Shown: one piece after another, positions 1 through 64,000 of the stretch
Position numbering within the stretch: position 1 is the stretch's first letter
Layout of the letters: each line of letters starts with the position of its first letter
Source of the DNA: Escherichia coli
GTDB lineage: Bacteria; Pseudomonadota; Gammaproteobacteria; Enterobacterales; Enterobacteriaceae
Reading direction: 5' to 3' (one strand)
Length of the DNA stretch: 64,000 nt
Assembly (NCBI RefSeq): GCF_051903065.1
Contig: NZ_CP178438.1
Translations under genes and position numbers: made by a program
The notes under the pieces: generated by a model
What the model was told of the DNA's origin: nothing
What the model saw: only the letters and a program-made list of their open reading frames with translations
Databases searched by the model: none

Positions 1-654
1 CAGGCTGATAAATCCGGAACCGAGATTTTCTTTGGTTTTTAACAGGCTGCGTTTCAGGCGCGCGAAGAAACCTTCTTTGGTTGGTTTTTCCTGCTCCTGA
101 GCGATTTCTTCCACCGGCTGCTCTTCTTCTGCCGGAGGAACCACCATCACCGCCTCTTCTGCCGCTTCGGCTGCCAGCGCCTGTGCTTCCAGCTCTTCGT
201 CGGTGATTTCTTCTTTAGCCGCTTCTTCTTCCGCCGCTTCGACAATCTCTACGGTTTCCGCTTCAGCCTGCCACTCTTCTGGCGAAACCTCTTCGCCGTT
301 GACGTCTTCCGGCAACGGCAGTTCTTCACGCTCGATAGCCACTGGCTCCGGCGTTTCTTCTACGACCGGTTCCGGCTGTGCAACGACTTCCGCTTCAGGC
401 TGCGCTTTTTCACTTTCAACAACCTGTTCAGTGACTTCCACAACGTCGGCAGCAAAAGTTTCCGCCTCGGCTTCAGTATGCGCCTGCGGCTGCTCTTCAA
501 CGGCTTGTTCCGAAGCCTTCGCAGGCTCTTGCGCCTGAACGATTTCTTCTACAACCGGTTGTTCATTCTGAACTTCTGTCTCTTTTTCCGGGGTCTGCTC
601 TTTTTGACCAAAGCCCAGCCAGGAAAAAAAGCCACGTTTTTTTTCTTTCGCCAT
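1..654 (-). CDS. ftsY: Signal recognition particle receptor FtsY, N-terminal part only (C-terminus lies beyond window start)
   Basis: Minus-strand translation from ATG at 652-654 gives MAKEKKRGFFSWLGFGQKEQTPEKETEVQNEQ... followed by a long acidic E/A/Q-rich domain; ORF runs off the window edge. Confidence 0.9.
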   Translation of the reverse strand, partial: MAKEKKRGFFSWLGFGQKEQTPEKETEVQNEQPVVEEIVQAQEPAKASEQAVEEQPQAHTEAEAETFAADVVEVTEQVVESEKAQPEAEVVAQPEPVVEETPEPVAIEREELPLPEDVNGEEVSPEEWQAEAETVEIVEAAEEEAAKEEITDEELEAQALAAEAAEEAVMVVPPAEEEQPVEEIAQEQEKPTKEGFFARLKRSLLKTKENLGSGFISL

Positions 655-803
655 TTGCGACTACACTCCTCGCTGTTGCTTCATGGCACAGCGTTAACGC
701 TATGTACATAGCAGCTAAAAAAATGATGAAATAGTCTATCACTTAACTTAATTCACATCACCGCCTGCAAGTATGTGTTATCTGGCGGATTGAGCAATTT
801 ATC

Positions 804-1400
804 ATGAAAAAACCGAATCATTCCGGCAGCGGCCAAATCCGCATTATTGGCGGGCAGTGGCGAGGCCGTAAACTCCCGGTTCCTGATAGCCCAGGTCTGC
901 GCCCCACCACCGACCGCGTACGCGAAACGTTGTTTAACTGGCTGGCTCCGGTCATTGTTGACGCCCAATGTCTGGATTGCTTCGCCGGAAGCGGCGCGCT
1001 GGGGCTGGAAGCGTTATCACGCTACGCTGCGGGGGCCACGTTGATTGAGATGGATCGTGCAGTTTCTCAGCAGTTAATTAAGAATCTGGCGACACTAAAA
1101 GCAGGCAATGCACGCGTAGTGAACAGCAACGCGATGTCATTCCTGGCGCAAAAAGGCACACCGCATAATATCGTGTTTGTCGATCCACCGTTCCGCCGTG
1201 GCTTGTTAGAAGAGACGATAAATTTACTGGAAGATAACGGCTGGCTGGCTGACGAAGCCCTGATTTATGTCGAAAGCGAAGTCGAAAACGGTCTGCCCAC
1301 TGTTCCGGCAAACTGGTCATTGCATCGGGAAAAAGTGGCGGGTCAGGTGGCTTATCGGCTGTATCAACGCGAAGCACAAGGAGAAAGTGATGCTGATTAA
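804..1400 (+). CDS. rsmD: 16S rRNA m2G966 methyltransferase RsmD
   Basis: 198-aa ORF, small SAM-methyltransferase fold with DPPF motif (VFVDPPFRRG); position next to ftsY. Confidence 0.9.
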   Translation: MKKPNHSGSGQIRIIGGQWRGRKLPVPDSPGLRPTTDRVRETLFNWLAPVIVDAQCLDCFAGSGALGLEALSRYAAGATLIEMDRAVSQQLIKNLATLKAGNARVVNSNAMSFLAQKGTPHNIVFVDPPFRRGLLEETINLLEDNGWLADEALIYVESEVENGLPTVPANWSLHREKVAGQVAYRLYQREAQGESDAD

Positions 1401-1659
1401 TATTGGACGTTTGTTAATGCTCTGCGTTTGGGGATTTTTAATCCTCAACCTGGTGCATCCCTTCCCGCGCCCGCTGAATATTTTCGTTAACGTGGCGCTG
1501 ATTTTTACCGTGCTGATGCATGGTATGCAGCTGGCGCTGTTGAAATCGACCTTGCCGAAAGATGGCCCGCAGATGACCACCGCCGAAAAGGTGCGGATTT
1601 TCCTTTTCGGCGTGTTTGAACTGCTGGTCTGGCAGAAGAAATTTAAAGTTAAAAAATAA
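1390..1659 (+). CDS. yhhL: Small inner-membrane protein YhhL (DUF1145)
   Basis: ATG at 1390 inside longer ORF 1267-1659; hydrophobic 89-aa product MLINIGRLLMLCVWGF...; overlaps rsmD stop by 11 nt. Confidence 0.75.
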   Translation: MLINIGRLLMLCVWGFLILNLVHPFPRPLNIFVNVALIFTVLMHGMQLALLKSTLPKDGPQMTTAEKVRIFLFGVFELLVWQKKFKVKK

Positions 1660-1661
1660 CC

Positions 1662-2021
1662 TTATTGTTCGCCAACAAAGCTGACAAAGCGCGTTCCTTT
1701 ATAGCTCAGCGTACCTTTATCGCCCACTGTCAGGGCGTGGTACTGCTGGGCGTCGAGGCGAAACGTCTGCTCCATTCCTCCGCTTTGCGGTTTGAAGCTT
1801 GCCTCATAGCGCATACTGGTGCCTGCCGGAGTCACTTCCTGCTGGCGCGAACGGCGATCGTTAATCGGTTTTTCCCGCTTGTTGCTCACCACCACCAGCT
1901 TTTGCTGGAGCGGTGCCATATCATTATCAGCTTTTTCCCGTCGCTGTTGCATAAAACGAAACGATGCGGCGACGATGATTAAGCCAATGATAACAATAAA
2001 GAAAAGAGGTGGTTTGCTCAT
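1662..2021 (-). CDS. yhhM: YhhM (DUF2500) membrane-anchored protein
   Basis: 119-aa ORF with N-terminal TM helix; stop lies 2 nt from yhhL stop (convergent). Confidence 0.8.
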   Translation of the reverse strand: MSKPPLFFIVIIGLIIVAASFRFMQQRREKADNDMAPLQQKLVVVSNKREKPINDRRSRQQEVTPAGTSMRYEASFKPQSGGMEQTFRLDAQQYHALTVGDKGTLSYKGTRFVSFVGEQ

Positions 2022-2161
2022 CTTTATCCCTCATCGGAAAATGCGGAATTAAGCATACCCTGCCAGTTATGGTGTTGTCATCCGTCCACCCTCGCCACTA
2101 AACTGGAAGCAAGACCGTAGGCATTCCGCCTACGAAAAAATAACGAATTCAAGGAACTAAG

Positions 2162-2788
2162 ATGCTTTGGTCGTTTATCGCTGTCTGTCTTTCCGCATGG
2201 CTATCTGTGGATGCATCGTATCGTGGGCCAACCTGGCAACGCTGGGTGTTTAAACCGTTAACCCTTCTTCTCCTGTTGTTACTGGCCTGGCAAGCGCCGA
2301 TGTTCGACGCCATTAGCTATCTGGTGCTGGCGGGGCTGTGCGCCTCACTGCTGGGCGATGCGCTAACCCTGTTGCCACGTCAACGTCTGATGTACGCCAT
2401 CGGCGCGTTTTTCCTCTCGCACCTGCTGTACACCATCTATTTCGCCAGTCAGATGACGCTCTCTTTCTTCTGGCCTCTGCCGTTGGTACTGCTGGTTCTG
2501 GGCGCGCTGTTACTGGCGATTATCTGGACGCGGCTGGAAGAGTATCGTTGGCCTATCTGCACGTTTATCGGCATGACGCTGGTGATGGTGTGGCTGGCAG
2601 GTGAACTGTGGTTCTTCCGTCCGACCGCTCCGGCACTCTCTGCGTTTATCGGCGCTTCGTTGCTGTTTATCAGTAACTTTGTCTGGCTGGGTAGCCACTA
2701 TCGCCGACGCTTCCGTGCGGATAACGCCATTGCCGCAGCGTGTTATTTTGCCGGTCACTTCCTCATCGTCCGCTCGCTGTATCTCTGA
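2162..2788 (+). CDS. yhhN: YhhN-family integral membrane protein
   Basis: 208-aa polytopic membrane ORF, synteny upstream of zntA. Confidence 0.85.
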
Positions 2789-2794
2789 TAAAAC

Positions 2795-2826
2795 TTGACT
2801 CTGGAGTCGACTCCAGAGTGTATCCT
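2795..2826 (+). promoter_or_regulatory. MerR-type (ZntR) promoter/operator of zntA
   Basis: -35 TTGACT (2795-2800), perfect 22-bp palindrome ACTCTGGAGTCGACTCCAGAGT (2798-2819), -10-like TATCCT (2821-2826); the 20-bp spacer is characteristic of MerR-family promoters. Confidence 0.7.
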
Positions 2827-2861
2827 TCGGTTAATGAGAAAAAACTTAACCGGAGGATGCC

Positions 2862-5060
2862 ATGTCGACTCCTGACAATCACGGCAAGAAAGCCCCTCAA
2901 TTTGCTGCGTTCAAACCGCTAACCACGGTACAGAACGCCAACGACTGTTGCTGCGACGGCGCATGCTCCAGCACGCCACCTCTTTCTGAAAACGTCTCCG
3001 GCACCCGCTATAGCTGGAAAGTCAGCGGCATGGACTGCGCCGCCTGTGCGCGCAAGGTAGAAAACGCCGTGCGCCAGCTTGCAGGCGTGAATCAGGTGCA
3101 GGTGTTGTTCGCCACCGAAAAACTGGTGGTGGATGCCGACAATGACATCCGTGCCCAGGTTGAATCTGCGGTGCAAAAAGCGGGCTATTCCCTGCGCGAT
3201 GAACAGGCCGCCGAAGAACAACAAGAATCGCGCCTGAAAGAGAATCTGCCGCTGATTACGCTAATCGTGATGATGGCAATCAGCTGGGGTCTGGAGCAGT
3301 TCAATCATCCGTTCGGGCAACTGGCGTTTATCGCGACCACGCTGGTTGGGCTGTACCCGATTGCTCGTCAGGCATTACGGCTGATCAAATCCGGCAGCTA
3401 CTTCGCCATTGAAACCTTAATGAGCGTAGCTGCTATTGGTGCGCTGTTTATTGGCGCAACGGCTGAAGCTGCGATGGTGTTGCTGCTGTTTTTGATTGGT
3501 GAACGACTGGAAGGCTGGGCCGCCAGCCGCGCGCGTCAGGGCGTTAGCGCGTTGATGGCGCTGAAACCAGAAACCGCCACGCGCCTGCGTAACGGTGAGC
3601 GGGAAGAGGTGGCGATTAACAGCCTGCGCCCTGGCGATGTGATTGAAGTTGCGGCGGGCGGGCGTTTGCCTGCCGACGGTAAACTGCTCTCGCCCTTTGC
3701 CAGTTTTGATGAAAGCGCCCTGACCGGCGAATCCATTCCGGTGGAGCGCGCAACGGGCGATAAAGTCCCTGCTGGAGCCACCAGCGTAGACCGTCTGGTA
3801 ACGCTGGAAGTGCTGTCAGAACCGGGTGCCAGCGCCATTGACCGGATTCTGAAACTGATCGAAGAAGCCGAAGAGCGTCGCGCCCCCATTGAGCGGTTTA
3901 TCGACCGTTTCAGCCGTATTTATACGCCAGCAATTATGGCCGTCGCCCTGCTGGTAACGCTGGTACCGCCGCTGCTGTTTGCCGCCAGCTGGCAAGAGTG
4001 GATTTATAAAGGGCTGACGCTGCTGCTGATTGGCTGCCCATGTGCGTTAGTTATCTCCACGCCCGCGGCGATTACCTCCGGGCTGGCAGCAGCGGCACGT
4101 CGTGGGGCGTTAATTAAAGGCGGTGCGGCGCTGGAGCAGCTAGGTCGTGTTACCCAGGTGGCGTTTGATAAAACCGGTACGCTGACCGTCGGTAAACCGC
4201 GCGTTACCGCGATTCATCCGGCAACGGGTATTAGTGAATCTGAACTGCTGACACTGGCGGCGGCGGTCGAGCAAGGCGCGACGCATCCACTGGCGCAGGC
4301 CATCGTGCGCGAAGCACAGGTTGCTGCACTCGCCATTCCCGCCGCCGAATCACAGCGGGCGCTGGTCGGGTCTGGCATTGAAGCGCAGGTTAACGGTGAG
4401 CGCGTATTGATTTGCGCTGCCGGGAAACATCCCGCTGATGCATTTGCTGGTTTAATTAACGAACTGGAAAGCGCCGGGCAAACGGTAGTGCTGGTAGTAC
4501 GTAACGATGACGTGCTTGGTGTCATTGCGTTACAGGATACCCTGCGCGCCGATGCTGCAACTGCCATCAGTGAACTGAACGCGCTGGGCGTCAAAGGGGT
4601 GATCCTCACCGGCGATAATCCACGCGCAGCGGCGGCAATTGCCGGGGAGCTGGGGCTGGAGTTTAAAGCGGGCCTGTTGCCGGAAGATAAAGTCAAAGCG
4701 GTGACCGAGCTGAATCAACATGCGCCGCTGGCGATGGTCGGTGACGGTATTAACGACGCGCCAGCGATGAAAGCTGCCGCCATCGGGATTGCAATGGGCA
4801 GCGGCACAGACGTGGCGCTGGAAACCGCCGACGCAGCATTAACCCATAACCACCTGCGCGGTCTGGTGCAAATGATTGAACTGGCACGCGCCACTCACGC
4901 CAATATCCGCCAGAACATCACTATTGCGCTGGGGCTGAAAGGGATCTTCCTCGTCACCACGCTGTTAGGAATGACCGGACTATGGCTGGCGGTGCTGGCA
5001 GATACGGGTGCGACGGTGCTGGTAACGGCGAATGCGTTAAGGTTGTTGCGCAGGAAATAA
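2862..5060 (+). CDS. zntA: Zn/Cd/Pb-exporting P1B-type ATPase ZntA
   Basis: 732 aa; N-terminal metal-binding GMDCAAC, CPC transmembrane motif (IGCPCALV), DKTGTLT phosphorylation motif, GDGINDAP. Confidence 0.95.
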   Translation: MSTPDNHGKKAPQFAAFKPLTTVQNANDCCCDGACSSTPPLSENVSGTRYSWKVSGMDCAACARKVENAVRQLAGVNQVQVLFATEKLVVDADNDIRAQVESAVQKAGYSLRDEQAAEEQQESRLKENLPLITLIVMMAISWGLEQFNHPFGQLAFIATTLVGLYPIARQALRLIKSGSYFAIETLMSVAAIGALFIGATAEAAMVLLLFLIGERLEGWAASRARQGVSALMALKPETATRLRNGEREEVAINSLRPGDVIEVAAGGRLPADGKLLSPFASFDESALTGESIPVERATGDKVPAGATSVDRLVTLEVLSEPGASAIDRILKLIEEAEERRAPIERFIDRFSRIYTPAIMAVALLVTLVPPLLFAASWQEWIYKGLTLLLIGCPCALVISTPAAITSGLAAAARRGALIKGGAALEQLGRVTQVAFDKTGTLTVGKPRVTAIHPATGISESELLTLAAAVEQGATHPLAQAIVREAQVAALAIPAAESQRALVGSGIEAQVNGERVLICAAGKHPADAFAGLINELESAGQTVVLVVRNDDVLGVIALQDTLRADAATAISELNALGVKGVILTGDNPRAAAAIAGELGLEFKAGLLPEDKVKAVTELNQHAPLAMVGDGINDAPAMKAAAIGIAMGSGTDVALETADAALTHNHLRGLVQMIELARATHANIRQNITIALGLKGIFLVTTLLGMTGLWLAVLADTGATVLVTANALRLLRRK

Positions 5061-5092
5061 AGGTGTTGCCTGATAGCCTCTGGCTATCAGGG

Positions 5093-5401
5093 TTAGTGCT
5101 GGGCCGGGAACGGTGGCATGGTCAGGAAAGTGTAATATAGCGCTAACATCAGAATGACGGAGATAACACAACATGTAGCAACCAGGCGGGACGTGAATGA
5201 TGGCCTTTTGAACATCAACCACAGGGCATAAGCAAGCCCGACGCCGTTAAGTAAAGGTAAAAAAATCATTAGCCAGAGCCAACCACAGGCAAGTACCCCC
5301 AGCCATCCCCCCACGGCGATTAAAACAGGCATCAGCCAATTGGGGGCGAACATCGCGAACAATCCCAGCAATCCCAGGCAAACAGGAATTAAATAATCCA
5401 T
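5093..5401 (-). CDS. Hypothetical small Trp-rich membrane protein (uncertain)
   Basis: 102-aa ORF with 3 predicted TM segments and E. coli-like codon usage in the zntA/tusA convergent spacer; weak Shine-Dalgarno; identity not recognised. Confidence 0.3.
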   Translation of the reverse strand: MDYLIPVCLGLLGLFAMFAPNWLMPVLIAVGGWLGVLACGWLWLMIFLPLLNGVGLAYALWLMFKRPSFTSRLVATCCVISVILMLALYYTFLTMPPFPAQH

Positions 5402-5425
5402 TTGTGTATTCCATTACACTTGCTT

Positions 5426-5530
5426 GCCGGATGCGGCGTGAACGCCTTATCCGTCCTACGTACCGGTTTCAAGCAGCAACATTGAGTGCGATCGGTCCCC
5501 TCGCCCCTCAGGGGAGAGGGTTAGGGTAAC
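5426..5530. repeat. REP/BIME-like extragenic palindromic repeats
   Basis: GCCGGATGCGGCGTGAACGCCTTATCCGTCCTACG matches the REP consensus; followed by a second palindromic unit CCCCTCAGGGGAGAGGG. Confidence 0.6.
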
Positions 5531-5545
5531 AGTCCGTGATCCACC

Positions 5546-5791
5546 TTAACCACCTTTACGAATCAAATAACGATAAGGCAGTCCATCCGTCTCTTTGGCA
5601 ACCAGTTCGTGTTCCATAAAGGTACAAAACCCAGGGATATCGCGGGTCGTCGCCGGATCGTCAGCAATAATCAGCAACGTTTCACCTGGCTGCATATTGC
5701 GCACTGTTTTGCGCACCATCATTACGGGTTCCGGGCAGCGCAGGCCAAGTGCGTCGAGTGTGTGGTCAGGGCTGGAAAAGAGATCGGTCAT
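5546..5791 (-). CDS. tusA: Sulfur carrier protein TusA
   Basis: 81 aa with CPxP motif (LRCPEPV), TusA/SirA fold signature. Confidence 0.9.
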
Positions 5792-6011
5792 TTTCTTCTC
5801 ATCACATAAAAAAACGGCGCTAGTTTACGCCCTGTGAGTCCGTAAGCAAACCAGGTTAACGATTGCGTGAAAATTAACCATTGCATTGTCAACGTAAAGC
5901 AGTATCATGCGGCGGCTCGAAAAAAGGGTAAGCACGTTATTATGTTAAGGTAACAGACGTGTCGTACGTATTGGGTTCCCTCACCCCAATGGTTAATCAA
6001 AAAGGTACAAT

Positions 6012-6677
6012 ATGAACGTTTTCTCGCAAACTCAACGCTATAAGGCGTTGTTCTGGTTATCGTTATTTCATCTGCTGGTGATCACCTCCAGTAACTATCT
6101 GGTTCAGCTTCCCGTCTCCATTTTTGGTTTCCATACCACCTGGGGCGCGTTTAGCTTTCCGTTTATCTTTCTCGCTACCGACCTGACCGTACGTATTTTT
6201 GGCGCACCGCTGGCCCGTCGTATCATCTTTGCGGTGATGATCCCGGCATTGCTGATCTCCTACGTCATCTCGTCGCTATTCTATATGGGTTCCTGGCAGG
6301 GATTCGGCGCACTCGCCCACTTCAACCTGTTTGTCGCCCGTATCGCCACCGCCAGTTTCATGGCCTACGCGCTGGGACAGATCCTCGACGTGCACGTTTT
6401 TAACCGCCTGCGTCAGAGTCGCCGCTGGTGGCTGGCACCGACAGCGTCCACACTGTTCGGTAACGTCAGCGACACGCTGGCCTTTTTCTTCATTGCCTTC
6501 TGGCGTAGCCCGGATGCCTTTATGGCTGAACACTGGATGGAAATCGCGCTGGTCGATTACTGTTTCAAAGTGTTAATCAGTATCGTTTTCTTCCTGCCAA
6601 TGTATGGCGTATTACTCAATATGCTGTTGAAAAGACTGGCAGATAAATCCGAAATCAACGCTTTGCAGGCGAGTTAA
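6012..6677 (+). CDS. yhhQ: Queuosine precursor transporter YhhQ
   Basis: 221-aa polytopic membrane protein, synteny. Confidence 0.9.
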   Translation: MNVFSQTQRYKALFWLSLFHLLVITSSNYLVQLPVSIFGFHTTWGAFSFPFIFLATDLTVRIFGAPLARRIIFAVMIPALLISYVISSLFYMGSWQGFGALAHFNLFVARIATASFMAYALGQILDVHVFNRLRQSRRWWLAPTASTLFGNVSDTLAFFFIAFWRSPDAFMAEHWMEIALVDYCFKVLISIVFFLPMYGVLLNMLLKRLADKSEINALQAS

Positions 6678-6749
6678 AGGTTCGTTATCAGAGTTGTGAT
6701 AAGATGGATGAATGAGCCGTTATGGCCGTTTATCGAAAGGAAGAAGTCA

Positions 6750-7307
6750 ATGCGCAATCTGGTTAAATATGTCGGAATTGGCCTGCTGGTTATGGGGCTT
6801 GCGGCCTGTGATGATAAAGACACTAACGCTACGGCGCAGGGTTCGGTCGCGGAAAGTAACGCTACCGGGAATCCCGTCAACCTGCTTGATGGCAAGTTAA
6901 GTTTCTCGCTGCCAGCGGATATGACCGACCAGAGCGGTAAGCTGGGAACGCAGGCCAATAACATGCATGTCTGGTCCGACGCCACCGGGCAGAAAGCAGT
7001 CATCGTCATCATGGGCGATGATCCGAAAGAAGATCTGGCGGTGCTGGCGAAGCGCCTGGAAGATCAGCAACGTAGCCGCGATCCGCAGCTGCAAGTAGTG
7101 ACCAACAAAGCCATTGAGCTGAAAGGTCACAAAATGCAGCAGTTAGACAGTATTATCTCCGCGAAAGGCCAGACGGCGTACTCTTCCGTTATTCTGGGTA
7201 ACGTGGGTAATCAACTGCTGACCATGCAAATTACTCTGCCAGCTGACGATCAGCAAAAAGCGCAGACCACCGCAGAAAACATCATTAATACGCTGGTTAT
7301 TCAGTAA
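6750..7307 (+). CDS. dcrB: Periplasmic lipoprotein DcrB
   Basis: Internal ATG at 6750 with AAGGAAG Shine-Dalgarno; lipobox LAAC; 185 aa. Confidence 0.85.
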
Positions 7308-7310
7308 GTT

Positions 7311-8528
7311 TTAAGATGATGAGGCGGCCTCAGGGACGTGTTCCGGAGGCCGTTTTTTTAATCGCCACGTCAGTAATAACGCGATTGCGACCAGTCCCGC
7401 CGCCGCCAGATAAATCACCGGGACGCCCGCCCAACTCATCACCAGCCCAGCCAGTGGTCCGGTCACGCCAAGCGATAAATCCATAAATACGGTGTAAGTT
7501 GCCAGCGCCGCCCCCTGATTTTGCTGCGGAACCGCTTTTACCGCCACTACACCCAATGCCGGGAATACCAGCGAAAACCCTGCCCCCGCCAGTAAGACGC
7601 CGATTTTCGCCATCCACGGCATAGTCGCCACGCCAACCAGCAGCAGGCCGATAATCTCAACGCTAAAGCAAATCATCGCTACGTTTAAGCCGCCGATACG
7701 GTTAATGCCGTTAGGGAATAACAAACGCGTACCGACAAACGCACAGCTAAACAGCGTCAGCGCGAAAGCCGCACCGTCCCAACCTTTAGCGTCATAAAAC
7801 AGCGTGATAAAGGTGGCGATGACGCCAAATCCGGCGGAAGCCAGTGCCAGCGCCATACCGTACAGCCAGACGCGCCCAAGCACCGCGCGAAACGGCAGCG
7901 GTTTGCCTTTACTGGCTTTTACCGTCGGACGCGGGAGCGCCAACAAAATGGCCACCAGCGCCACGCCCATAATGATTAACGCTAACGCCTGCAAGCCGCC
8001 CCAGTGATAAAACACGACGCCTAACGGCGCACCCATCGCCATCGCCCCATAAGTGACAATGCCGTTCCACGAAATCACCCGCCCGATATGCAGCGAGCCA
8101 ACCACGCCAACGCCCCACAGGGTCGATCCCGTTCCGGCAAAACTTTGCCCAATCCCAAGGATCACGCGTCCCAGGCAAAGTAATAACAGGCTGATGACGG
8201 GCAGACTGGCGGTTAATCCTGCCGTCAGATATCCCAGACCGCTCAAAAAGCAGCCGCATAAACCGAAGACGACAATCTTTTTGGGGCCCAGCAAATCGGC
8301 GTAACGTCCGGCATGAGGACGGCTCAGCAAGGTGGCAAAATATTGCAGGCTGATAACCAATCCTGCCCAGAAAGCGCTAAAGCCCATCACATCATGGACA
8401 TAGCCCGGTAATACAGCGAGCGGCAACCCGATGGTGAGGTAGCTGGCGAAGTTAAACATGACAATGGAGACAATGCGCAAATTCAGGCGCAATCCGTTTA
8501 GCGCGGGTTCGGCTACGGGTTCGGGCAT
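7311..8528 (-). CDS. yhhS: MFS transporter YhhS
   Basis: 12-TM MFS-like ORF; start taken at MPEPVAEPAL (8526-8528) rather than the longer ORF-track start. Confidence 0.85.
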   Translation of the reverse strand: MPEPVAEPALNGLRLNLRIVSIVMFNFASYLTIGLPLAVLPGYVHDVMGFSAFWAGLVISLQYFATLLSRPHAGRYADLLGPKKIVVFGLCGCFLSGLGYLTAGLTASLPVISLLLLCLGRVILGIGQSFAGTGSTLWGVGVVGSLHIGRVISWNGIVTYGAMAMGAPLGVVFYHWGGLQALALIIMGVALVAILLALPRPTVKASKGKPLPFRAVLGRVWLYGMALALASAGFGVIATFITLFYDAKGWDGAAFALTLFSCAFVGTRLLFPNGINRIGGLNVAMICFSVEIIGLLLVGVATMPWMAKIGVLLAGAGFSLVFPALGVVAVKAVPQQNQGAALATYTVFMDLSLGVTGPLAGLVMSWAGVPVIYLAAAGLVAIALLLTWRLKKRPPEHVPEAASSS

Positions 8529-8659
8529 GAGGATCACCACATTTTTACAACAGTGTTTCATTTTTACCACGTGCTGACGTGAAAATCAGCAGTAAGAATC
8601 AGAATATTGCTGGCGTGACTCCCGCTACACTTAATACAAAAAGTCACAAGGAAGCCCCA

Positions 8660-9709
8660 ATGGAAACCCCTCAACCCGATAAAACGGGCATGCACATTCT
8701 GCTCAAGCTGGCCTCGCTGGTAGTGATCCTCGCGGGCATTCACGCAGCGGCAGATATCATTGTGCAGCTGTTACTGGCGCTGTTTTTTGCCATCGTCCTC
8801 AACCCGCTCGTCACCTGGTTTATTCGTCGGGGAGTACAACGCCCCGTTGCCATTACGATTGTAGTGGTGGTGATGCTGATCGCACTAACCGCGCTGGTCG
8901 GCGTACTGGCGGCATCGTTTAACGAATTTATCTCTATGCTGCCGAAGTTTAATAAGGAGCTGACGCGCAAACTTTTTAAATTGCAGGAGATGTTGCCTTT
9001 TCTTAATTTGCATATGTCGCCGGAGCGAATGCTGCAGCGGATGGACTCGGAAAAAGTGGTTACCTTCACCACAGCGCTAATGACCGGGCTTTCCGGGGCA
9101 ATGGCGAGCGTGCTTTTGCTGGTGATGACCGTAGTTTTTATGCTGTTTGAAGTGCGCCACGTCCCTTACAAAATGCGTTTTGCATTGAATAATCCACAGA
9201 TTCATATCGCCGGACTACACCGCGCACTTAAAGGCGTTTCGCATTATCTGGCGTTAAAGACGCTACTCAGTTTATGGACAGGTGTCATCGTCTGGCTGGG
9301 GCTGGAGCTGATGGGGGTGCAGTTTGCGCTGATGTGGGCAGTACTGGCGTTTTTGCTCAACTACGTGCCCAATATCGGCGCGGTAATTTCCGCCGTACCG
9401 CCAATGATTCAGGTGCTGCTGTTTAATGGTGTTTACGAATGTATTCTGGTCGGCGCATTGTTTTTAGTGGTCCATATGGTCATCGGCAATATTTTAGAAC
9501 CACGGATGATGGGCCATCGCCTGGGGATGTCCACCATGGTGGTATTTCTTTCATTGTTAATTTGGGGATGGCTGCTCGGCCCGGTAGGGATGCTACTTTC
9601 GGTGCCATTAACCAGCGTGTGTAAAATCTGGATGGAAACGACGAAAGGCGGCAGCAAACTGGCGATTTTACTGGGGCCGGGCAGACCGAAAAGTCGGTTA
9701 CCGGGTTAA
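8660..9709 (+). CDS. yhhT: AI-2E family (PerM-like) transporter YhhT
   Basis: Start at METPQPDKTG (8660); polytopic membrane protein. Confidence 0.85.
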   Translation: METPQPDKTGMHILLKLASLVVILAGIHAAADIIVQLLLALFFAIVLNPLVTWFIRRGVQRPVAITIVVVVMLIALTALVGVLAASFNEFISMLPKFNKELTRKLFKLQEMLPFLNLHMSPERMLQRMDSEKVVTFTTALMTGLSGAMASVLLLVMTVVFMLFEVRHVPYKMRFALNNPQIHIAGLHRALKGVSHYLALKTLLSLWTGVIVWLGLELMGVQFALMWAVLAFLLNYVPNIGAVISAVPPMIQVLLFNGVYECILVGALFLVVHMVIGNILEPRMMGHRLGMSTMVVFLSLLIWGWLLGPVGMLLSVPLTSVCKIWMETTKGGSKLAILLGPGRPKSRLPG

Positions 9710-9720
9710 TAGCACCTCCT

Positions 9721-9729
9721 GAGCAGGCA
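9721..9729. repeat. Left copy of 9-bp target-site duplication (GAGCAGGCA) flanking IS1
   Basis: Identical 9-mer immediately precedes the IS1 left end and follows its right end (10498-10506). Confidence 0.85.
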
Positions 9730-9784
9730 GGTGATGCTGCCAACTTACTGATTTAGTGTATGATGGTGTTTTTGAGGTGCTCCA

Positions 9785-10060
9785 GTGGCTTCTGTTTCTA
9801 TCAGCTGTCCCTCCTGTTCAGCTACTGACGGGGTGGTGCGTAACGGCAAAAGCACCGCCGGACATCAGCGCTATCTCTGCTCTCACTGCCGTAAAACATG
9901 GCAACTGCAGTTCACTTACACCGCTTCTCAACCCGGTACGCACCAGAAAATCATTGATATGGCCATGAATGGCGTTGGATGCCGGGCAACAGCCCGCATT
10001 ATGGGCGTTGGCCTCAACACGATTTTACGTCACTTAAAAAACTCAGGCCGCAGTCGGTAA
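9785..10060 (+). CDS. insA: IS1 InsA
   Basis: 91 aa [39 protein letters not shown]... zinc-finger/HTH; GTG start. Confidence 0.9.
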
Positions 10061-10482
10061 CCTCGCGCATACAGCCGGGCAGTGACGTCATCGTCTGCGC
10101 GGAAATGGACGAACAGTGGGGCTATGTCGGGGCTAAATCGCGCCAGCGCTGGCTGTTTTACGCGTATGACAGGCTCCGGAAGACGGTTGTTGCGCACGTA
10201 TTCGGTGAACGCACTATGGCGACGCTGGGGCGTCTTATGAGCCTGCTGTCACCCTTTGACGTGGTGATATGGATGACGGATGGCTGGCCGCTGTATGAAT
10301 CCCGCCTGAAGGGAAAGCTGCACGTAATCAGCAAGCGATATACGCAGCGAATTGAGCGGCATAACCTGAATCTGAGGCAGCACCTGGCACGGCTGGGACG
10401 GAAGTCGCTGTCGTTCTCAAAATCGGTGGAGCTGCATGACAAAGTCATCGGGCATTATCTGAACATAAAACACTATCAATAA
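9979..10482 (+). CDS. insB: IS1 InsB frame (expressed as InsAB' transposase by -1 frameshift)
   Basis: 167-aa ORF overlapping insA 3' end in the -1 frame. Confidence 0.85.
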
Positions 10483-10497
10483 GTTGGAGTCATTACC

Positions 10498-10506
10498 GAG
10501 CAGGCA
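10498..10506. repeat. Right copy of 9-bp target-site duplication (GAGCAGGCA)
   Basis: Direct repeat of 9721-9729. Confidence 0.85.
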
Positions 10507-10865
10507 ATGGCCACCGTTTATCTAACAGTGGCCATTTGATTTGAGGAAATGATGAAACATTATTCAGAAAATTAATTTAAAAAAACCATTCCTTAAGTCA
10601 AATATATATAAACGCCGAATAGCGATTAAATCCTTCTCAAAGAATGCACTGATAACATTGTGTTATTTTTATTGCCTCATTTTTCTCACTCACTTATAGT
10701 TGGTCCCTGCTGGCAGTAATTTAGTCATTTCAGAGATTTTTACTCTGATGTGCACTTACTGACTTATCTCACAAGTAATTTTTTCTCTAAATAAAGAATA
10801 GTGATGCCAGCAATTACAGTTAAAACTTGCTTTACTCGTAAAAACAATACTTTAATGGGGTTCTA

Positions 10866-11255
10866 ATGAGACATTACATGAAATGGTTTGCGGCTATTGC
10901 TGTTGTGGGTGCTTTAGCGGGTTGCGCGCGTACTGCGCCAATTGATCAGGTTCACTCAACCGTCAGCGCTGGTCATACCCAGGAACAAGTGAAAAAAGCG
11001 ATTCTGAAAGCTGGCGTTGAACGCAAATGGATTATGTCCGAAGCCGGACAAGGCATAATTAAAGCACGTCAACAGTCACGCGATCATTCAGCGGAAATAC
11101 GCATTAACTACACGGCATCCAGCTACGATATCAATTATGAAAATAGCCAGAACCTTCAAGCGTCAGGCGGACAAATTCATAAAAACTACAATCGCTGGGT
11201 CCGCAATCTCGACAAAGATATTCAACTGAATTTGTCAGCGGGCGCAGATTTATAA
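10866..11255 (+). CDS. Putative lipoprotein, first gene of the biosynthetic island
   Basis: 129 aa with signal peptide and lipobox (VGALAGC); preceded by a 360-bp AT-rich leader. Confidence 0.6.
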   Translation: MRHYMKWFAAIAVVGALAGCARTAPIDQVHSTVSAGHTQEQVKKAILKAGVERKWIMSEAGQGIIKARQQSRDHSAEIRINYTASSYDINYENSQNLQASGGQIHKNYNRWVRNLDKDIQLNLSAGADL

Positions 11256-11314
11256 TTCCTCCTAAAGTCGGGCCGTTGCGGTCCGATAATAATTTAATTC
11301 CCTCTTAACAGGTT

Positions 11315-12382
11315 GTGCCCAACATGTACGAACAGGATTCTCTTAGCGCACTGGATGCGATTACCGAAGCTCAACGCATTGCCTTTGCCCCTATGCTTTT
11401 TCAAACAGCACTCTGCCTACGTAATGCGGGTGTACTTTCATATCTGGATCGGCAAGGCAAACATGGCGCAACGCTGGCTGATATCACCGAACATAGCCAT
11501 ATCAACGAATATGCTGCCAGCGTTCTGTTAGATATGGGCTTAAGCGGGCGAATTATTACCTGTAAAGAGGGAATTTATTACCTGGCGAAAATCGGTCATT
11601 ACCTCCTGCATGACACTATGACTCGCGTGAATATGGATTTCACCCAGGATGTCTGTTACCAGGGGCTCTTCTTCCTCGCCGATTCACTCAATGAAGGAAA
11701 ACCTTCCGGGTTAAAAGTATTTGGCGACTGGTCGACGATATATCCGGCACTTTCGCAATTACCAGACGCCGCTCGTGAAAGCTGGTTTGCGTTTGATCAT
11801 TACTATTCAGATGGCGCATTTAACGCCGCACTGCCTTATGTATTCGCCAACAACCCCACAACATTGTACGATGTAGGCGGCAATACGGGTAAGTGGGCTT
11901 TGCGTTGCTGCAAATACAATGAAAACATCGCCGTGACGTTATTAGATCTGCCACAACAAATCGTACTAGCGAAAGAAAATATCGCGAATGCAGGTTTTTC
12001 TGATCGCATAGATTTCCATGCGGTGGATATGCTAAGCGATGCCCCATTACCGGGCGAGGCTGATATCTGGTGGATGAGCCAATTTTTAGACTGTTTTTCA
12101 CCCGAACAAATAATTAGCATACTCAGCAAAATTGCCAGCGTAATGAAGCCTGGCGCAAAAGTTTGCATCATGGAGTTGTTCTGGGATGCGCAGCGGTTTG
12201 AAGCAGCATCGTTTAGCCTGAACGCGTCCTCACTTTATTTTACCTGCATGGCAAACGGTAACAGCCGTTTCTATAGTGCAGAGAAATTTTACGACTATCT
12301 GAATAAAGCAGGATTCCAGGTAGCAGAGCGCCACGATAATTTAGGCGTTGGGCATACACTTTTGATATGCCAAAAGAAATAA
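11315..12382 (+). CDS. Class I SAM-dependent methyltransferase (ApeB-like)
   Basis: 355 aa with glycine-rich SAM motif LYDVGGNTGKWAL; alternative ATG start at 11324. Confidence 0.8.
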   Translation: MPNMYEQDSLSALDAITEAQRIAFAPMLFQTALCLRNAGVLSYLDRQGKHGATLADITEHSHINEYAASVLLDMGLSGRIITCKEGIYYLAKIGHYLLHDTMTRVNMDFTQDVCYQGLFFLADSLNEGKPSGLKVFGDWSTIYPALSQLPDAARESWFAFDHYYSDGAFNAALPYVFANNPTTLYDVGGNTGKWALRCCKYNENIAVTLLDLPQQIVLAKENIANAGFSDRIDFHAVDMLSDAPLPGEADIWWMSQFLDCFSPEQIISILSKIASVMKPGAKVCIMELFWDAQRFEAASFSLNASSLYFTCMANGNSRFYSAEKFYDYLNKAGFQVAERHDNLGVGHTLLICQKK

Positions 12383-12422
12383 TCGTCACTTAATAATTTT
12401 GGTTTACCGCGGGCGCGCGTTG

Positions 12423-13145
12423 ATGAAATTTACATTAAATATTACCGACTGGCAGGCACTGGCGCCTGGACTTAGCGAAGCGCAGCAATGGCAAGCATGG
12501 TCGCGCCAGCCGTGGGCGATTGACCCTGCCGCGCCGTTGGCAAAATTAAGTGAACTGCCAATGATGACCGCCCGCCGCCTCAGTTCAGGCAGCAAACTGG
12601 CTGTTGAATGCGGTCTGGCAATGCTACGCCGCCATCAGCCAGACGCCGTTTTGTATACCAGTCGTCATGGCGAACTGGAGCGCAATTACCGCATTGTTCA
12701 TGCACTGGCAACCGAACAGGCGCTTTCTCCGACCGACTTCGCGCTCTCCGTACACAACTCTTCCGTGGGTAACCTGACCATTGCGGCCAAACAGCCGATC
12801 GTTTCGTCATCGCTTTCGGCTGGTCGCGACACTTTCCAGCAAGGTTTGTGTGAAGTGCTTAGCCTGTTACAAGCGGGATACCAGCGCGTGCTGATGGTCG
12901 ATTTTGACGGTTTCCTGCCCGAGTTTTATCACCCACAACTGCCATCAGAAATGCCGACCTGGCCGTACGCCGTCGCGCTGGTGATTGAAGCTGGCGATGA
13001 GTGGCAATGTGAAACGCAGTCAGCCATTGCGGGCAATGAAACAACACTGCCGCAAAGCATGTTGTTTTTACAGCACTATTTACAAAATGTAGACACATTT
13101 TCACTGCCTGGCGAGCGCGTGCAATGGCGCTGGAGCCACAGATGA
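12423..13145 (+). CDS. Ketosynthase N-terminal-domain-like protein, possible chain-length-factor partner (ApeC-like)
   Basis: About 240 aa, thiolase-like N-terminal half only; lacks the HGTAT and GHTLGA catalytic His motifs present in the two full ketosynthases of the island; start taken at ATG 12423. Confidence 0.6.
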   Translation: MKFTLNITDWQALAPGLSEAQQWQAWSRQPWAIDPAAPLAKLSELPMMTARRLSSGSKLAVECGLAMLRRHQPDAVLYTSRHGELERNYRIVHALATEQALSPTDFALSVHNSSVGNLTIAAKQPIVSSSLSAGRDTFQQGLCEVLSLLQAGYQRVLMVDFDGFLPEFYHPQLPSEMPTWPYAVALVIEAGDEWQCETQSAIAGNETTLPQSMLFLQHYLQNVDTFSLPGERVQWRWSHR

Positions 13146-13963
13146 GTAAGCTGATGTCACGTCTGGAGTGGACCTGGCGACTGGTCATGACCGGGTTATG
13201 TTTTGCCCTGTTTGGTCTCGGCGGCCTGCTGCTTTCTGTCGTGTGGTTTAACATATTGTTAGTTTTGGTGTGGGATACTTCCCGCCGCCGTCGTTTGGCG
13301 CGTCGCAGCATTGCCGCCAGTTTTCGCCTGTTTTTAACTGTCGCGAAAGGGCTTGGCGTGCTGGATTATCGTATTGATGGCGCTGAAATTTTACGTCAGG
13401 AACGCGGTTGCCTCGTCGTAGCCAATCATCCCACGCTGATCGATTACGTGCTGCTGGCGTCAGTCATGCCAGAAACTGACTGCCTGGTGAAAAGCGCACT
13501 GTTAAAAAATCCTTTTCTTGGCGGCGTCGTGCGGGCGGCAGATTATTTAATCAACAGCGAAGCTGAAACCCTGTTACCCCGCTGCCAACAGCGACTGGCA
13601 CAGGGTGACACTATCCTGATTTTCCCCGAAGGCACACGAACGAAGCCCGGTGAAAAAATGACGCTGCAGCGCGGGGCGGCGAATATTGCCGTGCGCTGCG
13701 CCAGCGATTTACGCATCGTGACAATCGGCTGTAGCGAGCATCTGCTGGATAAACAAAGTAAATGGTATGACGTTCCACCTGACCGGCCGTTTTTTACGGT
13801 TGCAGTCCATGGTCGGGTTGAAATCAATAAATTTTACGATGCAACTTCACAAGAACCGGCGCTGGCAGCAAGGCAGTTAAACCGGCATCTTTTGCTTCAA
13901 TTACAACAAGGTTGTTTACCTCTCTCAGGAATAAATAATGCAAGCGCTTTATCTGGAAATTAA
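13142..13963 (+). CDS. Lysophospholipid (PlsC-type) acyltransferase (ApeD-like)
   Basis: HX4D motif (NHPTLID) and FPEGTRT motif; N-terminal TM helix; ATG overlaps upstream stop (ATGA). Confidence 0.8.
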   Translation: MSKLMSRLEWTWRLVMTGLCFALFGLGGLLLSVVWFNILLVLVWDTSRRRRLARRSIAASFRLFLTVAKGLGVLDYRIDGAEILRQERGCLVVANHPTLIDYVLLASVMPETDCLVKSALLKNPFLGGVVRAADYLINSEAETLLPRCQQRLAQGDTILIFPEGTRTKPGEKMTLQRGAANIAVRCASDLRIVTIGCSEHLLDKQSKWYDVPPDRPFFTVAVHGRVEINKFYDATSQEPALAARQLNRHLLLQLQQGCLPLSGINNASALSGN

Positions 13964-14195
13964 AAACCTCATCATCAGCACCCTCAATCTGGACGAGTTG
14001 ACGCCTGATGATATCGATACCGACGCGCCGCTGTTTGGCGACGGTTTAGGGCTGGACTCTATCGATGCCCTGGAACTGGGACTGGCAGTAAAAAATGAGT
14101 ACGGCATCGTGCTCTCTGCGGAAAGCGAAGAGATGCGTCAGCACTTTTTCTCCGTCGCCACTCTGGCCTCTTTCATTGCTGCGCAACGTGCCTGA
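13938..14195 (+). CDS. Acyl carrier protein 1
   Basis: 85 aa with phosphopantetheine-attachment motif LGLDSIDALEL. Confidence 0.8.
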   Translation: MQALYLEIKNLIISTLNLDELTPDDIDTDAPLFGDGLGLDSIDALELGLAVKNEYGIVLSAESEEMRQHFFSVATLASFIAAQRA

Positions 14196-14206
14196 GGAAA
14201 GCCATC

Positions 14207-14458
14207 ATGACAGAACAACAAACCGTCTATCAGGAAGTCTCAGCCCTGCTGGTTAAGCTGTTTGAAATCGATCCGCAGGACATCAAACCTGAAGCGCGCC
14301 TGTACGAAGATCTGGAACTGGACAGCATCGACGCCGTTGACATGATTGTGCACCTGCAAAAGAAAACCGGTAAGAAAATCAAGCCGGAAGAGTTTAAAGC
14401 AGTGCGTACAGTCCAGGATGTCGTCGAGGCTGTAGAACGCCTGCTACAAGAAGCCTGA
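14207..14458 (+). CDS. Acyl carrier protein 2
   Basis: 83 aa with LELDSIDAVDM; GAGGAAAG Shine-Dalgarno. Confidence 0.85.
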   Translation: MTEQQTVYQEVSALLVKLFEIDPQDIKPEARLYEDLELDSIDAVDMIVHLQKKTGKKIKPEEFKAVRTVQDVVEAVERLLQEA

Positions 14459-14462
14459 TCTG

Positions 14463-15044
14463 ATGTCGGGCATTCGCTCGCTACCGATGATTAAGCTGCT
14501 GACTGGATTATTGCTGCTCGCCTGGCCGTTTGTGATTTGGTTTGGCTTAGCGCATAACGGCCTGCACTGGCTGTTACCGCTAATGGCGTTGCTGCTTTTG
14601 TTGCGTCTGCGCCAGACCCGTCGCCAGGCGGGGCCTTTACAAGCCGTCACGCAACTCGTCGCTGTCGTGGGCATCGCATTATGTGTCGCCAGCTTTATGT
14701 TGAAAACGCACCAGCTACTGCTGTTTTACCCGGTAGTGGTTAACGCGGTCATGCTGGCGGTTTTTGGCGGTTCGCTGTGGTCGGCAATGCCGATAGTTGA
14801 GCGGCTGGCGCGGTTGCAGGAGCCAGACCTCCCGGAAAAGGGCGTGCGCTATACCCGCCACGTCACGCAAATCTGGTGCGGCTTTTTCATCATTAACGGT
14901 GGAATTGCCCTCTTTACCGCGCTTTATGCCGATATGTCGTTATGGACCGCCTGGAACGGCATGATTGCTTATTTGTTGATGGGGACGTTAATGGCTGGTG
15001 AATGGCTGGTGCGCCGCCAGGTTATGAAAAGAGATCGCGCATGA
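14463..15044 (+). CDS. Integral membrane protein (ApeG-like)
   Basis: 193 aa, several predicted TM helices. Confidence 0.7.
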   Translation: MSGIRSLPMIKLLTGLLLLAWPFVIWFGLAHNGLHWLLPLMALLLLLRLRQTRRQAGPLQAVTQLVAVVGIALCVASFMLKTHQLLLFYPVVVNAVMLAVFGGSLWSAMPIVERLARLQEPDLPEKGVRYTRHVTQIWCGFFIINGGIALFTALYADMSLWTAWNGMIAYLLMGTLMAGEWLVRRQVMKRDRA

Positions 15045-16402
15045 AGCAGACCTTACCGCTTGCACGCTGGCTGACTGCGCCACGCCCTGATGACACACCC
15101 ATTGCGTGGCTGAACGAAAGTACCTGGACGCTGGGCGATTTGCGTCACGATGTCGCGCAACTTATCTGCCGCTTGCAGCAACAGCCGGGTGAACGCTGGG
15201 CGCTGTGCTTTGAGAACAGCTATCTGTTTATCGTTGCCCTGCTCGCCACGCTACACGCCGGAAAAACGCCGGTGCTTCCGGGGCATAACCGTGTTATCCA
15301 GCTTAACGAGCAACGTGAACTTTTTGATGGTGTGCTTAGCGACAGCGAACTTAACTGGCAAGGTTCATTGCTGTTGGTAGCAAGTTCCCCACAAGTCGCG
15401 ACACAATCCTTCACCTTTGCCGCTATAGCGCCAGAGGCTTATATCGAGCTGTTTACCTCCGGTTCCACGGGACAGCCGAAACGGGTGATTAAACCTGTTC
15501 ATTTGCTGGACCGTGAAGCAGAACTGCTGGCTGAACGATTAGGCGCACGTCTGGCGGATTGTCGTGTCATCGGTTCCGTATTGCCGCAGCATTTGTACGG
15601 CCTGACTTTTCGCGTTTTCCTGCCCATGGCGCTGGGATTACCCCTACATGCCGCCATGCTCTGGTATGTCGAACAGTTTGCCGCGTTGAGTCATCAGCAT
15701 CGCTATATCTTCATCAGCAGCCCGGCATTTTTGAAGCGTCTGGATACACAGCTTTCCCCACCGCCCGTTCAGGTGCTTCTCTCTGCTGGCGGTGAGCTAC
15801 CGTGGCAGGATGTACAACACACCGCGAGCTGGCTGCGCGTCTGGCCTGATGAAATCTACGGCAGCACGGAAACCGGCGTCATCGCCTGGCGCTACCGCGA
15901 ACAAGAGCAACGCCGCTGGCTACCCCTCCCAGGTATGCAGTTCCAGGCCGAAGGCGATGCCTTTCGCCTCTTTTCACCGCTGATAGCGGAAGATAACGGC
16001 CTGTTACTCGACGATATCTTACAGTTTAGCGAAGATGGTCAGTTCCATCTGATGGGGCGTCGTGGGCGCATCGTTAAGATTGAAGAAAAACGTATTTCAC
16101 TCCAGGAAGTAGAACAACGTCTACTGGCGCTGGACGGCATTCGCGAGGCGGCGGCAGTTCCCGTTACGCGCGGCGGGCGTCAGAGCATAGGCGTTTTGCT
16201 GGTGCTGGATGACGAAGCTCATCTGCAATGGCAGAACGGCGGCGGGCATAGCCAGGAAATGACCTGGCGGCGTTTACTGCGCCCGACGCTGGAGCCAGTT
16301 GCTATTCCGCGTTACTGGCGCGTTATTGATGAAATGCCAGTAAACAGTATGAACAAGCGTGTCTATGCGCAATTACAGGAGTTATTTCATGAAGCCCCAT
16401 GA
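15041..16402 (+). CDS. AMP-dependent acyl/aryl-CoA or -ACP ligase (adenylation enzyme, ApeH-like)
   Basis: AMP-binding motif FTSGSTGQPKRV; ATG overlaps upstream stop. Confidence 0.85.
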   Translation: MKQTLPLARWLTAPRPDDTPIAWLNESTWTLGDLRHDVAQLICRLQQQPGERWALCFENSYLFIVALLATLHAGKTPVLPGHNRVIQLNEQRELFDGVLSDSELNWQGSLLLVASSPQVATQSFTFAAIAPEAYIELFTSGSTGQPKRVIKPVHLLDREAELLAERLGARLADCRVIGSVLPQHLYGLTFRVFLPMALGLPLHAAMLWYVEQFAALSHQHRYIFISSPAFLKRLDTQLSPPPVQVLLSAGGELPWQDVQHTASWLRVWPDEIYGSTETGVIAWRYREQEQRRWLPLPGMQFQAEGDAFRLFSPLIAEDNGLLLDDILQFSEDGQFHLMGRRGRIVKIEEKRISLQEVEQRLLALDGIREAAAVPVTRGGRQSIGVLLVLDDEAHLQWQNGGGHSQEMTWRRLLRPTLEPVAIPRYWRVIDEMPVNSMNKRVYAQLQELFHEAP

Positions 16403-16742
16403 AATCGAGCGCCATCAGGCACAAACGAATCACCTTGAAATTGTTCTGCATCTCAGGGCGGATCTGTTCTGGTTTCGCGGTCATTTTGCCGTGCAACCAT
16501 TACTCCCAGGAGTTGCGCAAATCGATTGGGCGATGAGCTACGCGCTCAATCTGCTCGCGCCTGGCTGGCGTTTTCACTCCATTCAGAACATAAAATTCCA
16601 GTCTCCGTTGCTGCCGGAAAACCGCGTCACGCTCGCGCTTAACTGGCAGGAAGAACGCCAGATTCTGAGCTTTAGCTATCAGCGTCACGACGGTGACGCC
16701 CGCCACACCGCCAGTAGCGGGAAGATACGCCTATGTCGGTAA
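16389..16742 (+). CDS. Hotdog-fold dehydratase (FabA/FabZ-like)
   Basis: FRGHFAVQPLLPG catalytic-His motif. Confidence 0.75.
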   Translation: MKPHEIERHQAQTNHLEIVLHLRADLFWFRGHFAVQPLLPGVAQIDWAMSYALNLLAPGWRFHSIQNIKFQSPLLPENRVTLALNWQEERQILSFSYQRHDGDARHTASSGKIRLCR

Positions 16743-18409
16743 ACTTTTCTCCCTGCGTGTTGATCCCCTGCTACAACCACGGCGCGATGATGCCGGGCGT
16801 GCTGGCGCGTCTTAAGCCATTTAATCTGCCCTGTATTGTGGTGGACGACGGCAGCGATGCCGCCACGCAACAGCAACTGGACAGTCTGCTTGCCGAACAG
16901 CCTGGCGTGACCTTAATCCGCCTGGCAGAAAACGCAGGCAAAGGCGCGGCAGTGATGCGTGGCTTACAGGCAGCGGCAGACGCAGGGTTCAGCCATGCGG
17001 TGCAGGTGGATGCTGACGGTCAACATGCGATTGAAGATATCCCCAAACTGCTGGCACTCGCTGAACAACACCCTGCGGCGCTGATCTCCGGCCAGCCAAT
17101 TTACGATGACTCCATCCCCCGCTCACGGCTTTACGGGCGCTGGGTCACCCACGTCTGGGTATGGATCGAAACGCTCTCCCTGCAACTGAAAGACAGCATG
17201 TGCGGCTTTCGCGTTTATCCGGTTGCGCCAACGCTGCAACTGGCAAAACACGCCACCATCGGCAAGCGGATGGATTTCGACACTGAAGTGATGGTGCGCC
17301 TCTACTGGCAGGGAAACACCAGCTATTTCGTGCCGACCCGCGTCACCTATCCACTGGACGGGCTTTCGCATTTTGATGCCCTGAAAGATAACGTCCGCAT
17401 CTCGCTCATGCACACGCGTCTGTTTTTCGGCATGTTGCCGCGTATTCCTTCACTACTGATGCGCCGCTCTTCCAGCCACTGGGCGCGGCAGAGTGAAGTG
17501 AAAGGATTATGGGGAATGCGCCTGATGCTGCTGGTCTGGCGTCTGCTGGGAAGAACGGCGTTTAGCGCGCTGCTTTACCCGGTGGTGGGCGTCTACTGGC
17601 TCACTGCTGCTCGTGCGCGCAAAGCGTCGCAAGACTGGCTCGCCCGTGTACGACAGCATCAACCACAGGCGGCAAAACTCAACAGCTATCAGCACTTTCT
17701 ACGTTTCGGTAATGCCATGCTCGACAAAATCGCCAGCTGGCGCGGCGAGCTACAACTGGGGCACGATGTGCTGTTTGCGCCAGGCGCAGAAGCGGCGCTT
17801 GACGTCAGCGATCCGCGCGGCAAATTGCTGCTGGCCTCGCATCTTGGCGATGTGGAAGTGTGCCGGGCGCTGGCAAAAATTCAGGGCTACAAAACCATTA
17901 ACGCGCTGGTGTTTAGCGAAAACGCCCAACGCTTTAAACAGATAATGCAGGAGATGGCTCCTCAGGCAGGTATTAACCTGATGCCGGTAACAGATATCGG
18001 CCCGGAAACCGCCATCCTGCTGAAAGAGAAGCTGGATAACGGCGAATGGGTGGCGATTGTCGGTGACCGCATCGCCGTCACCCCGCAACGCGGCGGCGAC
18101 TGGCGCGTCTGCTGGAGTCCGTTTATGGGCCAGCCTGCGCCCTTCCCACAGGGGCCGTTTATTCTCGCGTCTATTTTGCGCTGCCCGGTGAATCTGATTT
18201 TCGCCCTGCGCCAGCGCGGCAAGCTGCATATTCACTGCGAAACCTTTGCCGACCCGCTGCTGTTGCCGCGTGGCGAACGCCAACAGGCGCTGCAAAACGC
18301 TATCGACCACTACGCCGCGCGTCTGGAACATTACGCGCTCCAGTCGCCCCTCGACTGGTTTAATTTTTTCGATTTCTGGCAACTGCCGGAAATTCAGGAC
18401 AAGGAGTAA
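16733..18409 (+). CDS. Two-domain glycosyltransferase family 2 / LpxL-type lipid acyltransferase fusion (ApeJ-like)
   Basis: N-terminus VVDDGSDAATQ and VDADGQH (GT2 DXD); C-terminal half resembles lauroyl/myristoyl acyltransferases. Confidence 0.8.
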   Translation: MSVNFSPCVLIPCYNHGAMMPGVLARLKPFNLPCIVVDDGSDAATQQQLDSLLAEQPGVTLIRLAENAGKGAAVMRGLQAAADAGFSHAVQVDADGQHAIEDIPKLLALAEQHPAALISGQPIYDDSIPRSRLYGRWVTHVWVWIETLSLQLKDSMCGFRVYPVAPTLQLAKHATIGKRMDFDTEVMVRLYWQGNTSYFVPTRVTYPLDGLSHFDALKDNVRISLMHTRLFFGMLPRIPSLLMRRSSSHWARQSEVKGLWGMRLMLLVWRLLGRTAFSALLYPVVGVYWLTAARARKASQDWLARVRQHQPQAAKLNSYQHFLRFGNAMLDKIASWRGELQLGHDVLFAPGAEAALDVSDPRGKLLLASHLGDVEVCRALAKIQGYKTINALVFSENAQRFKQIMQEMAPQAGINLMPVTDIGPETAILLKEKLDNGEWVAIVGDRIAVTPQRGGDWRVCWSPFMGQPAPFPQGPFILASILRCPVNLIFALRQRGKLHIHCETFADPLLLPRGERQQALQNAIDHYAARLEHYALQSPLDWFNFFDFWQLPEIQDKE

Positions 18410-18412
18410 AGG

Positions 18413-18835
18413 GTGCTTAACGATCCCCGATTTACCGCTGAAGTCGAGCTGACCATTCCCTTTCACGACGTCGATATGATGGGCGTGGCCTGGCACGGTA
18501 ACTATTTTCGCTACTTTGAAGTGGCCCGCGAGGCGCTGCTCAACCAGTTCAATTACGGCTATCGGCAGATGAAAGAGTCCGGTTATTTGTGGCCAGTGGT
18601 CGATGCGCGGGTGAAATATCGCCACGCTCTCACCTTTGAGCAACGCATCCGCGTGCGTGCGCATATCGAAGAGTTCGAAAACCGTCTGCGGATTGGCTAT
18701 CAGATTTTCGATGCCGAAACGGGCAAACGCGCCACCACCGGATACACCATTCAGGTCGCGGTCGACGAGCAAAGCCGCGAACTGTGCTTTGTCAGCCCCG
18801 ATATTCTGTTTGAACGCATGGGAGTCAAACCATGA
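18413..18835 (+). CDS. 4HBT/YbgC-type acyl thioesterase
   Basis: GTG start 7 nt after AAGGAG; HDVDMMGVAWHGNYFRYFE hotdog thioesterase signature. Confidence 0.8.
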   Translation: MLNDPRFTAEVELTIPFHDVDMMGVAWHGNYFRYFEVAREALLNQFNYGYRQMKESGYLWPVVDARVKYRHALTFEQRIRVRAHIEEFENRLRIGYQIFDAETGKRATTGYTIQVAVDEQSRELCFVSPDILFERMGVKP

Positions 18836-19437
18836 AATTTTTACCGCTGCTGGCGCTGCTGATTAGCCCGTTTGTGAGCGCCCTGACCCTGGACGATCTT
18901 CAACAACGTTTTACCGAACAGCCGGTGATCCGCGCCCATTTCGATCAAACCCGGACGATTAAAGATCTGCCGCAGCCGCTGCGATCTCAGGGCCAGATGT
19001 TGATCGCCCGCGACCAGGGGTTATTGTGGGATCAAACCTCACCGTTCCCCATGCAACTATTACTGGACGATAAACGCATGGTGCAGGTGATCAACGGTCA
19101 GCCGCCGCAAATCATCACGGCAGAAAATAACCCGCAGATGTTCCAGTTTAACCACCTGCTGCGCGCGCTGTTCCAGGCCGATCGCAAAGTGCTGGAACAA
19201 AACTTCCGCGTCGAATTTGCCGACAAAGGCGAAGGCCGCTGGACGCTGCGCCTGATGCCGACCACCACGCCACTGGATAAAATTTTCAACACCATCGATC
19301 TCGCCGGGCAAACCTATCTGGAGAGCATTCAGCTTAATGATAAACAGGGCGATCGCACCGATATTGCTCTTACCCAACATCAACTGACACCAGCGCAACT
19401 GACCGATGACGAACGCCAACGTTTTGCCGCCCAGTAA
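18832..19437 (+). CDS. LolA-like outer-membrane lipoprotein carrier protein
   Basis: 201 aa with signal peptide; size and position between thioesterase and MMPL transporter as in APE clusters. Confidence 0.7.
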   Translation: MKFLPLLALLISPFVSALTLDDLQQRFTEQPVIRAHFDQTRTIKDLPQPLRSQGQMLIARDQGLLWDQTSPFPMQLLLDDKRMVQVINGQPPQIITAENNPQMFQFNHLLRALFQADRKVLEQNFRVEFADKGEGRWTLRLMPTTTPLDKIFNTIDLAGQTYLESIQLNDKQGDRTDIALTQHQLTPAQLTDDERQRFAAQ

Positions 19438-21724
19438 ACGCCCCGCGCTGTTATGGGGGCTAGTCTGCCTGGTCATGGCGGCGGCGTTGCTGATCCTGCT
19501 GCCGCAATCACGGCTGAACAGTAGCGTGCTGGCTATGTTACCCAAACAGGCGATGGGCGATATTCCCCCAGCGCTGAATGACGGCTTTATGCAGCGTCTG
19601 GACCGCCAACTGGTGTGGCTGGTCAGCCCCGGTAAAGAGGCTAATCCCAGGGTCGCTCAGGAGTGGCTGACGCAGCTGCAAAAATCCGCTGCGCTTGGCG
19701 ACATTAAAGGGCCAATGGATGCCGCCAGCCAGCAGGCGTGGGGAGCGTTTTTCTGGCAGCACCGCAACGGCCTGATTGACCACGACACCCGCGCCCGCCT
19801 GCAAAACGGCGGCGAAGCGCAGGCGCAGTGGATCCTCTCCCAGCTTTATTCTGCATTCTCCGGGGTAAGCGGCAAGGAGCTGCAAAACGATCCGCTGATG
19901 TTAATGCGCGGCTCGCAGCTGGCGATGGCAAAAAATGGCCAGCGTTTGCGGCTGATGGACGGCTGGCTGGTGACGCAGGATCCCCAGGGCAACTACTGGT
20001 ATCTGCTGCACGGCGAACTGGCGGGATCGTCGTTTGATATGCAGCAAACCCACCAGCTCATCACGACCCTGAATACGCTGGAAAAGGATCTGAAAACGCG
20101 TTACCCACAGGCGCAGTTGCTCTCGCGCGGCACGGTATTTTACAGCGATTACGCCAGTCAACAGGCGAAGCAGGATATCTCAACCCTGGGCGTGGCAACG
20201 CTGCTGGGGGTGATATTGCTGATTGTGGCGGTGTTCCGCTCTTTGCGCCCGTTGCTGCTTTGCGTGATTTCCATCGGCATCGGCGCGCTGGCGGGAACGG
20301 TCGCCACTTTATTGATTTTCGGTGAATTACACCTGATGACGCTGGTGATGAGCATGAGCGTTATCGGCATTTCCGCTGACTACACGCTCTATTATCTCAC
20401 CGAGCGGATGGTTCACGGCAACGACGTTTCGCCGTGGCAAAGCCTGGCGAAAGTACGCAATGCCTTGCTACTGGCGCTGCTCACCACCGTGGCGGCGTAT
20501 CTGATTATGATGCTCGCCCCCTTCCCCGGCATTCGCCAGATGGCGATTTTTGCCGCCGTCGGGTTGAGCGCCTCCTGTCTGACCGTCCTGTTCTGGCATC
20601 CGTGGCTGTGCCGTGGCCTGCCGGTGCGTCCGGTTCCGGCGATGGCGCTGATGCTACGCTGGCTGGCAGCGTGGCGGCGTAATAAAAAACTGTCGCTGGG
20701 TCTGCCCGTCGCGCTGGCGCTGTTTTCGCTGGCGGGGATGTCAATGCTACGCGTCGATGACGATATCTCGCAGTTACAGGCGCTACCGCAGCATATTCTG
20801 GCGCAGGAAAAAGCCATTACCGCCCTGACCAGGCAGAGCGTCGATCAAAAATGGTTTGTGGTTTACGGCGATTCGCCACAGCAAACATTGCGGCGACTGG
20901 AGAAATATACCGCCTCACTTGAGTATGCGAAAAAAGAGGGGCTTATCAGCAACTACCGCACCATTCCGCTGAACTCCCTTGCGCGGCAGGAGGAAGATTT
21001 ACAACTGCTGAAAACGGCGGCCCCGACAGTAACAAAAGCGCTGCAAAATGCCGGGCTGACGGCAGTGAACCCGGATCTCAACGCCATGCCAGTGAACGTT
21101 GATGAATGGCTGGCAAGCCCCGCCAGTGAAGGCTGGCGTCTGCTGTGGCTGACGCTGGAAAACGGCGAAAGCGGCGTACTGGTGCCGGTTGAAGGGGTTA
21201 AAAGTAGCGCGTTGATGCAGGAAATCGCCAGCTATTACCCTTGCGGCATTGCCTGGGTTGATCGCAAAAGCACCTTTGATGAATTGTTCGCACTTTACCG
21301 TTATGTCTTAACCGGCTTGTTGCTGGTGGCGCTGGCGGTGATTGCCTGCGGCGCAGTGGCCCGTCTCGGCTGGCGCAAAGGGCTTATCAGCCTGGTGCCT
21401 TCGGTGCTTTCGCTGGGCTGCGGTCTGGCGGTGCTGGCGATGAGCGGGCAGGCGGTGAATATCTTTTCGCTTCTGGCGCTGGTGCTGGTGCTTGGCATCG
21501 GCATCAATTACACGCTGTTTTTCAGTAATCCGCGCGGCACACCGTTAACTTCGCTACTGGCGATCACACTGGCAATGCTCACCACCTTGCTGACGCTGGG
21601 AATGTTGGTATTCAGCGCCACCCAGGCCATCAGCAGTTTTGGCATTGTGCTGGTGAGCGGTATTTTCACCGCCTTCCTGCTTTCGCCGCTGGCTATGCCC
21701 GATAAAAAGAGAACAAAAAAATGA
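19406..21724 (+). CDS. MMPL/RND-superfamily exporter
   Basis: 772 aa with two clusters of TM helices separated by soluble loops. Confidence 0.8.
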   Translation: MTNANVLPPSKRPALLWGLVCLVMAAALLILLPQSRLNSSVLAMLPKQAMGDIPPALNDGFMQRLDRQLVWLVSPGKEANPRVAQEWLTQLQKSAALGDIKGPMDAASQQAWGAFFWQHRNGLIDHDTRARLQNGGEAQAQWILSQLYSAFSGVSGKELQNDPLMLMRGSQLAMAKNGQRLRLMDGWLVTQDPQGNYWYLLHGELAGSSFDMQQTHQLITTLNTLEKDLKTRYPQAQLLSRGTVFYSDYASQQAKQDISTLGVATLLGVILLIVAVFRSLRPLLLCVISIGIGALAGTVATLLIFGELHLMTLVMSMSVIGISADYTLYYLTERMVHGNDVSPWQSLAKVRNALLLALLTTVAAYLIMMLAPFPGIRQMAIFAAVGLSASCLTVLFWHPWLCRGLPVRPVPAMALMLRWLAAWRRNKKLSLGLPVALALFSLAGMSMLRVDDDISQLQALPQHILAQEKAITALTRQSVDQKWFVVYGDSPQQTLRRLEKYTASLEYAKKEGLISNYRTIPLNSLARQEEDLQLLKTAAPTVTKALQNAGLTAVNPDLNAMPVNVDEWLASPASEGWRLLWLTLENGESGVLVPVEGVKSSALMQEIASYYPCGIAWVDRKSTFDELFALYRYVLTGLLLVALAVIACGAVARLGWRKGLISLVPSVLSLGCGLAVLAMSGQAVNIFSLLALVLVLGIGINYTLFFSNPRGTPLTSLLAITLAMLTTLLTLGMLVFSATQAISSFGIVLVSGIFTAFLLSPLAMPDKKRTKK

Positions 21725-22305
21725 TCAAATCCACATTCTGGCGAGCGTTCGCCCTGACCGCTACGCTTATCCTCACCGGCTGTAGCCACTCGCAACCAGA
21801 ACAGGAAGGCCGCCCGCAGGCGTGGCTGCAACCTGGCACGCGCATCACGCTGCCGGCACCAGGGATTTCACCCGCAGTCAATTCGCAGCAACTGTTGACC
21901 GGCAGCTTCAACGGCAAAACCCAGTCGCTGCTAGTAATGCTTAACGCCGACGACCAGAAAATCACCCTTGCCGGGCTGTCGTCGGTCGGCATTCGCCTGT
22001 TTCTGGTGACCTACGATGCAAAAGGGCTACGCGCCGAGCAATCCATCGTCGTCCCGCAGTTGCCGCCCGCAAGTCAGGTGCTGGCTGACGTAATGCTCAG
22101 CCACTGGCCGATTAGCGCCTGGCAACCGCAACTTCCCGCAGGATGGACACTTCGCGACAACGGTGACAAACGCGAGCTGCGTAACGCCAGCGGCAAACTG
22201 GTCACGGAAATCACCTATCTGAATCGCCAGGGAAAACGCGTGCCAATCAGCATTGAGCAGCATGTCTTTAAATACCACATCACCATTCAATACTTAGGTG
22301 ACTGA
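21721..22305 (+). CDS. Lipoprotein (DUF3261-like)
   Basis: Lipobox LTGCSHS; ATGA overlap with upstream gene. Confidence 0.65.
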   Translation: MIKSTFWRAFALTATLILTGCSHSQPEQEGRPQAWLQPGTRITLPAPGISPAVNSQQLLTGSFNGKTQSLLVMLNADDQKITLAGLSSVGIRLFLVTYDAKGLRAEQSIVVPQLPPASQVLADVMLSHWPISAWQPQLPAGWTLRDNGDKRELRNASGKLVTEITYLNRQGKRVPISIEQHVFKYHITIQYLGD

Positions 22306-22306
22306 T

Positions 22307-23476
22307 ATGATTTATATTTCCGCCGTCGGCATGATCAACGCCCTGGGAAATAACCTTGACGAAATCGCAGCCAACCTGGCTCGCGGTGTCGCCCCCGGAA
22401 TGCGCCCACGCGCAGGCTGGTTGCAGGGGCATCCGCAGGCGGTCCTGGCTGGCGTGGATGGCGAGCTTCCGCTTATCCCGGAAAAATTCGCTGCGCATCG
22501 CTCGCGCAACAATCAGATCCTGCTGGCGGCGCTGGCGCAGCTCCAGCCGCAGGTTGATGACACTATAGCGAAATATGGTCGCGAGCGCATCGCGATTGTA
22601 CTTGGCACCAGCACCTCCGGCCTGCATGAAGGCGACACGCACGTTAACCTGCGCACCCACGGGCAGCCGAGCACCACATGGCATTACGCGCAACAGGAAC
22701 TCGGCGATCCGTCGCGTTTTCTCAGCCACTGGCTGGCGCTCGACGGCCCGGCTTATACCCTTTCAACCGCCTGCTCCTCCAGCGCCAGAGCGATGATCAG
22801 CGGGCGCAGGCTTATCGAGGCGGGGCTGGTCGATGCCGCCATTGTGGGTGGCGCAGACACCCTGAGCCGGATGCCGATTAACGGTTTTCACAGCCTCGAA
22901 TCGCTGTCGCCAACCTTATGTCAGCCGTTCGGTCGTGACCGCGCAGGTATCACCATTGGTGAAGGGGCGGGGCTAATGCTGCTGACCCGCGAACCGCAGC
23001 CCATCGCATTGCTGGGCGTTGGTGAATCGAGCGACGCTTACCATATTTCAGCTCCGCATCCGCAGGGCGAAGGAGCGATCCGCGCTATTAATCAGGCGCT
23101 GACCGATGCGCAGCTTACGCCGGATGACGTCGGCTATATCAACCTGCACGGCACCGCCACACAGCTCAACGACCAGATTGAATCAATGGTGGTTAACGCC
23201 CTGTTTGGCGAACGCGTACCGTGCAGCTCCACCAAACATTTGACCGGACACACGCTGGGCGCAGCGGGCATTACCGAGGCGGCAATTAGTATGTTGATTT
23301 TACAGCGTGATTTACCGCTGCCCGCTCAGGACTTCAGCCTGTCGCCGCGCGATCCCACGCTGCCACCGTGTGGCATTATCGAAAAACCGCAGCCGCTGGC
23401 ACGTCCGGTGATCCTGTCCAATTCCTTCGCCTTTGGCGGCAATAACGCCAGCATTCTGCTCGGGAGGGTTTCGTGA
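22307..23476 (+). CDS. Beta-ketoacyl-ACP synthase (ApeO-like)
   Basis: Cys-His-His triad motifs LSTACSSS, LHGTATQ, GHTLGAAG. Confidence 0.85.
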   Translation: MIYISAVGMINALGNNLDEIAANLARGVAPGMRPRAGWLQGHPQAVLAGVDGELPLIPEKFAAHRSRNNQILLAALAQLQPQVDDTIAKYGRERIAIVLGTSTSGLHEGDTHVNLRTHGQPSTTWHYAQQELGDPSRFLSHWLALDGPAYTLSTACSSSARAMISGRRLIEAGLVDAAIVGGADTLSRMPINGFHSLESLSPTLCQPFGRDRAGITIGEGAGLMLLTREPQPIALLGVGESSDAYHISAPHPQGEGAIRAINQALTDAQLTPDDVGYINLHGTATQLNDQIESMVVNALFGERVPCSSTKHLTGHTLGAAGITEAAISMLILQRDLPLPAQDFSLSPRDPTLPPCGIIEKPQPLARPVILSNSFAFGGNNASILLGRVS

Positions 23477-23937
23477 GCCACTATTTATCCCCCGGTGCTT
23501 ATCTGCCCCACGACGCGCCCATGTTACTGCTGGAAGACGTGGTGAGCGTCAGCGATGACAGCGCGGTGTGCCGCGTGACGGTTTCGCCCAGTGGCGTACT
23601 GGCACCGTTTCTCGACCCGGACGGCAATCTCCCCGGCTGGTTTACCCTTGAACTGATGGCGCAAACCGTCGGCGTCTGGTCTGGCTGGCATCGCCACCAG
23701 CAGGGCAAAAACAGTATTGAGTTAGGGATGATACTGGGCGCGCGTGAATTGCTTTGCACCACTGGCATTCTGCCCGCAGGCCAGACGCTGACCATTACCG
23801 TCAAACTGCTGATGCAAGACGATCGCTTCGGCAGTTTTGAGTGCAGCATCAACGACGGCGAGGCAACGGGCCGCATTAACACCTTCCAGCCGACCGCGGA
23901 AGAACTTACCACCCTGTTTCAACAAGGAGCGTCCTGA
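23473..23937 (+). CDS. Hotdog-fold dehydratase (FabA-like)
   Basis: 154-aa hotdog-sized ORF; GTGA overlap with upstream ketosynthase. Confidence 0.7.
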   Translation: MSHYLSPGAYLPHDAPMLLLEDVVSVSDDSAVCRVTVSPSGVLAPFLDPDGNLPGWFTLELMAQTVGVWSGWHRHQQGKNSIELGMILGARELLCTTGILPAGQTLTITVKLLMQDDRFGSFECSINDGEATGRINTFQPTAEELTTLFQQGAS

Positions 23938-24668
23938 TGAGTCGTTCAGTTCTGGTTACTGGTGCCAGCAAAGGCATTGGTCGCGCCATCGCCTGCCAAC
24001 TGGCGGCAGACGGCTTTAACATTGGCGTTCACTATCACCGTGACGCCACAGGCGCTCAGGAAACGCTGAATGCCATTGTCGCCAATGGGGGTAACGGGCG
24101 TTTGCTCAGTTTCGACGTCGCAAACCGCGAACAGTGTCGGGAAGTGCTGGAGCATGAGATCGCGCAACACGGTGCCTGGTACGGCGTGGTCAGTAACGCC
24201 GGGATCGCCCGCGATGCCGCTTTTCCGGCTTTAAGCGATGACGACTGGGATGCGGTGATCCACACCAACCTCGACAGTTTCTACAACGTCATTCAGCCGT
24301 GCATTATGCCGATGATCGGCGCACGCCAGGGTGGGCGCATCATCACGCTATCCTCGGTTTCCGGCGTAATGGGCAATCGCGGCCAGGTGAATTACAGCGC
24401 TGCCAAAGCCGGAATTATCGGCGCAACAAAAGCGCTGGCTATCGAACTCGCGAAGCGCAAAATCACCGTCAACTGCATCGCGCCGGGGCTTATTGATACC
24501 GGGATGATCGAAATGGAAGAGAGCGCTCTGAAAGAGGCAATGTCGATGATCCCCATGAAACGTATGGGCCAGGCGGAAGAAGTTGCCGGGCTTGCCAGTT
24601 ATTTAATGTCTGATATTGCGGGTTACGTCACCCGCCAAGTTATTTCCATCAACGGAGGGATGTTATGA
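23937..24668 (+). CDS. 3-oxoacyl-ACP reductase (FabG-like SDR)
   Basis: TGASKGIGRAIA Rossmann motif, catalytic YSAAK. Confidence 0.9.
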   Translation: MSRSVLVTGASKGIGRAIACQLAADGFNIGVHYHRDATGAQETLNAIVANGGNGRLLSFDVANREQCREVLEHEIAQHGAWYGVVSNAGIARDAAFPALSDDDWDAVIHTNLDSFYNVIQPCIMPMIGARQGGRIITLSSVSGVMGNRGQVNYSAAKAGIIGATKALAIELAKRKITVNCIAPGLIDTGMIEMEESALKEAMSMIPMKRMGQAEEVAGLASYLMSDIAGYVTRQVISINGGML

Positions 24669-25894
24669 CACGTCGCGTAGTGATTACAGGAATGGGCGGC
24701 GTGACTGCCTTTGGTGAAAACTGGCAGGACGTTTCTGCACGCTTACTGGCGTATGAAAATGCGGTGCGCAAAATGCCGGAGTGGCAGGTCTACGACGGGC
24801 TGCACACCCTGCTTGGCGCGCCTGTTGATGATTTCACGCTACCGGAGCACTACACCCGCAAGCGTATCCGTGCGATGGGCCGCGTGTCGCAAATGTCGAC
24901 CCGTGCCAGCGAGCTGGCGTTAGAGCAGGCAGGGTTGATTGGCGATCCGATATTAACCAGCGGCGAAACGGGCATTGCGTACGGTTCATCGACCGGCAGT
25001 ACCGGCCCGGTAAGCGAGTTCGCCACCATGCTGACGGAAAAGCACACCAATAACATCACTGGCACCACCTATGTGCAGATGATGCCGCACACCACCGCCG
25101 TTAATACTGGCCTCTTTTTCGGCCTGCGCGGGCGGGTGATCCCAACCTCCAGCGCCTGTACTTCCGGCAGCCAGGCAATCGGTTATGCGTGGGAAGCCAT
25201 TCGCCACGGTTATCAAACGGTGATGGTTGCTGGTGGTGCCGAAGAGTTATGTCCTTCAGAAGCAGCGGTATTTGATACGCTTTTCGCCACCAGCCAGCAC
25301 AATGATGCGCCGAAAACCACACCTTCACCGTTCGATGAAAACCGCGACGGGCTGGTGATTGGTGAAGGCGCAGGTACGCTCATTCTCGAAGAACTGGAAC
25401 ACGCCAAAGCGCGCGGCGCGACCATTTACGGTGAAATCGTCGGCTTTGCGACGAACTGCGACGCGGCACATATTACCCAGCCGCAGCGCGAAACCATGCA
25501 GTATTGTATGGAGCAATCGCTGAAAATCGCCGGGTTAAGCGCACAAGATATCGGCTATATTTCAGCGCATGGTACGGCGACCGATCGCGGTGATATGGCA
25601 GAAAGTCTGGCGACAGCAACCATTTACGGTGATAATGTGCCGCTCTCCTCGCTGAAAAGTTATTTTGGTCATACGCTTGGTGCCTGTGGCGCGCTCGAAG
25701 CCTGGATGAGTCTGCAAATGATGCGCGAAGGTTGGTTTGCGCCTACGCTAAACCTGAATAAACCAGACCCGAATTGTGGCGCGCTGGATTACATCATGCA
25801 TGAAGCCCGCAAGGTTGATTGTGAGTTTTTACAGAGTAACAACTTTGCCTTTGGCGGCATTAATACATCCATCATCATTAAACGTTGGCCCTGA
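24665..25894 (+). CDS. Beta-ketoacyl-ACP synthase I/II-like (ApeR-like)
   Basis: SSACTSGS, AHGTATDRGD, GHTLGACGA. Confidence 0.9.
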   Translation: MTRRVVITGMGGVTAFGENWQDVSARLLAYENAVRKMPEWQVYDGLHTLLGAPVDDFTLPEHYTRKRIRAMGRVSQMSTRASELALEQAGLIGDPILTSGETGIAYGSSTGSTGPVSEFATMLTEKHTNNITGTTYVQMMPHTTAVNTGLFFGLRGRVIPTSSACTSGSQAIGYAWEAIRHGYQTVMVAGGAEELCPSEAAVFDTLFATSQHNDAPKTTPSPFDENRDGLVIGEGAGTLILEELEHAKARGATIYGEIVGFATNCDAAHITQPQRETMQYCMEQSLKIAGLSAQDIGYISAHGTATDRGDMAESLATATIYGDNVPLSSLKSYFGHTLGACGALEAWMSLQMMREGWFAPTLNLNKPDPNCGALDYIMHEARKVDCEFLQSNNFAFGGINTSIIIKRWP

Positions 25895-25895
25895 T

Positions 25896-26483
25896 ATGTA
25901 TCGGATAGTTCTGGGGAAAGTTTCGACCTTAAGCGCAGCTCCACTGCCACCGGGTTTACGCGAGCAAGCACCGCAAGGTCCACGACGCGAACGCTGGCTG
26001 GCGGGGCGTGCATTGCTTTCGCACACGCTTTCCCCGCTACCGGAGATCATCTATGGCGAACAAGGCAAACCTGCATTTGCGCCGGAAACGCCGCTATGGT
26101 TCAACTTAAGCCATAGCGGTGACGATATCGCCCTGCTGTTGAGTGATGAAGGCGAAGTCGGCTGCGATATCGAAGTGATTCGCCCGCGCGCCAACTGGCG
26201 CTGGCTGGCGAACGCCGTGTTCAGCCTCGGGGAACACGCTGAAATGGACGCCGTGCATCCTGATCAGCAACTGGAAATGTTCTGGCGCATCTGGACGCGC
26301 AAAGAAGCCATCGTTAAACAGCGTGGCGGCAGCGCCTGGCAAATCGTCAGCGTAGACAGCACCTATCACTCCTCGCTGTCAGTCAGCCATTGTCAGCTAG
26401 AAAATTTAAGCCTTGCGATCTGCACCCCCACCCCCTTTACGCTCACCGCCGACAGTGTGCAATGGATCGATTCAGTTAACTGA
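25896..26483 (+). CDS. acpT: 4'-phosphopantetheinyl transferase AcpT
   Basis: Starts MYRIVLGKVSTL 1 nt after the upstream ketosynthase stop; PPTase motifs. Confidence 0.9.
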   Translation: MYRIVLGKVSTLSAAPLPPGLREQAPQGPRRERWLAGRALLSHTLSPLPEIIYGEQGKPAFAPETPLWFNLSHSGDDIALLLSDEGEVGCDIEVIRPRANWRWLANAVFSLGEHAEMDAVHPDQQLEMFWRIWTRKEAIVKQRGGSAWQIVSVDSTYHSSLSVSHCQLENLSLAICTPTPFTLTADSVQWIDSVN

Positions 26484-26529
26484 TCCCGCCCACCCGACTG
26501 CCCATCTATTGATCCAGAACAGGTAATCA

Positions 26530-26557
26530 GTATGACGAATACTTAAAATCGTCATAC
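26530..26557. promoter_or_regulatory. NikR operator upstream of nikA
   Basis: GTATGA-N16-TCATAC dyad (gtatgacgaatacttaaaatcgtcatac). Confidence 0.75.
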
Positions 26558-26594
26558 TTATTTCCGCCATCTATTTTAATCCATTGGGGTTACC

Positions 26595-28169
26595 ATGCTC
26601 TCCACACTCCGCCGCACTCTATTTGCGCTGCTGGCTTGTGCGTCTTTTATCGTCCATGCCGCTGCACCAGATGAAATCACCACCGCCTGGCCGGTGAATG
26701 TCGGGCCACTAAACCCGCACCTTTACACGCCTAACCAGATGTTCGCCCAGAGCATGGTTTATGAACCGCTGGTGAAATATCAGGCTGATGGTTCGGTGAT
26801 CCCGTGGCTGGCAAAAAGCTGGACTCATTCAGAAGATGGTAAAACCTGGACCTTCACCCTGCGTGATGACGTGAAATTCTCCAACGGCGAACCGTTTGAT
26901 GCAGAGGCAGCGGCAGAAAACTTCCGCGCAGTGCTCGATAACCGTCAACGTCACGCCTGGCTGGAGCTGGCAAACCAGATTGTTGATGTCAAAGCACTCA
27001 GTAAAACAGAGCTGCAAATCACCCTGAAAAGCGCCTACTATCCTTTCCTGCAAGAACTGGCCCTGCCGCGCCCTTTCCGCTTTATCGCCCCCTCGCAGTT
27101 TAAAAACCATGAAACCATGAACGGGATTAAAGCGCCGATTGGCACCGGGCCGTGGGTTTTGCAGGAATCGAAACTGAATCAGTACGATGTCTTCGTCCGT
27201 AACGAAAACTACTGGGGCGAAAAGCCGGCGATTAAGAAGATCACTTTTAACGTCATCCCGGACCCTACTACCCGCGCGGTGGCGTTTGAAACTGGCGATA
27301 TCGACCTGCTGTACGGAAACGAAGGGTTATTACCGCTCGATACCTTCGCCCGCTTTAGCCAGAACCCGGCTTACCATACCCAACTGTCGCAGCCGATCGA
27401 AACCGTGATGCTGGCGCTTAATACCGCCAAAGCCCCCACCAATGAGCTGGCAGTACGTGAAGCTCTTAATTACGCGGTAAACAAAAAATCGCTGATTGAT
27501 AACGCGTTGTATGGCACCCAGCAGGTCGCCGACACCCTGTTTGCCCCTTCTGTGCCCTACGCCAACCTCGGCCTGAAACCGCGCCAGTACGATCCGCAGA
27601 AAGCGAAAGCGTTGCTGGAAAAAGCCGGTTGGACGCTGCCTGCGGGCAAAGACATCCGCGAGAAAAATGGTCAGCCGCTGCGCATTGAACTGTCGTTCAT
27701 CGGCACCGATGCGTTAAGCAAATCGATGGCGGAAATCATTCAGGCTGATATGCGCCAGATTGGCGCAGATGTCTCGCTGATTGGCGAAGAAGAGAGCAGT
27801 ATCTATGCTCGTCAGCGCGACGGTCGTTTTGGCATGATTTTCCACCGCACCTGGGGCGCGCCATACGATCCACACGCCTTCCTCAGTTCAATGCGCGTAC
27901 CGTCACACGCTGACTTCCAGGCACAGCAAGGATTAGCCGACAAACCGCTGATTGATAAAGAGATCGGCGAAGTGCTGGCGACCCATGACGAAACGCAACG
28001 TCAGGCGCTGTATCGCGACATTCTGACCCGTCTGCATGACGAGGCGGTTTATCTGCCTATCAGTTACATCTCAATGATGGTGGTATCAAAACCGGAGCTG
28101 GGTAACATCCCCTACGCGCCGATCGCCACCGAAATTCCGTTCGAACAGATTAAACCGGTGAAACCTTAA
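26595..28169 (+). CDS. nikA: Periplasmic nickel-binding protein NikA
   Basis: 524 aa, signal peptide, SBP family 5; first gene of nikABCDE. Confidence 0.95.
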
Positions 28170-29109
28170 TGTTGCGTTACGTATTACGCCGCTTTCTGCT
28201 GCTGATCCCGATGGTGCTCGCCGCCTCGGTGATCATTTTTCTGATGCTGCGCCTCGGTACCGGCGACCCGGCGCTCGATTATCTGCGTTTATCTAACCTG
28301 CCGCCGACGCCGGAGATGCTGGCCTCTACCCGCACCATGCTCGGACTGGATCAGCCGCTGTACGTCCAGTACGGCACCTGGTTGTGGAAGGCGCTGCATC
28401 TTGACTTTGGTATCTCATTCGCCAGCCAACGCCCGGTACTGGACGATATGCTGAACTTCCTGCCCGCCACGCTGGAACTTGCAGGTGCGGCGCTGGTATT
28501 AATTCTGCTCACTTCTGTGCCGCTCGGTATCTGGGCGGCGCGCCATCGCGATCGTCTGCCGGATTTCGCCATACGTTTCATCGCGTTTCTCGGCGTGTCG
28601 ATGCCTAACTTCTGGCTGGCGTTTTTACTGGTGATGGCGTTTTCGGTGTATCTGCAATGGCTACCCGCGATGGGCTACGGCGGCTGGCAGCACATCATTC
28701 TGCCTGCGGTTTCCATCGCCTTTATGTCGCTGGCGATTAACGCGCGACTGCTGCGCGCCAGTATGCTGGACGTCGCCGGTCAGCGTCACGTCACCTGGGC
28801 GCGGCTACGCGGCCTGAATGACAAACAGACCGAACGCCGCCATATTCTGCGCAATGCCTCGCTGCCGATGATCACCGCCGTGGGGATGCACATCGGCGAA
28901 CTGATTGGCGGGACGATGATTATCGAAAACATCTTTGCCTGGCCGGGCGTCGGGCGCTATGCGGTGTCGGCGATTTTTAACCGTGACTATCCGGTGATCC
29001 AGTGCTTTACGCTGATGATGGTGGTGGTTTTTGTGGTCTGTAATTTGATTGTCGATTTGCTCAACGCCGCGCTGGACCCACGCATTCGTCGTCATGAAGG
29101 AGCGCACGC

Positions 29110-29113
<4 letters not shown>
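28169..29113 (+). CDS. nikB: Nickel ABC permease NikB
   Basis: 314-aa permease, ATGA overlap. Confidence 0.9.
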
Positions 29114-31917
<2,804 letters not shown>

Positions 31918-31949
31918 GTTATTTCTGAAACGAGGAAAGAAAAGATATT

Positions 31950-31982
31950 AACTGAACTTAATTTATAAAATTAAGTTCAGTT
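31950..31982 (-). terminator. Perfect 15-bp-stem hairpin; probable intrinsic terminator for the minus-strand hicAB-like operon
   Basis: AACTGAACTTAATTT-ATA-AAATTAAGTTCAGTT; on the minus strand it is followed by a U-rich tract. Confidence 0.5.
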
Positions 31983-32036
31983 GCATAGATAGATCCTGTA
32001 AAGGCAGATATTCTGCGTAATGTACGCCGCTAAAAT

Positions 32037-32396
32037 TTATAAATGATTCAAACGCTCATTCAGTGTTTCAATAATATAGGTATTAACAGAGACTTGTTGC
32101 TGCGCAGCCGCATTATTAAGGCGTTCACTCAGCGATTCTGGATAGCGTAACGTAAAGGTCTTAATCTTTTCTGTACGCGCATACGGCTCAATACCCGCAG
32201 CTTTACAATCCTCAAGATACTCTCGCAGGGAAAGTTCCCCTTCTTTTTGCAGCCCCTGAATGCTGTCAGAGACAAAATCACAATAACCTGACAAGCCCAG
32301 GAATTTGCCACGAAATGCATTCAGTTCTGGCACGTAAGTGATAACAGCAGGTTGCCCGGCAATCTCCATAGAGTTTGGCGTCTTCAGTTTGATCAT
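32037..32396 (-). CDS. HicB-like antitoxin (RNase-H-like N-domain plus C-terminal ribbon-helix-helix)
   Basis: 119 aa; C-terminal TFTLRYPESLSERLNNAAAQQQVSVNTYIIETLNERL resembles CopG/RHH; 4-nt overlap with upstream partner. Confidence 0.6.
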   Translation of the reverse strand: MIKLKTPNSMEIAGQPAVITYVPELNAFRGKFLGLSGYCDFVSDSIQGLQKEGELSLREYLEDCKAAGIEPYARTEKIKTFTLRYPESLSERLNNAAAQQQVSVNTYIIETLNERLNHL

Positions 32397-43252: not shown

Positions 43253-44455
43253 TCAGGACGACTTCGCTGCAATCAAATCCTGCGCACAAGCCCATGCACT
43301 CGACCACGCCCACTGGAAGTTATAGCCCCCCAGCCAGCCGGTGACGTCCATCACTTCGCCGATGAAGTACAGCCCAGGCACTTTGCGCGCTTCCATCGTC
43401 CGTGAAGAGAGTTCGTTGGTGTCCACGCCGCCGAGCGTCACTTCGGCAGTGCGATAGCCTTCAGTGCCGTTGGGTTGTACGCGCCAGTCGGTCAATGTGC
43501 TAATCAGTGCCTGTTGGTCACGCACGTTGAGCTGTTTTAGCGAAACATCCGGGATTTGCCCGAGTTGCTGTAAGCGTTCAACCAACCGCTTCGGTAGATG
43601 AACCGCCAGTGTGTTTTTCAGGCTCTGATTCGGATGTGCGTTACGCTGCTCATTCAGGAAGGTTTCGAGATCCACATCCGGTAGCAGATTGATGCTGACA
43701 AATTCCCCCGGTTGCCAGTAGCTGGAAATCTGCAACACCGCCGGTCCAGATAAGCCGCGGTGGGTGAAGAGTAAGTTCTCACGGAAAACGGTGCCGTTTT
43801 CAGCGGTAATCACGGAAGGCACCGCCACGCCTGCCAGCACCTGTAACTCTTCGAGCAACGGTTTATGCAGAGTGAATGGCACCAGACCCGCGCGGGTCGG
43901 CAGCACGTTGAGGCCAAATTGTTCGGCAATCTTATAACCAAACGGCGATGCGCCCAGCCCCGGCATTGACAGCCCACCGGTCGCGATGACCAGCTTTTCG
44001 CAACCGACAGTCATGCCGTTCAGTTCAAGCGTGAAGCCTGTATCATCCTTCTCCACGCTCAGCACTTCGCTACGCAATCTGAAGGTCACATTGCCCTTCT
44101 CGCACTCATCCACCAGCATGTCGACAATCTGCTGAGCGGAGTCATCGCAGAAGAGTTGCCCTAACGTTTTCTCGTGCCAGGCGATGCCGTGTTTATTGAC
44201 CAGATCAATGAAATCCCACTGGGTAAAACGCGCGAGTGCAGACTTACAAAAATGCGGATTCTGGCTCAGATAAGCGCCCGGTTCGACATAAAGGTTGGTA
44301 AAGTTGCAGCGCCCACCGCCAGACATAAGGATTTTGCGCCCTGGTTTTTTACCATTATCGATCAGCAGAACCCGGCGTCCTGCCTGACCTGCCAGCGCAG
44401 AACAGAACATACCCGCCGCACCAGCGCCTATAATAATGGCATCAAACCTTTCCAC
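43253..44455 (-). CDS. yhiN: FAD-dependent oxidoreductase YhiN (HI0933 family)
   Basis: N-terminal FAD motif IIGAGAAGMFC. Confidence 0.85.
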   Translation of the reverse strand: MERFDAIIIGAGAAGMFCSALAGQAGRRVLLIDNGKKPGRKILMSGGGRCNFTNLYVEPGAYLSQNPHFCKSALARFTQWDFIDLVNKHGIAWHEKTLGQLFCDDSAQQIVDMLVDECEKGNVTFRLRSEVLSVEKDDTGFTLELNGMTVGCEKLVIATGGLSMPGLGASPFGYKIAEQFGLNVLPTRAGLVPFTLHKPLLEELQVLAGVAVPSVITAENGTVFRENLLFTHRGLSGPAVLQISSYWQPGEFVSINLLPDVDLETFLNEQRNAHPNQSLKNTLAVHLPKRLVERLQQLGQIPDVSLKQLNVRDQQALISTLTDWRVQPNGTEGYRTAEVTLGGVDTNELSSRTMEARKVPGLYFIGEVMDVTGWLGGYNFQWAWSSAWACAQDLIAAKSS

Positions 44456-44686
44456 GTTGCGCTCCTCTTAGAAAAAACGGGCGTGAATTGTAAAGATTCC
44501 TCAGTGGTCGCACCAGCATCAATATTACTAAAAGGAAGTATTTGCCTGAATTATATAAGATAATTATTTTTTGAGTGAAATCCATACAGGAGGCAAATCA
44601 AAAAAAGTCTATATTTCACTTTGCCCGCGCCGCGAAAGTCACTGATAATGCGCCGCGTTCATGTCCTCAAAATGGCGTAACGTCCT

Positions 44687-46186
44687 ATGCTACATTTGTT
44701 TGCTGGCCTGGATTTGCATACCGGGCTGTTATTATTGCTTGCACTGGCTTTTGTGCTGTTCTACGAAGCCATCAATGGTTTCCATGACACAGCCAACGCC
44801 GTGGCAACCGTTATCTATACCCGCGCGATGCGTTCTCAGCTCGCCGTGGTTATGGCAGCGGTGTTCAACTTTTTGGGTGTTTTGCTGGGTGGTCTGAGTG
44901 TTGCCTATGCCATTGTGCATATGCTGCCGACGGATCTGCTGCTTAATATGGGATCGTCTCATGGCCTTGCCATGGTGTTCTCTATGTTGCTGGCGGCGAT
45001 TATCTGGAACCTGGGTACCTGGTACTTTGGTTTACCTGCATCCAGCTCTCATACGCTGATTGGCGCGATCATCGGGATTGGTTTAACCAATGCGTTGATG
45101 ACCGGGACGTCAGTGGTGGATGCACTCAATATCCCGAAAGTATTAAGTATTTTCGGTTCTCTGATCGTTTCCCCTATTGTCGGCCTGGTGTTTGCTGGCG
45201 GTCTGATTTTCTTGCTGCGTCGCTACTGGAGCGGCACCAAGAAACGCGCCCGTATCCACCTGACCCCAGCGGAGCGTGAAAAGAAAGACGGCAAGAAAAA
45301 GCCGCCGTTCTGGACGCGTATTGCGCTGATCCTTTCCGCTATCGGCGTGGCGTTTTCGCACGGCGCGAACGATGGTCAGAAAGGCATTGGTCTGGTTATG
45401 TTGGTATTGATTGGCGTCACACCAGCAGGCTTCGTGGTGAACATGAATGCCACTGGCTACGAAATCACCCGTACCCGTGATGCCATCAACAACGTCGAAG
45501 CTTACTTTGAGCAGCATCCTGCGCTGCTGAAACAAGCTACTGGTGCTGATCAGTTAGTACCGGCTCCGGAAGCTGGCGCAACGCAACCTGCGGAGTTCCA
45601 TTGCCATCCGTCGAATACCATTAACGCGCTCAACCGCCTGAAAGGCATGTTGACTACCGATGTGGAAAGCTACGACAAGCTGTCGCTTGATCAACGTAGC
45701 CAGATGCGCCGCATTATGCTGTGCGTTTCTGACACTATCGACAAAGTGGTGAAGATGCCTGGCGTGAGTGCTGACGATCAGCGCCTGTTGAAGAAACTGA
45801 AGTCCGACATGCTTAGCACCATCGAGTATGCACCGGTGTGGATCATCATGGCGGTCGCGCTGGCGTTAGGTATCGGTACGATGATTGGCTGGCGTCGTGT
45901 GGCAACGACTATCGGTGAGAAAATCGGTAAGAAAGGCATGACCTACGCTCAGGGGATGTCTGCCCAGATGACTGCGGCAGTGTCTATCGGCCTGGCGAGT
46001 TATACCGGGATGCCGGTTTCCACTACTCACGTACTCTCCTCTTCTGTCGCGGGGACGATGGTGGTAGATGGTGGCGGCTTACAGCGTAAAACCGTGACCA
46101 GCATTCTGATGGCCTGGGTGTTTACCCTTCCGGCTGCGGTACTGCTTTCCGGCGGGCTGTACTGGCTCTCCTTGCAGTTCCTGTAA
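44687..46186 (+). CDS. pitA: Low-affinity inorganic phosphate transporter PitA
   Basis: 499 aa PHO4-family membrane protein. Confidence 0.95.
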
Positions 46187-46203
46187 TCGTACGCACCAAA
46201 ATG

Positions 46204-46233
46204 AGCGGGTCAGTTTACTGGCCCGCTTTTTTT
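46204..46233. terminator. Terminator between convergent pitA and uspB
   Basis: GAGCGGG...CCCGCTTTTTTT hairpin plus T-run. Confidence 0.7.
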
Positions 46234-46256
46234 ATGCGTTATTATTGCTGAAGTGC

Positions 46257-46592
46257 TTAATGCCAAATCATCAATGCAATCAGGCTGACCACCACCAGAC
46301 CACACAATGCGCTGGTCAGAATAAACTGCCGACGCACCCGCTCACAGCGGCGAATAAACTCATCATCGTGATGATCGCGATAACGTTGGGCATAGATATA
46401 CCAAACGAGACGCACCTGTTTGTTGGGTTGGCCATGTGAGGTAAAAAAGCCCCCTCCATCAACATATTGATAGAGCAATGGATCGCAGTTACGCAGTACC
46501 ACTAACAACGCGCGTAGTGATGAGAAATAGCGCGCCATGTTAACAATGCAAACGACACATAAAGCCCAAAATAATGCGACGGTGCTTATCAT
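46257..46592 (-). CDS. uspB: Universal stress protein B
   Basis: 111 aa, two TM segments, divergent from uspA. Confidence 0.9.
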
Positions 46593-46982
46593 ACCTCCTC
46601 CCCGGCGACCTGCCCGCGGAGTTCCACCCCGGGGCTACCGCTCCCGATACGCTGCCAATCAGTTAACACCAGGTCCTGGAGAAACCGCTTTTGTGGTGAC
46701 CAACATCCGAGCGGCTCTATAGATAGTGTAGGAGATCAGGTTGTTTTTTTTCCAGAAGGTTAACCACTATCAATATATTCATGTCGAAAATTTGTTTATC
46801 TAACGGGTAAGCAAGGCGGATTGACGGATCATCCGGGTCGCTATAAGGTAAGGATGGTCTTAACACTGAATCTTTACGGCTGGGTTAGCCCCGCGCACGT
46901 AGTTCGCAGGACGCGGGTGACGTAACGGCACAAGAAACGCTAGCTGGCCAGTCATCGACAACTTTATGGAAGGAGTAACACT

Positions 46983-47417
46983 ATGGCTTATAAACACATT
47001 CTCATCGCGGTCGATCTCTCCCCGGAAAGCAAAGTTCTGGTAGAGAAAGCAGTCTCTATGGCTCGCCCATACAATGCGAAAGTTTCTCTGATCCACGTAG
47101 ATGTAAACTACTCTGACCTATATACCGGGCTTATTGATGTGAATCTTGGTGATATGCAGAAACGCATCTCTGAAGAGACACATCATGCGCTGACCGAGCT
47201 TTCCACTAATGCAGGCTACCCAATCACTGAAACCCTGAGCGGCAGCGGCGACCTGGGCCAGGTTCTGGTCGATGCAATCAAGAAATACGATATGGATCTG
47301 GTGGTTTGTGGTCACCACCAGGACTTCTGGAGCAAACTGATGTCTTCCGCACGTCAGCTGATCAACACCGTTCACGTTGATATGCTGATTGTTCCGCTGC
47401 GCGACGAAGAAGAATAA
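46983..47417 (+). CDS. uspA: Universal stress protein A
   Basis: 144 aa starting [33 protein letters not shown]. Confidence 0.95.
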
Positions 47418-47442
47418 TCTTCCCTCCACGACGTGTTCCTGA

Positions 47443-47473
47443 ACGCCCGCATATGCGGGCGTTTTGCTTTTTG
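47443..47473 (+). terminator. Rho-independent terminator of uspA
   Basis: AACGCCCGCATATGCGGGCGTT followed by TTGCTTTTT. Confidence 0.75.
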
Positions 47474-47494
47474 GCGCGCCTTGTTACCTGATTA

Positions 47495-47521
47495 GCGTAA
47501 ACGCCTTATCTGGCCTACGGT
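47495..47521. repeat. REP-like element
   Basis: AACGCCTTATCTGGCCTACG matches the REP consensus. Confidence 0.5.
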
Positions 47522-47733
47522 CTGCGTTCGCAATCAAAATCCCCAGCCAATACAATATTTAACACCATCATATTTTCCATCATTAGTGTGATCAGCTGGT
47601 TATTTTCTGTTGTAATAGTGTATTAATCTATTCACCGCATCAATATTAAGAATCTCTGACAGATGTAAACTTTTTCGCGCGTTATCCCTTACGCGTTCAT
47701 ACTTTTCAGGATGGTATTGGAAGGTTAATAAAT

Positions 47734-49203
47734 ATGAATACAACAACACCCATGGGGATGCTGCAGCAACCTCGCCCATTTTTCATGATCTTTTTTGTCG
47801 AGTTATGGGAGCGATTCGGCTACTACGGCGTGCAGGGCGTACTGGCGGTTTTCTTCGTTAAACAGCTTGGATTCTCGCAAGAGCAGGCTTTTGTCACTTT
47901 TGGTGCTTTTGCTGCGCTGGTCTATGGCCTCATTTCCATTGGCGGCTATGTCGGCGACCACCTGCTGGGGACCAAACGCACCATCGTTCTTGGAGCACTT
48001 GTGCTGGCGATTGGCTACTTCATGACCGGCATGTCGCTACTTAAGCCTGACCTGATTTTCATCGCCCTGGGGACTATCGCTGTCGGTAACGGCCTGTTTA
48101 AAGCTAACCCAGCCAGCTTGCTTTCGAAGTGCTATCCACCGAAAGATCCGCGCCTTGATGGCGCATTCACCCTGTTCTATATGTCGATCAATATCGGCTC
48201 GTTGATAGCGTTATCGCTGGCCCCTGTGATCGCTGATAGATTCGGTTATTCTGTCACCTACAACCTGTGCGGGGCGGGGTTAATTATCGCATTACTGGTT
48301 TACATCGCCTGTCGTGGAATGGTGAAAGACATTGGTTCTGAACCCGACTTCCGGCCAATGAGCTTCAGCAAACTGTTGTACGTGTTACTTGGCAGCGTGG
48401 TGATGATCTTCGTCTGTGCATGGCTGATGCACAACGTAGAAGTCGCCAATCTGGTGCTGATTGTTCTCTCCATCGTCGTCACCATCATCTTCTTTCGTCA
48501 GGCATTCAAGCTGGATAAAACCGGGCGCAATAAAATGTTTGTTGCCTTTGTCCTGATGCTCGAAGCGGTGGTGTTTTACATTCTCTACGCCCAGATGCCA
48601 ACGTCGCTGAACTTCTTTGCCATCAACAACGTGCATCATGAAATTCTCGGCTTTTCCATCAACCCGGTCAGCTTCCAGGCGCTTAACCCGTTCTGGGTGG
48701 TACTCGCCAGCCCAATACTGGCAGGTATCTACACGCATTTGGGTAACAAAGGCAAAGACCTCTCGATGCCGATGAAATTTACTCTCGGCATGTTTATGTG
48801 CTCGCTGGGCTTTTTGACGGCTGCAGCTGCGGGAATGTGGTTTGCGGATGCACAAGGACTGACATCGCCGTGGTTTATCGTGCTGGTTTACTTGTTCCAG
48901 AGCCTGGGTGAACTGTTTATTAGCGCCCTTGGCCTGGCGATGATTGCTGCCCTGGTGCCGCAGCATTTGATGGGCTTTATTCTCGGGATGTGGTTCCTGA
49001 CGCAGGCTGCCGCGTTCTTGCTGGGCGGCTATGTGGCAACATTTACCGCAGTACCAGACAACATTACCGATCCGCTTGAGACGTTGCCTGTCTATACCAA
49101 CGTGTTTGGTAAGATTGGTCTGGTCACACTGGGCGTTGCAGTAGTGATGCTGTTGATGGTGCCGTGGCTGAAACGCATGATTGCGACGCCGGAAAGCCAT
49201 TAA
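47734..49203 (+). CDS. dtpB: Di/tripeptide:proton symporter DtpB (POT family)
   Basis: 489 aa, POT-family membrane protein, synteny. Confidence 0.9.
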
Positions 49204-49215
49204 TTATTCTTGCAG

Positions 49216-49247
49216 AAAGCAGGGTAGCGTTATCGCTACCCTGCTTT
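49216..49247. terminator. Bidirectional terminator between dtpB and rsmJ
   Basis: AAAGCAGGGTAGCG-TTAT-CGCTACCCTGCTTT 14-bp stem. Confidence 0.7.
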
Positions 49248-49251
49248 ACTT

Positions 49252-50004
49252 TTATACTGGCGTTCCGGCATAAATATCAAACCTATGCCCTTTAGTGACT
49301 ACCGCGTTTGGCGTGGCGACATTCGCCAGCGGTGGCGCGTAGTCCGGGCGCTTTACCACCACGCGTTTGGTCGCCAGCAAGCGTGCAGGCTCCAGTAATC
49401 CATCGGCATCAAGATCCGGTCCCACCAGCGACTGAAAGACGCGCATCTCTTTTTTCACCAGCGCGCTTTTCTGCTTATGCGGGAACATCGGGTCGAGATA
49501 GACCACCTGCGGGCGCGGGGTAATATCGGTCAGCGCCGTCAGGCTGGAGGCGTGAATTAACTGCAAACGCTCCTGCAACCAGCCGCCGATTTCCGCATCC
49601 GCATATCCACGCGCCAGGCCGTCGTCGAGTAGCGCGGCAACGACTGGATTACGCTCCAGCATCCGCACGCGGCAGCCGACCGAAGCCAGCACAAAGGCAT
49701 CGCGCCCCAGCCCTGCGGTAGCGTCCACCACATCCGGCAAATAATCGCCTTTAATGCCCACCGCTTTCGCCACCGCCTCACCACGACCACCGCCGAATTT
49801 GCGACGATGCGCCATCGCTCCGCCAACAAAATCAACAAAGATGCCGCCAAGTTTTGGCTCATCACGCTTGCGCAATTCCAGATGTTCCGGCGTTAATACC
49901 AGCGCCATCAGGTTGTCTTCATCATGTTCCAGCCCCCAGCGAGCCGCCAGAACAGATAAGGCACCGTCTCCGGTGCCTGTTTCATCAATTAAGCAGATTT
50001 TCAC
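49252..50004 (-). CDS. rsmJ: 16S rRNA m2G1516 methyltransferase RsmJ
   Basis: Start taken at in-frame GTG ([12 protein letters not shown]...), 250 aa; 8 nt downstream of prlC. Confidence 0.85.
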
Positions 50005-50011
50005 TGAATGA

Positions 50012-52054
50012 TCAGCCCTTAATGCCGTAATGCTCCAGCATCGCATCCAGCTGCGGTTCACGCCCACGGAAGCGTTTGAACAGATCCATCGGCTCTTCTG
50101 AACCGCCACGGCTCAGAATGTTGTCGAGGAACGACTGTCCGGTTTCACGGTTGAAAATGCCCTCTTCCTCAAAGCGCGAGAAGGCATCTGCCGCCAGCAC
50201 GTCGGCCCACAGGTAGCTGTAGTAACCTGCGGCATAACCACCGGCGAAAATATGGCTGAAAGCGTGCGGGAAACGGCCCCAGGATGGAGACGGTACTACG
50301 GCAACCAGTTTCTTGATTTCTGCCAGAGTTTCGAGGATTTTCGCTCCCTGATCCGGGCGGAACTCGGCATGGAGGCGGAAATCGAACAGGCCGAACTCCA
50401 GCTGGCGCAGAATAAACAGCGCCGCCTGGTAGTTCTTCGCCGCCAGCATTTTATCCAGCAACTCTTTCGGCAGCGGTTCGCCGGTTTCGTAGTGACCGGA
50501 GATAAACGCCAGCGCCTCAGGCTCCCAGCACCAGTTTTCCATAAACTGACTCGGCAGTTCGACCGCATCCCACGGCACCCCGCTGATACCAGATACACCG
50601 GCAGTTTCGATGCGGGTCAGCATATGGTGCAGACCATGACCGAACTCGTGGAACAGGGTGATCACTTCGTCATGGGTAAACAGCGCCGGTTTACCATTCA
50701 CCGGGCGGTTGAAGTTACAGGTCAGATACGCGACCGGTTTTTGCAGCGAACCGTCGGCTTTACGCATCTGGCCTACGCAGTCATCCATCCACGCCCCGCC
50801 GCGCTTGTTTTCACGGGCATACAGGTCGAGGTAGAAGCTACCGCGCAGTTCGTTGTTCTCGTCATACAGTTCGAAGAAACGTACATCCGGATGCCAGACA
50901 TCAACATCTTTACGCTCTTTAGCGGTGATGCCGTAAATACGTTTCACCACTTCAAACAGGCCGTTAACCGCTTTGTTTTCCGGGAAGTACGGACGCAGCT
51001 GTTCGTCACTGATGCTGTAAAGGTGCTGTTTTTGTTTTTCGCTGTAGTATGCGATATCCCACGGCTGCAACTCATCGACGCCAAATTCGGCTTTGGCGAA
51101 GGCACGCAGTTGCGCCAGCTCTTTTTCGCCCTGCGGACGCGCGCGTTTTGCCAGATCGGTTAAGAAATCCAGCACCTGCTGCGGGTTTTCTGCCATTTTA
51201 GTAGCAAGGGATTTAAAGGCGTAGTTTTCAAAGCCCAGCAGTTGCGCCAGTTCGTGACGCAGCGCGAGGATCTCTTCCATCACCTTGCTGTTGTCCCACT
51301 TACCGGCGTTCGGACCTTGATCGGAAGCGCGGGTGCTGTAAGCGCGATACATCTCTTCGCGCAGAGCCTGGTTGTCGCAGTAGGTCATTACCGGCAGGTA
51401 GCTTGGGATATCCAGCGTCAGCAGGTAGCCTTCAAGTTCTTTCGCTTCAGCCTGGGCTTTTGCCGCAGCCAGCGCGCTTTCTGGCATCCCCGCCAGTTCC
51501 GCTTCGTCGGTAACGAGTTTGGTCCAGCCCATTGTCGCATCGAGGACGTTGTTGCTGTACTGGTTGCCCAGCTCGGAAAGACGAGTGGCAATCTCACCGT
51601 AGCGTTGTTGTTTCTCTTTTGGCAGACCGATGCCAGAGAGTTCGAAGTCGCGCAGTGCGTTATCAACCGCTTTTTTCTGAGCTGTGTTCAGCGTGGCGTA
51701 ATGATCGCCATCGCGCAGGTCGCGATACGCTTTATACAGCCCCTCATGTTGCCCTACCCAGGTGCTGTATTCCGACAGCAGCGGCAGGGTTTGCTCGTAG
51801 GCTTCACGCAGTTCCGGGCTATTTTTCACCGAGTTCAGGTGGCTGACCGGGGAGAAGATACGCCCCAACACATCGTCCACTTCCGCCAGCGGCTGGCAGA
51901 GATTTTCCCAGGTATACGGTGCCCCTTGCGCTACTACGCGCTCCACATTTTCGCGGCAGTCGTTCAGTGCCTTAGTCACGGCTGGAACGACATGTTCCGG
52001 GAGAATTTTAGAAAACGGAGGCAATTCAAAGGGAGTCAGTAACGGATTCGTCAT
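50012..52054 (-). CDS. prlC: Oligopeptidase A (PrlC/OpdA), M3 family
   Basis: Zinc-binding HEFGH motif ([12 protein letters not shown]); start at [14 protein letters not shown]. Confidence 0.95.
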
Positions 52055-52117
52055 TAGCGCAGTCCTGGTTAAAGAGGTTAAGGAAGCGCTCAACAGGCGC
52101 TTTACATAATGTTTGTA

Positions 52118-52147
52118 GCATGGGGTTAAGTGTAGTGAATTTCAATG
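52118..52147 (-). promoter_or_regulatory. Candidate sigma32 heat-shock promoter of prlC
   Basis: Minus strand reads CATTGAAA - 14 nt - CCCCATGC, close to sigma32 consensus CTTGAAA/CCCCATnT. Confidence 0.5.
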
Positions 52148-52256
52148 AGAAACGTTACGCTTTCGCGGCGGCGGCCTCTTTTCGGTATACTGTCCTGATA
52201 GGCTTTTGTGCACCCCGAATACGGGCCGATTTTTACTTACCGGAACACCTTTACCC

Positions 52257-53099
52257 ATGCTCAGTTATCGCCACAGCTTTCACGCTGGCAACCACGCCGA
52301 CGTCCTTAAACATACCGTTCAGAGCCTGATCATCGAGTCGCTGAAAGAGAAAGATAAACCGTTTCTCTATCTCGACACCCACGCAGGCGCCGGGCGTTAT
52401 CAGTTAGGTAGCGAACATGCCGAGCGTACCGGCGAATATCTCGAAGGTATCGCCCGTATCTGGCAGCAGGACGATTTGCCTGCGGAGCTGGAGCCGTACA
52501 TCAATGTGGTAAAACACTTCAACCGTAGCGGTCAGTTGCGTTACTACCCCGGTTCGCCGTTGATTGCTCGCCAGCTACTGCGCGAGCAGGACAGTCTGCA
52601 ACTGACCGAGCTGCACCCGAGCGATTACCCGTTGCTGCGTTCTGAATTTCAGAAAGACAGCCGTGCGCGCGTCGAAAAATCCGACGGTTTCCAGCAGCTT
52701 AAGGCCAAACTGCCGCCGGTTTCCCGCCGTGGTTTAATCCTTATCGACCCGCCGTATGAAATGAAAACCGACTATCAGGCGGTGGTCAGCGGTATTAACG
52801 AGGGGTATAAACGTTTTGCCACGGGCACTTACGCATTGTGGTATCCGGTGGTGCTGCGTCAGCAAATCAAGCGCATGATCCACGACCTGGAAGCGACCGG
52901 TATTCGCAAAATTCTGCAAATTGAACTGGCGGTATTGCCAGACAGCGATCGCCGTGGCATGACCGCTTCCGGCATGATTGTGATTAACCCGCCGTGGAAG
53001 CTGGAACAGCAGATGAATAATGTGCTGCCGTGGCTGCACAGCAAACTGGTTCCGGCAGGTACTGGTCACGCTACCGTAAGCTGGATCGTGCCGGAGTAA
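52257..53099 (+). CDS. rlmJ: 23S rRNA m6A2030 methyltransferase RlmJ
   Basis: Start MLSYRHSFHAGNHADVLKH, 280 aa. Confidence 0.85.
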   Translation: MLSYRHSFHAGNHADVLKHTVQSLIIESLKEKDKPFLYLDTHAGAGRYQLGSEHAERTGEYLEGIARIWQQDDLPAELEPYINVVKHFNRSGQLRYYPGSPLIARQLLREQDSLQLTELHPSDYPLLRSEFQKDSRARVEKSDGFQQLKAKLPPVSRRGLILIDPPYEMKTDYQAVVSGINEGYKRFATGTYALWYPVVLRQQIKRMIHDLEATGIRKILQIELAVLPDSDRRGMTASGMIVINPPWKLEQQMNNVLPWLHSKLVPAGTGHATVSWIVPE

Positions 53100-53170
53100 T
53101 TGCAGCCATCGCTGGCACCTATTACGTCTCGCGCTACAATCGCGGTAATCAACGATAAGGACACTCTGTC

Positions 53171-54523
53171 ATGACTAAACACTATGATTACATCGCCATC
53201 GGCGGCGGCAGCGGCGGTATCGCCTCCATTAACCGCGCGGCTATGTACGGTCAGAAATGCGCACTGATTGAAGCCAAAGAGCTGGGCGGCACCTGCGTGA
53301 ACGTCGGCTGCGTACCGAAGAAAGTGATGTGGCACGCGGCGCAAATCCGCGAAGCGATCCATATGTACGGCCCGGATTATGGTTTCGATACCACTATCAA
53401 TAAATTCAACTGGGAAACGTTGATCGCCAGCCGTACCGCCTATATCGACCGTATTCATACCTCCTATGAAAACGTGCTCGGTAAAAATAACGTTGATGTG
53501 ATCAAGGGCTTTGCCCGCTTCGTTGATGCCAAAACGCTGGAAGTTAATGGCGAAACCATCACGGCTGATCATATTCTGATCGCTACTGGTGGCCGCCCGA
53601 GCCATCCAGACATTCCGGGCGTGGAATACGGTATTGATTCTGATGGTTTCTTCGCCCTTCCTGCTTTGCCAGAGCGCGTAGCGGTTGTTGGCGCGGGTTA
53701 CATCGCCGTTGAACTGGCGGGCGTGATTAACGGCCTCGGCGCGAAAACGCATCTGTTTGTGCGTAAACATGCGCCGCTGCGCAGCTTCGACCCGATGATC
53801 TCTGAAACGCTGGTTGAAGTGATGAACGCCGAAGGCCCGCAGTTGCACACCAACGCCATCCCGAAAGCGGTAGTGAAAAATGCCGATGGTAGCCTGACGC
53901 TGGAGCTGGAAGATGGTCGCAGTGAAACGGTGGATTGCCTGATTTGGGCGATTGGTCGCGAGCCTGCCAATGACAACATCAACCTCGAAGCCGCTGGCGT
54001 TAAAACCAACGAAAAAGGCTATATCGTCGTCGATAAATATCAAAACACCAACATTGAAGGTATTTACGCGGTGGGCGATAACACGGGTGCAGTAGAACTG
54101 ACACCGGTGGCAGTTGCAGCTGGTCGCCGCCTCTCTGAACGCCTGTTTAATAACAAGCCGGATGAGCATCTGGATTACAGCAACATTCCGACCGTGGTCT
54201 TCAGCCATCCGCCGATTGGTACTGTTGGTTTAACGGAACCGCTGGCGCGCGAGCAGTACGGCGACGATCAGGTGAAAGTGTATAAATCCTCTTTCACCGC
54301 GATGTATACCGCCGTCACCACTCACCGCCAGCCGTGCCGCATGAAGCTGGTGTGCGTTGGGCCAGAAGAGAAGATTGTCGGTATTCACGGCATTGGTTTT
54401 GGTATGGACGAAATGTTGCAGGGCTTCGCGGTGGCGCTGAAGATGGGGGCAACCAAAAAAGACTTCGACAATACCGTCGCCATTCACCCAACGGCGGCAG
54501 AAGAGTTCGTGACCATGCGTTAA
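53171..54523 (+). CDS. gor: Glutathione reductase
   Basis: FAD motif GGGSGG, redox-active disulfide [13 protein letters not shown]. Confidence 0.95.
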
Positions 54524-54529
54524 ATGTTA

Positions 54530-54560
54530 AAGGGCTAAGAGTAGTGTGCTCTTAGCCCTT
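54530..54560. terminator. Bidirectional terminator hairpin between gor and dinQ
   Basis: AAGGGCTAAGAG-TAGTGTG-CTCTTAGCCCTT 12-bp stem. Confidence 0.6.
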
Positions 54561-54576
54561 AATTACGTTTCCGCTA

Positions 54577-54660
54577 TCAGTTCAGAAGCTGAAGCAGAAA
54601 GCGGATCAGTTCCAGCAGCGCAATTAACGCCCCAAGAACGATGATTGCTTTATCAATCAC
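54577..54660 (-). CDS. dinQ: DinQ 27-aa single-TM toxic peptide (type I toxin)
   Basis: Minus-strand GTG with GGAGA Shine-Dalgarno, translating VIDKAIIVLGALIALLELIRFLLQLLN; not in the supplied ORF track (below its size cutoff). Confidence 0.8.
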   Translation of the reverse strand: MIDKAIIVLGALIALLELIRFLLQLLN

Positions 54661-54853
54661 CCGTTTTCTCCATGCGATGGAGTGAGAATGCATCCGCTTA
54701 CTCATCCACTGCCTGTCACGGTGCATGTCTCATTGTTAGATGACGACTATCTCACTCCGGCCAGAGCATCAGTTAACGGCACCACCCGTACTTCTGACCA
54801 GGACTTTGAAAGCGTTTATGCGCATTGCCAGAGTGAAAATGCCTCAGAGCTAA

Positions 54854-54869
54854 CTGGATAATCATACAG
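54854..54869. promoter_or_regulatory. LexA box (SOS operator) of dinQ
   Basis: CTGGATAATCATACAG matches CTG-N10-CAG, about 195 nt upstream of the dinQ start. Confidence 0.7.
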
Positions 54870-54933
54870 TACATGCAGGTTATAAAACCAGCACGTCCTT
54901 GCAATAGTTTCAGTATGGTATTAGCATTGATGC

Positions 54934-55016
54934 GTTAGATGATGGCTATCTCACTCCAGCCAGAGCCACCAACTCAGGGCTGGAAAGTAAAAAACCGACG
55001 CAAAGTCGGTTTTTTT
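54934..55016 (+). ncRNA. agrB: agrB-like antisense sRNA regulating dinQ
   Basis: Candidate -35 TTGCAA (54899-54904) and -10 TAGCAT (54922-54927); RNA contains a 33-nt segment (54934-54966) about 90% identical to 54735-54767 inside the dinQ 5' UTR; ends at terminator ACCGAC...GTCGGTTTTTTT. Confidence 0.55.
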
Positions 55017-55168
55017 ACGTCCTGATTCAGACCTCCTTTCAAATGAATAGCCAACTCAAAATTCACACCTATTACCTTCCTCTGCACATACACATTCGTT
55101 AAACCATATATGTTTTTGACTTATCCGCTTCGAAGAGAGACACTACCTGCAACAATCAGGAGCGCAAT

Positions 55169-55522
55169 ATGTCATTTCTGTTACCCATCCAACTGTTCAA
55201 AATTCTTGCCGATGAAACCCGTCTGGGCATCGTTTTACTGCTTAGCGAACTGGGAGAGTTATGCGTCTGCGATCTCTGCACTGCCCTCGATCAGTCGCAG
55301 CCCAAGATATCCCGCCATCTGGCATTGCTGCGTGAAAGCGGGCTATTGCTGGACCGCAAGCAAGGTAAGTGGGTTCATTACCGCTTATCGCCGCATATTC
55401 CAGCATGGGCGGCGAAAATTATTGATGAAGCCTGGCGATGTGAACAGGAAAGGGTTCAGGTGATTGTCCGCAACCTGGCTCGACAAAATTGTTCCGTAGA
55501 CAGTAAGAACATTTGCAGTTAA
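55169..55522 (+). CDS. arsR: Arsenical resistance operon repressor ArsR
   Basis: 117 aa with ELCVCDLC metal-binding motif; AGGAG Shine-Dalgarno. Confidence 0.9.
   Translation: MSFLLPIQLFKILADETRLGIVLLLSELGELCVCDLCTALDQSQPKISRHLALLRESGLLLDRKQGKWVHYRLSPHIPAWAAKIIDEAWRCEQERVQVIVRNLARQNCSVDSKNICS

Positions 55523-64000: not shown

Follow-up and report, generated by a model that had tools for sequence, protein, structure and literature searches.

A 102-codon open reading frame (ORF) in the spacer between zntA and tusA of Escherichia coli is probably an expressed, functional and dispensable gene for a small hydrophobic inner-membrane protein, as judged from comparative sequence analysis. The ORF lies in a 64,000-nucleotide stretch of E. 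coli DNA, referred to as the window, in which the genes yhhM, yhhN, zntA, tusA, yhhQ, dcrB and yhhS mark the E. coli zntA-tusA region. The first-pass annotation of this DNA had described the ORF as unannotated-looking and had left it as either a small membrane protein or a chance ORF. The first description does not hold, as the product is identical to WP_000385059.1 (annotated in locus L001) and to UniProt entry A0A066QZ38 (A0A066QZ38_ECOLX) and is called a 'hypothetical protein' by PGAP/RefSeq in every carrier genome listed. On the second point, the comparative evidence favours a genuine gene. The ORF thus appears as a genuine-looking, already annotated hypothetical gene that is weakly constrained, restricted to Escherichia, accessory and ordinary. 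Its importance goes little beyond annotation hygiene: it is a real-looking orphan gene, overlooked by resources centred on K-12 since that strain does not have it. Provided that it is expressed, the number of uncharacterised small membrane proteins in the accessory genome of E. coli would rise by one. Literature searches with the accessions, with zntA/tusA, with TusA and small membrane proteins, and with DUF2004 returned nothing relevant.

Locus layout and predicted product

The convergent genes zntA and tusA are separated by a spacer of 485 bp, which contains the ORF. From the zntA side, the order of elements is the zntA stop, a hairpin, the ORF stop, the ORF ATG, a GGAA motif, a REP repeat, a GC-rich palindrome and the tusA stop. 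The ORF listing bears out the ATG-to-TAA frame of 102 codons that had been placed on the minus strand at 5093-5401. The features of the region are as follows.

2862-5060, plus strand: zntA, with its stop at 5058-5060
5064-5459 (approximate), no strand: segment missing from K-12-type E. coli (hairpin, ORF and REP), from an alignment and from spans of 417 bp versus 801 bp
5069-5091, no strand: hairpin with a 10-bp stem, CCTGATAGCC-TCT-GGCTATCAGG, in the 32-bp gap between the zntA and ORF stops
5093-5401, minus strand: the 102-codon ORF, with ATG at 5401-5399 and TAA at 5095-5093
5259-5265, no strand: A7 run on the plus strand (T7 in the ORF, codons 46-48), site of the -1 frameshift of the 61-aa alleles
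5402-5425, minus strand: ORF initiation region, with a weak Shine-Dalgarno-like GGAA at 5409-5412 (-11 to -8), the sole such element
5426-5459, no strand: palindromic repeat of REP type, in the stretch from tusA to the ORF and 25 nt 5' of the ATG
5496-5530, no strand: GC-rich palindromic repeat with a predicted stem just 3' of the tusA stop, also present in the K-12-type spacer
5546-5791, minus strand: tusA, upstream of the ORF and in the same direction, with its stop at 5546

The weak Shine-Dalgarno element and the REP near the ORF start, both pointed out in the first-pass annotation, are found as described. The 14 nt immediately 5' of the ATG (GGAATnCAnAAATG) are kept in 10 of 10 aligned Escherichia sequences, and the pattern AGTGTAATGGAAT[AG]CA[CGA]AAATGG at the ORF start is kept in eight of 10. 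A GGAAT element also stands at similar spacing in the Escherichia loci and in a Superficieibacter-like homologue (L017) described below. The identification of the repeat at 5426-5459 as a REP rests partly on the REP consensus, and the palindrome at 5496-5530 is presumably Box C-like. A REP lies upstream of the ORF in all compared Escherichia loci, where the copy number of adjacent REPs varies, and for an 801-bp query that includes the REP the median number of matching places in an E. coli genome is 19. Rfam has a single match here, to the REP-derived family naRNA4; it is sub-threshold, spans 5385-5456 and covers only the first 17 nt of the ORF.

The stretch between tusA and the ORF (window 5402-5545; L002, L004, L005, L012 and L013) differs from strain to strain and among species mainly in the number of REP copies and in the presence of the Box C-like palindrome, and E4742, L009 and MOD1-EC7003 carry an additional insertion of ~25-35 bp between the REP and the Shine-Dalgarno element. 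The hairpin at 5069-5091 has a predicted fold of -17.8 kcal/mol (z -2.35) and was not called by the terminator scan as a canonical intrinsic terminator in either direction. In E. whittamii its loop is inverted (window 5079-5081; L012 ~3320-3335), reading AGA for TCT on an unchanged stem, as if the palindrome had flipped.

The product is very hydrophobic and rich in tryptophan, as had been claimed, with a GRAVY of 1.35; of its 102 residues, 22 are Leu and 5 are Trp. Leaving aside H102 at the C-terminus, its charged residues are D2, K65, R66 and R72 only; none of its four Cys is invariant in the family. Two further claims of the first-pass annotation have to be revised. About three transmembrane segments had been proposed, and AlphaFold2 gives four helices (4-18, 24-39, 41-65 and 69-94) at modest confidence (pLDDT 70.7). 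Codon usage had been called ordinary for E. coli, and the codon adaptation index (CAI) of the ORF, 0.548, lies under the range of the 29 long genes in the window, whose mean is 0.687 (sd 0.05) and whose minimum is 0.576, the reference being the window's own 29 ORFs of at least 300 codons. Out-of-frame spurious ORFs have a mean CAI of 0.603, which is above that of the ORF. An ATG-initiated ORF of at least 102 codons arises in 6.7% of mononucleotide shuffles of a 520-bp spacer. The length of the ORF by itself is thus within chance, and the case for a gene rests on conservation.

Distribution and selection on the reading frame

Among 5426 complete E. coli genomes, 317 (~6%) have the ORF, always as one chromosomal copy, and its segment is absent from ~94% of E. 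coli including K-12, a distribution that is invisible from the window sequence alone. All 40 of the sampled E. coli carrier rows have an ORF of 309 or 318 bp that is annotated as a CDS. Among the carriers, 49 genomes hold alleles at least 99% identical to that of the window, while 265 hold a second allele class at 90-95% identity. Window positions 4900-5700 are 100% identical to E. coli ECNB21-M121, and the ORF is 100% identical to that of O145:H28 strains such as RM13514. The exact protein A0A066QZ38 is encoded on at least 1000 contigs, and related alleles, including WP_000385056.1 and WP_000385055.1, are 77-99% identical to it over 100% of its length and occupy the same locus. K-12/C600, REL606 and most other E. 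coli lack a segment of ~390 bp comprising the hairpin, the ORF and the REP; THO-006 is among the strains that lack the ORF and keep REPs.

Beyond E. coli, the ORF occupies the same site between tusA and zntA in E. marmotae, Escherichia sp. E4742, E. whittamii and the E. albertii type strain, as well as in Escherichia sp. E1V33, MOD1-EC7003 and other sampled cryptic Escherichia lineages; it is absent from E. fergusonii. The order tusA-ORF-zntA, with the ORF co-directional with tusA, is found in all of loci L001, L002, L005-L016, L019-L023 and L028-L031. This distribution is most simply read as that of a gene which the Escherichia ancestor had and which most E. coli have lost by deletion.

Intact alleles show the signature of a coding sequence. 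The 12 distinct intact alleles of the tree set and four further E. coli alleles have 102 codons, or 105 with an in-frame 9-bp insertion. They come from six or more Escherichia lineages and carry no frameshifting indel, the only length variants being the in-frame 9-bp insertions (duplications). The mean DNA difference among the 12 alleles is ~9%, and the ORF is intact in each of the two E. coli allele classes, which differ by ~8-9% in DNA. When changes are placed by parsimony on a neighbour-joining tree of the 12 alleles, 68 synonymous and 77 non-synonymous events result, and the substitutions are distributed over the three codon positions as 43/29/73 (chi-square p 3e-5). The tree-based omega is 0.39-0.49 depending on kappa and is below 1 with a binomial p of 2e-5 to 2e-8. 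Non-synonymous changes are nearly all hydrophobic-for-hydrophobic (swaps among I, L, V, M, A and F), and the C-terminal half, with an omega of 0.31, is under tighter constraint than the N-terminal half (0.58). Conservation and dN/dS, proposed in the first-pass annotation among the ways to check the ORF, speak for it: the frame is kept in intact alleles, substitutions are codon-periodic and dN/dS is below 1.

Several properties of these figures temper their reading. The mean pairwise dN/dS of the ORF (Nei-Gojobori) is 0.43, and in the same genomes that of tusA is 0.032, of yhhQ 0.016, of dcrB 0.068 and of zntA 0.031, so that an omega of ~0.4-0.5 for the ORF is 6-25 times that of its neighbours. 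Some of the intact alleles were collected from protein databases, so that intact ORFs are favoured in the sample, and this partial ascertainment inflates the apparent significance of the probability that the ORF would stay intact after 145 random substitutions (5e-4). The antisense frame that shares third positions has a similar omega of 0.38, though it contains stops.

Disrupted alleles also exist. One E. albertii strain (L015) has a stop at W33, and E. coli B093 and its relatives (L016) have a -1 frameshift in the T7 run that leaves 61 aa. Frameshifts in orthologous regions, which had been named as evidence that would refute the ORF, are confined to a minority of alleles, if disruptions of all kinds are counted (E. 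coli B093, one E. albertii strain and some E. marmotae). In the frameshifted E. marmotae and E. coli alleles, gene callers start in an alternative frame; the T7-run frameshift itself could be slippage or a sequencing error. Taken together, the selection signature and the disrupted alleles indicate that selection is real but weak and that the gene is expendable.

At four-fold degenerate sites, 11 of 36 positions segregate in the ORF, compared with 330 of 621 in the pooled neighbours (Fisher p 0.01), and dcrB is equally low with 25 of 82. The low variability of the ORF at these sites may reflect extra nucleotide-level constraint or recombination history.

A putative tusA-side cassette and competing readings

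A profile search run exhaustively over 1.84e9 representative proteins returned a sole relative beyond the Escherichia cluster and its fragments, an 83-aa protein (P0039, E 9.4e-5). Pairwise BLASTP aligns it with the ORF product at 36% identity over 83 aa (E 1e-14), and a C-terminal FPAQH is common to both; with P0039 as the query, the search returned P0039 itself only. The P0039 gene lies on a single contig (L017), 36 bp downstream of tusA and on the same strand, and the TusA of this contig clusters with Superficieibacter. Right after tusA, a segment of 911 bp (L017 405-1315) replaces the 132-bp spacer (L024 3747-3878) of Superficieibacter genomes, with flanks that are 94.6% and 97.7% identical to the cassette-free Superficieibacter genomes. 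The insertion holds the small ORF and a convergent gene of 162 aa. Superficieibacter genomes with the same TusA lack the ORF, which makes the distant homologue an accessory insertion there too. In L017, zntA is not adjacent to the homologue, and the Superficieibacter locus has a GntR-family gene in its place. The conserved context is the tusA linkage only, not that to zntA.

The second gene of this insertion, which NCBI names 'DUF2004 domain-containing protein', encodes 162-165 aa, is convergent to the small ORF and is 64% identical across the two genera. Three Escherichia genomes have it in the interval from the small ORF to zntA: the E. albertii type strain, Escherichia sp. MOD1-EC7003 and E. 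coli GF4-3, the last a complete genome. Its protein has no Pfam or NCBIfam match, and its AlphaFold2 model (pLDDT 46.5) is too poor for a fold search. The gene was located at the following positions.

L022 3369-3866, minus strand: DUF2004 gene
L021 3378-3872, minus strand: DUF2004 gene
L033 1569-2063, minus strand: DUF2004 gene
L017 688-1176, minus strand: DUF2004 gene, in the Superficieibacter-like insertion
L032 3001-3567: DUF2004 gene, in E. fergusonii

The window lacks the DUF2004 gene, whose expected place is the gap at 5061-5092. The hairpin between the ORF and zntA is conserved in loci that have the ORF only and is missing from those with the DUF2004 gene. In E. fergusonii and E. coli 6EVA the DUF2004 gene leaves no space for the small ORF, in 316 E. 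coli genomes the small ORF occurs by itself, and K-12 has neither gene. The small ORF and the DUF2004 gene thus look like an old cassette, the halves of which were lost independently. In the E. fergusonii locus, zntA is called as two pieces of 468 aa and 218 aa (L032 764-2964), which suggests that zntA is disrupted in that strain.

Presence and absence of the cassette are polymorphic on the same side of tusA in two genera, and this linkage is the sole lead towards function. A functional tie of the cassette to TusA, as a membrane tether or modulator of the sulfur relay, or to the metal-efflux ATPase encoded by zntA would be a long shot. If true, the cassette, having arrived or survived precisely on the 3' side of tusA in both genera, would be a so far unrecognised accessory module in sulfur or metal homeostasis, with a presence that varies within species. 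The combinations found in nature (both genes, ORF only, DUF2004 only, neither) form a presence/absence series suited to function tests.

Some observations count against a functional gene: omega is high compared with the neighbours, CAI is poor, the Shine-Dalgarno element is weak, no promoter was found, most strains have lost the ORF and disrupted alleles occur. Much of this would be expected of a decaying relic, that is, an ancestral cassette gene now near-neutral in E. coli and neither expressed nor useful in the window strain. The loss from ~94% of E. coli, the recurring frameshifts and one nonsense mutation, the omega relative to neighbours, the poor codon usage, the lack of a recognisable promoter and the prior deletion of the DUF2004 partner in the window strain all point that way. 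We nevertheless consider a relic unlikely, given an omega significantly below 1 with codon-periodic substitutions across Escherichia alleles, a 309- or 318-bp ORF in every one of the 40 sampled E. coli carriers, and the intactness of both E. coli allele classes at a DNA divergence of ~8-9%. A still less probable reading is that no protein is made and that a chance ORF sits in a spacer conserved for another reason, as a 3' UTR of zntA/tusA or as an RNA element. Such an origin would suit an ORF whose length is not beyond chance, with its weak Shine-Dalgarno element and poor codon usage, and nucleotide-level constraint could explain the four-fold site counts (11/36 versus 330/621, p 0.01). The equally low four-fold variability of dcrB (25/82) weakens the last point, however, and Rfam offers naRNA4 alone, below threshold and over the first 17 nt of the ORF. 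The third-position excess, the omega below 1, the conservative hydrophobic replacements and the restriction of indels in intact alleles to in-frame ones are those of a coding sequence, and the homologue of 36% identity keeps its ORF at a DNA divergence where non-coding sequence would not.

A small, hydrophobic product, a strain-variable presence and a convergent pairing with a second small gene in some genomes would also be compatible with the membrane toxin of a toxin-antitoxin-like or toxin-immunity pair, with either an antisense RNA or the DUF2004 protein as its counterpart. We regard this as extremely unlikely. At 102 aa and about four helices, the product is far larger than type I toxins, the consensus scan found no antisense promoter, and PADLOC and PHROG gave no hits. 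The occurrence of the ORF only in 316 E. coli and of the DUF2004 gene only in E. fergusonii and E. coli 6EVA is incompatible with obligate dependence, and independent loss of the two halves argues against an obligate toxin-antidote relationship.

Under the preferred reading, that of a functional and dispensable small membrane protein gene, the product would be an integral protein of the inner membrane, with 102 residues and about four helices. Its sole charged loop (K65-R66...R72; KRPSxxSR) is predicted by the positive-inside rule to be cytoplasmic, which would leave the N-terminus in the periplasm together with the conserved tail FP[AP]Q[HR] at the C-terminus. The ORF would be the surviving half of the old tusA-side cassette, its DUF2004 partner having been deleted in the window strain and both genes having gone from most E. 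coli. The consensus scan found neither a sigma-70-like promoter nor an intrinsic terminator between tusA and the ORF, and the distant homologue lies 36 bp from tusA; on these grounds, transcription would most likely be low-level read-through that passes from tusA through both kinds of repeat, Box C-like and REP. Translation would initiate at the weak Shine-Dalgarno element. Purifying selection on it is weak and mainly preserves the hydrophobic helices and the C-terminal half. The product has no intramembrane polar residues, tolerates hydrophobic swaps and is encoded by an easily lost gene; these features are more in keeping with a non-enzymatic protein that has an accessory or structural role in the membrane than with a transporter or an enzyme.

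Comparison with known families and systems

Searches of known families leave the product without a name. Pfam-A has no family at E ≤ 1 for it, PADLOC gave no matches, the best PHROGs hit has an E of 0.33 only, and NCBIfam has no significant match. Foldseek of the AlphaFold2 model against the PDB retrieved generic helical bundles only, all with an E of at least 0.99. The group of WP_000385059.1 and A0A066QZ38 is the same gene, identical in sequence, and likewise has no name and no Pfam or NCBIfam family.

The sole named family with any hit is the cation/H+ antiporter subunit MrpF/MnhF (Mrp type; NF009243), which is like the ORF product in size and in its several hydrophobic helices. The match scores 15 bits against a cut-off of 95 bits, the corresponding chain in the PDB (6u8y chain B) has an E of 0.91, and no mrp genes are nearby; the likeness probably comes from composition.

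An origin of the ORF N-terminus by inverted duplication of the last ZntA helix was examined on account of a metagenome contig end (L018 3001-3198, protein P0037) in which ORF codons 1-34 are joined to the sense strand of the final 23 codons of zntA. BLASTP gives 14 identities over 35 positions (E 0.039) in a region chosen post hoc, which is not significant. The junction of P0037 lies at the shared ATGGCTGG and would need an inversion centred on the hairpin, and the fusion is probably an assembly or amplification chimera.

Type I toxins such as Hok, TisB, Ldr and Ibs are likewise encoded by small, hydrophobic, intergenic and strain-variable ORFs near repeats. They are single-helix peptides under ~60 aa, and the antisense RNA that serves as antitoxin is encoded next to the toxin gene or overlaps it. 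The ORF product is two to five times longer and has multiple helices, no antisense RNA gene was detected, and the consensus scan of 4950-6050 found no promoter-like sites on either strand.

A second comparison is with small accessory proteins of the E. coli inner membrane. KdpF of the Kdp P-type ATPase, AcrZ, MgtS and CydX are single-helix proteins under ~50 aa that are usually co-transcribed with their partner. The ORF product shares with KdpF-like proteins its short length, its hydrophobicity, its lack of enzymatic motifs and a gene position beside a P-type ATPase, here zntA; a modulating or accessory function would be expected of such a protein. A KdpF-like regulator of this ATPase is not what the locus suggests, as the ORF is convergent to zntA, encodes 102 aa with ~four helices and has tusA, not zntA, as its cross-genus neighbour.

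The tusA linkage invites a last comparison. TusA-family proteins are known to be paired with membrane proteins, as in YeeD with YeeE/TsuA and YedF with YedE. YeeE and YedE have ~350-400 aa, around 9-10 transmembrane helices and conserved cysteines. A relationship with them is not detectable in the ORF product, which is without any Pfam match and has four Cys, none of them invariant. The likeness is one of arrangement, in that the ORF, too, is a membrane-protein gene beside a TusA-family sulfur-carrier gene.

Follow-up and report, generated by a model that had tools for sequence, protein, structure and literature searches.

The yhhQ leader of an Escherichia coli chromosome contains the published preQ1-I type III riboswitch and is followed by a conserved hairpin in the coding sequence

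Directly upstream of the yhhQ gene, in a 64,000-nt stretch of an E. coli chromosome (the whole of which we call the window), lies a 36-nt segment that, taken as a whole, is best explained as the known preQ1-I type III riboswitch controlling yhhQ, a reading that we hold with high confidence. Positions 5970-6005 match the 'WT Eco riboswitch 36-mer' AUUGGGUUCCCUCACCCCAAUGGUUAAUCAAAAAGG (Table S1, PMC10622847) at 36 of 36 positions with 0 mismatches, and this sequence occurs once in the window; the window coordinate equals the published WT number plus 5969 (A1-G36). The RNA, located upstream of yhhQ, was described by Schroeder, Kiliushik, Jenkins and Wedekind (J Biol Chem 2023; PMC10622847; PDB 8fza). 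A first-pass annotation of the window had tentatively likened the site to a class I preQ1 aptamer, which the published identity bears out; its remark that it knew of no preQ1 riboswitch in E. coli is answered by the 2023 structure, and its suspicion of coincidence is opposed by the exact match, by a core kept in 80 of 80 loci and by a single covariance-model match of 56.8 bits, all three far beyond chance. The element is already known and experimentally validated, and the riboswitch itself adds nothing new; the value of the present analysis is modest and lies in an annotation blind spot and an unexplained hairpin in the coding region.

The Eco riboswitch ranks among the best-characterised small aptamers, the exact sequence found here having been studied in solution and a 30-mer variant in the crystal. 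The WT 36-mer takes up a single preQ1, the KD being 57.9 nM by ITC and 120 nM by SPR; for preQ0 the KD is 16 uM, and preQ1 is favoured about 130-fold (PMC10622847). The 30-mer variant, with its shortened and redesigned linker, was solved to 2.30 Å (PDB 8fza) and forms an H-type pseudoknot in which P1 is UUGGG/CCCAA and the A-tract occupies the P1 minor groove (PMC10622847). Its P2 helix joins C5979-C5980-U5981 with G6005-G6004-A6003 (U11-A28, C10-G29 and C9-G30 in crystal numbering), C5984 pairs with preQ1, and the Shine-Dalgarno (SD) base A6002 touches preQ1 directly (PMC10622847). In a GFPuv reporter in E. coli without queC, preQ1 lowers expression 6.1-fold (EC50 291 nM); the mutations U7C, C16U and A33C abolish the response, and C15U, also grouped with the response-abolishing mutations, weakens the EC50 311-fold (PMC10622847). 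Partial linker deletions improve affinity in vitro (PMC10622847). The type III subgroup had been defined earlier, with in-line probing on a Shigella dysenteriae sequence (PMC10622847, PMC11625349), and regulates yhhQ almost exclusively, in gamma-proteobacteria (PMC10622847; Pseudomonadota in PMC11625349). In a review, the Eco RNA serves as the model of 'full SD occlusion' (PMC11625349).

The features of the locus are collected in Table 1. A 280-nt query across the region returned 100% identity to O157:H7 strains, and the chromosome is O157:H7-like. YhhQ is the COG1738 preQ0/preQ1 transporter (PMC5372724), in agreement with the annotated role as a queuosine-precursor transporter, and has been reported in the PurR regulon (PMC5372724). 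The hairpin that drew attention to the site pairs ATTGGG (5970-5975) with CCCAAT (5985-5990) around a 9-nt loop, TTCCCTCAC, at 5976-5984, and is followed by the tail GGTTAATCAAAAAGGTACAAT (5991-6011) and the yhhQ ATG at 6012. A hairpin with an A-rich tail before yhhQ had been described correctly as to sequence, but it starts at 5970, not 5969, and the last U of the stem had been counted twice, serving also as the first base of the tail. From G6005 to the yhhQ ATG the spacer is 6 nt (UACAAU), and the native SD is only AAGG.

Table 1. Coordinates of the yhhQ leader, its aptamer and neighbouring features in the window
Feature	Position	Strand	Basis or remark
zntA	2862-5060	+	RefSeq/ORF
tusA	5546-5791	-	RefSeq/ORF
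tusA-yhhQ intergenic region			220 nt
PurR-operator-like box AGGTTAACGATTGCGT (putative)	5853-5868		Conserved across genera
Promoter-like hexamers TTGCAT-16 nt-TATCAT	5881-5908	+	Predicted yhhQ promoter, by inference only
Complete preQ1-I type III aptamer and expression platform	5970-6005	+	36/36 match; model R1 56.8 bits, E 6e-14
P1 5' strand AUUGGG	5970-5975	+	Only UGGG (5972-5975) conserved across species
L1 and P2 5' strand: U7, U8, C9, then C10-C11-U12	5976-5981	+	Invariant in 80/80 loci
Anti-Shine-Dalgarno C10-C11-U12, partner G36-G35-A34	5979-5981	+	Crystal structure (PMC10622847)
L2 loop C-A-C; C5984 = WT C15, specificity base for preQ1	5982-5984	+	A and final C invariant
P1 3' strand CCCAAU; C16 = 5985	5985-5990	+	Pairing, P1 covariation; C16U abolishes regulation (PMC10622847)
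Variable L3 linker GGUUAAUC, G22-C29	5991-5998	+	Same linker named in PMC10622847
A-tract A30-A34 (5999-6003) and G35-G36	5999-6005	+	AAAAAGG in 80/80 orthologue loci
SD AAGG; A6002 = A33 contacts preQ1; A6003-G6005 = P2 3' strand	6002-6005	+	Crystal (PMC10622847)
yhhQ CDS, regulated gene	6012-6677	+	221-aa ORF; RefSeq name yhhQ; Pfam PF02592 homologues
Conserved hairpin, yhhQ codons 8-13, CAACGC-UAUAAG-GCGUUG	6033-6050	+	6-7 bp; starts at +22 from AUG
dcrB, yhhS	Downstream of yhhQ

A peptide-pattern scan with one genome per species gave 80 yhhQ loci, from Enterobacteriaceae, Erwiniaceae and Serratia together with one Herbaspirillum. All 80 carry GGGUUCCCU(C/A)ACCCC (also written GGGTTCCCT(C/A)ACCCC), a variable linker, A5-7GG and, 5-10 nt further on, a start codon; the layout seen in the window, with the SD inside an aptamer that ends 6 nt before the yhhQ ATG, is the same in 80 of 80. 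Conservation in related species, the absence of which was to have told against the aptamer reading, is thus found for the core at every orthologous locus. Twenty aptamer columns are invariant in a 77-sequence alignment, and the four-fold sites of yhhQ show a median identity of 56% to the window, with 0 of 46 strictly comparable columns invariant. The invariance of the core is far beyond chance, synonymous sites being saturated in the same species.

Within P1, the pairs between GGG 5973-5975 and CCC 5985-5987 are invariant in 80 of 80 loci, the fourth pair is standard in 79, the fifth in 42 and the sixth in 22; the 6-bp stem originally noted is complete in the window, but only 4 of its pairs are conserved across species. 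The loop UUCCCUCAC (5976-5984) places UU right after the P1 5' strand and is pyrimidine at 8 of 9 positions, with 8 of 9 invariant. Its first L2 base (5982) varies: most loci have C there, L025, L066 and L093 have A, and L096 has U; A5983 and C5984, which form the AC motif before the P1 3' strand, are invariant. The linker differs among species: the stretch from the P1 core to the A-tract spans 4-11 nt in the majority of them, and four from Klebsiella/Raoultella have 46-132 nt. The A-tract (A5 at 5999-6003) is invariant among the 80 orthologue loci, and the distant homologue L095 is an exception with AAAAGG. For P2, the complement of CCU 5979-5981 is AGG 6003-6005, with pairing in 99.5% of cells; neither side varies, hence there is no covariation signal. 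An intrinsic terminator at 5970-5990 was ruled out: GGUUAAUCAAAAA follows the hairpin, and a terminator scan made no call there.

Covariation, which had been proposed as a check, gave a divided answer. Within the Enterobacterales sample none was measurable, the core being invariant and the test consequently without power; because P2 and the ligand-contacting bases do not vary, the comparative data speak neither for nor against the pseudoknot, which rests on the published crystal. We reached further out by a representative-protein search with contig look-ups. Homologues with 53-59% protein identity retain the motif and show compensatory changes in P1, GAGG/CCUC in L093 and GGCGG/CCGCC in L096. 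With the distant homologues added, 4 of the 6 P1 pairs show double changes, and none of 500 shuffles attained the P1 covariation score of 0.168. Six homologues with 40-51% identity lacked both a type III motif and an Rfam PreQ1 match.

Towards closer relatives, a match was obtained in 5,425 E. coli genomes; each of them has no less than 80% of the 71-nt region covered and an identity of 95% or higher (99% or higher in 4,817), and in aligned E. coli strains every variable position lies 5' of the aptamer. Practically all E. coli genomes carry the riboswitch. At the other end of the sample, a contig assigned to the betaproteobacterium Herbaspirillum chlorophenolicum (NZ_LFLT01000001.1; L066) has a yhhQ 83% identical to the enterobacterial protein and a type III riboswitch with the loop UUCCCUAAC; horizontal transfer or contamination could account for both.

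Standard annotation does not see the element. With Rfam 15, the whole window at the gathering threshold and 501-nt and 55-nt slices at E <= 10 gave no PreQ1 match; none of all 4227 families matched the site, including preQ1-II (RF01054) and preQ1-III (RF02680), and no PreQ1 match was obtained at 29 other loci (20 orthologous and 9 more distant), 23 of which have the motif. RefSeq/PGAP records of E. coli carry no riboswitch feature at this site. As a positive control, we took five metagenomic loci that fit a B. subtilis-like type II pattern and scanned four; RF00522, whose gathering threshold is 39 bits, scored them at 44.2-49.1 bits. In viral contigs, a type II pattern of this kind found nothing. 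The RF00522 consensus, GGUUCGuAAaCc.UCCC ... AUAAAAAACUAAGG, is type I/II-like, and type III has a 9-nt loop and no CUA before GG. RF00522 has a blind spot where type III is concerned, and the Rfam silence marks a limit on the side of the model, not of the element. A missing PreQ1 match had been named in the first-pass annotation as grounds for refutation, and formally the match is missing; because the type II controls scored 44-49 bits, we reject this as counter-evidence and regard it as a false negative for type III. The lesson for annotation is that the Rfam PreQ1 model misses the type III subgroup and that RefSeq E. coli records carry no feature in its place: since RF00522 is blind to type III, a pipeline or reader relying on cmscan only would wrongly dismiss a validated riboswitch.

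We built our own type III model, R1, from 48 non-Escherichia leaders. On the 64-kb window it gave one full-length match, at 5970-6014 (56.8 bits, E 6e-14); on the type II loci it made no detection. The next match in the window, at 14.2 bits (E 0.083), is 7113-7136 and covers only the RBS-like AAAGGUCACAAAAUG. This segment, inside dcrB, reads AAAGGTCACAAAATG and resembles the SD-spacer-ATG of yhhQ in other genera; the partial match is most likely a coincidence.

Set beside the known preQ1 systems, the window shares with the Eco preQ1-I type III riboswitch (PMC10622847) an aptamer identical over 36 nt, the same linker GGUUAAUC and the same downstream gene, yhhQ; relative to the published constructs, it has the native SD AAGG, the UACAAU spacer and an Escherichia-specific upstream leader of about 55 nt. 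With class I type II, known from Thermoanaerobacter tengcongensis and the Bacillus subtilis queC leader and forming the RF00522 core, it has in common an H-type pseudoknot, a short P1 and an A-rich L3 in the P1 minor groove; in both types an A-preceded cytosine is the specificity base and one ligand is bound per RNA. Type III differs from type II in its shorter, pyrimidine-rich 9-nt loop UUCCCUCAC and 3-nt L2, and in a longer, variable linker before the A-tract, with no CUA between A-tract and GG. Unlike in type II, the whole SD is buried and contacts the ligand; the B. subtilis type II element acts by transcription termination (PMC11625349). Class I type I (Carnobacterium antarcticum; also Haemophilus and Neisseria) shares UU after the P1 5' strand and translational control through an SD-adjacent pseudoknot (PMC11625349); it differs in binding two stacked preQ1, in having UC rather than AC at the specificity position and in occluding the SD only indirectly (PMC11625349).

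We weighed two readings in which the leader would not be a preQ1 switch. That the stem-loop arose by chance and has no function is a negligible prospect. Hairpins of this kind are common, the + strand of the window holding 168 perfect 6-bp hairpins with loops of 4-10 nt against 96-117 in shuffles, and folding energy is unremarkable as well: the 71-nt context of the site gives a fold no more stable than those of its shuffles (z = +0.98), and the minimum free energy (MFE) of a 117-nt fold is likewise not beyond shuffles. The bare hairpin is thus not beyond chance; an unexceptional MFE is, however, to be expected of a ligand-stabilised pseudoknot, for which single-sequence folding is uninformative. 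What refutes a chance origin is conservation, with the core invariant in 80 of 80 orthologous loci against saturated synonymous sites and P1 covarying in the distant homologues; the sequence is, moreover, that of a characterised riboswitch. Conservation by itself is silent on what binds, and together with the lack of a match to the Rfam PreQ1 models this leaves some room for a ligand-independent element, such as a basal-translation structure or a site for a protein or small RNA, whose likeness to a preQ1 aptamer would be incidental. We consider such an element highly improbable, since the published ITC, SPR, crystal and reporter data already contradict it: the identical RNA binds preQ1 1:1 at nanomolar affinity, and single-base changes at ligand-contacting positions abolish binding and regulation (PMC10622847). 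The motif also precedes the gene of a preQ0/preQ1 transporter.

Downstream of the riboswitch, a promoter and terminator scan made three terminator-like calls, one of which lies inside the yhhQ coding sequence and corresponds to the hairpin at 6033-6050. In 81 sequences this hairpin has the consensus CAGCGC-N6-GCG(C/T)TG, with six standard pairs in 66, five in 13 and four in 2. Paired cells make up 96.3%, compared with 11-58% when the partners are slid, and 499 of 500 shuffles have a lower covariation score. The codon for Ala12 is GCG in 79 of 79 cases, while in the 18 other conserved alanine columns the most frequent codon accounts for just 37-86%. In Pluralibacter gergoviae and the Herbaspirillum contig, Arg9His (CGC to CAC) accompanies Ala12Val (GCG to GTG), turning a G-C pair into A-U, and Shimwellia has a one-sided intermediate of this change. 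At the third pair, A-U, G-U and G-C all occur but A-C never does, the G-U form fitting the sense RNA strand; the codons of the loop vary. To judge by these substitutions, the hairpin is conserved at the RNA level and coding constraint alone is insufficient to account for it, because the Ala12 GCG is invariant and the paired Arg-to-His and Ala-to-Val changes keep the base pair. It was ruled out as a general intrinsic terminator, the downstream U-run not being conserved. Possibly, though we regard it as doubtful, the regulatory unit is larger than the published 36-mer and the hairpin a functional part of the expression platform. If so, it could act as a pause or folding checkpoint, or help to decide whether Rho gains access and what becomes of the mRNA after a block of translation.

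In the native setting, abundant preQ1 in the cell would lock AAGG (6002-6005) into the pseudoknot. With this site, 6 nt before the ATG at 6012, closed to the 30S subunit, less YhhQ transporter would be made, giving negative feedback on the salvage of queuosine precursors. Ligand binding, fold and mutational sensitivity have been shown in the literature; control of chromosomal yhhQ is what we infer, because the reporter carried a C-G closing pair in P1, an SD strengthened to AAGGAGG and a foreign spacer, and the words 'native' and 'chromosom' are absent from the text of PMC10622847. It is also conceivable that the riboswitch is real but that its main native output differs from simple SD occlusion, with Rho-dependent termination, pausing or mRNA decay setting in early in the coding sequence after translation is blocked, and the codon 8-13 hairpin perhaps contributing. 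Several features lend themselves to this: the RNA-level conserved hairpin begins at +22, just beyond the expected footprint of the initiating 30S subunit; a distant homologue with low GC content that has the riboswitch (L093) forms an unrelated 7-bp stem at +21 to +41; and the native AAGG is weaker than the SD of the reporter. We nevertheless think this output unlikely: the hairpin may be unrelated to the riboswitch and does not act as a general intrinsic terminator, and in the reporter SD sequestration alone accounts for the 6-fold repression (PMC10622847). SD occlusion by the preQ1-bound pseudoknot remains our preferred account of the native switch.

Mobile elements have settled in and beside the aptamer. 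L3 is 132 nt long in K. oxytoca (L055 555-686) and in a Raoultella MAG (L057 555-686). This long linker folds into an extended hairpin, of -51.5 kcal/mol in K. oxytoca, whose base would join the 3' end of P1 and the A-tract, and the K. oxytoca insert shows 2-3 mismatches to the ERIC primer sequences of Versalovic et al. 1991. Shorter remnants occupy L3 in K. pneumoniae (46 nt, L045 641-686) and R. terrigena (73 nt, L038 614-686). The L3 insertions are ERIC-type palindromic repeats or their remnants, placed between the P1 3' strand and the A-tract; in several Pantoea, an ERIC lies directly 5' of the aptamer. Their presence in Klebsiella and Raoultella suggests that the aptamer tolerates a structured insertion of 46-132 nt; alternatively, the switch may have been lost there. 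E. coli MSB1_8B has a group II intron of about 2.27 kb that encodes ltrA (L003 2678-4947) between positions corresponding to 5968 and 5969 of the window, in yhhQ orientation; only T5969 separates it from A5970, and the aptamer is intact. Together, the coding-region hairpin and these mobile elements could matter for how the switch works in its native mRNA.

Upstream of the aptamer, a block TTGCA(A/T)-N16-TAT(C/G/T)AT stands at a constant position in the majority of orthologous loci and recurs across genera; a consensus promoter scan of the region called no promoter, at 5881-5908 included. The aptamer starts about 15-20 nt after the -10 hexamer in most genera. Escherichia has about 50 extra leader nucleotides between the -10 hexamer and the aptamer (5915-5965), including a hairpin at 5932-5962. 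Just 3' of tusA, positions 5500-5530 hold a G-rich, partly palindromic sequence, CTCGCCCCTCAGGGGAGAGGGTTAGGGTAA, suggestive of a terminator or of a repeated intergenic element. Elsewhere in the window, Rfam gave gathering-level matches to the AgrB antisense RNA (54935-55018, + strand, 107.7 bits) and to the shuA/chuA 5' UTR thermoregulator (63768-63799, - strand, 60.1 bits).

Follow-up and report, generated by a model that had tools for sequence, protein, structure and literature searches.

The window, the 64-kb stretch of Escherichia coli DNA analyzed here, carries a complete IS1 element directly beyond yhhT, and the observations strongly support a simple and recent transposition of a common IS1A-type isoform, without any other rearrangement, in an IS1-rich lineage. 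We consider it very probable that a recent, simple insertion accounts for the whole arrangement, in which a terminator-like hairpin has been displaced from yhhT, the aryl-polyene (APE) cluster downstream stays insulated, transcription is fed into IS1 itself, and the consequences for the host are close to neutral. The insertion is already known, being annotated in two public genomes, and it is ordinary IS1 biology.

An intact IS1A-type element

IS1 is the archetype of bacterial insertion sequences, and the copy in the window (positions 9730 to 10497, plus strand, as are yhhT, the ape genes, acpT, and the motifs described here unless stated otherwise) has all of the sequence-level features that define the family. 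It is 768 bp long, is of the IS1A type with both ends intact, and aligns to K-12 IS1A (NC_000913.3, 19796 to 20563) with 767 of 768 nucleotides identical. The sole mismatch, a G for T at position 10173, results in an S65R substitution in InsB; exact matches to the S65R InsB sequence are present on at least 1000 contigs, and it is a common natural isoform. The 23-nt terminal inverted repeats, GGTGATGCTGCCAACTTACTGAT at the left (IRL, 9730 to 9752) and ATCAATAAGTTGGAGTCATTACC at the right (IRR, 10475 to 10497, located in the inverted-repeat search), are complementary at 18 of 23 positions, and both ends are identical to those of K-12 IS1A. The promoter scan places the promoter-like site of IS1 (CTGCCA-16-TATGAT, 9737 to 9764) so that it overlaps IRL.

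The coding capacity of the element is similarly complete. The product of insA (9785 to 10060; 91 aa) is the same as K-12 InsA with no residue changed, the insB frame extends from 9979 to 10482, and an A6C programmed −1 frameshift motif (AAAAAAC) is present at 10036 to 10042. After the −1 shift the fused InsAB' transposase frame (9785 to 10482) is open and intact over 232 aa, and the Zn_ribbon_InsA, HTH_Tnp_IS1, and DDE_Tnp_IS1 domains are all found in it (PF03811, E = 1.4e-19; PF12759, E = 1.7e-28; and PF03400, E = 3.5e-78, respectively); the NCBIfam transpos_IS1 model (NF033558) scores 245 bits against InsAB', with a cut-off of 100. These features correspond to the published description of IS1, with its length of 768 bp, weak promoter overlapping IRL, insA and insB', A6C motif, and 232-aa InsAB' (PMC12428005). 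Compared with K-12 IS1A and IS1E ("consensus" IS1; Smith et al. 2025, PMC12428005), the window copy has the same length, terminal repeats, InsA, A6C motif, and domains, as well as a 9-bp target duplication of the kind typical of IS1; it differs by one substitution (10173, S65R) and by its chromosomal site. The first-pass annotation had described a complete IS1 here, and the 768-bp length, the two ends, the A6C motif, and the intact 232-aa InsAB' frame bear this out. The intact parts, taken together with the recent insertion, argue for a copy that would be competent to transpose.

We note one difference inside IS1 between the window and the genome of 23CRST027, which carries the same insertion. 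At position 10229 the sequences specify glycine at InsB residue 84 in the window and alanine in 23CRST027. The A84 InsB protein has no match in a large protein collection, and the difference suggests a private mutation, conversion involving another IS1 copy, or an error introduced when the 23CRST027 assembly was polished.

Junctions, empty site, and age of the insertion

Both ends of IS1 are abutted by a perfect 9-bp direct repeat, GAGCAGGCA, with the left copy at 9721 to 9729 and the right copy at 10498 to 10506. The chance of two 9-mers matching at fixed positions is 4^-9, or about 4e-6, and GAGCAGGCA has only one further occurrence in the 64 kb. The insertion has added 777 bases, consisting of the 768 bp of IS1 and the 9 duplicated bases, and no coding sequence is disrupted by it. 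All of the coordinates in the first-pass annotation proved correct by sequence reading and repeat searches, including those of the identical GAGCAGGCA on either side of the element. Flanking 9-mers that differed had been put forward as a sign of IS1-mediated rearrangement; the 9-mers match, so rearrangement is not indicated.

The distribution of the insertion was determined by a megablast search of 5,426 complete E. coli genomes using window positions 8700 to 11500 (2,801 bp) as the query. The full arrangement was recovered in four genomes, and the insertion is at exactly this site in two of the 5,426, 23CRST027 and 23CRST031, both from human feces in Ecuador; RefSeq already labels both copies as "IS1-like element IS1A family transposase." Over 64 kb, the window differs from 23CRST027 by three SNPs (10229, 31490, and 45419). 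Records lacking IS1 span exactly 2,024 bp, 777 bp less than the 2,801-bp query. A reconstructed empty site, in which 9300 to 9729 is joined to 10507 to 10900 so as to leave one 9-mer, has an exact match in strain ECNB21-M121, and a version of the joined site with two copies of the 9-mer is absent from that genome.

The comparison with ECNB21-M121 extends across the whole window, which is colinear with that genome and has no IS1 at this site. The alignment consists of two gap-free blocks, 1 to 9729 and 10498 to 64000, that overlap by exactly 9 bases of the subject, and mismatches number 9 over 63,223 bp (99.986% identity). Because this IS1-free relative is colinear and has one 9-mer, the insertion is a simple and recent transposition, and, judging from the alignment, it is younger than the very recent common ancestor with ECNB21-M121. 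A comparison with relatives lacking IS1 had been proposed at the outset, and it agrees with the original description of the insertion as recent and unrearranged, in that a single 9-mer, the same flanks, and the same order are seen in a genome 99.986% identical over 64 kb. In the megablast search the carriers have 37 matching places and ECNB21-M121, the closest IS1-free relative, has 29; one in each genome is this locus and the others are IS1 matches. These numbers are consistent with IS1 activity continuing in the lineage. The modest value of the locus is as a clean natural example of a dated IS1 event for which a near-identical strain supplies the corresponding empty site.

Displacement of a terminator-like hairpin from yhhT

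The gene upstream, yhhT (8660 to 9709 by the RefSeq annotation of 23CRST027), encodes an AI-2E family transporter (Pfam AI-2E_transport, E = 4.6e-85), and its coding sequence is intact, ending with a TAA stop codon at 9707 to 9709. Only 20 nt (9710 to 9729) separate the stop codon from IS1, and insA and yhhT are in the same direction. As the first-pass annotation had noted, IS1 lies 20 bp past yhhT and directly 5' of a hairpin (10506 to 10536), which it parts from the yhhT stop codon; the distance between the stop codon and the hairpin was 20 nt before the insertion and is 797 nt now. Together with its tail, TTTGATTTG, the hairpin constitutes a putative intrinsic terminator, formerly of yhhT (10506 to 10545), located by an inverted-repeat search and folding.

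The hairpin is slightly better than the 9-bp stem first described, as it has 9 bp, a C.A mismatch, a further 3 bp, and a 5-nt loop. It folds with −17.7 kcal/mol (z = −3.0 to −4.0 relative to shuffled sequences, with 0 of 200 shuffles being as stable), the stem contains GGCCAC/GUGGCC, and the interrupted tail UUUGAUUUG is next to it on the plus strand. On the minus strand the G.U that replaces C.A gives a perfect 13-bp stem (−20.4 kcal/mol), without a U tract, and any terminator function would therefore be one-directional, serving yhhT. The hairpin was not among the sites called by the simple terminator scan, and no Rfam family matches it, either with gathering thresholds applied across the whole window or at E ≤ 1 over positions 9600 to 10950. 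A scan for the stem as AATGGCCAC-N13-GTGGCCATTT in one representative genome per species gave 40 loci, all of them in unrelated taxa and none in the Enterobacteriaceae. Across six E. coli lineages, the leaders diverge at about 4% of positions but the hairpin does not change, and because it is invariant among these there is no covariation to count. It is missing from most E. coli, and both the K-12-type genomes and the leader of the CFT073-type APE cluster are without it.

It is plausible from these features that the hairpin serves yhhT as an intrinsic terminator, and plausible also that IS1 alters the yhhT 3' end. Transcripts of yhhT would enter IS1 via IRL, and their 3' ends would lie either within IS1 or at the original hairpin, now 777 nt more distant. 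IS1 is classically polar, and this polarity is Rho-dependent.

Probable transcription into IS1 and other insertions near apeA

By analogy with a described IS1 context, the likeliest main functional consequence would be yhhT transcription running straight into IS1. Because the hairpin is now downstream of the element, there is no terminator between yhhT and IRL. The promoter of IS1 itself is extremely weak and auto-repressed (PMC12428005), and Smith et al. 2025 found that when transcription arrives co-directionally from upstream, insAB' is transcribed more and IS1 transposes more, a terminator placed upstream having the opposite effect (PMC12428005). The arrangement is similar to that of IS1E in K-12 yrhA (PMC12428005), with insA co-oriented with the upstream gene and no terminator between the gene and IRL, but the window copy is 20 bp past a stop codon and not inside a gene. 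This IS1 copy is directly in the path of host gene transcription, a context that is reported to raise IS1 activity (PMC12428005). Nonetheless, the direction of any effect of transcription on IS1 is uncertain. Machida et al. 1983, judging by the title, reportedly describe the opposite direction for read-through into IS1, with respect to cointegration. For the host, the insertion is most likely near-neutral.

The yhhT-apeA stretch has also received IS1 in two other complete genomes. In strain 7CC an independent IS1 (L003, 4397 to 5164) is flanked by the duplication TAATGAGAC, at the equivalent of window positions 10864 to 10872, 5 bp before the annotated start of apeA. In strain Eco_23-3511 an independent IS1 (L004, 4579 to 5346) with the duplication GGACAAGGC, equivalent to window positions 11046 to 11054, is inside apeA. 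Each of these two nearby insertions has its own 9-bp duplication, the isoforms are 5 and 9 nt, respectively, from the window copy, and insA is in the same orientation. There are thus three independent IS1 events of the same orientation in the ∼770-bp yhhT-apeA stretch, distributed over four genomes, and no other IS types were found in this stretch among the 569 island-bearing genomes. Assuming about 10 IS1 copies per 5-Mb genome in 569 genomes, and ignoring shared ancestry, a stretch of this size would be expected to be occupied in something like one genome, and the three events, in four genomes, do not clearly exceed chance. Either a hot spot or selection acting on the APE cluster could lie behind them, and recurrent insertion of IS1 in the apeA leader may be of interest to studies of aryl-polyene regulation or loss in E. 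coli.

These insertions and the possible feeding of IS1 by yhhT bear on an alternative in which the site is not neutral, either because the copy is a fed and unusually active donor that aids IS1 expansion, or because the site is a hot spot or is under selection to retune or silence the APE cluster. We regard this as unlikely. If the fed-donor version is true, the copy would contribute to the IS1 expansion of the lineage (37 versus 29 matching places).

The APE leader and expression of the cluster

The APE cluster extends from apeA to apeR (10878 to 25894) and is followed by acpT (25896 to 26483), according to the annotation of 23CRST027 and PMC8253772; it is the "island" of the first-pass annotation. 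The first gene, apeA (10878 to 11255), is intact and encodes a lipoprotein (annotation, with the role from PMC8253772), and the gene order continues with a methyltransferase, a chain-length factor, an acyltransferase, and two ACPs, and later two ketosynthases (ending at 25894), acpT, and nikA-R; the roles of the ape genes are from Johnston et al. 2021 (PMC8253772). This order is like that of the APE cluster and acpT in E. coli O157:H7 EDL933 and CFT073 (PMC8253772), and the flanks of the window are 99.4% identical to those of O157:H7 genomes; relative to the EDL933 and CFT073 clusters, IS1 is at the left edge in the window lineage only. Similarity to the CFT073-type cluster is about 70% and is within apeA only, with the CFT073-type cluster lacking both the hairpin and the leader. 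A second APE cluster of the CFT073 type is present elsewhere in about 256 E. coli genomes, with the match confined to apeA (window 10923 to 11224). As cited in PMC8253772, earlier work reports that AcpT of O157:H7 EDL933 activates the ApeE and ApeF homologues of that strain in vitro.

Between the hairpin and apeA is an AT-rich leader (10537 to 10877, delimited by the G+C profile and the promoter scan), with a G+C content of 29 to 33% (10507 to 10866) versus 53% to the left of the site. The promoter scan and lineage comparison identify a conserved promoter-like site, TTGCCT-17-TATAGT (10672 to 10700), and this and the one belonging to IS1 are the only promoter-like sites on the plus strand. The possibility that a hybrid outward promoter had formed at the right-hand junction was rejected, as the scan shows no promoter-like site spanning that junction. 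The final A of the right copy of the target duplication is also the first base of the hairpin stem, and because of this the hairpin and its upstream context have been exactly regenerated. The hairpin is thus intact between the right end of IS1 and the leader, with its U-rich tail kept, and the AT-rich tract is not split by IS1, which is at its outer edge.

The first-pass annotation had raised the prospect that IS1 could read into the island. This is not supported, as an intact hairpin precedes the leader, the right junction has no promoter-like site, and the IS1 promoter is weak (PMC12428005). Read-through from IS1 into the APE cluster is unlikely because the hairpin is intact, no outward promoter-like site is present, and the AT-rich tract is unsplit. 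Rightward transcripts from IS1 would meet the same putative terminator hairpin that yhhT transcripts once did, and the hairpin would insulate the leader of the APE cluster along with the candidate promoter ∼175 bp past IS1. Because the hairpin still appears to insulate the leader, expression of the APE cluster is probably unchanged.

The contrary proposal is that IS1 changes APE expression, whether by read-through, by an outward promoter, or by a bgl-like disturbance of H-NS-type silencing. The precedent is bgl: promoters that are AT-rich and silenced by H-NS can be activated by an IS1 upstream, and at bgl the insertion of IS1 or IS5 within ∼200 bp ahead of the promoter lifts the repression by H-NS (PMC11043490). 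Like the silent bgl operon (PMC11043490), the APE leader has IS1 upstream of an AT-rich regulatory region and less than ∼200 bp from a candidate promoter; here IS1 is at the upstream edge of the 29 to 33% G+C leader and ∼175 bp from the conserved promoter-like site, and there are two more independent IS1 insertions in the leader and apeA stretch. By this analogy, bgl-like relief of silencing at the APE leader is possible. However, the window IS1 is at the outer edge of the tract and not between a silencer and a promoter, so that the whole AT-rich tract remains contiguous with the promoter; moreover, the terminator-like hairpin intervenes, the right junction is devoid of promoter-like sites, and the other two insertions, at the start of apeA and inside it, are more likely to inactivate than to activate. 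We therefore think a change in APE expression improbable, and favor an insertion that leaves the cluster insulated.

The significance of the insertion for the host is correspondingly small, with no gene broken, regulation of the cluster probably intact, and the insertion already annotated in two public genomes.

The island border and rejected origins of the arrangement

IS1 was initially placed at the "island border," and this is correct as to location. Comparison with K-12 puts the left border of island-specific DNA at 9705/9706, where K-12-type homology is lost, and IS1 is within 24 bp of this point. The partial matches all stop at query position 176, which is window position 9705, the third position of the final yhhT codon. 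In K-12 and about 4,850 of the 5,426 genomes, homology is lost at 9705 and regained 20 bp before acpT (25876 to 25895). In the K-12-type genomes a 38-bp filler replaces the cluster; a search of the window for its source gave only chance 9- to 10-mers. The K-12 state fits a deletion of the cluster that would have left acpT orphaned, because the last 20 bp of apeR are kept before acpT.

The border position has no causal meaning for IS1. Of the 569 genomes that have the cluster with this junction, 565 have no IS1 between yhhT and apeA. A role for IS1 in acquiring, mobilizing, or delimiting the island, which its position 24 bp from the loss of K-12-type homology might suggest, is thus refuted by the genome distribution: the 565 genomes have the junction, the leader, and the cluster without IS1 there, the insertion is limited to one very recent lineage, and the K-12 state with its last 20 bp of apeR fits deletion of the cluster. 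We give such a role essentially no credence, and conclude that IS1 had no part in the origin of the island because of these 565 genomes.

IS1 can mediate adjacent deletions, inversions, and cointegrates, and the genome has many IS1 matches (37 matching places), so that an IS1-mediated rearrangement, or a part of a composite transposon, has to be weighed against simple insertion. It is refuted by the single-copy empty site and full colinearity with ECNB21-M121, with flanks that are gap-free relative to this IS1-free genome over the whole window; in addition, the flanking 9-mers are identical and the repeat search found a single IS1, with only one IS1 end sequence, within the 64 kb. We consider this origin extremely unlikely. 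IS copies are also a classic source of mis-assembly, and there is a SNP inside IS1 (10229) between the window and 23CRST027, but an assembly artefact with an IS1 copy misplaced here is rejected as having a negligible probability, since the window shares these junctions with two independent complete assemblies, and a mis-join would not yield a precise 9-bp target duplication.

Other features of the window

Several other features of the window merit mention. Two RNA elements score above their Rfam gathering scores: an AgrB antisense RNA beside dinQ (54935 to 55018, plus strand; 107.7 bits), and a shuA/chuA 5' UTR RNA thermometer upstream of chuA (63768 to 63799, minus strand; 60.1 bits). A frameshifted pseudogene, annotated as "hypothetical protein" (57931 to 59047, plus strand), is situated between arsC and slp and is present in both 23CRST027 and ECNB21-M121. 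Finally, a hicA/hicB type II toxin-antitoxin pair (32037 to 32668, minus strand) is annotated between nikR and yhhJ.

Follow-up and report, generated by a model that had tools for sequence, protein, structure and literature searches.

Positions 10507 to 10865 form the yhhT-apeA spacer at the head of the aryl-polyene (APE) cluster, which is O-island 138 of Escherichia coli O157:H7 and has apeA as its first gene. As an intergenic control region of a known gene cluster, it is conserved and ordinary, and nothing in it challenges current understanding. It is likely to represent the native control region of that cluster, composed in order of the yhhT terminator, an AT-rich tract, a sigma-70 promoter, an unstructured leader, a Shine-Dalgarno sequence and the apeA ATG. 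The spacer was studied within a window of 64,000 nucleotides, the term by which we designate the whole stretch of DNA that was analyzed. Its annotation was borrowed from the near-identical genome 23CRST027 (NZ_AP045789.1), which shares the same coordinates and shows three base differences over the first 50 kb of the window. Few bacterial biosynthetic gene clusters are as widespread as those for APE, which affect both oxidative-stress tolerance and biofilm formation. The features on which the argument relies are the following:

8660-9709, plus strand: yhhT, the gene upstream of the spacer, encoding a transporter of the AI-2E family (annotation of the near-identical genome, list of open reading frames and K-12 homology; stop codon at 9707-9709).
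9721-9729, no strand: left 9-bp target-site duplication GAGCAGGCA (read from the sequence; uninterrupted O157 has a single copy).
9730-10497, plus strand: IS1, 768 bp, with insA/insB' and a programmed frameshift (sequence, list of open reading frames and annotation).
10498-10506, no strand: right 9-bp target-site duplication GAGCAGGCA (read from the sequence; single copy in uninterrupted O157).
10507-10544, plus strand: intrinsic (Rho-independent) terminator of yhhT (fold, with a hairpin and a T-rich tail).
10545-10660, no strand: most AT-rich tract, upstream of the promoter, a candidate nucleoid-protein or activator site (composition).
10672-10677, plus strand: predicted -35 hexamer TTGCCT, with the conserved A/T stretch TTATTTTTA before it (consensus and score scans).
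10695-10700, plus strand: predicted -10 hexamer TATAGT, after a 17-bp spacer (top plus-strand score).
10707-10865, plus strand: AU-rich 5' leader, predicted to measure about 159 nt (from the predicted start to the ATG).
10833-10860, plus strand: conserved 25-nt block, ACTCGTAAAAACAATACTTTAATGGGG, ending in the Shine-Dalgarno sequence GGGG at 10857-10860 (cross-genus alignment).
10866-11255, plus strand: apeA, encoding a lipoprotein of 129 aa, first gene of the APE cluster (conserved start and annotation).
10866-26483, plus strand: apeA-apeR aryl-polyene biosynthetic cluster (O-island 138) together with acpT, the operon that the region serves (annotation and literature).

The order of the locus is yhhT, apeA-apeR, acpT and nikA. 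The lipoprotein gene is followed by genes for a methyltransferase, a KS/CLF pair, two ACPs, an adenylating enzyme, dehydratases, a ketoreductase, a glycosyltransferase, a thioesterase, a LolA-like protein, an MMPL protein and a DUF3261 protein, and then by acpT and nikA. This gene set, apeA to apeR, was recognized from the annotation of identical or near-identical genomes and from about 85% identity to the characterized CFT073 cluster. In strain EDL933, Z4850-Z4861 have been assigned to O-island 138 (PMC2907692); O-island 138 substrates of AcpT are credited to De Lay and Cronan 2006 by way of a citation in PMC8253772. The corresponding region of O157:H7 is that of EDL933 Z4849-Z4866; a 401-bp stretch covering the segment is 100% identical to O157:H7 genomes and the gene order is the same, the difference being that O157 carries neither the IS1 nor the 9-bp duplication present here. 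Of 5,426 complete E. coli genomes, 569 carry the segment (95-100% identity), always as a single copy per genome, for which reason the idea that the spacer is a repeat or a mobile element was rejected.

A further group of about 255 complete E. coli genomes carries the CFT073-type APE cluster elsewhere in the chromosome. The cluster of uropathogenic strain CFT073 itself (c1186-c1204, apeA-apeR; Cimermancic 2014; Johnston 2021) comprises the same 18 genes at about 85% coding DNA identity, is also preceded by an AT-rich spacer (about 500 bp, 37% GC) and has an apeA that begins with the same M-K/R-x-Y-x-K-W motif. It differs in occupying another chromosomal site, adjoining cdiBA, in having upstream DNA and a beginning of apeA (the first 55-90 nt or so) that cannot be aligned with the O-island 138 version, and in its best predicted promoter, TTGACA-18-TATATT, located 88 nt before the ATG.

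The boundaries of the segment are sharp, since 10507 is the base directly after the right target-site duplication of IS1 and 10865 the base before the conserved ATG of apeA at 10866. Its GC content is 31.8% over 359 bp (30.3% in the sub-part 10546-10865), compared with 51.6% for the window, 50.7% for yhhT, 53.3% for IS1 and 55.5% for the APE cluster; the description given in the earlier note, of a segment much more AT-rich than its coding flanks, is thus accurate. Equally AT-rich 359-bp windows amount to 1.3% of all those in the 64 kb, and the remaining ones are confined to two AT-rich blocks of several kb each, at 39-42 kb and at 57.5-59.5 kb. Set against 22 neighboring intergenic spacers of EDL933, whose GC fraction ranges from 0.28 to 0.63 and is typically about 0.43, the yhhT-apeA spacer, 391 bp long with a GC fraction of 0.33, ranks within the lowest four. 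It is therefore AT-rich even by intergenic standards, though not unique. The homopolymeric A/T runs mentioned in the same note are readily found (A7 at 10579, T6 at 10779, T5 at 10666, 10680 and 10737, A5 at 10840), together with a pure A/T run of 18 nt at 10568-10585, and the longest open reading frame inside 10507-10865 spans 27 aa, in agreement with the claim that none of significant length exists.

The segment had been presented as the interval that separates IS1 from the first island gene. The coordinates are exact, but the framing as a gap is misleading, given that the spacer itself is island-specific DNA and IS1 the recent intruder. Homology to K-12 breaks off within the final yhhT codon and is found again from about 20 nt before acpT onward, forming a clean deletion-type junction; the spacer consequently lies wholly inside DNA absent from K-12. 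The origin of a 37-bp filler at the K-12 yhhT-acpT junction was also sought, and it has no match in the window.

The IS1 copy displays the expected length of 768 bp, terminal inverted repeats, the insA/insB' frameshift and a 9-bp target duplication. In its length, its duplication and its insA and insB' frameshift, it resembles other IS1 insertions in AT-rich intergenic DNA and shows nothing unusual. It is inserted just outside the AT-rich tract, 12-20 bp past the yhhT stop, in the GC-richer 25 bp that separate this stop from the terminator. Only two of the 5,426 complete E. coli genomes, both of them 23CRST strains, have this exact junction, while 567 of the 569 carriers of the spacer have the same spacer and lack this IS1. 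Strain 7CC carries an independent IS1 in the same spacer, with the duplication TAATGAGAC, directly before apeA, where it cuts the whole leader off from this gene. The IS1 copy of the present strain is a rare, recent and strain-specific bystander. It parts yhhT from its terminator and would leave the ape control region intact.

The first 38 bp of the segment (10507-10544) belong functionally to yhhT, as its terminator. The stem is formed by ATGGCCAC-C-GTT and AAC-A-GTGGCCAT, closed by the loop TATCT and followed by the tail TTGATTTG. Folding of 10500-10550 (51 nt) yields -17.7 kcal/mol with a z-score of -3.2, and none of 200 shuffled sequences was equally stable; the 29-nt hairpin by itself reaches -14.8 kcal/mol. 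A stable stem-loop with a T-rich tract is thus found closely 3' of the yhhT stop. As in other enterobacterial intrinsic terminators, the GC-containing stem has 8+3 bp, the loop 5 nt and the tail is rich in T, and in genomes free of IS1 the hairpin starts 20 nt past the stop. Two differences were noted: the T tract is interrupted and, in this strain, the 768-bp IS1 splits the terminator from yhhT. The position of the hairpin is conserved through sequence turnover and compensatory change. In Escherichia sp. E1V33, an A-to-G change closes the internal mismatch and brings the fold to -18.3 kcal/mol, and in most other genera, at intact syntenic loci, yhhT is followed by a hairpin of unrelated sequence and then a T tract. 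This Rho-independent terminator would end yhhT transcription and, in the present strain, would likewise stop transcripts leaving IS1.

This arrangement bears on the possibility that the ape genes are transcribed by read-through from yhhT or IS1, either from insAB or from an outward hybrid promoter, the spacer being promoterless. Both IS1 and yhhT point towards apeA, and IS1 ends create hybrid promoters at some loci. However, IS1 sits upstream of the yhhT terminator, which makes read-through into ape unlikely: the hairpin at 10507-10544, with its T tract, stands between IS1 on one side and the promoter and apeA on the other. The hybrid outward promoter was rejected, as the right junction gives TTGGAG-17-ATGGCC, with no -10 at the proper spacing. 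The spacer is moreover unchanged in the carriers devoid of this IS1, and the conserved promoter described below argues for autonomous transcription. We therefore regard read-through, which had been named as the case that would contradict a promoter in this fragment, as very improbable.

Downstream of the terminator, the AT content rises to 75% across 10547-10646, with AAATATATATAAA at 10600-10612. This tract is poorly conserved between genera, and its 10607-10656 part shares 77-87% identity with E1V33. Located upstream of the promoter, it may bind nucleoid proteins or an activator.

The promoter of the APE cluster very probably lies in this segment, as judged from prediction and comparative alignment. 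The best plus-strand site, TTGCCT-17-TATAGT (10672-10700), matches the sigma-70 consensus at 9 of 12 positions and was also found by a separate consensus scan. It scores 11.8 bits, compared with 11.4 bits for the 95th percentile of shuffle maxima, and is the only plus-strand site above that value; by itself, this score is weak and barely above chance. In the alignments, the -35 hexamer corresponds to the TTGATA/TTGATG of Citrobacter, K. indica and K. michiganensis, where the orthologous promoter reads TTGATA/TTGATG-17-TATACT. When each orthologous spacer was scanned independently, the aligned site emerged as the top promoter in 10 loci, namely those of E. coli 042, Escherichia sp. E1V33, five Citrobacter species or strains, K. 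indica, K. michiganensis and Superficieibacter. The aligned promoter precedes the ATG by 165-210 nt, and by 300 nt in the case of an insertion. The most conserved 70 bp of the spacer, when O157 is compared with E1V33, are those of the block 10647-10716 (97-100% identical), whereas neighboring 30-mers drop to 77-83%, the spacer overall reaches 90% and the third codon positions of yhhT, apeA and apeB 80-88%. The earlier note had located the island promoter in this segment and called for promoter prediction; the top-scoring site, its alignment with and independent recovery in orthologous spacers, and its position in the most conserved block all speak in favor of that proposal. With a predicted transcription start at about 10706-10709, the sigma-70 promoter would start the ape transcript at about 10707.

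This promoter architecture is not universal, since distant genera and the CFT073-type cluster have their best promoter elsewhere: in Lelliottia, Enterobacter, Kosakonia, Huaxiibacter and the CFT073-type loci, it is found 88-121 nt before the ATG. The short distances in CFT073-type, Lelliottia and Huaxiibacter loci could suggest that the functional promoter lies near apeA, in or just upstream of the conserved block 10790-10850, and yields a short leader, TTGCCT-17-TATAGT then being secondary, fortuitous or an upstream regulatory site. The block next to the Shine-Dalgarno sequence is in addition the most widely conserved element of the spacer. Such a location is nonetheless unlikely. Sigma-70 scores in 10790-10850 are just 4.4 and 4.0 bits, far under the shuffle maxima, no conserved -35/-10 pair occurs there, and the TTGATA of the block, 12-17 nt before the ATG, is too close to act as a -35. 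A second promoter nearer apeA, or internal promoters, could still accompany the one at 10672-10700. In the published papers that were searched, no mapped O-island 138 promoter was found; the authors who worked on the CFT073 APE cluster write of its 'native promoter(s)'.

Other regulatory signals were sought around this promoter. A sigma-54 site at 10710, CTGGCAG-N-TTAGT, was rejected because the GC of its -12 element is missing and it is unconserved in Citrobacter. Consensus scans for IHF, H-NS, CRP, FNR, Fur, Lrp, OxyR, the marbox, CpxR, PhoP, ArcA and RcsAB all returned matches at or below shuffle expectation.

From the predicted start, an unstructured AU-rich leader of about 159 nt would run to the conserved block, the Shine-Dalgarno sequence and the ATG at 10866. 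The block 10833-10860 is aligned with ACACGTATAAACAGTACTTTGAKAGGGAG in Citrobacter and Klebsiella, and TTGATA-GGAG is retained in Lelliottia, Enterobacter, Kosakonia and Leclercia. The conserved apeA start is the ATG at 10866, since Citrobacter has ATT at the position of the second ATG of E. coli; PGAP calls the start at 10878 in O157-type genomes. An apparent duplication of the apeA start (ATGAAACATTA at 10552 and ATGAGACATTA at 10866) was discarded as not significant, since 43 of 500 shuffled sequences reached an equally high score.

At about 160-210 nt, the leader is unusually long, a length class that Escherichia, Citrobacter and Klebsiella share, and the conserved 25-nt block adjoins the Shine-Dalgarno sequence. 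These properties would suit a cis-regulatory RNA, such as a riboswitch, an attenuator or a target of an sRNA or CsrA, gating ape expression after transcription start. Yet the single-sequence fold of the leader is no better than that of shuffled sequences (z-score of -0.29) and the alifold consensus amounts to -1.8 kcal/mol with almost no covariation. A scan of 9600-11400 against Rfam at E<=1 gave no match, and no leader peptide is conserved: a mini-ORF of 7-8 codons at 10549-10575 is located upstream of the promoter and is itself unconserved. A long-range E. coli-specific pairing, GCTGGCA/TGCCAGC, was also considered and set aside, as it is not compensated in E1V33. We consequently give little credence to a regulatory RNA and retain the leader as unstructured. 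In a broader formulation, the promoter-to-ATG distance of about 160-210 nt and the block 10833-10860 would together mark an undescribed control point of APE expression, post-transcriptional or of the operator type; there is only a slim chance that they do. Such a control point might be a site for an sRNA, CsrA or an RNA-binding protein, or else a repressor operator that overlaps the site of translation initiation. The element would be common to Escherichia, Citrobacter and Klebsiella and could combine with nucleoid-protein control of the AT tract.

The history of the locus was approached by a synteny scan using one genome per species, which returned 80 Enterobacterales loci. yhhT is directly upstream of apeA in 27 intact loci, a count that includes E. 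coli O157 and 042 and leaves out the IS1-interrupted strain 7CC. This adjacency occurs in Escherichia, Citrobacter, Klebsiella, Lelliottia, Enterobacter, Kosakonia, Atlantibacter, Leclercia, Huaxiibacter and Superficieibacter as well as in an unclassified MAG. In all 27 intact loci except C. amalonaticus S646, a spacer of 265-511 bp with 31-38% GC precedes a cluster of 50-60% GC; the exception measures 696 bp with 41% GC, owing to an insertion of about 330 bp. As the yhhT-apeA arrangement and its AT-rich spacer are syntenic across Enterobacteriaceae, the locus looks ancestral and repeatedly lost, and not like a recent foreign import. Such a history fits the 'orphaned AcpT' view that PMC8253772, in a citation, ascribes to De Lay and Cronan 2006. 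The idea of an operon gained by horizontal transfer, on which the earlier note had relied, is accordingly weak as a premise, considering the 55% GC of the cluster and the synteny of yhhT and apeA in many genera of Enterobacteriaceae. Neither this adjacency nor the clean deletion-type junction in K-12 corresponds to what recently acquired foreign DNA would display.

From that premise had followed the suggestion of H-NS-type silencing, a proposal drawn from AT-richness only. According to this explanation, the AT-rich spacer would be a nucleation site for H-NS (or StpA/Hha), from which a repressive filament would silence the cluster until relieved by counter-silencers or temperature. AT-rich promoter regions of xenogeneic islands silenced by H-NS, such as bgl, proU and LEE, are said to have been described by Navarre and by Lucchini, both in 2006. 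The spacer resembles them in being short, in having an AT content far above that of the genome together with long A/T runs, and in directly preceding an accessory operon; it differs in that the operon body is 55% GC and not AT-rich, the locus is syntenic across genera, no high-affinity motif is present and the genes are detectably expressed in LB.

Several observations are consistent with silencing. The AT content reaches 68-75% across some 320 bp of the spacer (68% over the 359 bp and 75% over 10547-10646, well above the 48% of the window, in the spacer only), long pure A/T runs directly precede the promoter, and the AT-richness of the spacer is kept across genera though its sequence is not. 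The paralogous CFT073-type APE cluster, whose upstream DNA has 37% GC, shows higher expression at 37 C than at 23 C (PMC12890032) and is induced by overproduction of TosR (PMC8253772), a protein of the PapB family that binds AT-rich DNA and is thought to antagonize H-NS and Lrp (PMC5956150). In Frischella, APE production requires IHF (PMC10104596). On the other hand, the effects of temperature and TosR, like the induction of the CFT073-type cluster by chronic oxidative stress, belong to the CFT073 version and not to that of O-island 138, and come from a cluster whose upstream DNA cannot be aligned here. The AT-rich tract is short, its flanks being 51-55% GC, and the cluster, at 55% GC, is neither AT-rich nor evidently foreign. 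The high-affinity nucleation motif of H-NS, reportedly TCGATAAATT in the work of Lang from 2007, was searched in the segment allowing up to two mismatches and gave no occurrence, compared with 1.1 expected by chance. TpA steps are also not enriched in the segment, with 31 observed against 38.6 expected.

Expression data are available for the O-island 138 version. Its genes are readily detected in EDL933 grown in LB, with microarray signals of log2 3-10 and most near 7-10 (PMC2907692), a clear signal that implies a locus that is not silent. They are 2-6 fold higher in an EDL933 rpoS mutant (PMC2907692), a rise that fits sigma-70-dependent genes through sigma competition. Z4853 and Z4854 rise about 2-fold upon contact with epithelial cells. 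Our literature search found no paper directly linking H-NS to APE clusters and no H-NS ChIP resource for O157; published H-NS ChAP-seq was done in K-12, SE11 and SE15 only, and NAR 2020 gkaa709 concerns Salmonella. H-NS silencing of this cluster is thus possible, though on balance doubtful. It would be compatible with the control region proposed here, as an added regulatory layer.

To our knowledge, the native regulation of APE clusters in E. coli is essentially unmapped. A concrete and testable promoter (10672-10700), a start site and a leader are now proposed for the O-island 138 version. The IS1 of this strain should neither drive nor disrupt the ape operon. The AT-rich spacer would be a conserved feature of an ancestral locus and not a signature of recent import.

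The spacer between yhhT and apeA, the lipoprotein gene that opens the aryl-polyene (APE) cluster, spans about 390 bp and has received two separate IS1 insertions among the 569 complete E. coli genomes that carry it. These elements and the small features of the spacer are the following, with coordinates in the window unless a locus is named:

9721-10506, same orientation as yhhT: IS1 with duplications, lying after the yhhT stop codon and before the yhhT terminator
10549-10575: mini-ORF ATGATGAAACATTATTCAGAAAATTAA of 7-8 codons, directly 3' of the yhhT terminator, with GAGG upstream
10601-10574, minus strand: promoter-like site TTGACT-16-TAAATT, score 9.9 bits
L006 (E. coli strain 7CC) 1866-2633, equivalent to window ~10863-10871: independent IS1, target duplication TAATGAGAC

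The IS1 at 9721-10506 separates the yhhT stop codon from the yhhT terminator and lies in the same orientation as yhhT; yhhT transcripts must now run into it. Of the 5,426 complete E. coli genomes, only 2 have this junction, and they are the 23CRST strains from Ecuador. Downstream of the terminator, the start of the mini-ORF resembles that of apeA no better than expected by chance, and the ORF lacks conservation outside E. coli. The minus-strand site has no gene to serve and is typical of the spurious promoters of AT-rich DNA.

In K-12 (L003 5916-5952), a 37-bp filler, ATGAGGCGACAAGTGATACGATACGCACTTTCATTTTC, replaces the cluster of about 16 kb between yhhT and acpT and has no significant match in the entire window. 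In Citrobacter amalonaticus S646 (L017 ~2730-3420), the yhhT-apeA spacer contains an insertion of about 330 bp that holds a GC-rich element with an internal duplication (…GAGTTGCGGGACAAAACGCGTCGTCGTTTTG…GGCCCCGAAGGGGCGAGGC…); the insertion has the appearance of a small repeat or a mobile element. Elsewhere in the window, the zntA-tusA spacer holds a 102-aa hypothetical gene (5093-5401, minus strand) and measures 485 bp, whereas it is just ~100 bp long in O157 and K-12; the extra DNA therefore looks like a small strain-variable insertion. A hicA/hicB toxin-antitoxin pair (32037-32668, minus strand) is flanked by nikR and yhhJ.

The earlier note had proposed the yhhT-apeA spacer as a possible target of H-NS. 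The window contains two multi-kb AT-rich blocks of 31-40% GC that are, by composition, better H-NS candidates than this spacer:

38000-42000: yhiJ plus a second DUF4049 paralogue, and the region upstream of yhiM
57600-60400: a hypothetical gene that carries a frameshift, slp and dctR, then chuS and chuA

In O157-type genomes, PGAP places the start of the lipoprotein gene at the equivalent of window 10878, giving a product of 125 aa. It is the upstream ATG at 10866 that is conserved with the apeA genes of the paralogous CFT073-type cluster and of Citrobacter, and this start has the conserved Shine-Dalgarno spacing. In strain 7CC, IS1 leaves the whole leader on one side and the apeA ATG on the other; judging from this arrangement, apeA should be uncoupled from its native promoter in that strain.

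Follow-up and report, generated by a model that had tools for sequence, protein, structure and literature searches.

The window, a 64,000-nt stretch of Escherichia coli DNA, carries between yhhT and acpT an island of 18 consecutive plus-strand open reading frames (ORFs) that extends, from first to last, over positions 10866-25894. The initial annotation had reported this number and extent, and both the ORF listing and the public annotation agree with it: the same 18 genes are annotated on the chromosome of E. coli 23CRST027, to which the window is 100% identical. The island and its flanks comprise the following features, given with their predicted functions and supporting matches.

8660-9709: yhhT, upstream flank of the island
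9730-10497, +: IS1A insertion sequence (annotation of the identical genome, IS1 matches, ends read directly)
10507-10877, +: non-coding island leader (sequence, G+C content, promoter scan)
10878-11255 (alternative start 10866), +: apeA, lipoprotein, lipobox LAGC
11324-12382, +: apeB, SAM-dependent methyltransferase, motif DVGGNTG
12423-13145, +: apeC, chain length factor, partner of ApeO (Pfam Ketoacyl-synt_2, 3e-65; PGAP "chain length factor")
13142-13963, +: apeD, PlsC-type lysophospholipid acyltransferase, motif HPTLID (Pfam Acyltransferase, 2.5e-18; NCBIfam AGP_acyltrn)
13938-14195, +: apeE, acyl carrier protein, serine motif DSID (NCBIfam NF006617, 90.8 bits, cut-off 70)
14207-14458, +: apeF, second acyl carrier protein, DSID (NCBIfam NF003757, 146 bits, cut-off 65)
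14463-15044, +: apeG, COG4648 integral membrane protein (PGAP name)
15041-16402, +: apeH, adenylate-forming acyl-ACP synthetase, motifs SGSTGQPK and YGSTE (NCBIfam adenylate-forming families)
16389-16742, +: apeI, hotdog dehydratase, partner of ApeP (Pfam ApeI-like PF22818, 1e-37, full length)
16733-18409, +: apeJ, two-domain GT2 and acyltransferase protein (Pfam GT2, profile, fold comparison)
18413-18835, +: apeK, 4HBT/YbgC-type thioesterase (Pfam 4HBT_2, 1e-14; NCBIfam)
18832-19437, +: apeL, LolA-like carrier with signal peptide (Pfam LolA, LolA_3; NCBIfam lolA and LolA2_flexi, both under cut-off)
19406-21724, +: apeM, MMPL/RND-superfamily exporter (NCBIfam HAE3 and HpnN-like, all under cut-off; PGAP "MMPL family transporter")
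21721-22305, +: apeN, DUF3261 lipoprotein, lipobox LTGC (Pfam DUF3261, 2e-37)
22307-23476, +: apeO, elongating ketosynthase, Cys-His-His triad whole (NCBIfam NF006618, 554 bits, cut-off 407)
23473-23937, +: apeP, hotdog dehydratase (Pfam ApeP-like PF22817, 6e-39, full length)
23937-24668, +: apeQ, FabG2 3-ketoacyl-ACP reductase, YxxxK (NCBIfam TIGR01831, 476 bits, cut-off 339)
24665-25894, +: apeR, initiating ketosynthase, Cys-His-His (NCBIfam NF006587, 778 bits, cut-off 470)
25896-26483, +: acpT, 4'-phosphopantetheinyl transferase (NCBIfam NF007676, 396 bits, cut-off 174)

Several starts are shorter than those of the mechanical ORFs (apeB 11324, apeC 12423, apeD 13142, apeH 15041, apeI 16389, apeO 22307); the same holds for apeA at 10878, for which 10866 is also possible, and the annotated length of ApeA in E. 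coli CFT073 is 129 aa. The spacing initially described as mostly 0-4 nt or overlapping is about right, the longest intergenic gaps being 68 nt (apeA-apeB) and 40 nt (apeB-apeC) and the remaining junctions ranging from -32 to +11 nt, seven of them 4-nt overlaps or a 1-nt overlap. Antisense ORFs within the island (e.g. 17750-18772, 340 aa) returned no family matches, are absent from the public annotation and are probably accidents of high G+C content.

Every function named in the initial annotation was recovered by NCBIfam, Pfam or profile searches with its motifs present, including HX4D in ApeD, DSID in both carrier proteins, SGSTGQPK in ApeH and Cys-His-His in the two ketosynthases. One assignment can be refined: the protein described as resembling a ketosynthase N-terminal domain is indeed ketosynthase-like, but the motif scan found in it neither the Cys-His-His triad nor ketosynthase catalytic motifs, as should be the case for the chain length factor ApeC. 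ApeA had no family match, and ApeG no matching model, in NCBIfam or Pfam; ApeN has been called LolB-like in the literature. ApeH found its best NCBIfam match in 4-coumarate-CoA ligase (1e-24), with benzoate and 3-hydroxybenzoate ligases also among the best. ApeJ combines an N-terminal GT2 domain of the lipid-phosphate sugar transferase type (GtrB/ArnC/DPMS-like) with a C-terminal acyltransferase of the PatA/LpxM/LpxL family, in which H370 of the motif HLGDVE is invariant; a profile of 91 homologues matched DPMS (5e-17) and LpxM (1e-9) in the PDB, and its AlphaFold model (pLDDT 94) matched GtrB, PatA, LpxM and ArnC in Foldseek. Its top NCBIfam match, polyprenyl-phospho-GalNAc synthase (53.5 bits, far under that model's cut-off of 370), is in keeping with the GalNAc-phosphate linkage reported for the aryl polyene (APE) lipid. 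The cluster is real and intact, with 18 of 18 genes whole and the catalytic motifs present. No regulator gene and, as initially noted, no starter-unit enzyme lies among the 18 genes.

Upstream of the island, IS1A lies 12 nt past the yhhT stop codon and ~380 nt before apeA, with copies of a 9-bp target duplication, GAGCAGGCA, on either side, read from the sequence at 9721-9729 and 10498-10506; the element is context only, outside the cluster. The leader, with a G+C content of 0.42-0.46, starts with a hairpin and T-run (~10510-10545) resembling a terminator for yhhT, followed by an AT-rich stretch that presumably holds the ape promoter; the promoter scan returned one sigma-70-like site at 10672-10700, a consensus match only. 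Downstream, acpT starts 1 nt beyond the apeR stop codon and is for that reason probably co-transcribed with the cluster as the 19th gene of the operon; a scan of the junction found no terminator-like site. The IS1 element, the 1-nt spacing of acpT and the GtrB/ArnC-like and PatA/LpxM-like character of the two ApeJ domains were absent from the initial annotation, as were the two diverged blocks described below.

Relationship to known E. coli clusters

The island is the same as O-island 138 of E. coli O157:H7, known in strain Sakai as S-loop 225 (ECs_4324-ECs_4341), which occupies the same site between yhhT and acpT and has been called an APE cluster by antiSMASH (PMC9205054). The DNA is 98.5% identical over 100% of its length, and at the protein level ApeA, E, I, K, P, Q and R show 100% identity. 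PMC8253772, citing De Lay and Cronan 2006, describes the carrier proteins of the O157:H7 island as substrates of AcpT, a relationship to which the initial annotation had also pointed; those of O157:H7 ATCC 43890 are 100% (ApeE) and 98.8% identical to the ones found here. Differences from O157:H7 are small and allelic, e.g. in ApeC (95%) and ApeG (99.5%), except that the O157:H7 genomes examined have no IS1 between yhhT and the island. As had also been stated at the outset, yhhT is directly followed by acpT in a K-12-type genome, where the island is absent. Of 5426 complete E. coli genomes, 4856 have the junction uninterrupted, and roughly a tenth of E. coli strains, O157:H7 included, carry the cluster at yhhT-acpT.

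The functionally characterized counterpart is the apeA-apeR cluster of E. coli CFT073 (c1204-c1186; MIBiG BGC0000836, cited in PMC9205054), which yields the aryl polyene APE_Ec upon heterologous expression and in which most core gene deletions abolish the pigment (PMC8253772). All 18 genes recur there in matching order and orientation, with comparable overlaps (Table 1 of PMC8253772), bearing out the claimed match to the APE family, and that cluster likewise lacks a starter-unit enzyme and a regulator. Its DNA is 94.5% identical to the island over 92% (megablast-aligned part). Of the 18 proteins, fourteen fall at 94-100% identity, among them ApeB and ApeC (94%), ApeM (96%), ApeD (97%), ApeP (98.7%), ApeO (99%), ApeR (99.8%) and ApeK (100%), whereas ApeA (64%), ApeH (66%, the most diverged enzyme of the island), ApeI (72%) and ApeG (81%) do not. 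The CFT073 cluster resides elsewhere, at ~1.15 Mb, with a haemagglutinin pseudogene on one side and garD/aga-type pseudogenes on the other, and not beside acpT; here acpT abuts apeR, whereas the phosphopantetheinyl transferase of CFT073 must act from elsewhere in the genome.

The divergence from CFT073 is concentrated in two sharply bounded blocks of ~68% DNA identity, the rest of the island being 96.9% identical.

10866 to ~11560: diverged block 1, apeA to the 5' end of apeB
~14850 to ~16700: diverged block 2, 3' end of apeG, apeH and apeI

The O157:H7 island has the same divergent apeG-H-I allele, and E. coli alleles form two deep, discrete classes (569 genomes at >=90%, 256 genomes at 60-80%). 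The blocks define a second lineage of the cluster in E. coli, coinciding with the yhhT-acpT site. Which genes are present, their order and intactness, their motifs and orthology and their place in the chromosome were all observed directly here, and the island is very probably the canonical APE cluster of E. coli, apeA-apeR, in the form located at yhhT-acpT. The initial label "APE-like" was thus right as to the aryl polyene type and is refined to the canonical cluster, which is already known at this very locus.

Proposed pathway and product

The mechanism is drawn from work on CFT073 and Xenorhabdus doucetiae and carried over by orthology; all of the enzymatic steps are inferred, as is expression of the genes in this strain. 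X. doucetiae belongs to a different genus and is the only system with a fully known APE lipid structure; by published description, its ape cluster has the same gene set apeB-R and proposed roles, and it is the source of the assignments for loading by ApeH, initiation by ApeR, elongation by ApeO:ApeC and attachment by ApeD and ApeJ (Grammbitter et al. 2019; bioRxiv 10.1101/2020.12.19.423268). Its chromophore, a 4-hydroxy-3-methylphenyl hexaene, is identical to that of CFT073 (bioRxiv 10.1101/2020.12.19.423268).

ApeE and ApeF would be phosphopantetheinylated by AcpT, which is reported to activate both carrier proteins (PMC8253772, citing De Lay and Cronan 2006). The starter, 4-hydroxybenzoate, is supplied by UbiC of ubiquinone synthesis (PMC8253772); by orthology, ApeH would adenylate it and load it directly on ApeE, the predicted carrier of the aryl polyene chain. 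The first condensation would fall to ApeR, whose initiating role is given in PMC8253772 citing Grammbitter 2019, and elongation with malonyl units to the ketosynthase/chain-length-factor pair ApeO:ApeC, each round involving reduction by ApeQ and dehydration by ApeI/ApeP. The expected chain product is a conjugated hexaene carboxylic acid with a 4-hydroxyphenyl head, which ApeB would methylate in keeping with its published role in aryl head group methylation (PMC8253772; bioRxiv 10.1101/2020.12.19.423268). ApeK, ApeD and ApeJ may then join the chromophore to a glycerophospholipid-type anchor, which in X. doucetiae is GalNAc-phosphate-glycerol with a second conjugated acyl chain (bioRxiv 10.1101/2020.12.19.423268), the latter probably built on ApeF. 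Transport to the outer membrane would be carried out by ApeM (RND/MMPL), ApeG, the LolA-like ApeL and the LolB-like ApeN, perhaps aided by the lipoprotein ApeA, and the product would serve there as a yellow antioxidant pigment and promote biofilm formation. The membrane-anchored, methylated product with LolA-like/RND export suggested initially matches the published model (PMC8253772; bioRxiv 10.1101/2020.12.19.423268). Given the identities of ApeA, ApeG, ApeH and ApeI to CFT073, identity of starter and product with APE_Ec is an extrapolation at those steps.

Flexirubin and xanthomonadin clusters employ related type II PKS/FAS-like enzymes. For ApeB (474 bits, under the FlxJ-family cut-off of 560), ApeQ and ApeL, the flexirubin models FlxJ, FlxB and LolA2_flexi, respectively, matched below threshold, and all flexirubin models stayed under cut-off. 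Unlike flexirubin/xanthomonadin-type clusters, the island has no halogenase, nor does it contain dialkylresorcinol genes (DarB model, 22 bits against a cut-off of 550).

Competing interpretations

The replaced apeA and apeG-apeH-apeI module could mean that the same architecture serves a different chemotype, with another aromatic acid starter, chain or anchor than APE_Ec. The sharp bounds of the ~68% blocks against 96.9% elsewhere, the depth of the two allele classes, the G+C content of block 2 (0.553 here, 0.49 in CFT073) and the position within it of the starter-activating ApeH, with its 66% protein identity, all speak for this reading. We nevertheless regard it as improbable: the adenylation core motifs of ApeH are conserved, the ApeH of the far more distant X. 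doucetiae cluster still uses 4-hydroxybenzoate (bioRxiv 10.1101/2020.12.19.423268), and ApeO and ApeC, which determine chain length, match their CFT073 counterparts at 99% and 94% identity. Since X. doucetiae and CFT073 share their chromophore, product identity tolerates much divergence. Less credible still, to the point of being very improbable, is the idea that the product is a lipid of non-aromatic type and not an aryl polyene. The island is orthologous to and collinear with a proven aryl polyene cluster (PMC8253772), encodes a dedicated aryl-acid-type adenylating enzyme and an aromatic-type O/C-methyltransferase of the flexirubin FlxJ family, and matches the ApeI- and ApeP-specific Pfam families over their full length, even though most of its enzymes match FAS-type families (FabF-like, FabG2, FabZ-like) and the X. 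doucetiae cluster also yields a non-aromatic conjugated C26:5 acyl chain (bioRxiv 10.1101/2020.12.19.423268), so that part of its output is a polyunsaturated fatty acyl group.

A different question is whether the APE cluster, although intact, is cryptic or decaying in this strain, silenced through the missing regulator or the IS1 and without contribution to phenotype. The IS1 insertion between yhhT and the island would fit such a state, as would the laboratory silence of the X. doucetiae cluster and the modest induction of the CFT073 cluster under chronic oxidative stress (bioRxiv 10.1101/2020.12.19.423268; 10.64898/2026.01.21.700819). Cluster decay does occur, since apeD is frameshifted in one O157:H7 strain, ATCC 43890. 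Here, however, none of the 18 reading frames is broken and every catalytic motif is preserved, the whole 370-nt leader lies downstream of IS1 and otherwise agrees with O157:H7 (98.5% identity starting at 10500), and contact with host cells or plant roots reportedly induces the O157:H7 ape genes (10.64898/2026.01.21.700819; PMC9205054), which makes a cryptic cluster unlikely. The lack of a regulator, the silent or weak laboratory expression of related clusters and the IS1 ~380 nt upstream of apeA were also counted against the APE reading itself.

Organization of the ape island and its surroundings

The initial annotation had proposed, from sequence alone, an 18-gene aryl polyene (APE)-type type II polyketide synthase and export island between yhhT and acpT. 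The 18 consecutive same-strand open-reading frames (ORFs) behind this proposal are borne out both by a mechanical ORF list and by the public annotation of the E. coli 23CRST027 chromosome, which is 100% identical to the window, contains the same 18 genes and provided the start codons used here. The locus comprises the following elements:

8660-9709: yhhT, the upstream flank
9730-10497: IS1A element with a perfect 9-bp direct target duplication, GAGCAGGCA (9721-10506 overall)
10866-25894, plus strand: island genes apeA to apeR
17750-18772, minus strand: antisense ORF of 340 aa within apeJ/apeK, rejected as a gene
25896-26483: acpT, the downstream flank, followed by nikABCDE-nikR

With the annotated starts, the only appreciable spacers are those between apeA and apeB (68 nt) and between apeB and apeC (40 nt); the remaining junctions range from -32 to +11 nt, with numerous 4-nt overlaps. 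The G+C content rises from approximately 0.42-0.46 over apeA/apeB to 0.55-0.60 across the rest of the island, a profile that fits acquired DNA. The 340-aa antisense ORF, which is unannotated and has no NCBIfam match, probably reflects the high G+C content; five other antisense ORFs in the island were also rejected as genes, being unannotated and lacking NCBIfam matches at E-values up to 0.1. An Rfam scan of the whole window returned no matches inside the island.

The acpT gene starts 1 nt past the apeR stop codon (25894-25896), with no terminator-like site between them, and is probably the last (19th) gene of the operon in the yhhT-acpT lineage. At the other end, IS1 lies 12 nt past the yhhT stop codon, with apeA about 380 nt further downstream; it precedes a terminator-like hairpin and a 370-nt AT-rich apeA leader. 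The element is absent from the locus as examined in O157:H7, O55:H7, MS14387 and 33F4. No convincing terminator was detected within the island, and promoter and terminator scans were little informative, yielding counts near those expected from shuffled sequence (14 versus 10.6 and 29 versus 20.3, respectively).

Protein families and assignment to the aryl polyene class

Family searches on the island proteins and AcpT returned the following assignments, which do not include ApeA and ApeG, for which no NCBIfam or Pfam family match was obtained and whose roles are taken from the literature only.

Family assignments of the island proteins and AcpT
ApeB: SAM methyltransferase, FlxJ-family-like (NCBIfam)
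ApeC: Ketoacyl-synt_2 (Pfam)
ApeD: Acyltransferase (Pfam)
ApeE, ApeF: carrier proteins (NCBIfam, above curated cut-off)
ApeH: adenylate-forming families (NCBIfam), core motifs intact
ApeI: ApeI-like, full length (Pfam)
ApeJ, N-terminus: GT2 (Pfam)
ApeK: 4HBT_2 (Pfam)
ApeL: LolA (Pfam)
ApeM: MMPL/RND protein (annotation and NCBIfam)
ApeN: DUF3261 (Pfam)
ApeO, ApeR: ketosynthases (NCBIfam, above curated cut-off)
ApeP: ApeP-like, full length (Pfam)
ApeQ: FabG2 (NCBIfam, above curated cut-off)
AcpT: NCBIfam match above curated cut-off

The motifs initially read in the sequence are all present (HPTLID in ApeD, DSID in both carriers and SGSTGQPK in ApeH), as is the Cys-His-His triad in ApeO and ApeR. 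ApeC lacks the triad, in keeping with a role as chain length factor, and ApeA and ApeN carry lipoboxes. A triad-bearing ApeO, a triad-less ApeC and two free-standing DSID carriers together define a dissociated, type II polyketide synthase, and a heterocomplex of ketosynthase and chain length factor is described in PMC8253772, which cites Grammbitter 2019 for it.

The published APE core set consists of apeO, apeR, apeE, apeF, apeC, apeI, apeP, apeQ and apeM (bioRxiv 10.1101/2020.12.19.423268, Fig. 1 legend), encoding two ketosynthases, two ACPs, a chain length factor, two dehydratases, a ketoreductase and a transporter (bioRxiv 10.1101/2020.12.19.423268), and the island has intact copies of all nine. 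Sequence families and motifs also point to ApeH as the putative adenylating enzyme for the aromatic starter and to ApeB as the putative methyltransferase of the head group, and an attachment and export module is represented by a PlsC-type acyltransferase, a GT2-acyltransferase fusion, a thioesterase and LolA-like, DUF3261 and COG4648 proteins. The island is, in addition, orthologous to and collinear with the cluster of a proven producer, CFT073. The predicted product is a cell-bound aryl polyene pigment. Two related classes were weighed and rejected. Matches to flexirubin models do occur, and all of them fall below their cut-offs (FlxJ, 474 against 560 bits; FlxB, 266 against 340; LolA2_flexi, 55 against 125), while the dialkylresorcinol genes darA/darB of flexirubin clusters have no counterpart, the DarB model reaching 22 bits against a cut-off of 550; xanthomonadin membership was rejected alongside.

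For the aryl polyene assignment, orthology points to the published APE route. AcpT would activate ApeE and ApeF, ApeH would load 4-hydroxybenzoate onto ApeE, ApeR would carry out initiation and the ApeO:ApeC pair elongation, with reduction by ApeQ and dehydration by ApeI/ApeP. The head group would be methylated by ApeB, and the chromophore would then be released and attached to a phospholipid-type anchor via ApeK, ApeD and ApeJ, and exported to the outer membrane via ApeM, ApeG, ApeL, ApeN and possibly ApeA. As noted in the initial annotation, the island supplies no starter-unit enzyme: its ORFs include no ammonia-lyase-like or chorismate lyase-like protein. In earlier work on APE biosynthesis, the 4-hydroxybenzoate starter is supplied by UbiC (PMC8253772 and earlier work it cites), and AcpT of O157:H7 is reported to activate the ApeE/ApeF homologues (De Lay and Cronan 2006, as cited in PMC8253772).

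The reading of ApeJ as a GT2/LpxL fusion was not confirmed at the single-sequence level, its C-terminal half giving no matches in Pfam, in a phmmer search against the PDB or in BLASTP against K-12 LpxL; the relationship to PatA and LpxM emerged only from profile and fold comparison. An exhaustive search of representative proteins identified more than 1000 ApeJ relatives at E-values up to 1e-30, many of them of equal two-domain length, and a profile built from 91 of these homologues was searched against the PDB. The N-terminal half matched dolichol-phosphate mannose synthase (5e-17), GtrB (2e-13) and ArnC (1e-11), and the C-terminal half matched LpxM (5KN7, 1.2e-9) and PatA (1.7e-4). Foldseek searches with an AlphaFold model of mean pLDDT 94 recovered the same two sets of structures (PatA, TM 0.69; LpxM, 2e-9). 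Among the homologues, H370, within the motif HLGDVE, and G372 are invariant. Both the fold and the HX4(D/E) motif of the LpxL/LpxM/PatA family are found in the C-terminal half; this is a family-level resemblance, and a lipid A substrate is not implied. By profile and fold, the N-terminal domain is of the class that adds sugar to lipid phosphate, and the top NCBIfam match of ApeJ is polyprenyl-phospho-GalNAc synthase, at 53.5 bits, far under the cut-off of 370. Both observations agree with the GalNAc-phosphate-glycerol backbone reported for the X. doucetiae APE lipid and with the published proposal of a two-step role for ApeJ, transfer of GalNAc followed by its acylation with the chromophore (bioRxiv 10.1101/2020.12.19.423268).

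Known counterparts, distribution and mosaic structure

Close counterparts of the island have been described. The CFT073 cluster, located at another chromosomal site, shares 94.5% DNA identity over 92% of the island with all 18 genes collinear; Table 1 of PMC8253772 lists its genes, c1204-c1186, as apeA-apeR and gives predicted functions identical to those here. Introduced into a K-12 host, this 15.5-kb cluster alone is enough to yield the aryl polyene APE_Ec, and most core ape genes are essential for the pigment (PMC8253772 and earlier work it cites). The O157:H7 island (O-island 138, Sakai S-loop 225) shows 98.5% identity over 16.1 kb including flanks, and its annotated neighbors are also yhhT and acpT; near-identical sequence at the same insertion site identifies the island studied here with O-island 138. 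In Sakai, the genes ECs_4324-ECs_4341 were called an APE cluster by antiSMASH in a pangenome paper (PMC9205054). Strains of O157:H7, O55:H7 and O145 match 100% of the island at 98.4-98.5% identity, and in the O157:H7 and O55:H7 strains examined it likewise lies between yhhT and acpT, as it does in the human blood isolate MS14387 (96.8% identity). In the O157:H7 ATCC 43890 record (L004:4777-5597), apeD is annotated as frameshifted; the window, O157:H7 7.1_Anguil and O55:H7 DEC5B all have an intact copy of the gene, and the frameshift is therefore specific to that strain rather than general to O157:H7.

At least 80% of the island is carried by 820 of the 5426 complete E. coli genomes, chromosomally in every case, and the yhhT-acpT junction is uninterrupted in 4856 of the 5426. 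K-12-type genomes lack the island, in line with the initial annotation: in one such genome, acpT comes 54 nt after yhhT. Since similarity to the CFT073 Ape proteins is high and the K-12-type junction is empty, the APE interpretation stands; the finding is real, and earlier descriptions of the system exist both for the yhhT-acpT locus and for a close paralogous lineage. The cluster places the strain among the roughly 10% of E. coli carrying ape genes at yhhT-acpT, which include O157:H7, O55:H7, O145 and the MS14387 isolate. In Gram-negative bacteria, APE lipids confer protection from oxidative stress and reactive oxygen species and promote biofilm formation (PMC8253772; bioRxiv 10.1101/2020.12.19.423268; 10.64898/2026.01.21.700819), and their cluster family is among the most widespread in bacteria.

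Of more specialist value is the mosaic structure of the island. DNA identity to CFT073 is 96.9% outside two sharp-edged blocks and about 68% inside them:

10866 to about 11560: first diverged block, from apeA into the 5′ part of apeB
about 14850 to about 16700: second diverged block, from the 3′ part of apeG through apeH and apeI

Protein identity to CFT073 is correspondingly 64% for ApeA, 81% for ApeG, 66% for ApeH and 72% for ApeI. Among the complete E. coli genomes, 569 carry the second block in the allele of the window (at least 90% identity) and about 256 carry the type of CFT073, Nissle 1917 and ATCC 25922 (60-80% identity to the window). The number of genomes with a split yhhT-acpT junction, obtained by subtracting the intact junctions from the 5425 matching genomes, is also 569, and CFT073 and ETEC-2264 have the cluster at other sites, the ETEC-2264 yhhT-acpT junction being empty. 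From this agreement in number and the location of these copies, allele type and chromosomal site appear to be associated. Two copies of the cluster occur in a few genomes; in one of these, 33F4 (L011), one copy lies at yhhT-acpT.

All E. coli APE chemistry comes from the CFT073 lineage, and the yhhT-acpT lineage is the commoner of the two and has a strongly diverged starter-activating enzyme. Were the two types to represent deep, site-linked lineages that differ through replacement of apeA and of the apeG(3′)-apeH-apeI module, and were that module to set the starter or an early processing step, the O157:H7-type pigment lipid would be chemically distinct from the CFT073 product, the one E. coli APE characterized to date, an outcome that we consider improbable. 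A change of product through the diverged ApeH is itself unlikely because X. doucetiae and CFT073, which belong to different genera, make the same chromophore (bioRxiv 10.1101/2020.12.19.423268).

Other features of the window

Outside the island, the annotation of the identical genome and the Rfam scan identified the following:

32037-32668, minus strand: HicA/HicB type II toxin-antitoxin pair between nikR and yhhJ (annotation)
54577-54660, minus strand: dinQ type I toxin gene, adjoining an Rfam match to the AgrB antisense RNA at 54935-55018 (107.7 bits)
57931-59047: frameshifted hypothetical gene (pseudogene) between arsC and slp (annotation)
61788-63799, minus strand: haem uptake genes chuA and chuS
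63768-63799: shuA/chuA 5′ UTR RNA thermometer (Rfam RF02597; 60.1 bits, gathering score 58)

Follow-up and report, generated by a model that had tools for sequence, protein, structure and literature searches.

A half-size, catalytically dead ketosynthase-like protein of Escherichia coli is very likely the ApeC subunit of an aryl polyene synthase

Introduction

Aryl polyene (APE) gene clusters belong to one of the most widespread families of bacterial biosynthetic gene clusters. According to PMC8253772, APE pigments shield uropathogenic E. coli (UPEC) against oxidative stress and favour the formation of biofilms, which makes the interface between the subunits ApeO and ApeC a conceivable anti-virulence target. 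In E. coli CFT073, the same paper states, most deletions of core ape genes abolish the pigment (PMC8253772).

The ApeC protein is already known and annotated, having been structurally characterised in two species and named in RefSeq. The first structure, from Xenorhabdus doucetiae (Grammbitter et al. 2019), is deposited as 6QSP under the title 'Ketosynthase (ApeO) in Complex with its Chain Length Factor (ApeC) from Xenorhabdus doucetiae' (as returned by Foldseek), and the second, 7F28, is the ApeO-ApeC complex of Acinetobacter baumannii (PMC8358021). In these systems ApeC comprises one thiolase half with no cavity of its own, and residues of both subunits line a single funnel-shaped cavity (PMC8358021). 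A pair of acyl carrier proteins (ACPs) named ApeE and ApeF brings starter and extender units to ApeO-ApeC, which binds holo-ApeE tightly (Kd 7.4e-8 M) and yields the fully elongated polyene by itself in vitro, whereas the further ketosynthase ApeR makes shorter species and raises throughput (PMC8358021, PMC12624758). The A. baumannii ApeR orthologue (7F27) is homodimeric (PMC8358021). Lee et al. described Arg30, Arg31 and Thr83 of the A. baumannii ApeC (AbApeC) as conserved surface residues, the arginine pair being positioned for acidic ACPs (PMC8358021), and a review relates the product length of ApeO-ApeC to pocket depth, as for other pairs of a ketosynthase and a chain length factor (PMC9006962).

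The window analysed in this study is a stretch of 64,000 nucleotides of E. coli DNA (contig NZ_CP178438.1). A first-pass annotation, made from the sequence alone, had described the product of positions 12423-13145 as an inactive ketosynthase homologue and a probable chain-length-factor partner of a full-length ketosynthase encoded at 22307-23476. The present analysis compared this locus with the characterised ApeC proteins, with classical chain length factors and with the catalytic ketosynthases encoded in the same window.

Identification of the gene as apeC

The apeC open reading frame (12423..13145, plus strand) is intact, with an ATG at 12423, a TGA at 13143-13145 and 240 codons, and it has the same coordinates as the RefSeq CDS WP_123003729.1, whose product is named 'beta-ketoacyl synthase chain length factor'; the RefSeq annotation was taken from E. 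coli strain 23CRST027 (NZ_AP045789.1), which differs from the window at 3 bases in 64 kb. A longer alternative begins with a TTG at 12399, and the ATG start agrees with the N-terminus of the crystallised orthologue, Met1 being nearly invariant in the family. The Pfam model PF13723 ('Beta-ketoacyl synthase, N-terminal domain'; Ketoacyl-synt_2) matched residues 23-238 of the 240 over all of its profile positions (1-223 of 223) with an E-value of 8.3e-67, a resemblance to ketosynthases that is far beyond chance. The same Pfam scan found neither PF00109 nor PF02801 in ApeC, both of which are present in ApeO and ApeR, and an NCBIfam search returned no family for the protein. A regular-expression scan of the protein for the HGT, GHxxGA and ACxS motifs found none of the three, which together with the reading frame bears out the earlier description of a 240-aa protein with neither HGTAT nor GHTLGA and adds the catalytic Cys to what is missing. 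The accompanying statement that only an N-terminal ketosynthase-like region is present holds in that a ketosynthase-like domain was found, but not in its implied extent, as PF13723 spans nearly the whole protein; taken as a whole, ApeC is the counterpart of a ketosynthase's first thiolase half.

The comparison with ApeC and the structure prediction that the first-pass annotation had recommended both gave clear results. A PDB sequence search aligned residues 1-238 with residues 1-238 of 6QSP chain B at an E-value of 1e-91, with a weaker match to 7F28 chain A (E 1.6e-14), and BLASTP gave 59% identity to the X. doucetiae protein over 239 aa, which is end to end (the two proteins being 239 and 240 aa in length). 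The AlphaFold model, built on an alignment of 60 sequences, reached a pLDDT of 95.1 and a pTM of 0.92, and in a Foldseek search with this model 6QSP_B ranked first (TM-score 0.94, rmsd 1.6 A). The E. coli and X. doucetiae proteins differ by species-level divergence only. Next came the AbApeC chains (TM 0.67/0.78 for 7F28_A), then the chain length factors of the ishigamide (6KXF_B) and actinorhodin (1TQY_B) pathways, and then FabF-type ketosynthases. The superposition on 6QSP_B, followed by other chains of the ketosynthase family, therefore gave no sign of an unrelated fold, and the predicted model is that of a single thiolase-type half, ketosynthase/thiolase-like in character. The first helix of the X. 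doucetiae and E. coli proteins, some 20 residues at the N-terminus, is missing from AbApeC. The catalytic residues are absent from both orthologues as they are from E. coli ApeC, and all three proteins have the Arg-Arg and S-P-T...S-V-H-N motifs in common.

Each testable property of an ApeC/PF13723 protein was thus found, namely the domain, the homology, the predicted fold, the missing triad, the Arg-Arg and S-P-T residues and the location within an ape cluster. It is very likely that 12423-13145 encodes the E. coli ApeC orthologue, a half-size, catalytically dead subunit of an APE type II polyketide synthase (PKS), and the proposal of an inactive ketosynthase homologue acting as a probable chain-length-factor partner is supported in a more specific form.

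Integrity of the apeC gene

Being some 60% as long as ApeO or ApeR and devoid of all three catalytic motifs, the open reading frame could also be a pseudogene, left over from a full-length ketosynthase after truncation or a frameshift, as the first-pass annotation itself had cautioned. Comparative evidence leaves this explanation next to no probability. The protein aligns end to end with a crystallised protein of 239 aa, and a length near 240 aa is usual among its homologues: close homologues from the Enterobacterales are about 240 aa long and have PF13723 only, the few shorter entries listed being partial. In a search of 1.84 billion representative proteins, ApeC matched 2112 family clusters (at 50% identity), 1004 of them at an E-value of 1e-10 or better, and among the best 150 of the 2112 every member was at most 312 aa long, the full-length ones being about 240 aa.

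The surrounding DNA leads to the same conclusion. A tblastn search with ApeO and ApeR against all frames of 12000-14500 found no remnant of a ketosynthase C-terminal half (best E 0.26), and because of this result the pseudogene reading was rejected. Additionally, the ATG of the next gene, apeD (13142..13963, plus strand; lysophospholipid-acyltransferase family, PF01553), overlaps the apeC stop by 4 bases (ATGA), and therefore there is no room downstream for such a half. The gene is also conserved: of 5426 complete E. coli genomes, 824 have it, in every case on the chromosome. The UPEC-type copy in 'clone D i2' encodes a protein 94% identical to that of the window, and the dN/dS between the two copies of apeC is 0.23, a ratio that, judged from these sequences, indicates purifying selection; it is the highest among six ape genes compared (apeR 0.01, apeO 0.10). 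The description 'truncated' stands for the architecture of the family and does not stand for decay of apeC itself. The outcome is a clean negative, in that a short ketosynthase homologue devoid of the motifs turns out to be no pseudogene and no novel type of protein.

Relation to catalytic ketosynthases and classical chain length factors

Direct sequence comparison between ApeC and catalytic ketosynthases was uninformative throughout. A BLASTP comparison of ApeC with ApeO found no significant match (best E 0.23), the 60-member ApeC alignment fell short of significance in hhalign both against ApeO alone and against an alignment of five ketosynthases rebuilt from PDB alignments (probability 0.4%), and hmmsearch with the ApeC profile against the same five returned scores of at most 2 bits with inconsistent registers. 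The link between ApeC and the ketosynthases therefore rests on the Pfam model, the orthologue structures and the predicted fold. Relative to the FabF, FabB and ApeR homodimers, whose similarity to ApeC escaped all three of these sequence methods, ApeC shares the fold of the first thiolase half and occupies the place of the second monomer, but it has neither the Cys-His-His triad nor a second thiolase half.

Because these pairwise and profile comparisons were not significant, sequence does not tell which ApeC residue takes the place of the catalytic Cys, and a weak local BLASTP alignment that paired Cys156 of ApeO with Asn112 of ApeC was rejected as it clashes with the secondary-structure register. 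In the predicted model a strand at 127-131 is followed by a turn and a helix at 134-150, and the equivalent of the nucleophilic elbow was located only to this strand-to-helix turn, probably residues 132-136 (S-A-G-R-D), with a register uncertain by about 2 residues. Across the 60 aligned family members the turn reads A/S, A, G, a variable residue and D, with no conserved Cys or Gln; Gln occurs at position 135 in only 4 of the 60, and E. coli ApeC has Arg there.

This site is one of several at which ApeC parts from the classical chain length factors (KSbeta), such as that of actinorhodin (1TQY_B), AntE (6SMP) and Iga12 of ishigamide (6KXF_B). The likeness is in fold and assembly: the classical proteins also have a ketosynthase-superfamily fold without the triad, form a heterodimer with an active ketosynthase and contribute to a single pocket at the interface, as seen for ApeC in the orthologue structures. 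The classical KSbeta, however, is a protein of about 350-400 aa with two halves, compared with 240 aa, roughly half that size, and one thiolase half in ApeC (PMC8358021), and the TM-scores of the ApeC model normalised to the target were 0.39 for 1TQY_B (402 aa) and 0.46 for 6KXF_B (360 aa). In the classical proteins Gln replaces the catalytic Cys, whereas ApeC has no conserved Gln at the equivalent position. Classical KSbeta genes lie directly downstream of the KSalpha gene and are often translationally coupled to it (PMC9006962), whereas apeC lies 9.2 kb upstream of apeO and is coupled to apeD. Unlike the classical KSbeta, ApeC belongs to a pathway that resembles fatty acid synthesis, is highly reducing and starts from a 4-hydroxybenzoyl unit. 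The earlier analogy with the chain length factors of type II PKS systems accordingly holds for the way in which ApeC works and fails for its size, its Cys-equivalent site and its gene placement.

Partner ketosynthase and the ape cluster

Two full-length ketosynthases are encoded in the window, both with PF00109 and PF02801, and the earlier statement that both carry the Cys and two His motifs was confirmed by locating all three in each. ApeO (22307..23476, plus strand), the elongating ketosynthase, has Cys156 (TACSSS), His281 (HGTAT) and His315 (GHTLGA), and it matches 6QSP chain A with an E-value of 7.5e-174 and 7F28_B with 2.8e-82. ApeR (24665..25894, plus strand), a second FabB/FabF-like ketosynthase, has Cys165 (SSACTSG), His302 (HGTAT) and His336 (GHTLGA) and matches 7F27_A (E 4.9e-158) and 4EWG_A (E 1e-164). 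With ApeC resembling 6QSP_B and ApeO resembling 6QSP_A, the window thus holds orthologues of both partners of a crystallised heterodimer. ApeO is therefore the predicted partner of ApeC, and the first-pass annotation had chosen the right ketosynthase. ApeR was considered for this role and rejected, being orthologous to the homodimeric AbApeR (7F27), and the crystallised complexes are of ApeO with ApeC.

Both genes lie within a complete aryl polyene cluster, apeA-apeR (10878..25894, plus strand), of 18 tightly packed, co-oriented genes, identified by Pfam scans or by their RefSeq labels. The first nine encode, in order, a lipoprotein, an O-methyltransferase, ApeC, the lysophospholipid acyltransferase, two ACPs, a COG4648 membrane protein, an AMP-ligase and the ApeI dehydratase; the last nine encode a glycosyltransferase, a thioesterase, a LolA-like protein, an MMPL transporter, a DUF3261 protein, ApeO, the ApeP dehydratase, a ketoreductase and ApeR. 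This order agrees with Table 1 of PMC8253772. The tandem ACP genes apeE and apeF (13938..14458, plus strand) were recognised by PF00550, their roles being those given in PMC8358021 and PMC12624758. Intergenic spacings range from -32 to +68 bases, consistent with one operon. The end of apeC lies 9161 bases upstream of the start of apeO, a separation already remarked on by Johnston et al. In the X. doucetiae and A. baumannii systems, as in E. coli, apeC is the first gene of an apeC-D-E-F-G-H block and an ApeO orthologue is encoded in the cluster, and the succession of ApeC, acyltransferase, ACP, ACP and a later ketosynthase also surrounds homologues with 42% and 30% identity to ApeC.

One base after apeR lies acpT (25896..26483, plus strand), annotated in RefSeq as a phosphopantetheinyl transferase. 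Its product is reported to activate both ACPs of the island in O157:H7, and the gene is described as 'orphaned' in K-12, in the passage of PMC8253772 that cites De Lay and Cronan (2006). In function, acpT looks like the last gene of the ape cluster.

Proposed function and the control of chain length

The reading preferred here follows the orthologue systems. By its sequence and predicted model, ApeC folds as one thiolase-type half-domain without the Cys-His-His triad, and it would pair with ApeO (22307-23476) as a pseudo-two-fold heterodimer in which it replaces the second monomer of the FabF/FabB homodimers; the 1:1 assembly is that of the X. doucetiae (6QSP) and A. baumannii (7F28) crystal structures and is extended to the E. 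coli pair by orthology. ApeO would then run iterative decarboxylative condensations of malonyl units onto a 4-hydroxybenzoyl starter carried on ApeE, and residues of ApeC would help to line the one funnel-shaped interface pocket, which would be deep enough for the full hexaene or heptaene length. The condensation and pocket-depth steps draw on orthologue structures, docking and in vitro assays.

Residues that may serve these functions stand out in the family alignment, which comprises 60 diverse members with 28-58% identity to E. coli ApeC, none of them with the catalytic motifs of ketosynthases. Its invariant columns include R51, R52, S102, P103, F106, V110, H111 and N112, and T104 is present in 49 of the 60. 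In the PDB-search alignment with 7F28_A, R51, R52 and T104, all present in E. coli ApeC, correspond to Arg30, Arg31 and Thr83 of AbApeC. The Arg51-Arg52 pair would accordingly form a basic docking surface for the acidic ACPs, a role proposed by the authors of the AbApeC structure and for which the present alignment confirms the conservation. The segment S102-P103-x-x-F106/V110-H111-N112 has no counterpart in the ketosynthase triad, and the literature found on ApeC mentions only its Thr. It may itself be a functional site, one that gates or walls the polyene pocket of ApeO or assists in handling ACP or substrate; this proposal is speculative and rather doubtful, and if it were true, ApeC would actively tune product length or turnover and would not be a passive dimer filler.

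The conservation of His111 and Asn112 in all 60 diverse homologues could alternatively be read as a cryptic catalytic role, such as malonyl-ACP decarboxylation in the manner of the Gln-bearing KSbeta proteins of aromatic polyketide synthases, carried out through this invariant pair. His/Asn pairs drive decarboxylation in KAS III-type enzymes, which counts in favour of such a role. The proposal nevertheless appears very improbable, since the orthologue structure has no active-site cavity in ApeC (PMC8358021), neither a nucleophile nor a Gln is conserved at the elbow-equivalent turn, and ApeH makes the 4-hydroxybenzoyl-ACP that primes the pathway (PMC8253772), so decarboxylative priming is unnecessary.

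Control of chain length is the part of the preferred reading that is supported least directly. That ApeC exerts it is inferred from pocket depth and docking in the orthologue structures (PMC8358021, PMC9006962), and since no mutagenesis of ApeC was found in the literature covered (PMC8358021, PMC8253772, PMC9006962 and PMC12624758), the phrase 'sets chain length' is to be taken as a conclusion from geometry. The possibility arises that ApeC does not control length and that the label 'chain length factor' is a misnomer. ApeC would then be an obligate structural and ACP-docking subunit of ApeO, named by analogy, and the limit on length would come from the ApeO pocket or from polyene rigidity. 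Several observations fit such a role: ApeC lacks a cavity of its own and the arguments from the pocket come from docking and not from mutagenesis (PMC8358021), the surface pair to which ACP binding is assigned is among the best-conserved residues, the turn that matches the ketosynthase active site varies, and apeC has the highest dN/dS of the genes compared. Against it, residues of both subunits line the cavity (PMC8358021), the review ties the product length of ApeO-ApeC to pocket depth (PMC9006962), and the invariant V110-H111-N112 and G116 probably fall, as judged along the linear sequence, where the gatekeepers F116', W107' and L125' of classical chain length factors lie. A purely structural and docking role is on this evidence unlikely, though far from negligible, and the reading in which ApeC helps to shape a length-determining pocket with ApeO is preferred.

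Genomic site and other features of the window

The ape cluster of the window lies at the yhhT-acpT site, whereas the CFT073-type cluster is found at a UPEC island site. At the island's left edge, an IS1A element with a programmed-frameshift transposase (9785-10482) directly separates yhhT from apeA. Only 54 bases lie between yhhT and acpT in K-12 MG1655, so that the window has about 16.2 kb more (IS1 and apeA-apeR; 9710-25895). In UPEC 'clone D i2' (NC_017651.1 1107103-1139825; locus 14448-29469) the same 18-gene cluster occupies another chromosomal site, with IS fragments and pseudogenes on its flanks, among them remnants of hemagglutinin-repeat and ShlB-family genes, and there are therefore at least two insertion sites in E. 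coli. Divergence between the two copies is uneven across window positions 11324-25894, dS ranging from 0.05 (apeO) to 0.31 (apeB) and dN/dS from the apeR value of 0.01 to the apeC value of 0.23; recombination inside the island, or a relaxed constraint acting on the non-catalytic subunit, could account for this pattern.

A more distant ape-like cluster, in CP009238.1 (ApeC 30% identical), shows variation in gene content. Its AMP-ligase and ApeI-like dehydratase are fused in one protein of 573 aa (locus 12574-14295), and a flavin-dependent halogenase-like gene (locus 19214-20455) follows a gene of 762 aa that stands in the position of the MMPL transporter and has no Pfam match on record. The halogenase-like gene suggests a halogenated aryl polyene variant.

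Elsewhere in the window, the annotation of the near-identical reference genome places a hicA/hicB type II toxin-antitoxin pair at about 32037-32668 (minus strand), between nikR and yhhJ, and two overlapping 17-codon CDSs labelled 'hypothetical protein' at about 47480-47570 (minus strand), between uspA and dtpB. A stretch of low GC content at about 38000-42000 (0.34-0.37, compared with about 0.55 in its flanks) carries yhiJ and a second DUF4049 paralogue on the minus strand. A second such stretch, at about 57900-64000 (GC 0.38), contains a frameshifted hypothetical pseudogene (about 57931-59047), slp and dctR, and after slp and dctR the window ends with the heme uptake genes chuS and chuA on the minus strand.

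Follow-up and report, generated by a model that had tools for sequence, protein, structure and literature searches.

The open reading frame at positions 16733..18409 (+) of the window, the 64,000-nucleotide stretch of Escherichia coli DNA (GCF_051903065.1, NZ_CP178438.1) analyzed in this study, is apeJ (CFT073 c1194), a gene of the aryl polyene (APE) cluster, and domain-wise comparisons support the presence of two distinct, apparently competent catalytic domains in its 558-aa product, a family 2 glycosyltransferase (GT2) and an acyltransferase. ApeJ is likely a bifunctional tailoring enzyme of the APE lipid (APEL) that glycosylates a lipid phosphate and then acylates the sugar within a five-step pathway. 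It would join the pigment to its membrane anchor and so decide whether the pigment gets to the outer membrane. The gene has already been named and genetically studied, and its two-domain character is already known: gene J (c1194) is listed as "glycosyltransferase / acyltransferase" in Table 1 of Johnston et al. (2021; PMC8253772), this label has been in the literature since at least 2020-2021, and a 2026 E. coli preprint gives no more for apeJ than "glycosyltransferase/acyltransferase." Looking in the literature for subsequent biochemical work on ApeJ turned up nothing on this enzyme.

As read from the window sequence, the reading frame starts with ATG and encodes 558 aa plus a stop; its 5′ end shares 10 nt with the end of apeI, and the GTG of apeK lies 3 nt past its stop. 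Its identity is established by exact primer matches: the qPCR primers published in the 2026 preprint, where they are labeled apeJ (c1194), fit with 0 mismatches at 17896-17916 (+) and 18024-18043 (-), both inside the ORF. The window strain is not CFT073, and its apeJ differs in nothing essential from c1194; both, like ApeJ of Xenorhabdus doucetiae, occupy the slot between apeI and apeK and share the two-domain description. E. coli NZ_CP083585 has a 100%-identical copy with the same ends, which carries the annotation "glycosyltransferase family 2 protein." Of 5426 complete E. coli genomes, 823 have apeJ, every copy being chromosomal, and most E. coli copies are 95-99% identical.

The surrounding cluster (APE_Ec, apeA-apeR) extends over 10878..25894 (+), agrees with the gene table of Johnston et al. 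(PMC8253772), through which its first description (Cimermancic, 2014) is cited here, and is followed by acpT (25896-26483). It comprises 18 genes inserted between yhhT and acpT/nikA. Based on genome annotation plus family searches, these encode a methyltransferase, a chain-length factor, a PlsC-type acyltransferase, two acyl carrier proteins (ACPs), a membrane protein, an AMP-binding enzyme, the ApeI dehydratase, ApeJ, a 4HBT thioesterase, a LolA-like protein (ApeL), an MMPL transporter, a DUF3261 protein (ApeN), two ketosynthases, the ApeP dehydratase, and a FabG-type reductase, while the family searches gave no match for ApeG (193 aa) and ApeA. The gene apeD (13142..13963, +) encodes the PlsC-type acyltransferase (PF01553, E 1.3e-19; TIGR00530, E 3.3e-15), the proposed maker of the diacyl-glycerol-3-phosphate (diacyl-G3P) acceptor, and its match to 1-acylglycerol-3-phosphate acyltransferases is consistent with such a supply. 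The gene apeE (13938..14195, +) encodes an ACP that is the proposed aryl polyene donor to the acyltransferase domain of ApeJ. Within a cluster of ApeC-R genes, apeJ is flanked by apeI (dehydratase) and apeK (thioesterase), and the loci L002, L004, L006, and L007 have the same order. An IS1 element lies upstream of the APE cluster in the window strain.

The N-terminal half of ApeJ is a GT2 domain of the GT-A type (residues 1-245; 16733..17467, +), a long juxtamembrane helix at residues 216-247 included. Pfam family PF00535 (Glycos_transf_2) matches residues 8-131 with an E-value of 1.8e-20 and 74 bits versus a gathering cut-off of 23.3. The two aspartate motifs that the earlier note had read in this half are present: VVDDGSD at residues 36-42 (16838..16858, +) contains the first Asp motif (D38, D39), which is predicted to bind the nucleotide sugar, and VDADGQH at residues 92-98 (17006..17026, +) is the DXD metal-binding motif extended to DxDxQH. 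In an alignment of 47 full-length homologues, D39 and G40 as well as D93, D95, Q97, and H98 are invariant (47/47), and position 38 is Asp in 41 and Asn in six.

The best relatives of residues 1-245 in both sequence and fold are dolichyl-phosphate mannose synthase (DPMS; 5mlz), GtrB (5ekp), ArnC (9hwj), and PpgS, which have the DxDxQ(H/D/N) motif in common; VDADGQH aligns with "MDADLQH" of DPMS, "IDADLQD" of GtrB, and "LDADLQN" of ArnC. With the single protein as query, only the GT half found sequence matches in the PDB (DPMS, ArnC, and GtrB), and a profile of the 47 homologues improved them (6.8e-14, 2.3e-12, and about 2e-11, respectively); a Foldseek search with the N-terminal half of an AlphaFold2 model likewise returned ArnC, GtrB, and DPMS. 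The top NCBIfam match is PpgS (polyprenyl-phospho-N-acetylgalactosaminyl synthase; 226 profile positions) at 2e-14, and ApeJ scores far below every NCBIfam equivalog cut-off (53.5 bits vs. 370 for PpgS, 24.6 vs. 529 for ArnC). In all four relatives, a lipid phosphate monoester receives the sugar, which PpgS takes from UDP-GalNAc according to its NCBIfam name; their acceptors are polyprenyl or dolichyl phosphates, whereas the acceptor proposed for ApeJ in the literature is diacylglycerol phosphate. GtrB, ArnC, and DPMS carry a hairpin after the GT domain, whereas ApeJ appears to have no clearly hydrophobic transmembrane hairpin there: the 19-aa Kyte-Doolittle maximum behind the GT domain is only 1.38 (residues 264-293), with Arg residues embedded in this stretch. 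A hairpin of this kind is absent from certain members of the family, PpgS among them, and the stand-alone GT2 genes of split APE clusters stop at the juxtamembrane helix.

The C-terminal half (residues 249-558; 17477..18406, +) is assigned to the LpxL/LpxM/PatA-type acyltransferases (PF03279, LPLAT superfamily) from its homologues, their profile, and the predicted fold. On its own, the E. coli sequence is distant from these families, residues 236-558 matching no Pfam family at E<=1 and giving only a faint NCBIfam match to PatA (15-17 bits vs. a cut-off of 209). When 1.84 billion representatives were searched exhaustively with phmmer, 3033 relatives of this domain matched at E<=1e-3. Of 78 aligned members (query plus stand-alone homologues), 72 matched PF03279 (Lip_A_acyltrans), the best at 2.9e-19, and the family profile found LpxM of A. 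baumannii as its best PDB sequence match (E 1.2e-7), with the His and Glu of the HX4E motif in register. The AlphaFold2 model, built on the 47-sequence alignment (mean pLDDT 90.9, pTM 0.76), places PatA as the best fold match of this half in Foldseek (E 4e-11, TM 0.69), and LpxM was found as well. Domain-wise searches thus uphold the reading of a GT2 enzyme and an LpxL-type acyltransferase in one polypeptide, the former by a direct Pfam match and the latter by way of homologues, profile, and model.

Two conserved blocks of the acyltransferase could be placed by conservation and by alignment with LpxM. The block 1 motif H(X)4(D/E) is H370-L-G-D-V-E375 (17840..17857, +), and G444-D445-R446 (18062..18070, +) contains the block 3 acidic residue, aligned with "PD" of LpxM. 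H370, G372, D445, R446, and G474 are invariant in the fused (47/47) and stand-alone (78/78) sets, and position 375 is Glu or Asp in 47/47 fused and 77/78 stand-alone sequences; PDB entry 5knk is an E127A mutant of LpxM at the position aligned with E375. The catalytic His of PatA, HtrB, and MsbB is paired with a carboxylate from block 3 and not with that of the HX4D motif. Given this, and because D445 aligns with the block 3 "PD" of LpxM, D445 is the probable equivalent of that carboxylate and charge-relay partner of H370. In the model, the N-terminal region of the module is helical (residues 256-336; 17498..17740, +; helices 256-272, 274-291, 293-309, and 318-336), and these moderately hydrophobic helices probably lie at the membrane interface.

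What the family name implies about function is a different matter. LpxM and LpxL (PDB 5kn7, 5knk) perform secondary acylation, that is, they acylate a hydroxyl of a lipid A acyl chain and not of a sugar. PatA, the Mycobacterium phosphatidylinositol mannoside acyltransferase (PDB 5f2t, 7ojt), acylates O-6 of a sugar, mannose, on a glycophospholipid (the phosphatidylinositol mannosides, PIMs), although its identity to the C-terminal half of ApeJ is only 14-18%, it is a stand-alone protein whereas the ApeJ acyltransferase is fused to a GT2, and its acyl donor is palmitoyl-CoA as against the ACP-bound aryl polyene proposed for ApeJ. VexE, the Vi-antigen C-6 beta-hydroxyacyltransferase, has an LpxM/PatA-like LPLAT fold, is ACP-dependent and fused to another domain, and acylates C-6 of a HexNAc that later becomes part of a glycolipid anchor. 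Its likeness to ApeJ is taken from its published description; its fusion partner is a set of TPR repeats instead of a glycosyltransferase, it works on UDP-GlcNAc before transfer, and its acyl group is beta-hydroxymyristate. By analogy, the characterized enzymes functionally closest to the ApeJ acyltransferase appear to be the sugar C-6 O-acyltransferases PatA and VexE and not the lipid A enzymes, so that the term "LpxL-type" used in the earlier note holds for family membership (PF03279) and less well for function.

The chemistry of the product is known from X. doucetiae, in which the APE lipid was reported as APE-6-O-GalNAc-1-phosphate-diacylglycerol, the aryl polyene being esterified to O-6 of GalNAc, the anomeric carbon of GalNAc being linked to phosphate, and the glycerol bearing one saturated and one conjugated C26:5 acyl chain (Grammbitter et al., preprint). 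The ΔapeJ mutant of X. doucetiae accumulates the unglycosylated diacyl-G3P intermediate, and the same authors proposed a "bifunctional glycosyl/acyltransferase ApeJ" that adds GalNAc first and then the ApeE-bound polyene (Grammbitter et al.). The E. coli ΔapeJ mutant keeps partial pigmentation and makes late intermediates (Johnston et al., 2021; PMC8253772). Evidence for glycosyl and acyl transfer by ApeJ in APE lipid synthesis is genetic and comes from such deletions. APE lipids promote biofilm formation and protect against oxidative stress. The suggestion, made from the window sequence, that the product of this region is both glycosylated and acylated agrees with the published Xenorhabdus structure. 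Our domain analysis fits the ApeJ proposal and makes it more specific: the N-terminal half falls into a GT2 subgroup that transfers sugars to lipid phosphates and has a GalNAc-specific enzyme as its top named relative, and the acyltransferase is structurally closest to PatA and also resembles VexE. What the present analysis shows is which gene this is, that it keeps its place in APE clusters, and that its product has two domains whose catalytic residues are conserved; the product structure and the ΔapeJ intermediate are carried over to E. coli by analogy with the Xenorhabdus homologue.

In the pathway that we consider likely, ApeD would first make diacyl-G3P, the phosphate of which would be glycosylated by the GT2 domain (DxDxQH, DPMS/PpgS-like) from a nucleotide sugar, most likely UDP-GalNAc, to give GalNAc-1-phospho-diacylglycerol. 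The LpxM/PatA-type domain would then receive the aryl polyene chain from the carrier protein ApeE and esterify it to O-6 of GalNAc, with H370 acting as general base and D445 in support, a chemistry that would parallel that of PatA on mannose O-6 of PIMs and of VexE on GlcNAc O-6. Both transfers would occur on the cytoplasmic side of the inner membrane, and the finished lipid would be exported by ApeL, ApeM, and ApeN. In this scheme, we infer the sugar donor, the direct use of the phosphate as acceptor, the order of the steps, and the ACP-bound donor.

GT2 enzymes, including every close relative of ApeJ found here, are inverting, and one inverting transfer from UDP-alpha-GalNAc gives a beta linkage. 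The alpha linkage of APEL is, therefore, at odds with a single inversion; in the preprint, the 31P-decoupled signal of the anomeric GalNAc proton is a doublet of 2.8 Hz, indicating alpha-GalNAc-1-phosphate. UDP is not named in the preprint supplement, nor is the anomeric configuration a topic there, and neither step order nor the anomeric outcome is taken up as a question in the E. coli and Xenorhabdus APE papers reviewed. Possible ways out are two inversions via a polyprenyl-P-GalNAc carrier, a different donor, or an error of assignment. By structural analogy, retention may be a simpler way out than the carrier-lipid route because GpgS and MpgS, GT-A enzymes that retain configuration, resemble the N-terminal half of ApeJ in structure no less than ArnC does; we know of no retaining lipid-phosphate glycosyltransferase in the DPMS/PpgS-like clade that acts on diacylglycerol phosphate. 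An atypical glycosylation, either by a retaining GT on diacylglycerol phosphate or through a polyprenyl-P-GalNAc carrier (perhaps acylated by the fused domain) and a second enzyme, might operate, and we regard it as a tentative, minority possibility.

The two transfers might also occur in the reverse order, the acyltransferase attaching the ApeE-bound polyene to O-6 of UDP-GalNAc and the GT2 domain then moving the acylated sugar to the lipid phosphate. There is a precedent in VexE, which shares the LpxM/PatA fold and the dependence on ACP and whose substrate is the C-6 hydroxyl of UDP-GlcNAc, acylated ahead of sugar transfer; the accumulation of diacyl-G3P in a whole-gene ΔapeJ mutant is compatible with either order, and a domain fusion would favor channeling in both directions. 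However, the substrate of PatA, to which the fold matches best, is a glycolipid in the membrane and not a nucleotide sugar, an aryl polyene of C26 scale would make a soluble UDP-sugar very hydrophobic, and those who solved the APEL structure place glycosylation before acylation. The reverse order is, in our view, unlikely.

If the anomer arises by two inversions, ApeJ might first form polyprenyl-P-beta-GalNAc in the manner of PpgS or FlmF2, which the fused acyltransferase would acylate before a second inverting transfer to the phosphate of diacyl-G3P. Such a route is suggested by the use of polyprenyl or dolichyl phosphate by all of the nearest sequence relatives, with PpgS as the top NCBIfam match, and by the APEL alpha anomer, which needs retention or two inversions; in Francisella, alpha-GalN is added to the 1-phosphate of lipid A via undecaprenyl-P-GalNAc. 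Nevertheless, family searches within the APE cluster found neither a GT-C-like protein nor any other candidate for the second transferase (ApeG, as noted above, matches no family), a periplasmic second step needs flipping to which no gene is assigned, and the PpgS score is far under its equivalog cut-off. We consider the carrier route quite unlikely; if it were true, the phrase "its carrier lipid" in the earlier note would be literally right.

That the C-terminal domain is a paralogue of the late lipid A acyltransferases, and that the APE is anchored on lipid A or a derivative, and so on LPS instead of a phospholipid, might be read from the name of PF03279 ("bacterial lipid A biosynthesis acyltransferase") and from the best PDB sequence match to LpxM, and a lipid A anchor was raised by Johnston et al. 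(PMC8253772) before the APEL structure. Against this, no NCBIfam equivalog model for LpxL, LpxM, or LpxP matches ApeJ at E<=1, and the neighboring genes are those of polyketide pigment production and not of LPS synthesis. Moreover, the solved APEL contains no lipid A, ΔapeJ accumulates a glycerophospholipid, and sugars other than those of lipid A are substrates of this fold in PatA and VexE. We therefore rejected a lipid A paralogue as very improbable, in view of the missing Lpx equivalog match and the phospholipid anchor of APEL.

The chance that the single ORF results from a frameshift, mis-assembly, or gene decay, or that one half is dead, is negligible, because the lack of an own Pfam match for the E. 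coli C-terminal half and the separate genes of many other clusters are outweighed by the same 558-aa ORF in 822 complete E. coli records (821 genomes), full-length orthologues across the Enterobacteriaceae, 46 diverged full-length fused representatives, catalytic residues conserved throughout both halves, and the high confidence of the model, the conservation of ORF and catalytic residues refuting this reading.

The junction of the two domains lies at residues 245-249 (R-SSS-H; 17465..17479, +), the place at which a stop and a start overlap in other APE clusters, and it falls inside the only weak stretch of the model, a linker at residues 241-260 with the lowest confidence (pLDDT 57-67). Among the best 150 C-domain representatives, we found 46 full-length GT2 fusions of 500-640 aa, or 62 when N-truncated and longer forms are counted, and 77 stand-alone acyltransferases of 290-360 aa; the remaining 11 are fragments or have other architectures. 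All three split loci that were inspected (L002, L006, and L007) are syntenic APE clusters, in which a GT2 gene of 246-264 aa lies directly upstream of the acyltransferase gene, with ATGA overlaps in L002 and L006. On ApeJ numbering, the split GT2 genes finish at 241-245 and the acyltransferase genes start at 239-249, so the split point maps to ApeJ 245-249.

Fusion also involves the neighboring genes. In the E. coli window, ApeH and ApeI are separate and GT and AT are fused; in L002, all four are separate genes; in L006 and L007, ApeH and ApeI are fused while GT and AT are separate; and in L004, a single 1185-aa polypeptide contains H, I, GT, and AT. Gene order is constant across these loci and fusion state is variable, which argues that the GT and AT activities of ApeJ work together and shows that their fusion is frequent and not a specialty of E. 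coli. The boundary at residues 245-249 is precise enough to be useful for separate expression of the two halves, and D93 and D95 in the GT domain and H370 and D445 in the acyltransferase domain are suitable targets for mutation. Of the named organisms among ten representatives, Anaerobiospirillum carries the fused form and Sneathiella the split form.

Gene order was constant among the aryl polyene (APE) clusters compared, although the fusion state shifts along the ApeH-ApeI-GT2-acyltransferase segment, as illustrated by four loci with syntenic clusters (L002, L004, L006, and L007). All four functions are encoded by separate genes on the L002 contig (7234-8981), and a single polypeptide of 1185 aa combines them on the metagenomic contig L004 (8001-11558). 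In the genomes containing L006 (6504-9963) and L007 (6550-9951), ApeH and ApeI are fused and the GT2 and acyltransferase are encoded by separate genes. These two split-type clusters, from Sneathiella and a second genome, also contain a gene encoding a tryptophan halogenase-like FAD enzyme located 3' of the MMPL transporter gene (13207-14442 in L006 and 13274-14506 in L007), which suggests that they produce halogenated, xanthomonadin-like aryl polyenes.

Within the cluster of the window, ApeG (14463-15044) is a hydrophobic protein of 193 aa that is conserved and encoded at the same position in every APE cluster inspected. It matched no family in Pfam or NCBIfam, and these libraries lend no support to the label "COG4648 pyrophosphatase" used in the literature. 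The mechanically called open reading frame of apeI (16359-16742) begins with GTG at 16359 and encodes 127 aa, whereas RefSeq places the start at 16389, for a product of 117 aa. Given these two positions, it is uncertain which start codon apeI uses.

The 4'-phosphopantetheinyl transferase gene acpT (25896-26483) starts 2 nt past apeR. In cluster-free strains, acpT adjoins yhhT and carrier proteins are absent nearby, an arrangement described as "orphaned AcpT" for K-12 in comparison with island OI-138 of O157:H7.

A complete copy of IS1 (9730-10497, 768 bp), encoding InsA (9785-10060) and InsB (9979-10482) and bounded by terminal inverted repeats of 23 nt each, is located between yhhT and apeA and precedes the APE cluster by approximately 380 bp on the upstream side. 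A target duplication of 9 bp, GAGCAGGCA, borders the element on both sides (9721-9729 and 10498-10506). Different from the window, the otherwise near-identical E. coli record NZ_CP083585 lacks IS1 between these two genes. The insertion might alter expression of the APE cluster.

Elsewhere in the window, the annotation of the near-identical record places a type II toxin-antitoxin pair, hicA/hicB (approximately 32037-32668), between yhhJ and nikR. Two stretches have low GC content (0.34-0.38, versus approximately 0.55 in their surroundings): one at approximately 38000-42000, coinciding with yhiM and two paralogous DUF4049 genes, and the other at approximately 58000-60000, coinciding with a frameshifted hypothetical gene beside slp.

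Follow-up and report, generated by a model that had tools for sequence, protein, structure and literature searches.

acpT as the probable terminal gene of the aryl polyene cluster apeA-apeR in Escherichia coli

In the window analysed here, a 64,000-nt stretch of Escherichia coli DNA (contig NZ_CP178438.1), acpT probably closes the aryl polyene (APE) cluster apeA-apeR as its nineteenth cistron, encoding the cluster's own Sfp-type 4'-phosphopantetheinyl transferase (PPTase), which would be coupled to apeR and would activate the carrier proteins ApeE and ApeF; elsewhere, the gene would have been orphaned by deletion of the cluster. That acpT ends an APE cluster mainly confirms an annotation that is already correct. 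The first-pass annotation had placed acpT at the end of an island operon, and this position stood, but the identity of the island as an aryl polyene cluster had been missed.

The aryl polyene cluster and its transferase

Judged by gene content, the island is the 18-gene APE cluster apeA-apeR, in which the last ketosynthase is ApeR and the two acyl carrier proteins (ACPs) are ApeE and ApeF. The window carries, on a single strand, ApeP, ApeI, two ACPs, a ketosynthase/chain-length factor pair, ApeR, ApeH and an export module of LolA-like, MMPL and DUF3261 proteins, all of which characterize APE clusters, and the RefSeq names "ApeI family" and "ApeP family" are present in the near-identical locus L001. 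The genes and flanking features are listed below with the evidence for each.

8660..9709, + strand: yhhT, AI-2E family transporter, left flank (protein 100% identical to K-12 yhhT, tblastn)
10878..11255, + strand: apeA, lipoprotein, first APE gene (RefSeq annotation of L001; order as in Johnston 2021)
11324..12382, + strand: apeB, methyltransferase (RefSeq annotation of L001; PMC8253772)
12423..13145, + strand: apeC, ketosynthase chain-length factor (RefSeq annotation of L001; Johnston 2021)
13142..13963, + strand: apeD, lysophospholipid acyltransferase (RefSeq annotation of L001; NCBIfam; Johnston 2021)
13938..14195, + strand: apeE, carrier protein 1, 85 aa, GLDSID serine motif, proposed AcpT substrate (Pfam PP-binding E=5.7e-8; NF006617 90.8 bits, cutoff 70)
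14207..14458, + strand: apeF, carrier protein 2, 83 aa, LELDSID serine motif, proposed AcpT substrate (Pfam PP-binding E=2.6e-13; NF003757 146 bits, cutoff 65)
14463..15044, + strand: apeG, COG4648 membrane protein (RefSeq annotation of L001; Johnston 2021)
15041..16402, + strand: apeH, adenylating enzyme, aryl starter onto ACP (RefSeq annotation of L001; NCBIfam; PMC8253772)
16389..16742, + strand: apeI, dehydratase (RefSeq "ApeI family dehydratase")
16733..18409, + strand: apeJ, family 2 glycosyltransferase (RefSeq annotation of L001; Johnston 2021)
18413..18835, + strand: apeK, thioesterase (RefSeq annotation of L001; Johnston 2021)
18832..19437, + strand: apeL, LolA-like protein (PF03548, PF19574)
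19406..21724, + strand: apeM, MMPL/RND transporter (PF03176)
21721..22305, + strand: apeN, DUF3261, LolB-like (PF11659; Johnston 2021)
22307..23476, + strand: apeO, elongating ketosynthase (NF006618 554 bits, cutoff 407; Pfam)
23473..23937, + strand: apeP, dehydratase, marker family of APE clusters (PF22817 ApeP-like, E=6.9e-41)
23937..24668, + strand: apeQ, ketoreductase, FabG2 (Pfam; RefSeq annotation of L001)
24665..25894, + strand: apeR, last ketosynthase, 409 aa, stop TGA 25892-25894 (both ketoacyl-synthase Pfam domains; NF006587 778 bits, cutoff 470)
25896..26483, + strand: acpT, Sfp-type 4'-phosphopantetheinyl transferase, 195 aa (PF01648, NF007676)
26530..26557, + strand: inverted repeat GTATGA-N16-TCATAC (direct read)
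26595..28169, + strand: nikA, right flank (ORF list; RefSeq annotation of L001)

From apeC to acpT, 17 same-strand genes that overlap or lie at most 11 nt apart form an unbroken run of which acpT is the terminal member, as had been proposed; this spacing suggests a common transcript. The inverted repeat at 26530..26557, which we take to be the NikR operator in the nikA promoter region, would mark where a new unit under separate regulation begins.

The AcpT protein matched the AcpT equivalog model NF007676 at 396 bits (cutoff 174; positions 1-195 of 195 of the ORF 25896-26483) and the Pfam ACPS family PF01648 at 44.1 bits (cutoff 25). Its Sfp-type motifs read G89-C-D91-I-E93 and W133-T-R-K136-E137-A138-I-V-K141, and when 15 AcpT sequences representing about 10 enterobacterial genera were aligned, residues D91, E93, K136, E137 and K141 were invariant, covering the metal- and CoA-binding positions and the W/F-x-x-K-E-A-x-x-K signature. 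By these motifs, AcpT belongs to the group II (Sfp-type) PPTases. In the same alignment, M1 and Y2 were invariant and the RefSeq start was identical, which places the true start of acpT at ATG 25896. The longest reading frame opens inside apeR at GTG 25776; this start was rejected, given the invariance of M1-Y2 at 25896 across genera.

The two candidate substrates that had been pointed out at 13938-14458 are genuine carrier proteins, each with a PP-binding match and an LDSID serine motif, and acpT lies on the ACP strand directly after the last ketosynthase gene of the ACP-bearing cluster, which bears out the un-orphaned arrangement described in the first-pass annotation. Its further statement that AcpT modifies the island carrier proteins of O157:H7 was confirmed second-hand: Johnston 2021 (PMC8253772), citing De Lay & Cronan 2006, describes activation in vitro of the ApeE/F homologues of O157:H7 EDL933 by AcpT, and poor activity on AcpP. 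Compared with the window, O157:H7 FRIK2455 has identical AcpT, ApeR and ApeE (WP_001148684.1), and its ApeF differs by A30T. The pairing of AcpT with ApeE and ApeF, which in the window is predicted from sequence, is thus correct but has been known since 2006.

The apeR-acpT junction and its conservation

25892..25898, + strand: TGA-T-ATG, apeR stop to acpT start (direct read)

Read directly, the junction runs CGT TGG CCC TGA (25892-25894), T (25895), ATG (25896-25898), TAT CGG, so that 1 nt separates the apeR stop from the acpT ATG, as first noted. The stop and start therefore lie a few nucleotides apart on the same strand, and acpT is without a strong ribosome-binding site of its own. In fact, acpT has almost no Shine-Dalgarno sequence: its anti-Shine-Dalgarno duplex of -1.5 kcal/mol is one of the four weakest in the set of 19 genes (apeK, -8.0; apeP, apeQ and apeR, within -8 to -11 kcal/mol), and values in other genera range from -1.5 to -3.1, with GGGAG at -6.8 in 7 loci. 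A masking hairpin at the junction was considered and rejected, because the RNA from 25846 to 25945 has less structure than its shuffled versions (z = +1.9), folding more weakly than 198 of 200 of them. The acpT leader is open and A/U-rich and could permit independent initiation, against coupling. Among the publications retrieved, those naming AcpT together with AcpS and EntD carried nothing on expression, and a broader term returned unrelated uses of "ACPT".

To place the junction in context, we compared 82 loci, 80 of them from an AcpT-based scan with one genome per species and two of them E. coli references, L001 (the island-bearing best match) and L002 (K-12). A full apeR lay directly upstream of acpT in 53 loci, yhhT with an apeR 3' remnant in 22, and larger or fragmented remnants in 7. 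In the 53 loci with full apeR, which span many enterobacterial genera, the gap from stop to ATG was 1 nt (n=24), 2 nt (n=28) or 3 nt (n=1). That all 53 gaps stay within 1-3 nt while synonymous sites have diverged to saturation between genera (dS 1-2) indicates that the close junction is more than chance. In Cronobacter turicensis and Atlantibacter hermannii, reached through an ApeR-based search, apeR is followed after 2 nt by a gene of family PF01648, the pair lying in other chromosomal surroundings; the Cronobacter protein shares 43% identity with AcpT. In Pantoea, a PPTase gene after apeR was absent. The arrangement of the window, an APE cluster with acpT, was present in 569 of 5,426 complete E. 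coli genomes. Cluster-linked acpT is probably the ancestral enterobacterial arrangement.

From this spacing and its conservation, we infer that apeR and acpT are co-transcribed and translationally coupled by termination-reinitiation. A ribosome ending ApeR at TGA 25892-25894 would re-initiate at ATG 25896, one base on, and re-initiation would make up for the absent Shine-Dalgarno sequence, so that AcpT would be made at a low level whenever the cluster is expressed. The enzyme would then move 4'-phosphopantetheine from CoA to the LDSID serine of apo-ApeE and apo-ApeF, the holo-ACPs would bear the 4-hydroxybenzoyl starter, which ApeH loads, and the polyene as it grows (ApeO/ApeC, ApeR, ApeQ and ApeI/ApeP), and the product would be joined to lipid and then exported (ApeD, J, K, L, M and N).

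Alternatively, acpT may be co-transcribed with the ape genes and yet be translated alone, ribosomes loading without a Shine-Dalgarno sequence on its A/U-rich, unstructured leader and the gap of 1-3 nt reflecting compaction of the genome instead of a functional link. The weak folding of the junction RNA is in keeping with this explanation, as is the state of the orphan loci, where 20-30 nt of leader are unchanged in K-12 and 21 other loci with no reading frame ending by the ATG, and where acpT remains under purifying selection (see below). Pigment formation in a K-12 host from a cluster that lacks acpT also speaks for it. Nevertheless, we regard independent translation as rather unlikely, since 3 nt is the widest gap among the 53 loci despite saturated dS and the gap is 2 nt even in Cronobacter with its divergent AcpT, and since most lineages evolved no Shine-Dalgarno sequence though the last apeR codons vary.

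Orphan acpT and loss of the cluster

25876..25894, + strand: last 19 nt of apeR (CATTAAACGTTGGCCCTGA), kept directly upstream of acpT in K-12 and other orphan genomes, deletion scar (sequence comparison)

The match of K-12 to the window starts at 25876, within apeR. In K-12, Salmonella and other orphan loci, the final ~20-150 nt of apeR are kept before acpT, with weak homology in three divergent loci, and yhhT lies 55-163 nt upstream of acpT (54 nt when counted from the yhhT stop in K-12). These apeR 3' remnants argue that cluster loss by deletion orphaned acpT: by sequence comparison, the deletion of the cluster in K-12, Salmonella and many others ran from the yhhT stop into apeR and spared its last 20-150 nt. 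The ancestral state would have been the cluster with acpT, the latter being left behind. Since the yhhT-acpT spacers are homologous among E. coli K-12, Salmonella and one Citrobacter group, these lineages look as if they share a single old deletion joint. When the 35 nt that separate yhhT from the apeR remnant in K-12 were compared with the island by short-word BLAST, only words at chance level emerged; alignment of the spacers with the apeR 3' end was suggestive in the Citrobacter freundii group but ambiguous for K-12 and Salmonella. When ApeR was used to search for APE clusters elsewhere in Salmonella and the C. freundii complex, the 8,000 matches listed were mostly from Atlantibacter and Cronobacter, and Citrobacter proteins with 93-94% identity were not among them, so that the listing says nothing against such clusters.

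The remnants largely refute the notion of acpT as a separate backbone gene driven by a promoter of its own, lying beside an insertion site for mobile islands and adjacent to apeR without functional consequence. This very improbable explanation draws on the presence of acpT in 5,425 of 5,426 complete E. coli genomes against 824 with the cluster, on an island boundary upstream of acpT relative to K-12 and on an APE copy in a pathogenicity island without any PPTase, but an apeR 3' end before acpT in K-12 and all other orphan loci examined (weak in three divergent ones) indicates deletion rather than insertion, apeR and acpT adjoin in 53 loci of many genera and also in the other neighbourhood of Cronobacter and Atlantibacter, and biochemistry ties AcpT to ACPs of the ApeE/F type (PMC8253772). 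A crude consensus scan of the + strand from 24636 to 27000, which also missed the known nikA promoter, found no sigma-70-like or terminator-like sites, so the lack of a promoter-like site inside apeR counts weakly against an independent gene. The first-pass annotation had confined a contradicting promoter or terminator to the gap 25894-25896; this was too narrow, because an independent promoter could sit within apeR.

The orphan copies have a dN/dS of ~0.06-0.10 at saturated dS, equal to that of cluster-linked copies, which points to purifying selection, and because of this selection, orphan acpT is presumably still expressed. About 85% of complete E. coli genomes are without any APE cluster. 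We tentatively propose, at somewhat less than even confidence, that AcpT has a second selectable role independent of a neighbouring APE cluster; it may be a back-up for AcpS, the activator of an unrecognised carrier protein, or a standing activator of incoming APE clusters without a PPTase (e.g. in phylogroup B2). The persistence of an intact, constrained acpT through repeated cluster loss suggests that K-12 AcpT is still functional.

Relation to known systems

The island adjoining acpT in O157:H7 EDL933 is presumably O-island 138. This fatty-acid-synthesis-like island (De Lay & Cronan 2006, Mol Microbiol 61:232) shares with the window the locus yhhT-cluster-acpT-nikA and the claimed enzyme-substrate pair, whereas the background of the window differs (99.99% identical to strain ECNB21-M121 rather than to O157) and the window has an IS1 between yhhT and apeA.

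In about 257 E. coli genomes, a second APE copy occupies another locus and no PPTase gene follows its apeR; for the ACP region, 257 E. coli records had 90-95% DNA identity. In ABU 83972, this copy is collinear with the window over all 18 genes and lies in a pathogenicity island without a PPTase. The APE-Ec cluster of CFT073 (Cimermancic 2014; Johnston 2021, PMC8253772) is likewise collinear over 18 genes and 90-95% identical in the ACP region, with 82 of 85 ApeE and 80 of 83 ApeF residues the same (83/86 and 81/84 counting the stop), but the CFT073-type copy lies in a pathogenicity island by an integrase, its apeR stop is followed by a hairpin, and it has no PPTase, while the copy in the window has a PPTase attached. 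According to Johnston 2021 (PMC8253772), the 18-gene CFT073 cluster without acpT yields a yellow, cell-bound aryl polyene pigment in the K-12 host Top10, and therefore apeR-acpT coupling is not essential for function; by analogy, such a pigment is predicted from the window's copy. The same paper calls AcpT an "orphan", because the CFT073-type copy has no PPTase gene. This published view, in which APE-Ec has no dedicated PPTase, fits the uropathogenic copy, but in most Enterobacteriaceae examined the PPTase gene is the last gene of the cluster. The acpT gene should be treated as part of the unit when APE clusters are expressed or deleted.

Coupling by termination-reinitiation is known from tightly packed bacterial operons, as in trpB-trpA and at ATGA or TGAnATG junctions. 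The apeR-acpT pair resembles these classical cases in its stop and start 1-3 nt apart and in a downstream gene without a Shine-Dalgarno sequence; it differs in that the junction is without masking secondary structure and the leader works in K-12 without an upstream terminating reading frame.

PPTases are encoded within the clusters that they serve in several systems, including EntD with the enterobactin genes, ClbA and PfaE. Like Sfp of Bacillus subtilis and other group II PPTases, AcpT has the PF01648 fold, the Mg- and CoA-binding residues and a single polypeptide of ~200 aa, and its gene stands within or at the end of the served cluster. Compared with Sfp and EntD, AcpT is shorter and its similarity is distant (Sfp, its closest solved structure, E=6e-9 across residues 55-146; 28% identity to EntD according to PMC4103896), and its known substrates are the type II ACPs of the polyene pathway.

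The apeR-acpT junction in the window

From sequence matches, we identify the island as the 18-gene aryl polyene (APE) cluster apeA-apeR, since it carries this annotation in the RefSeq record of E. coli ECNB21-M121, a genome that departs from the window by 3 mismatches in 32.2 kb (99.99% identity), an IS1 element apart, and since Pfam matches in the window (ApeP-like PF22817, LolA-like, MMPL and DUF3261) mark the same cluster. Its gene order is that of the CFT073-type cluster of E. coli ABU 83972, a type characterised by Johnston 2021 (PMC8253772). By this gene order and naming, the "last ketosynthase" of the first-pass annotation is ApeR and its two acyl carrier proteins are ApeE and ApeF, as follows:

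13938-14195, plus strand: apeE, carrier protein, PP-binding (Pfam)
14207-14458, plus strand: apeF, carrier protein, PP-binding (Pfam)
24665-25894, plus strand: apeR, ketosynthase, 409 aa, both ketoacyl-synthase domains (Pfam)
25896-26483, plus strand: acpT, phosphopantetheinyl transferase (PPTase), 195 aa, ACPS match (Pfam)

The first-pass annotation had placed the ketosynthase stop 1 nt before the acpT ATG and two island carrier proteins at 13938-14458, and both descriptions are correct: the junction reads ...AAA CGT TGG CCC TGA T ATG TAT CGG... (TGA 25892-25894, ATG 25896-25898), and both carrier ORFs encode PP-binding proteins with the serine attachment motif LDSID. The apeR ORF scored 778 bits against NCBIfam NF006587 (cutoff 470), and the whole of the acpT ORF was covered by the match to NF007676, the curated AcpT equivalog (396 bits, cutoff 174). 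A longer acpT ORF from GTG 25776 was ruled out by Met1-Tyr2 at 25896, which is invariant in AcpT across about ten genera of enterobacteria; RefSeq uses the same ATG. The O157:H7 strain FRIK2455 encodes the same AcpT, ApeR and ApeE without a single difference; ApeF differs from its counterpart there by A30T, and AcpT differs from the K-12 protein by T65M.

The further claim, that acpT is the terminal gene of the island operon, is supported by a tight run of 17 same-strand genes from apeC (12423) to acpT (26483), all overlapping or at most 11 nt apart, together with a junction of 1-3 nt conserved in other genomes. Within the 22 nt that precede the acpT start codon, the best anti-Shine-Dalgarno pairing was -1.5 kcal/mol, which ranks acpT in the bottom four of the 19 cluster genes; pairing was also weak for apeM, apeG and apeC, and reached -8 to -11 kcal/mol for apeK (-8.0), apeP, apeQ and apeR. 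Shuffled controls folded more strongly than the junction RNA (z = +1.9), so that coupling, if present, would proceed through termination-reinitiation and not hairpin unmasking. A consensus scan of the plus strand (24636-27000) returned no promoter- or terminator-like sites, which weighs little because the scan also misses the known nikA promoter.

Downstream, the 111-nt acpT-nikA spacer (26484-26594) holds an inverted repeat, GTATGA-N16-TCATAC (26530-26557), which we take to be the NikR operator. No terminator-like hairpin was found in this spacer, so the ape/acpT transcript may read through into nikA. Upstream, a 768-bp IS1A element (9730-10497), flanked by the target-site duplication GAGCAGGCA at 9721-9729 and 10498-10506, lies between yhhT and apeA, 20 nt past the stop of the former and 380 nt short of the latter. 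It sets the region in front of the cluster apart from yhhT, with a possible effect on expression of the ape genes; among 5,426 complete E. coli genomes, only 23CRST027 and 23CRST031 have this contiguous insertion, and two others match in pieces.

Other features of the window were also noted:

32037-32396 and 32393-32668, minus strand: HicB/HicA type II toxin-antitoxin pair just downstream of nikR, identical to annotated genes of ECNB21-M121
54935-55018, plus strand: AgrB antisense small RNA, Rfam match above gathering score (107.7 bits)
63768-63799, minus strand: shuA/chuA 5'-UTR thermoregulator, Rfam match above gathering score (60.1 bits), implying a chuA haem-receptor gene at the window end

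The junction in other genomes

An AcpT-alignment scan with one genome per species gave 80 loci (Escherichia, Citrobacter, Salmonella, Raoultella, Klebsiella, Enterobacter, Leclercia, Lelliottia, Kosakonia, Kluyvera, Pluralibacter, Cedecea and others), to which the island-bearing best hit (L001) and K-12 (L002) were added, and the resulting 82 were sorted by tblastn with all cluster proteins. A full apeR preceded acpT in 53 loci, with a stop-to-ATG gap of 1 nt (24), 2 nt (28) or 3 nt (1); yhhT lay directly upstream in 22 (spacer 55-163 nt), and larger or fragmented apeR pieces did so in 7. Three of these seven are yhhT-adjacent apeR remnants of 125-150 nt (L038, L047, L052), two resemble frameshifted assemblies and one ends at a contig edge. 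Enterobacter asburiae INSAq146 (L072) keeps apeA-apeE about 5.4 kb upstream of acpT and has lost the stretch between apeE and mid-apeR, and its acpT is intact, at a distance of 2 nt from the apeR stop; this partly decayed cluster looks like an intermediate toward the orphan state. The record titled Chryseobacterium sp. 18061 (L067) contains an entire ape-acpT locus of enterobacterial type that has the gene layout of Citrobacter sp. 18056 (L069) and almost the same match percentages; mislabelling or contamination of the assembly is the probable cause.

Because these loci were all found through acpT, a second search took ApeR as its starting point. Both Cronobacter turicensis and Atlantibacter hermannii have a PF01648 gene 2 nt past apeR, where the surrounding genes differ and the downstream neighbour is an NlpC/P60 gene; the protein from Cronobacter has a GTG start and 43% identity to AcpT. 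No PPTase followed apeR in one Pantoea contig.

Among the 5,426 complete E. coli genomes, acpT-nikA is present in 5,425, an intact apeR-acpT junction in 569 and the APE carrier-protein region in 824. Records of this region fall into 568 at no less than 95% DNA identity (the acpT-linked type) and 257 at 90-95%, with both copies together in a few genomes (832 places in 825 records). The 90-95% type, in about 257 genomes, occupies another genomic site, and in these strains acpT stands in a K-12-like orphan context. In ABU 83972 (L003 4274-19295, 19296-19330) this type lies in a pathogenicity island adjoining an integrase; homology stops exactly at the apeR stop and is followed by a 9-bp-stem hairpin, with no PPTase gene.

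Origin of and constraint on orphan acpT

Nearly all orphan spacers retain a recognisable apeR 3' end just before the ATG (for example ...AAACGTTGGCCCTGAT-ATG in K-12, Salmonella and Citrobacter), with weak homology in three divergent loci (L062, L066, L081); K-12 homology to the window starts at 25876, within apeR. Read from these remnants, the linked arrangement is ancestral and orphan acpT is the product of deletion. E. coli, Salmonella and the Citrobacter sp. R56 group have mutually homologous spacers (TGAGGCGACAAGTGATAC...), which points to one old deletion allele common to the three.

For acpT, dN/dS (Nei-Gojobori, own script; loci ascertained through intact acpT) was 0.070 in orphan Escherichia, 0.065 in the Citrobacter freundii complex, 0.107 in Salmonella and 0.077 in the Citrobacter sp. 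R56 group, with 0.05-0.19 in cluster-linked clades. Between orphan genera it was 0.08-0.10 at dS about 1.5, close to linked pairs (0.05-0.12). Orphan copies (L002, L005-L008, L012-L028 and others), at 0.06-0.10, thus have the same dN/dS as linked ones, even between genera sharing the deletion joint, and no relaxed constraint after loss of the neighbouring cluster was found by dN/dS at loci ascertained through intact acpT. This suggests an acpT function independent of the adjacent cluster, and the continued constraint is the only lead here with some novelty.

Relation to the published enzyme-substrate pairing

In the best-supported reading, acpT would close the ape operon as its last cistron, and its translation would probably come from ribosomes that re-initiate once past the ApeR stop. 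AcpT would turn apo-ApeE and apo-ApeF into the holo-proteins on which ApeH, ApeO/C, ApeR, ApeQ and ApeI/P depend. We infer co-transcription and coupling from the spacing, the missing Shine-Dalgarno sequence and the deep conservation of the junction. The biochemical step, which the first-pass annotation had given as established knowledge that AcpT modifies island-encoded carrier proteins in O157:H7, comes from the literature: Johnston 2021 (PMC8253772), citing De Lay & Cronan 2006, describes "an orphan PPTase, AcpT" of O157:H7 EDL933 that activates ApeE/F homologues in vitro. The core of that interpretation is therefore established; its observation is confirmed and its interpretation supported, and the finding restates known biology. 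Added here are the APE identity of the island, the conservation of the junction, the scars left by deletion, the frequencies of the three E. coli arrangements and the continued constraint on orphan acpT. According to Johnston 2021 (PMC8253772), the 18-gene cluster lacking acpT strongly pigmented Top10, which derives from K-12 and has no native cluster, so the host's uncoupled PPTase supply is sufficient and any apeR-acpT coupling is not essential.
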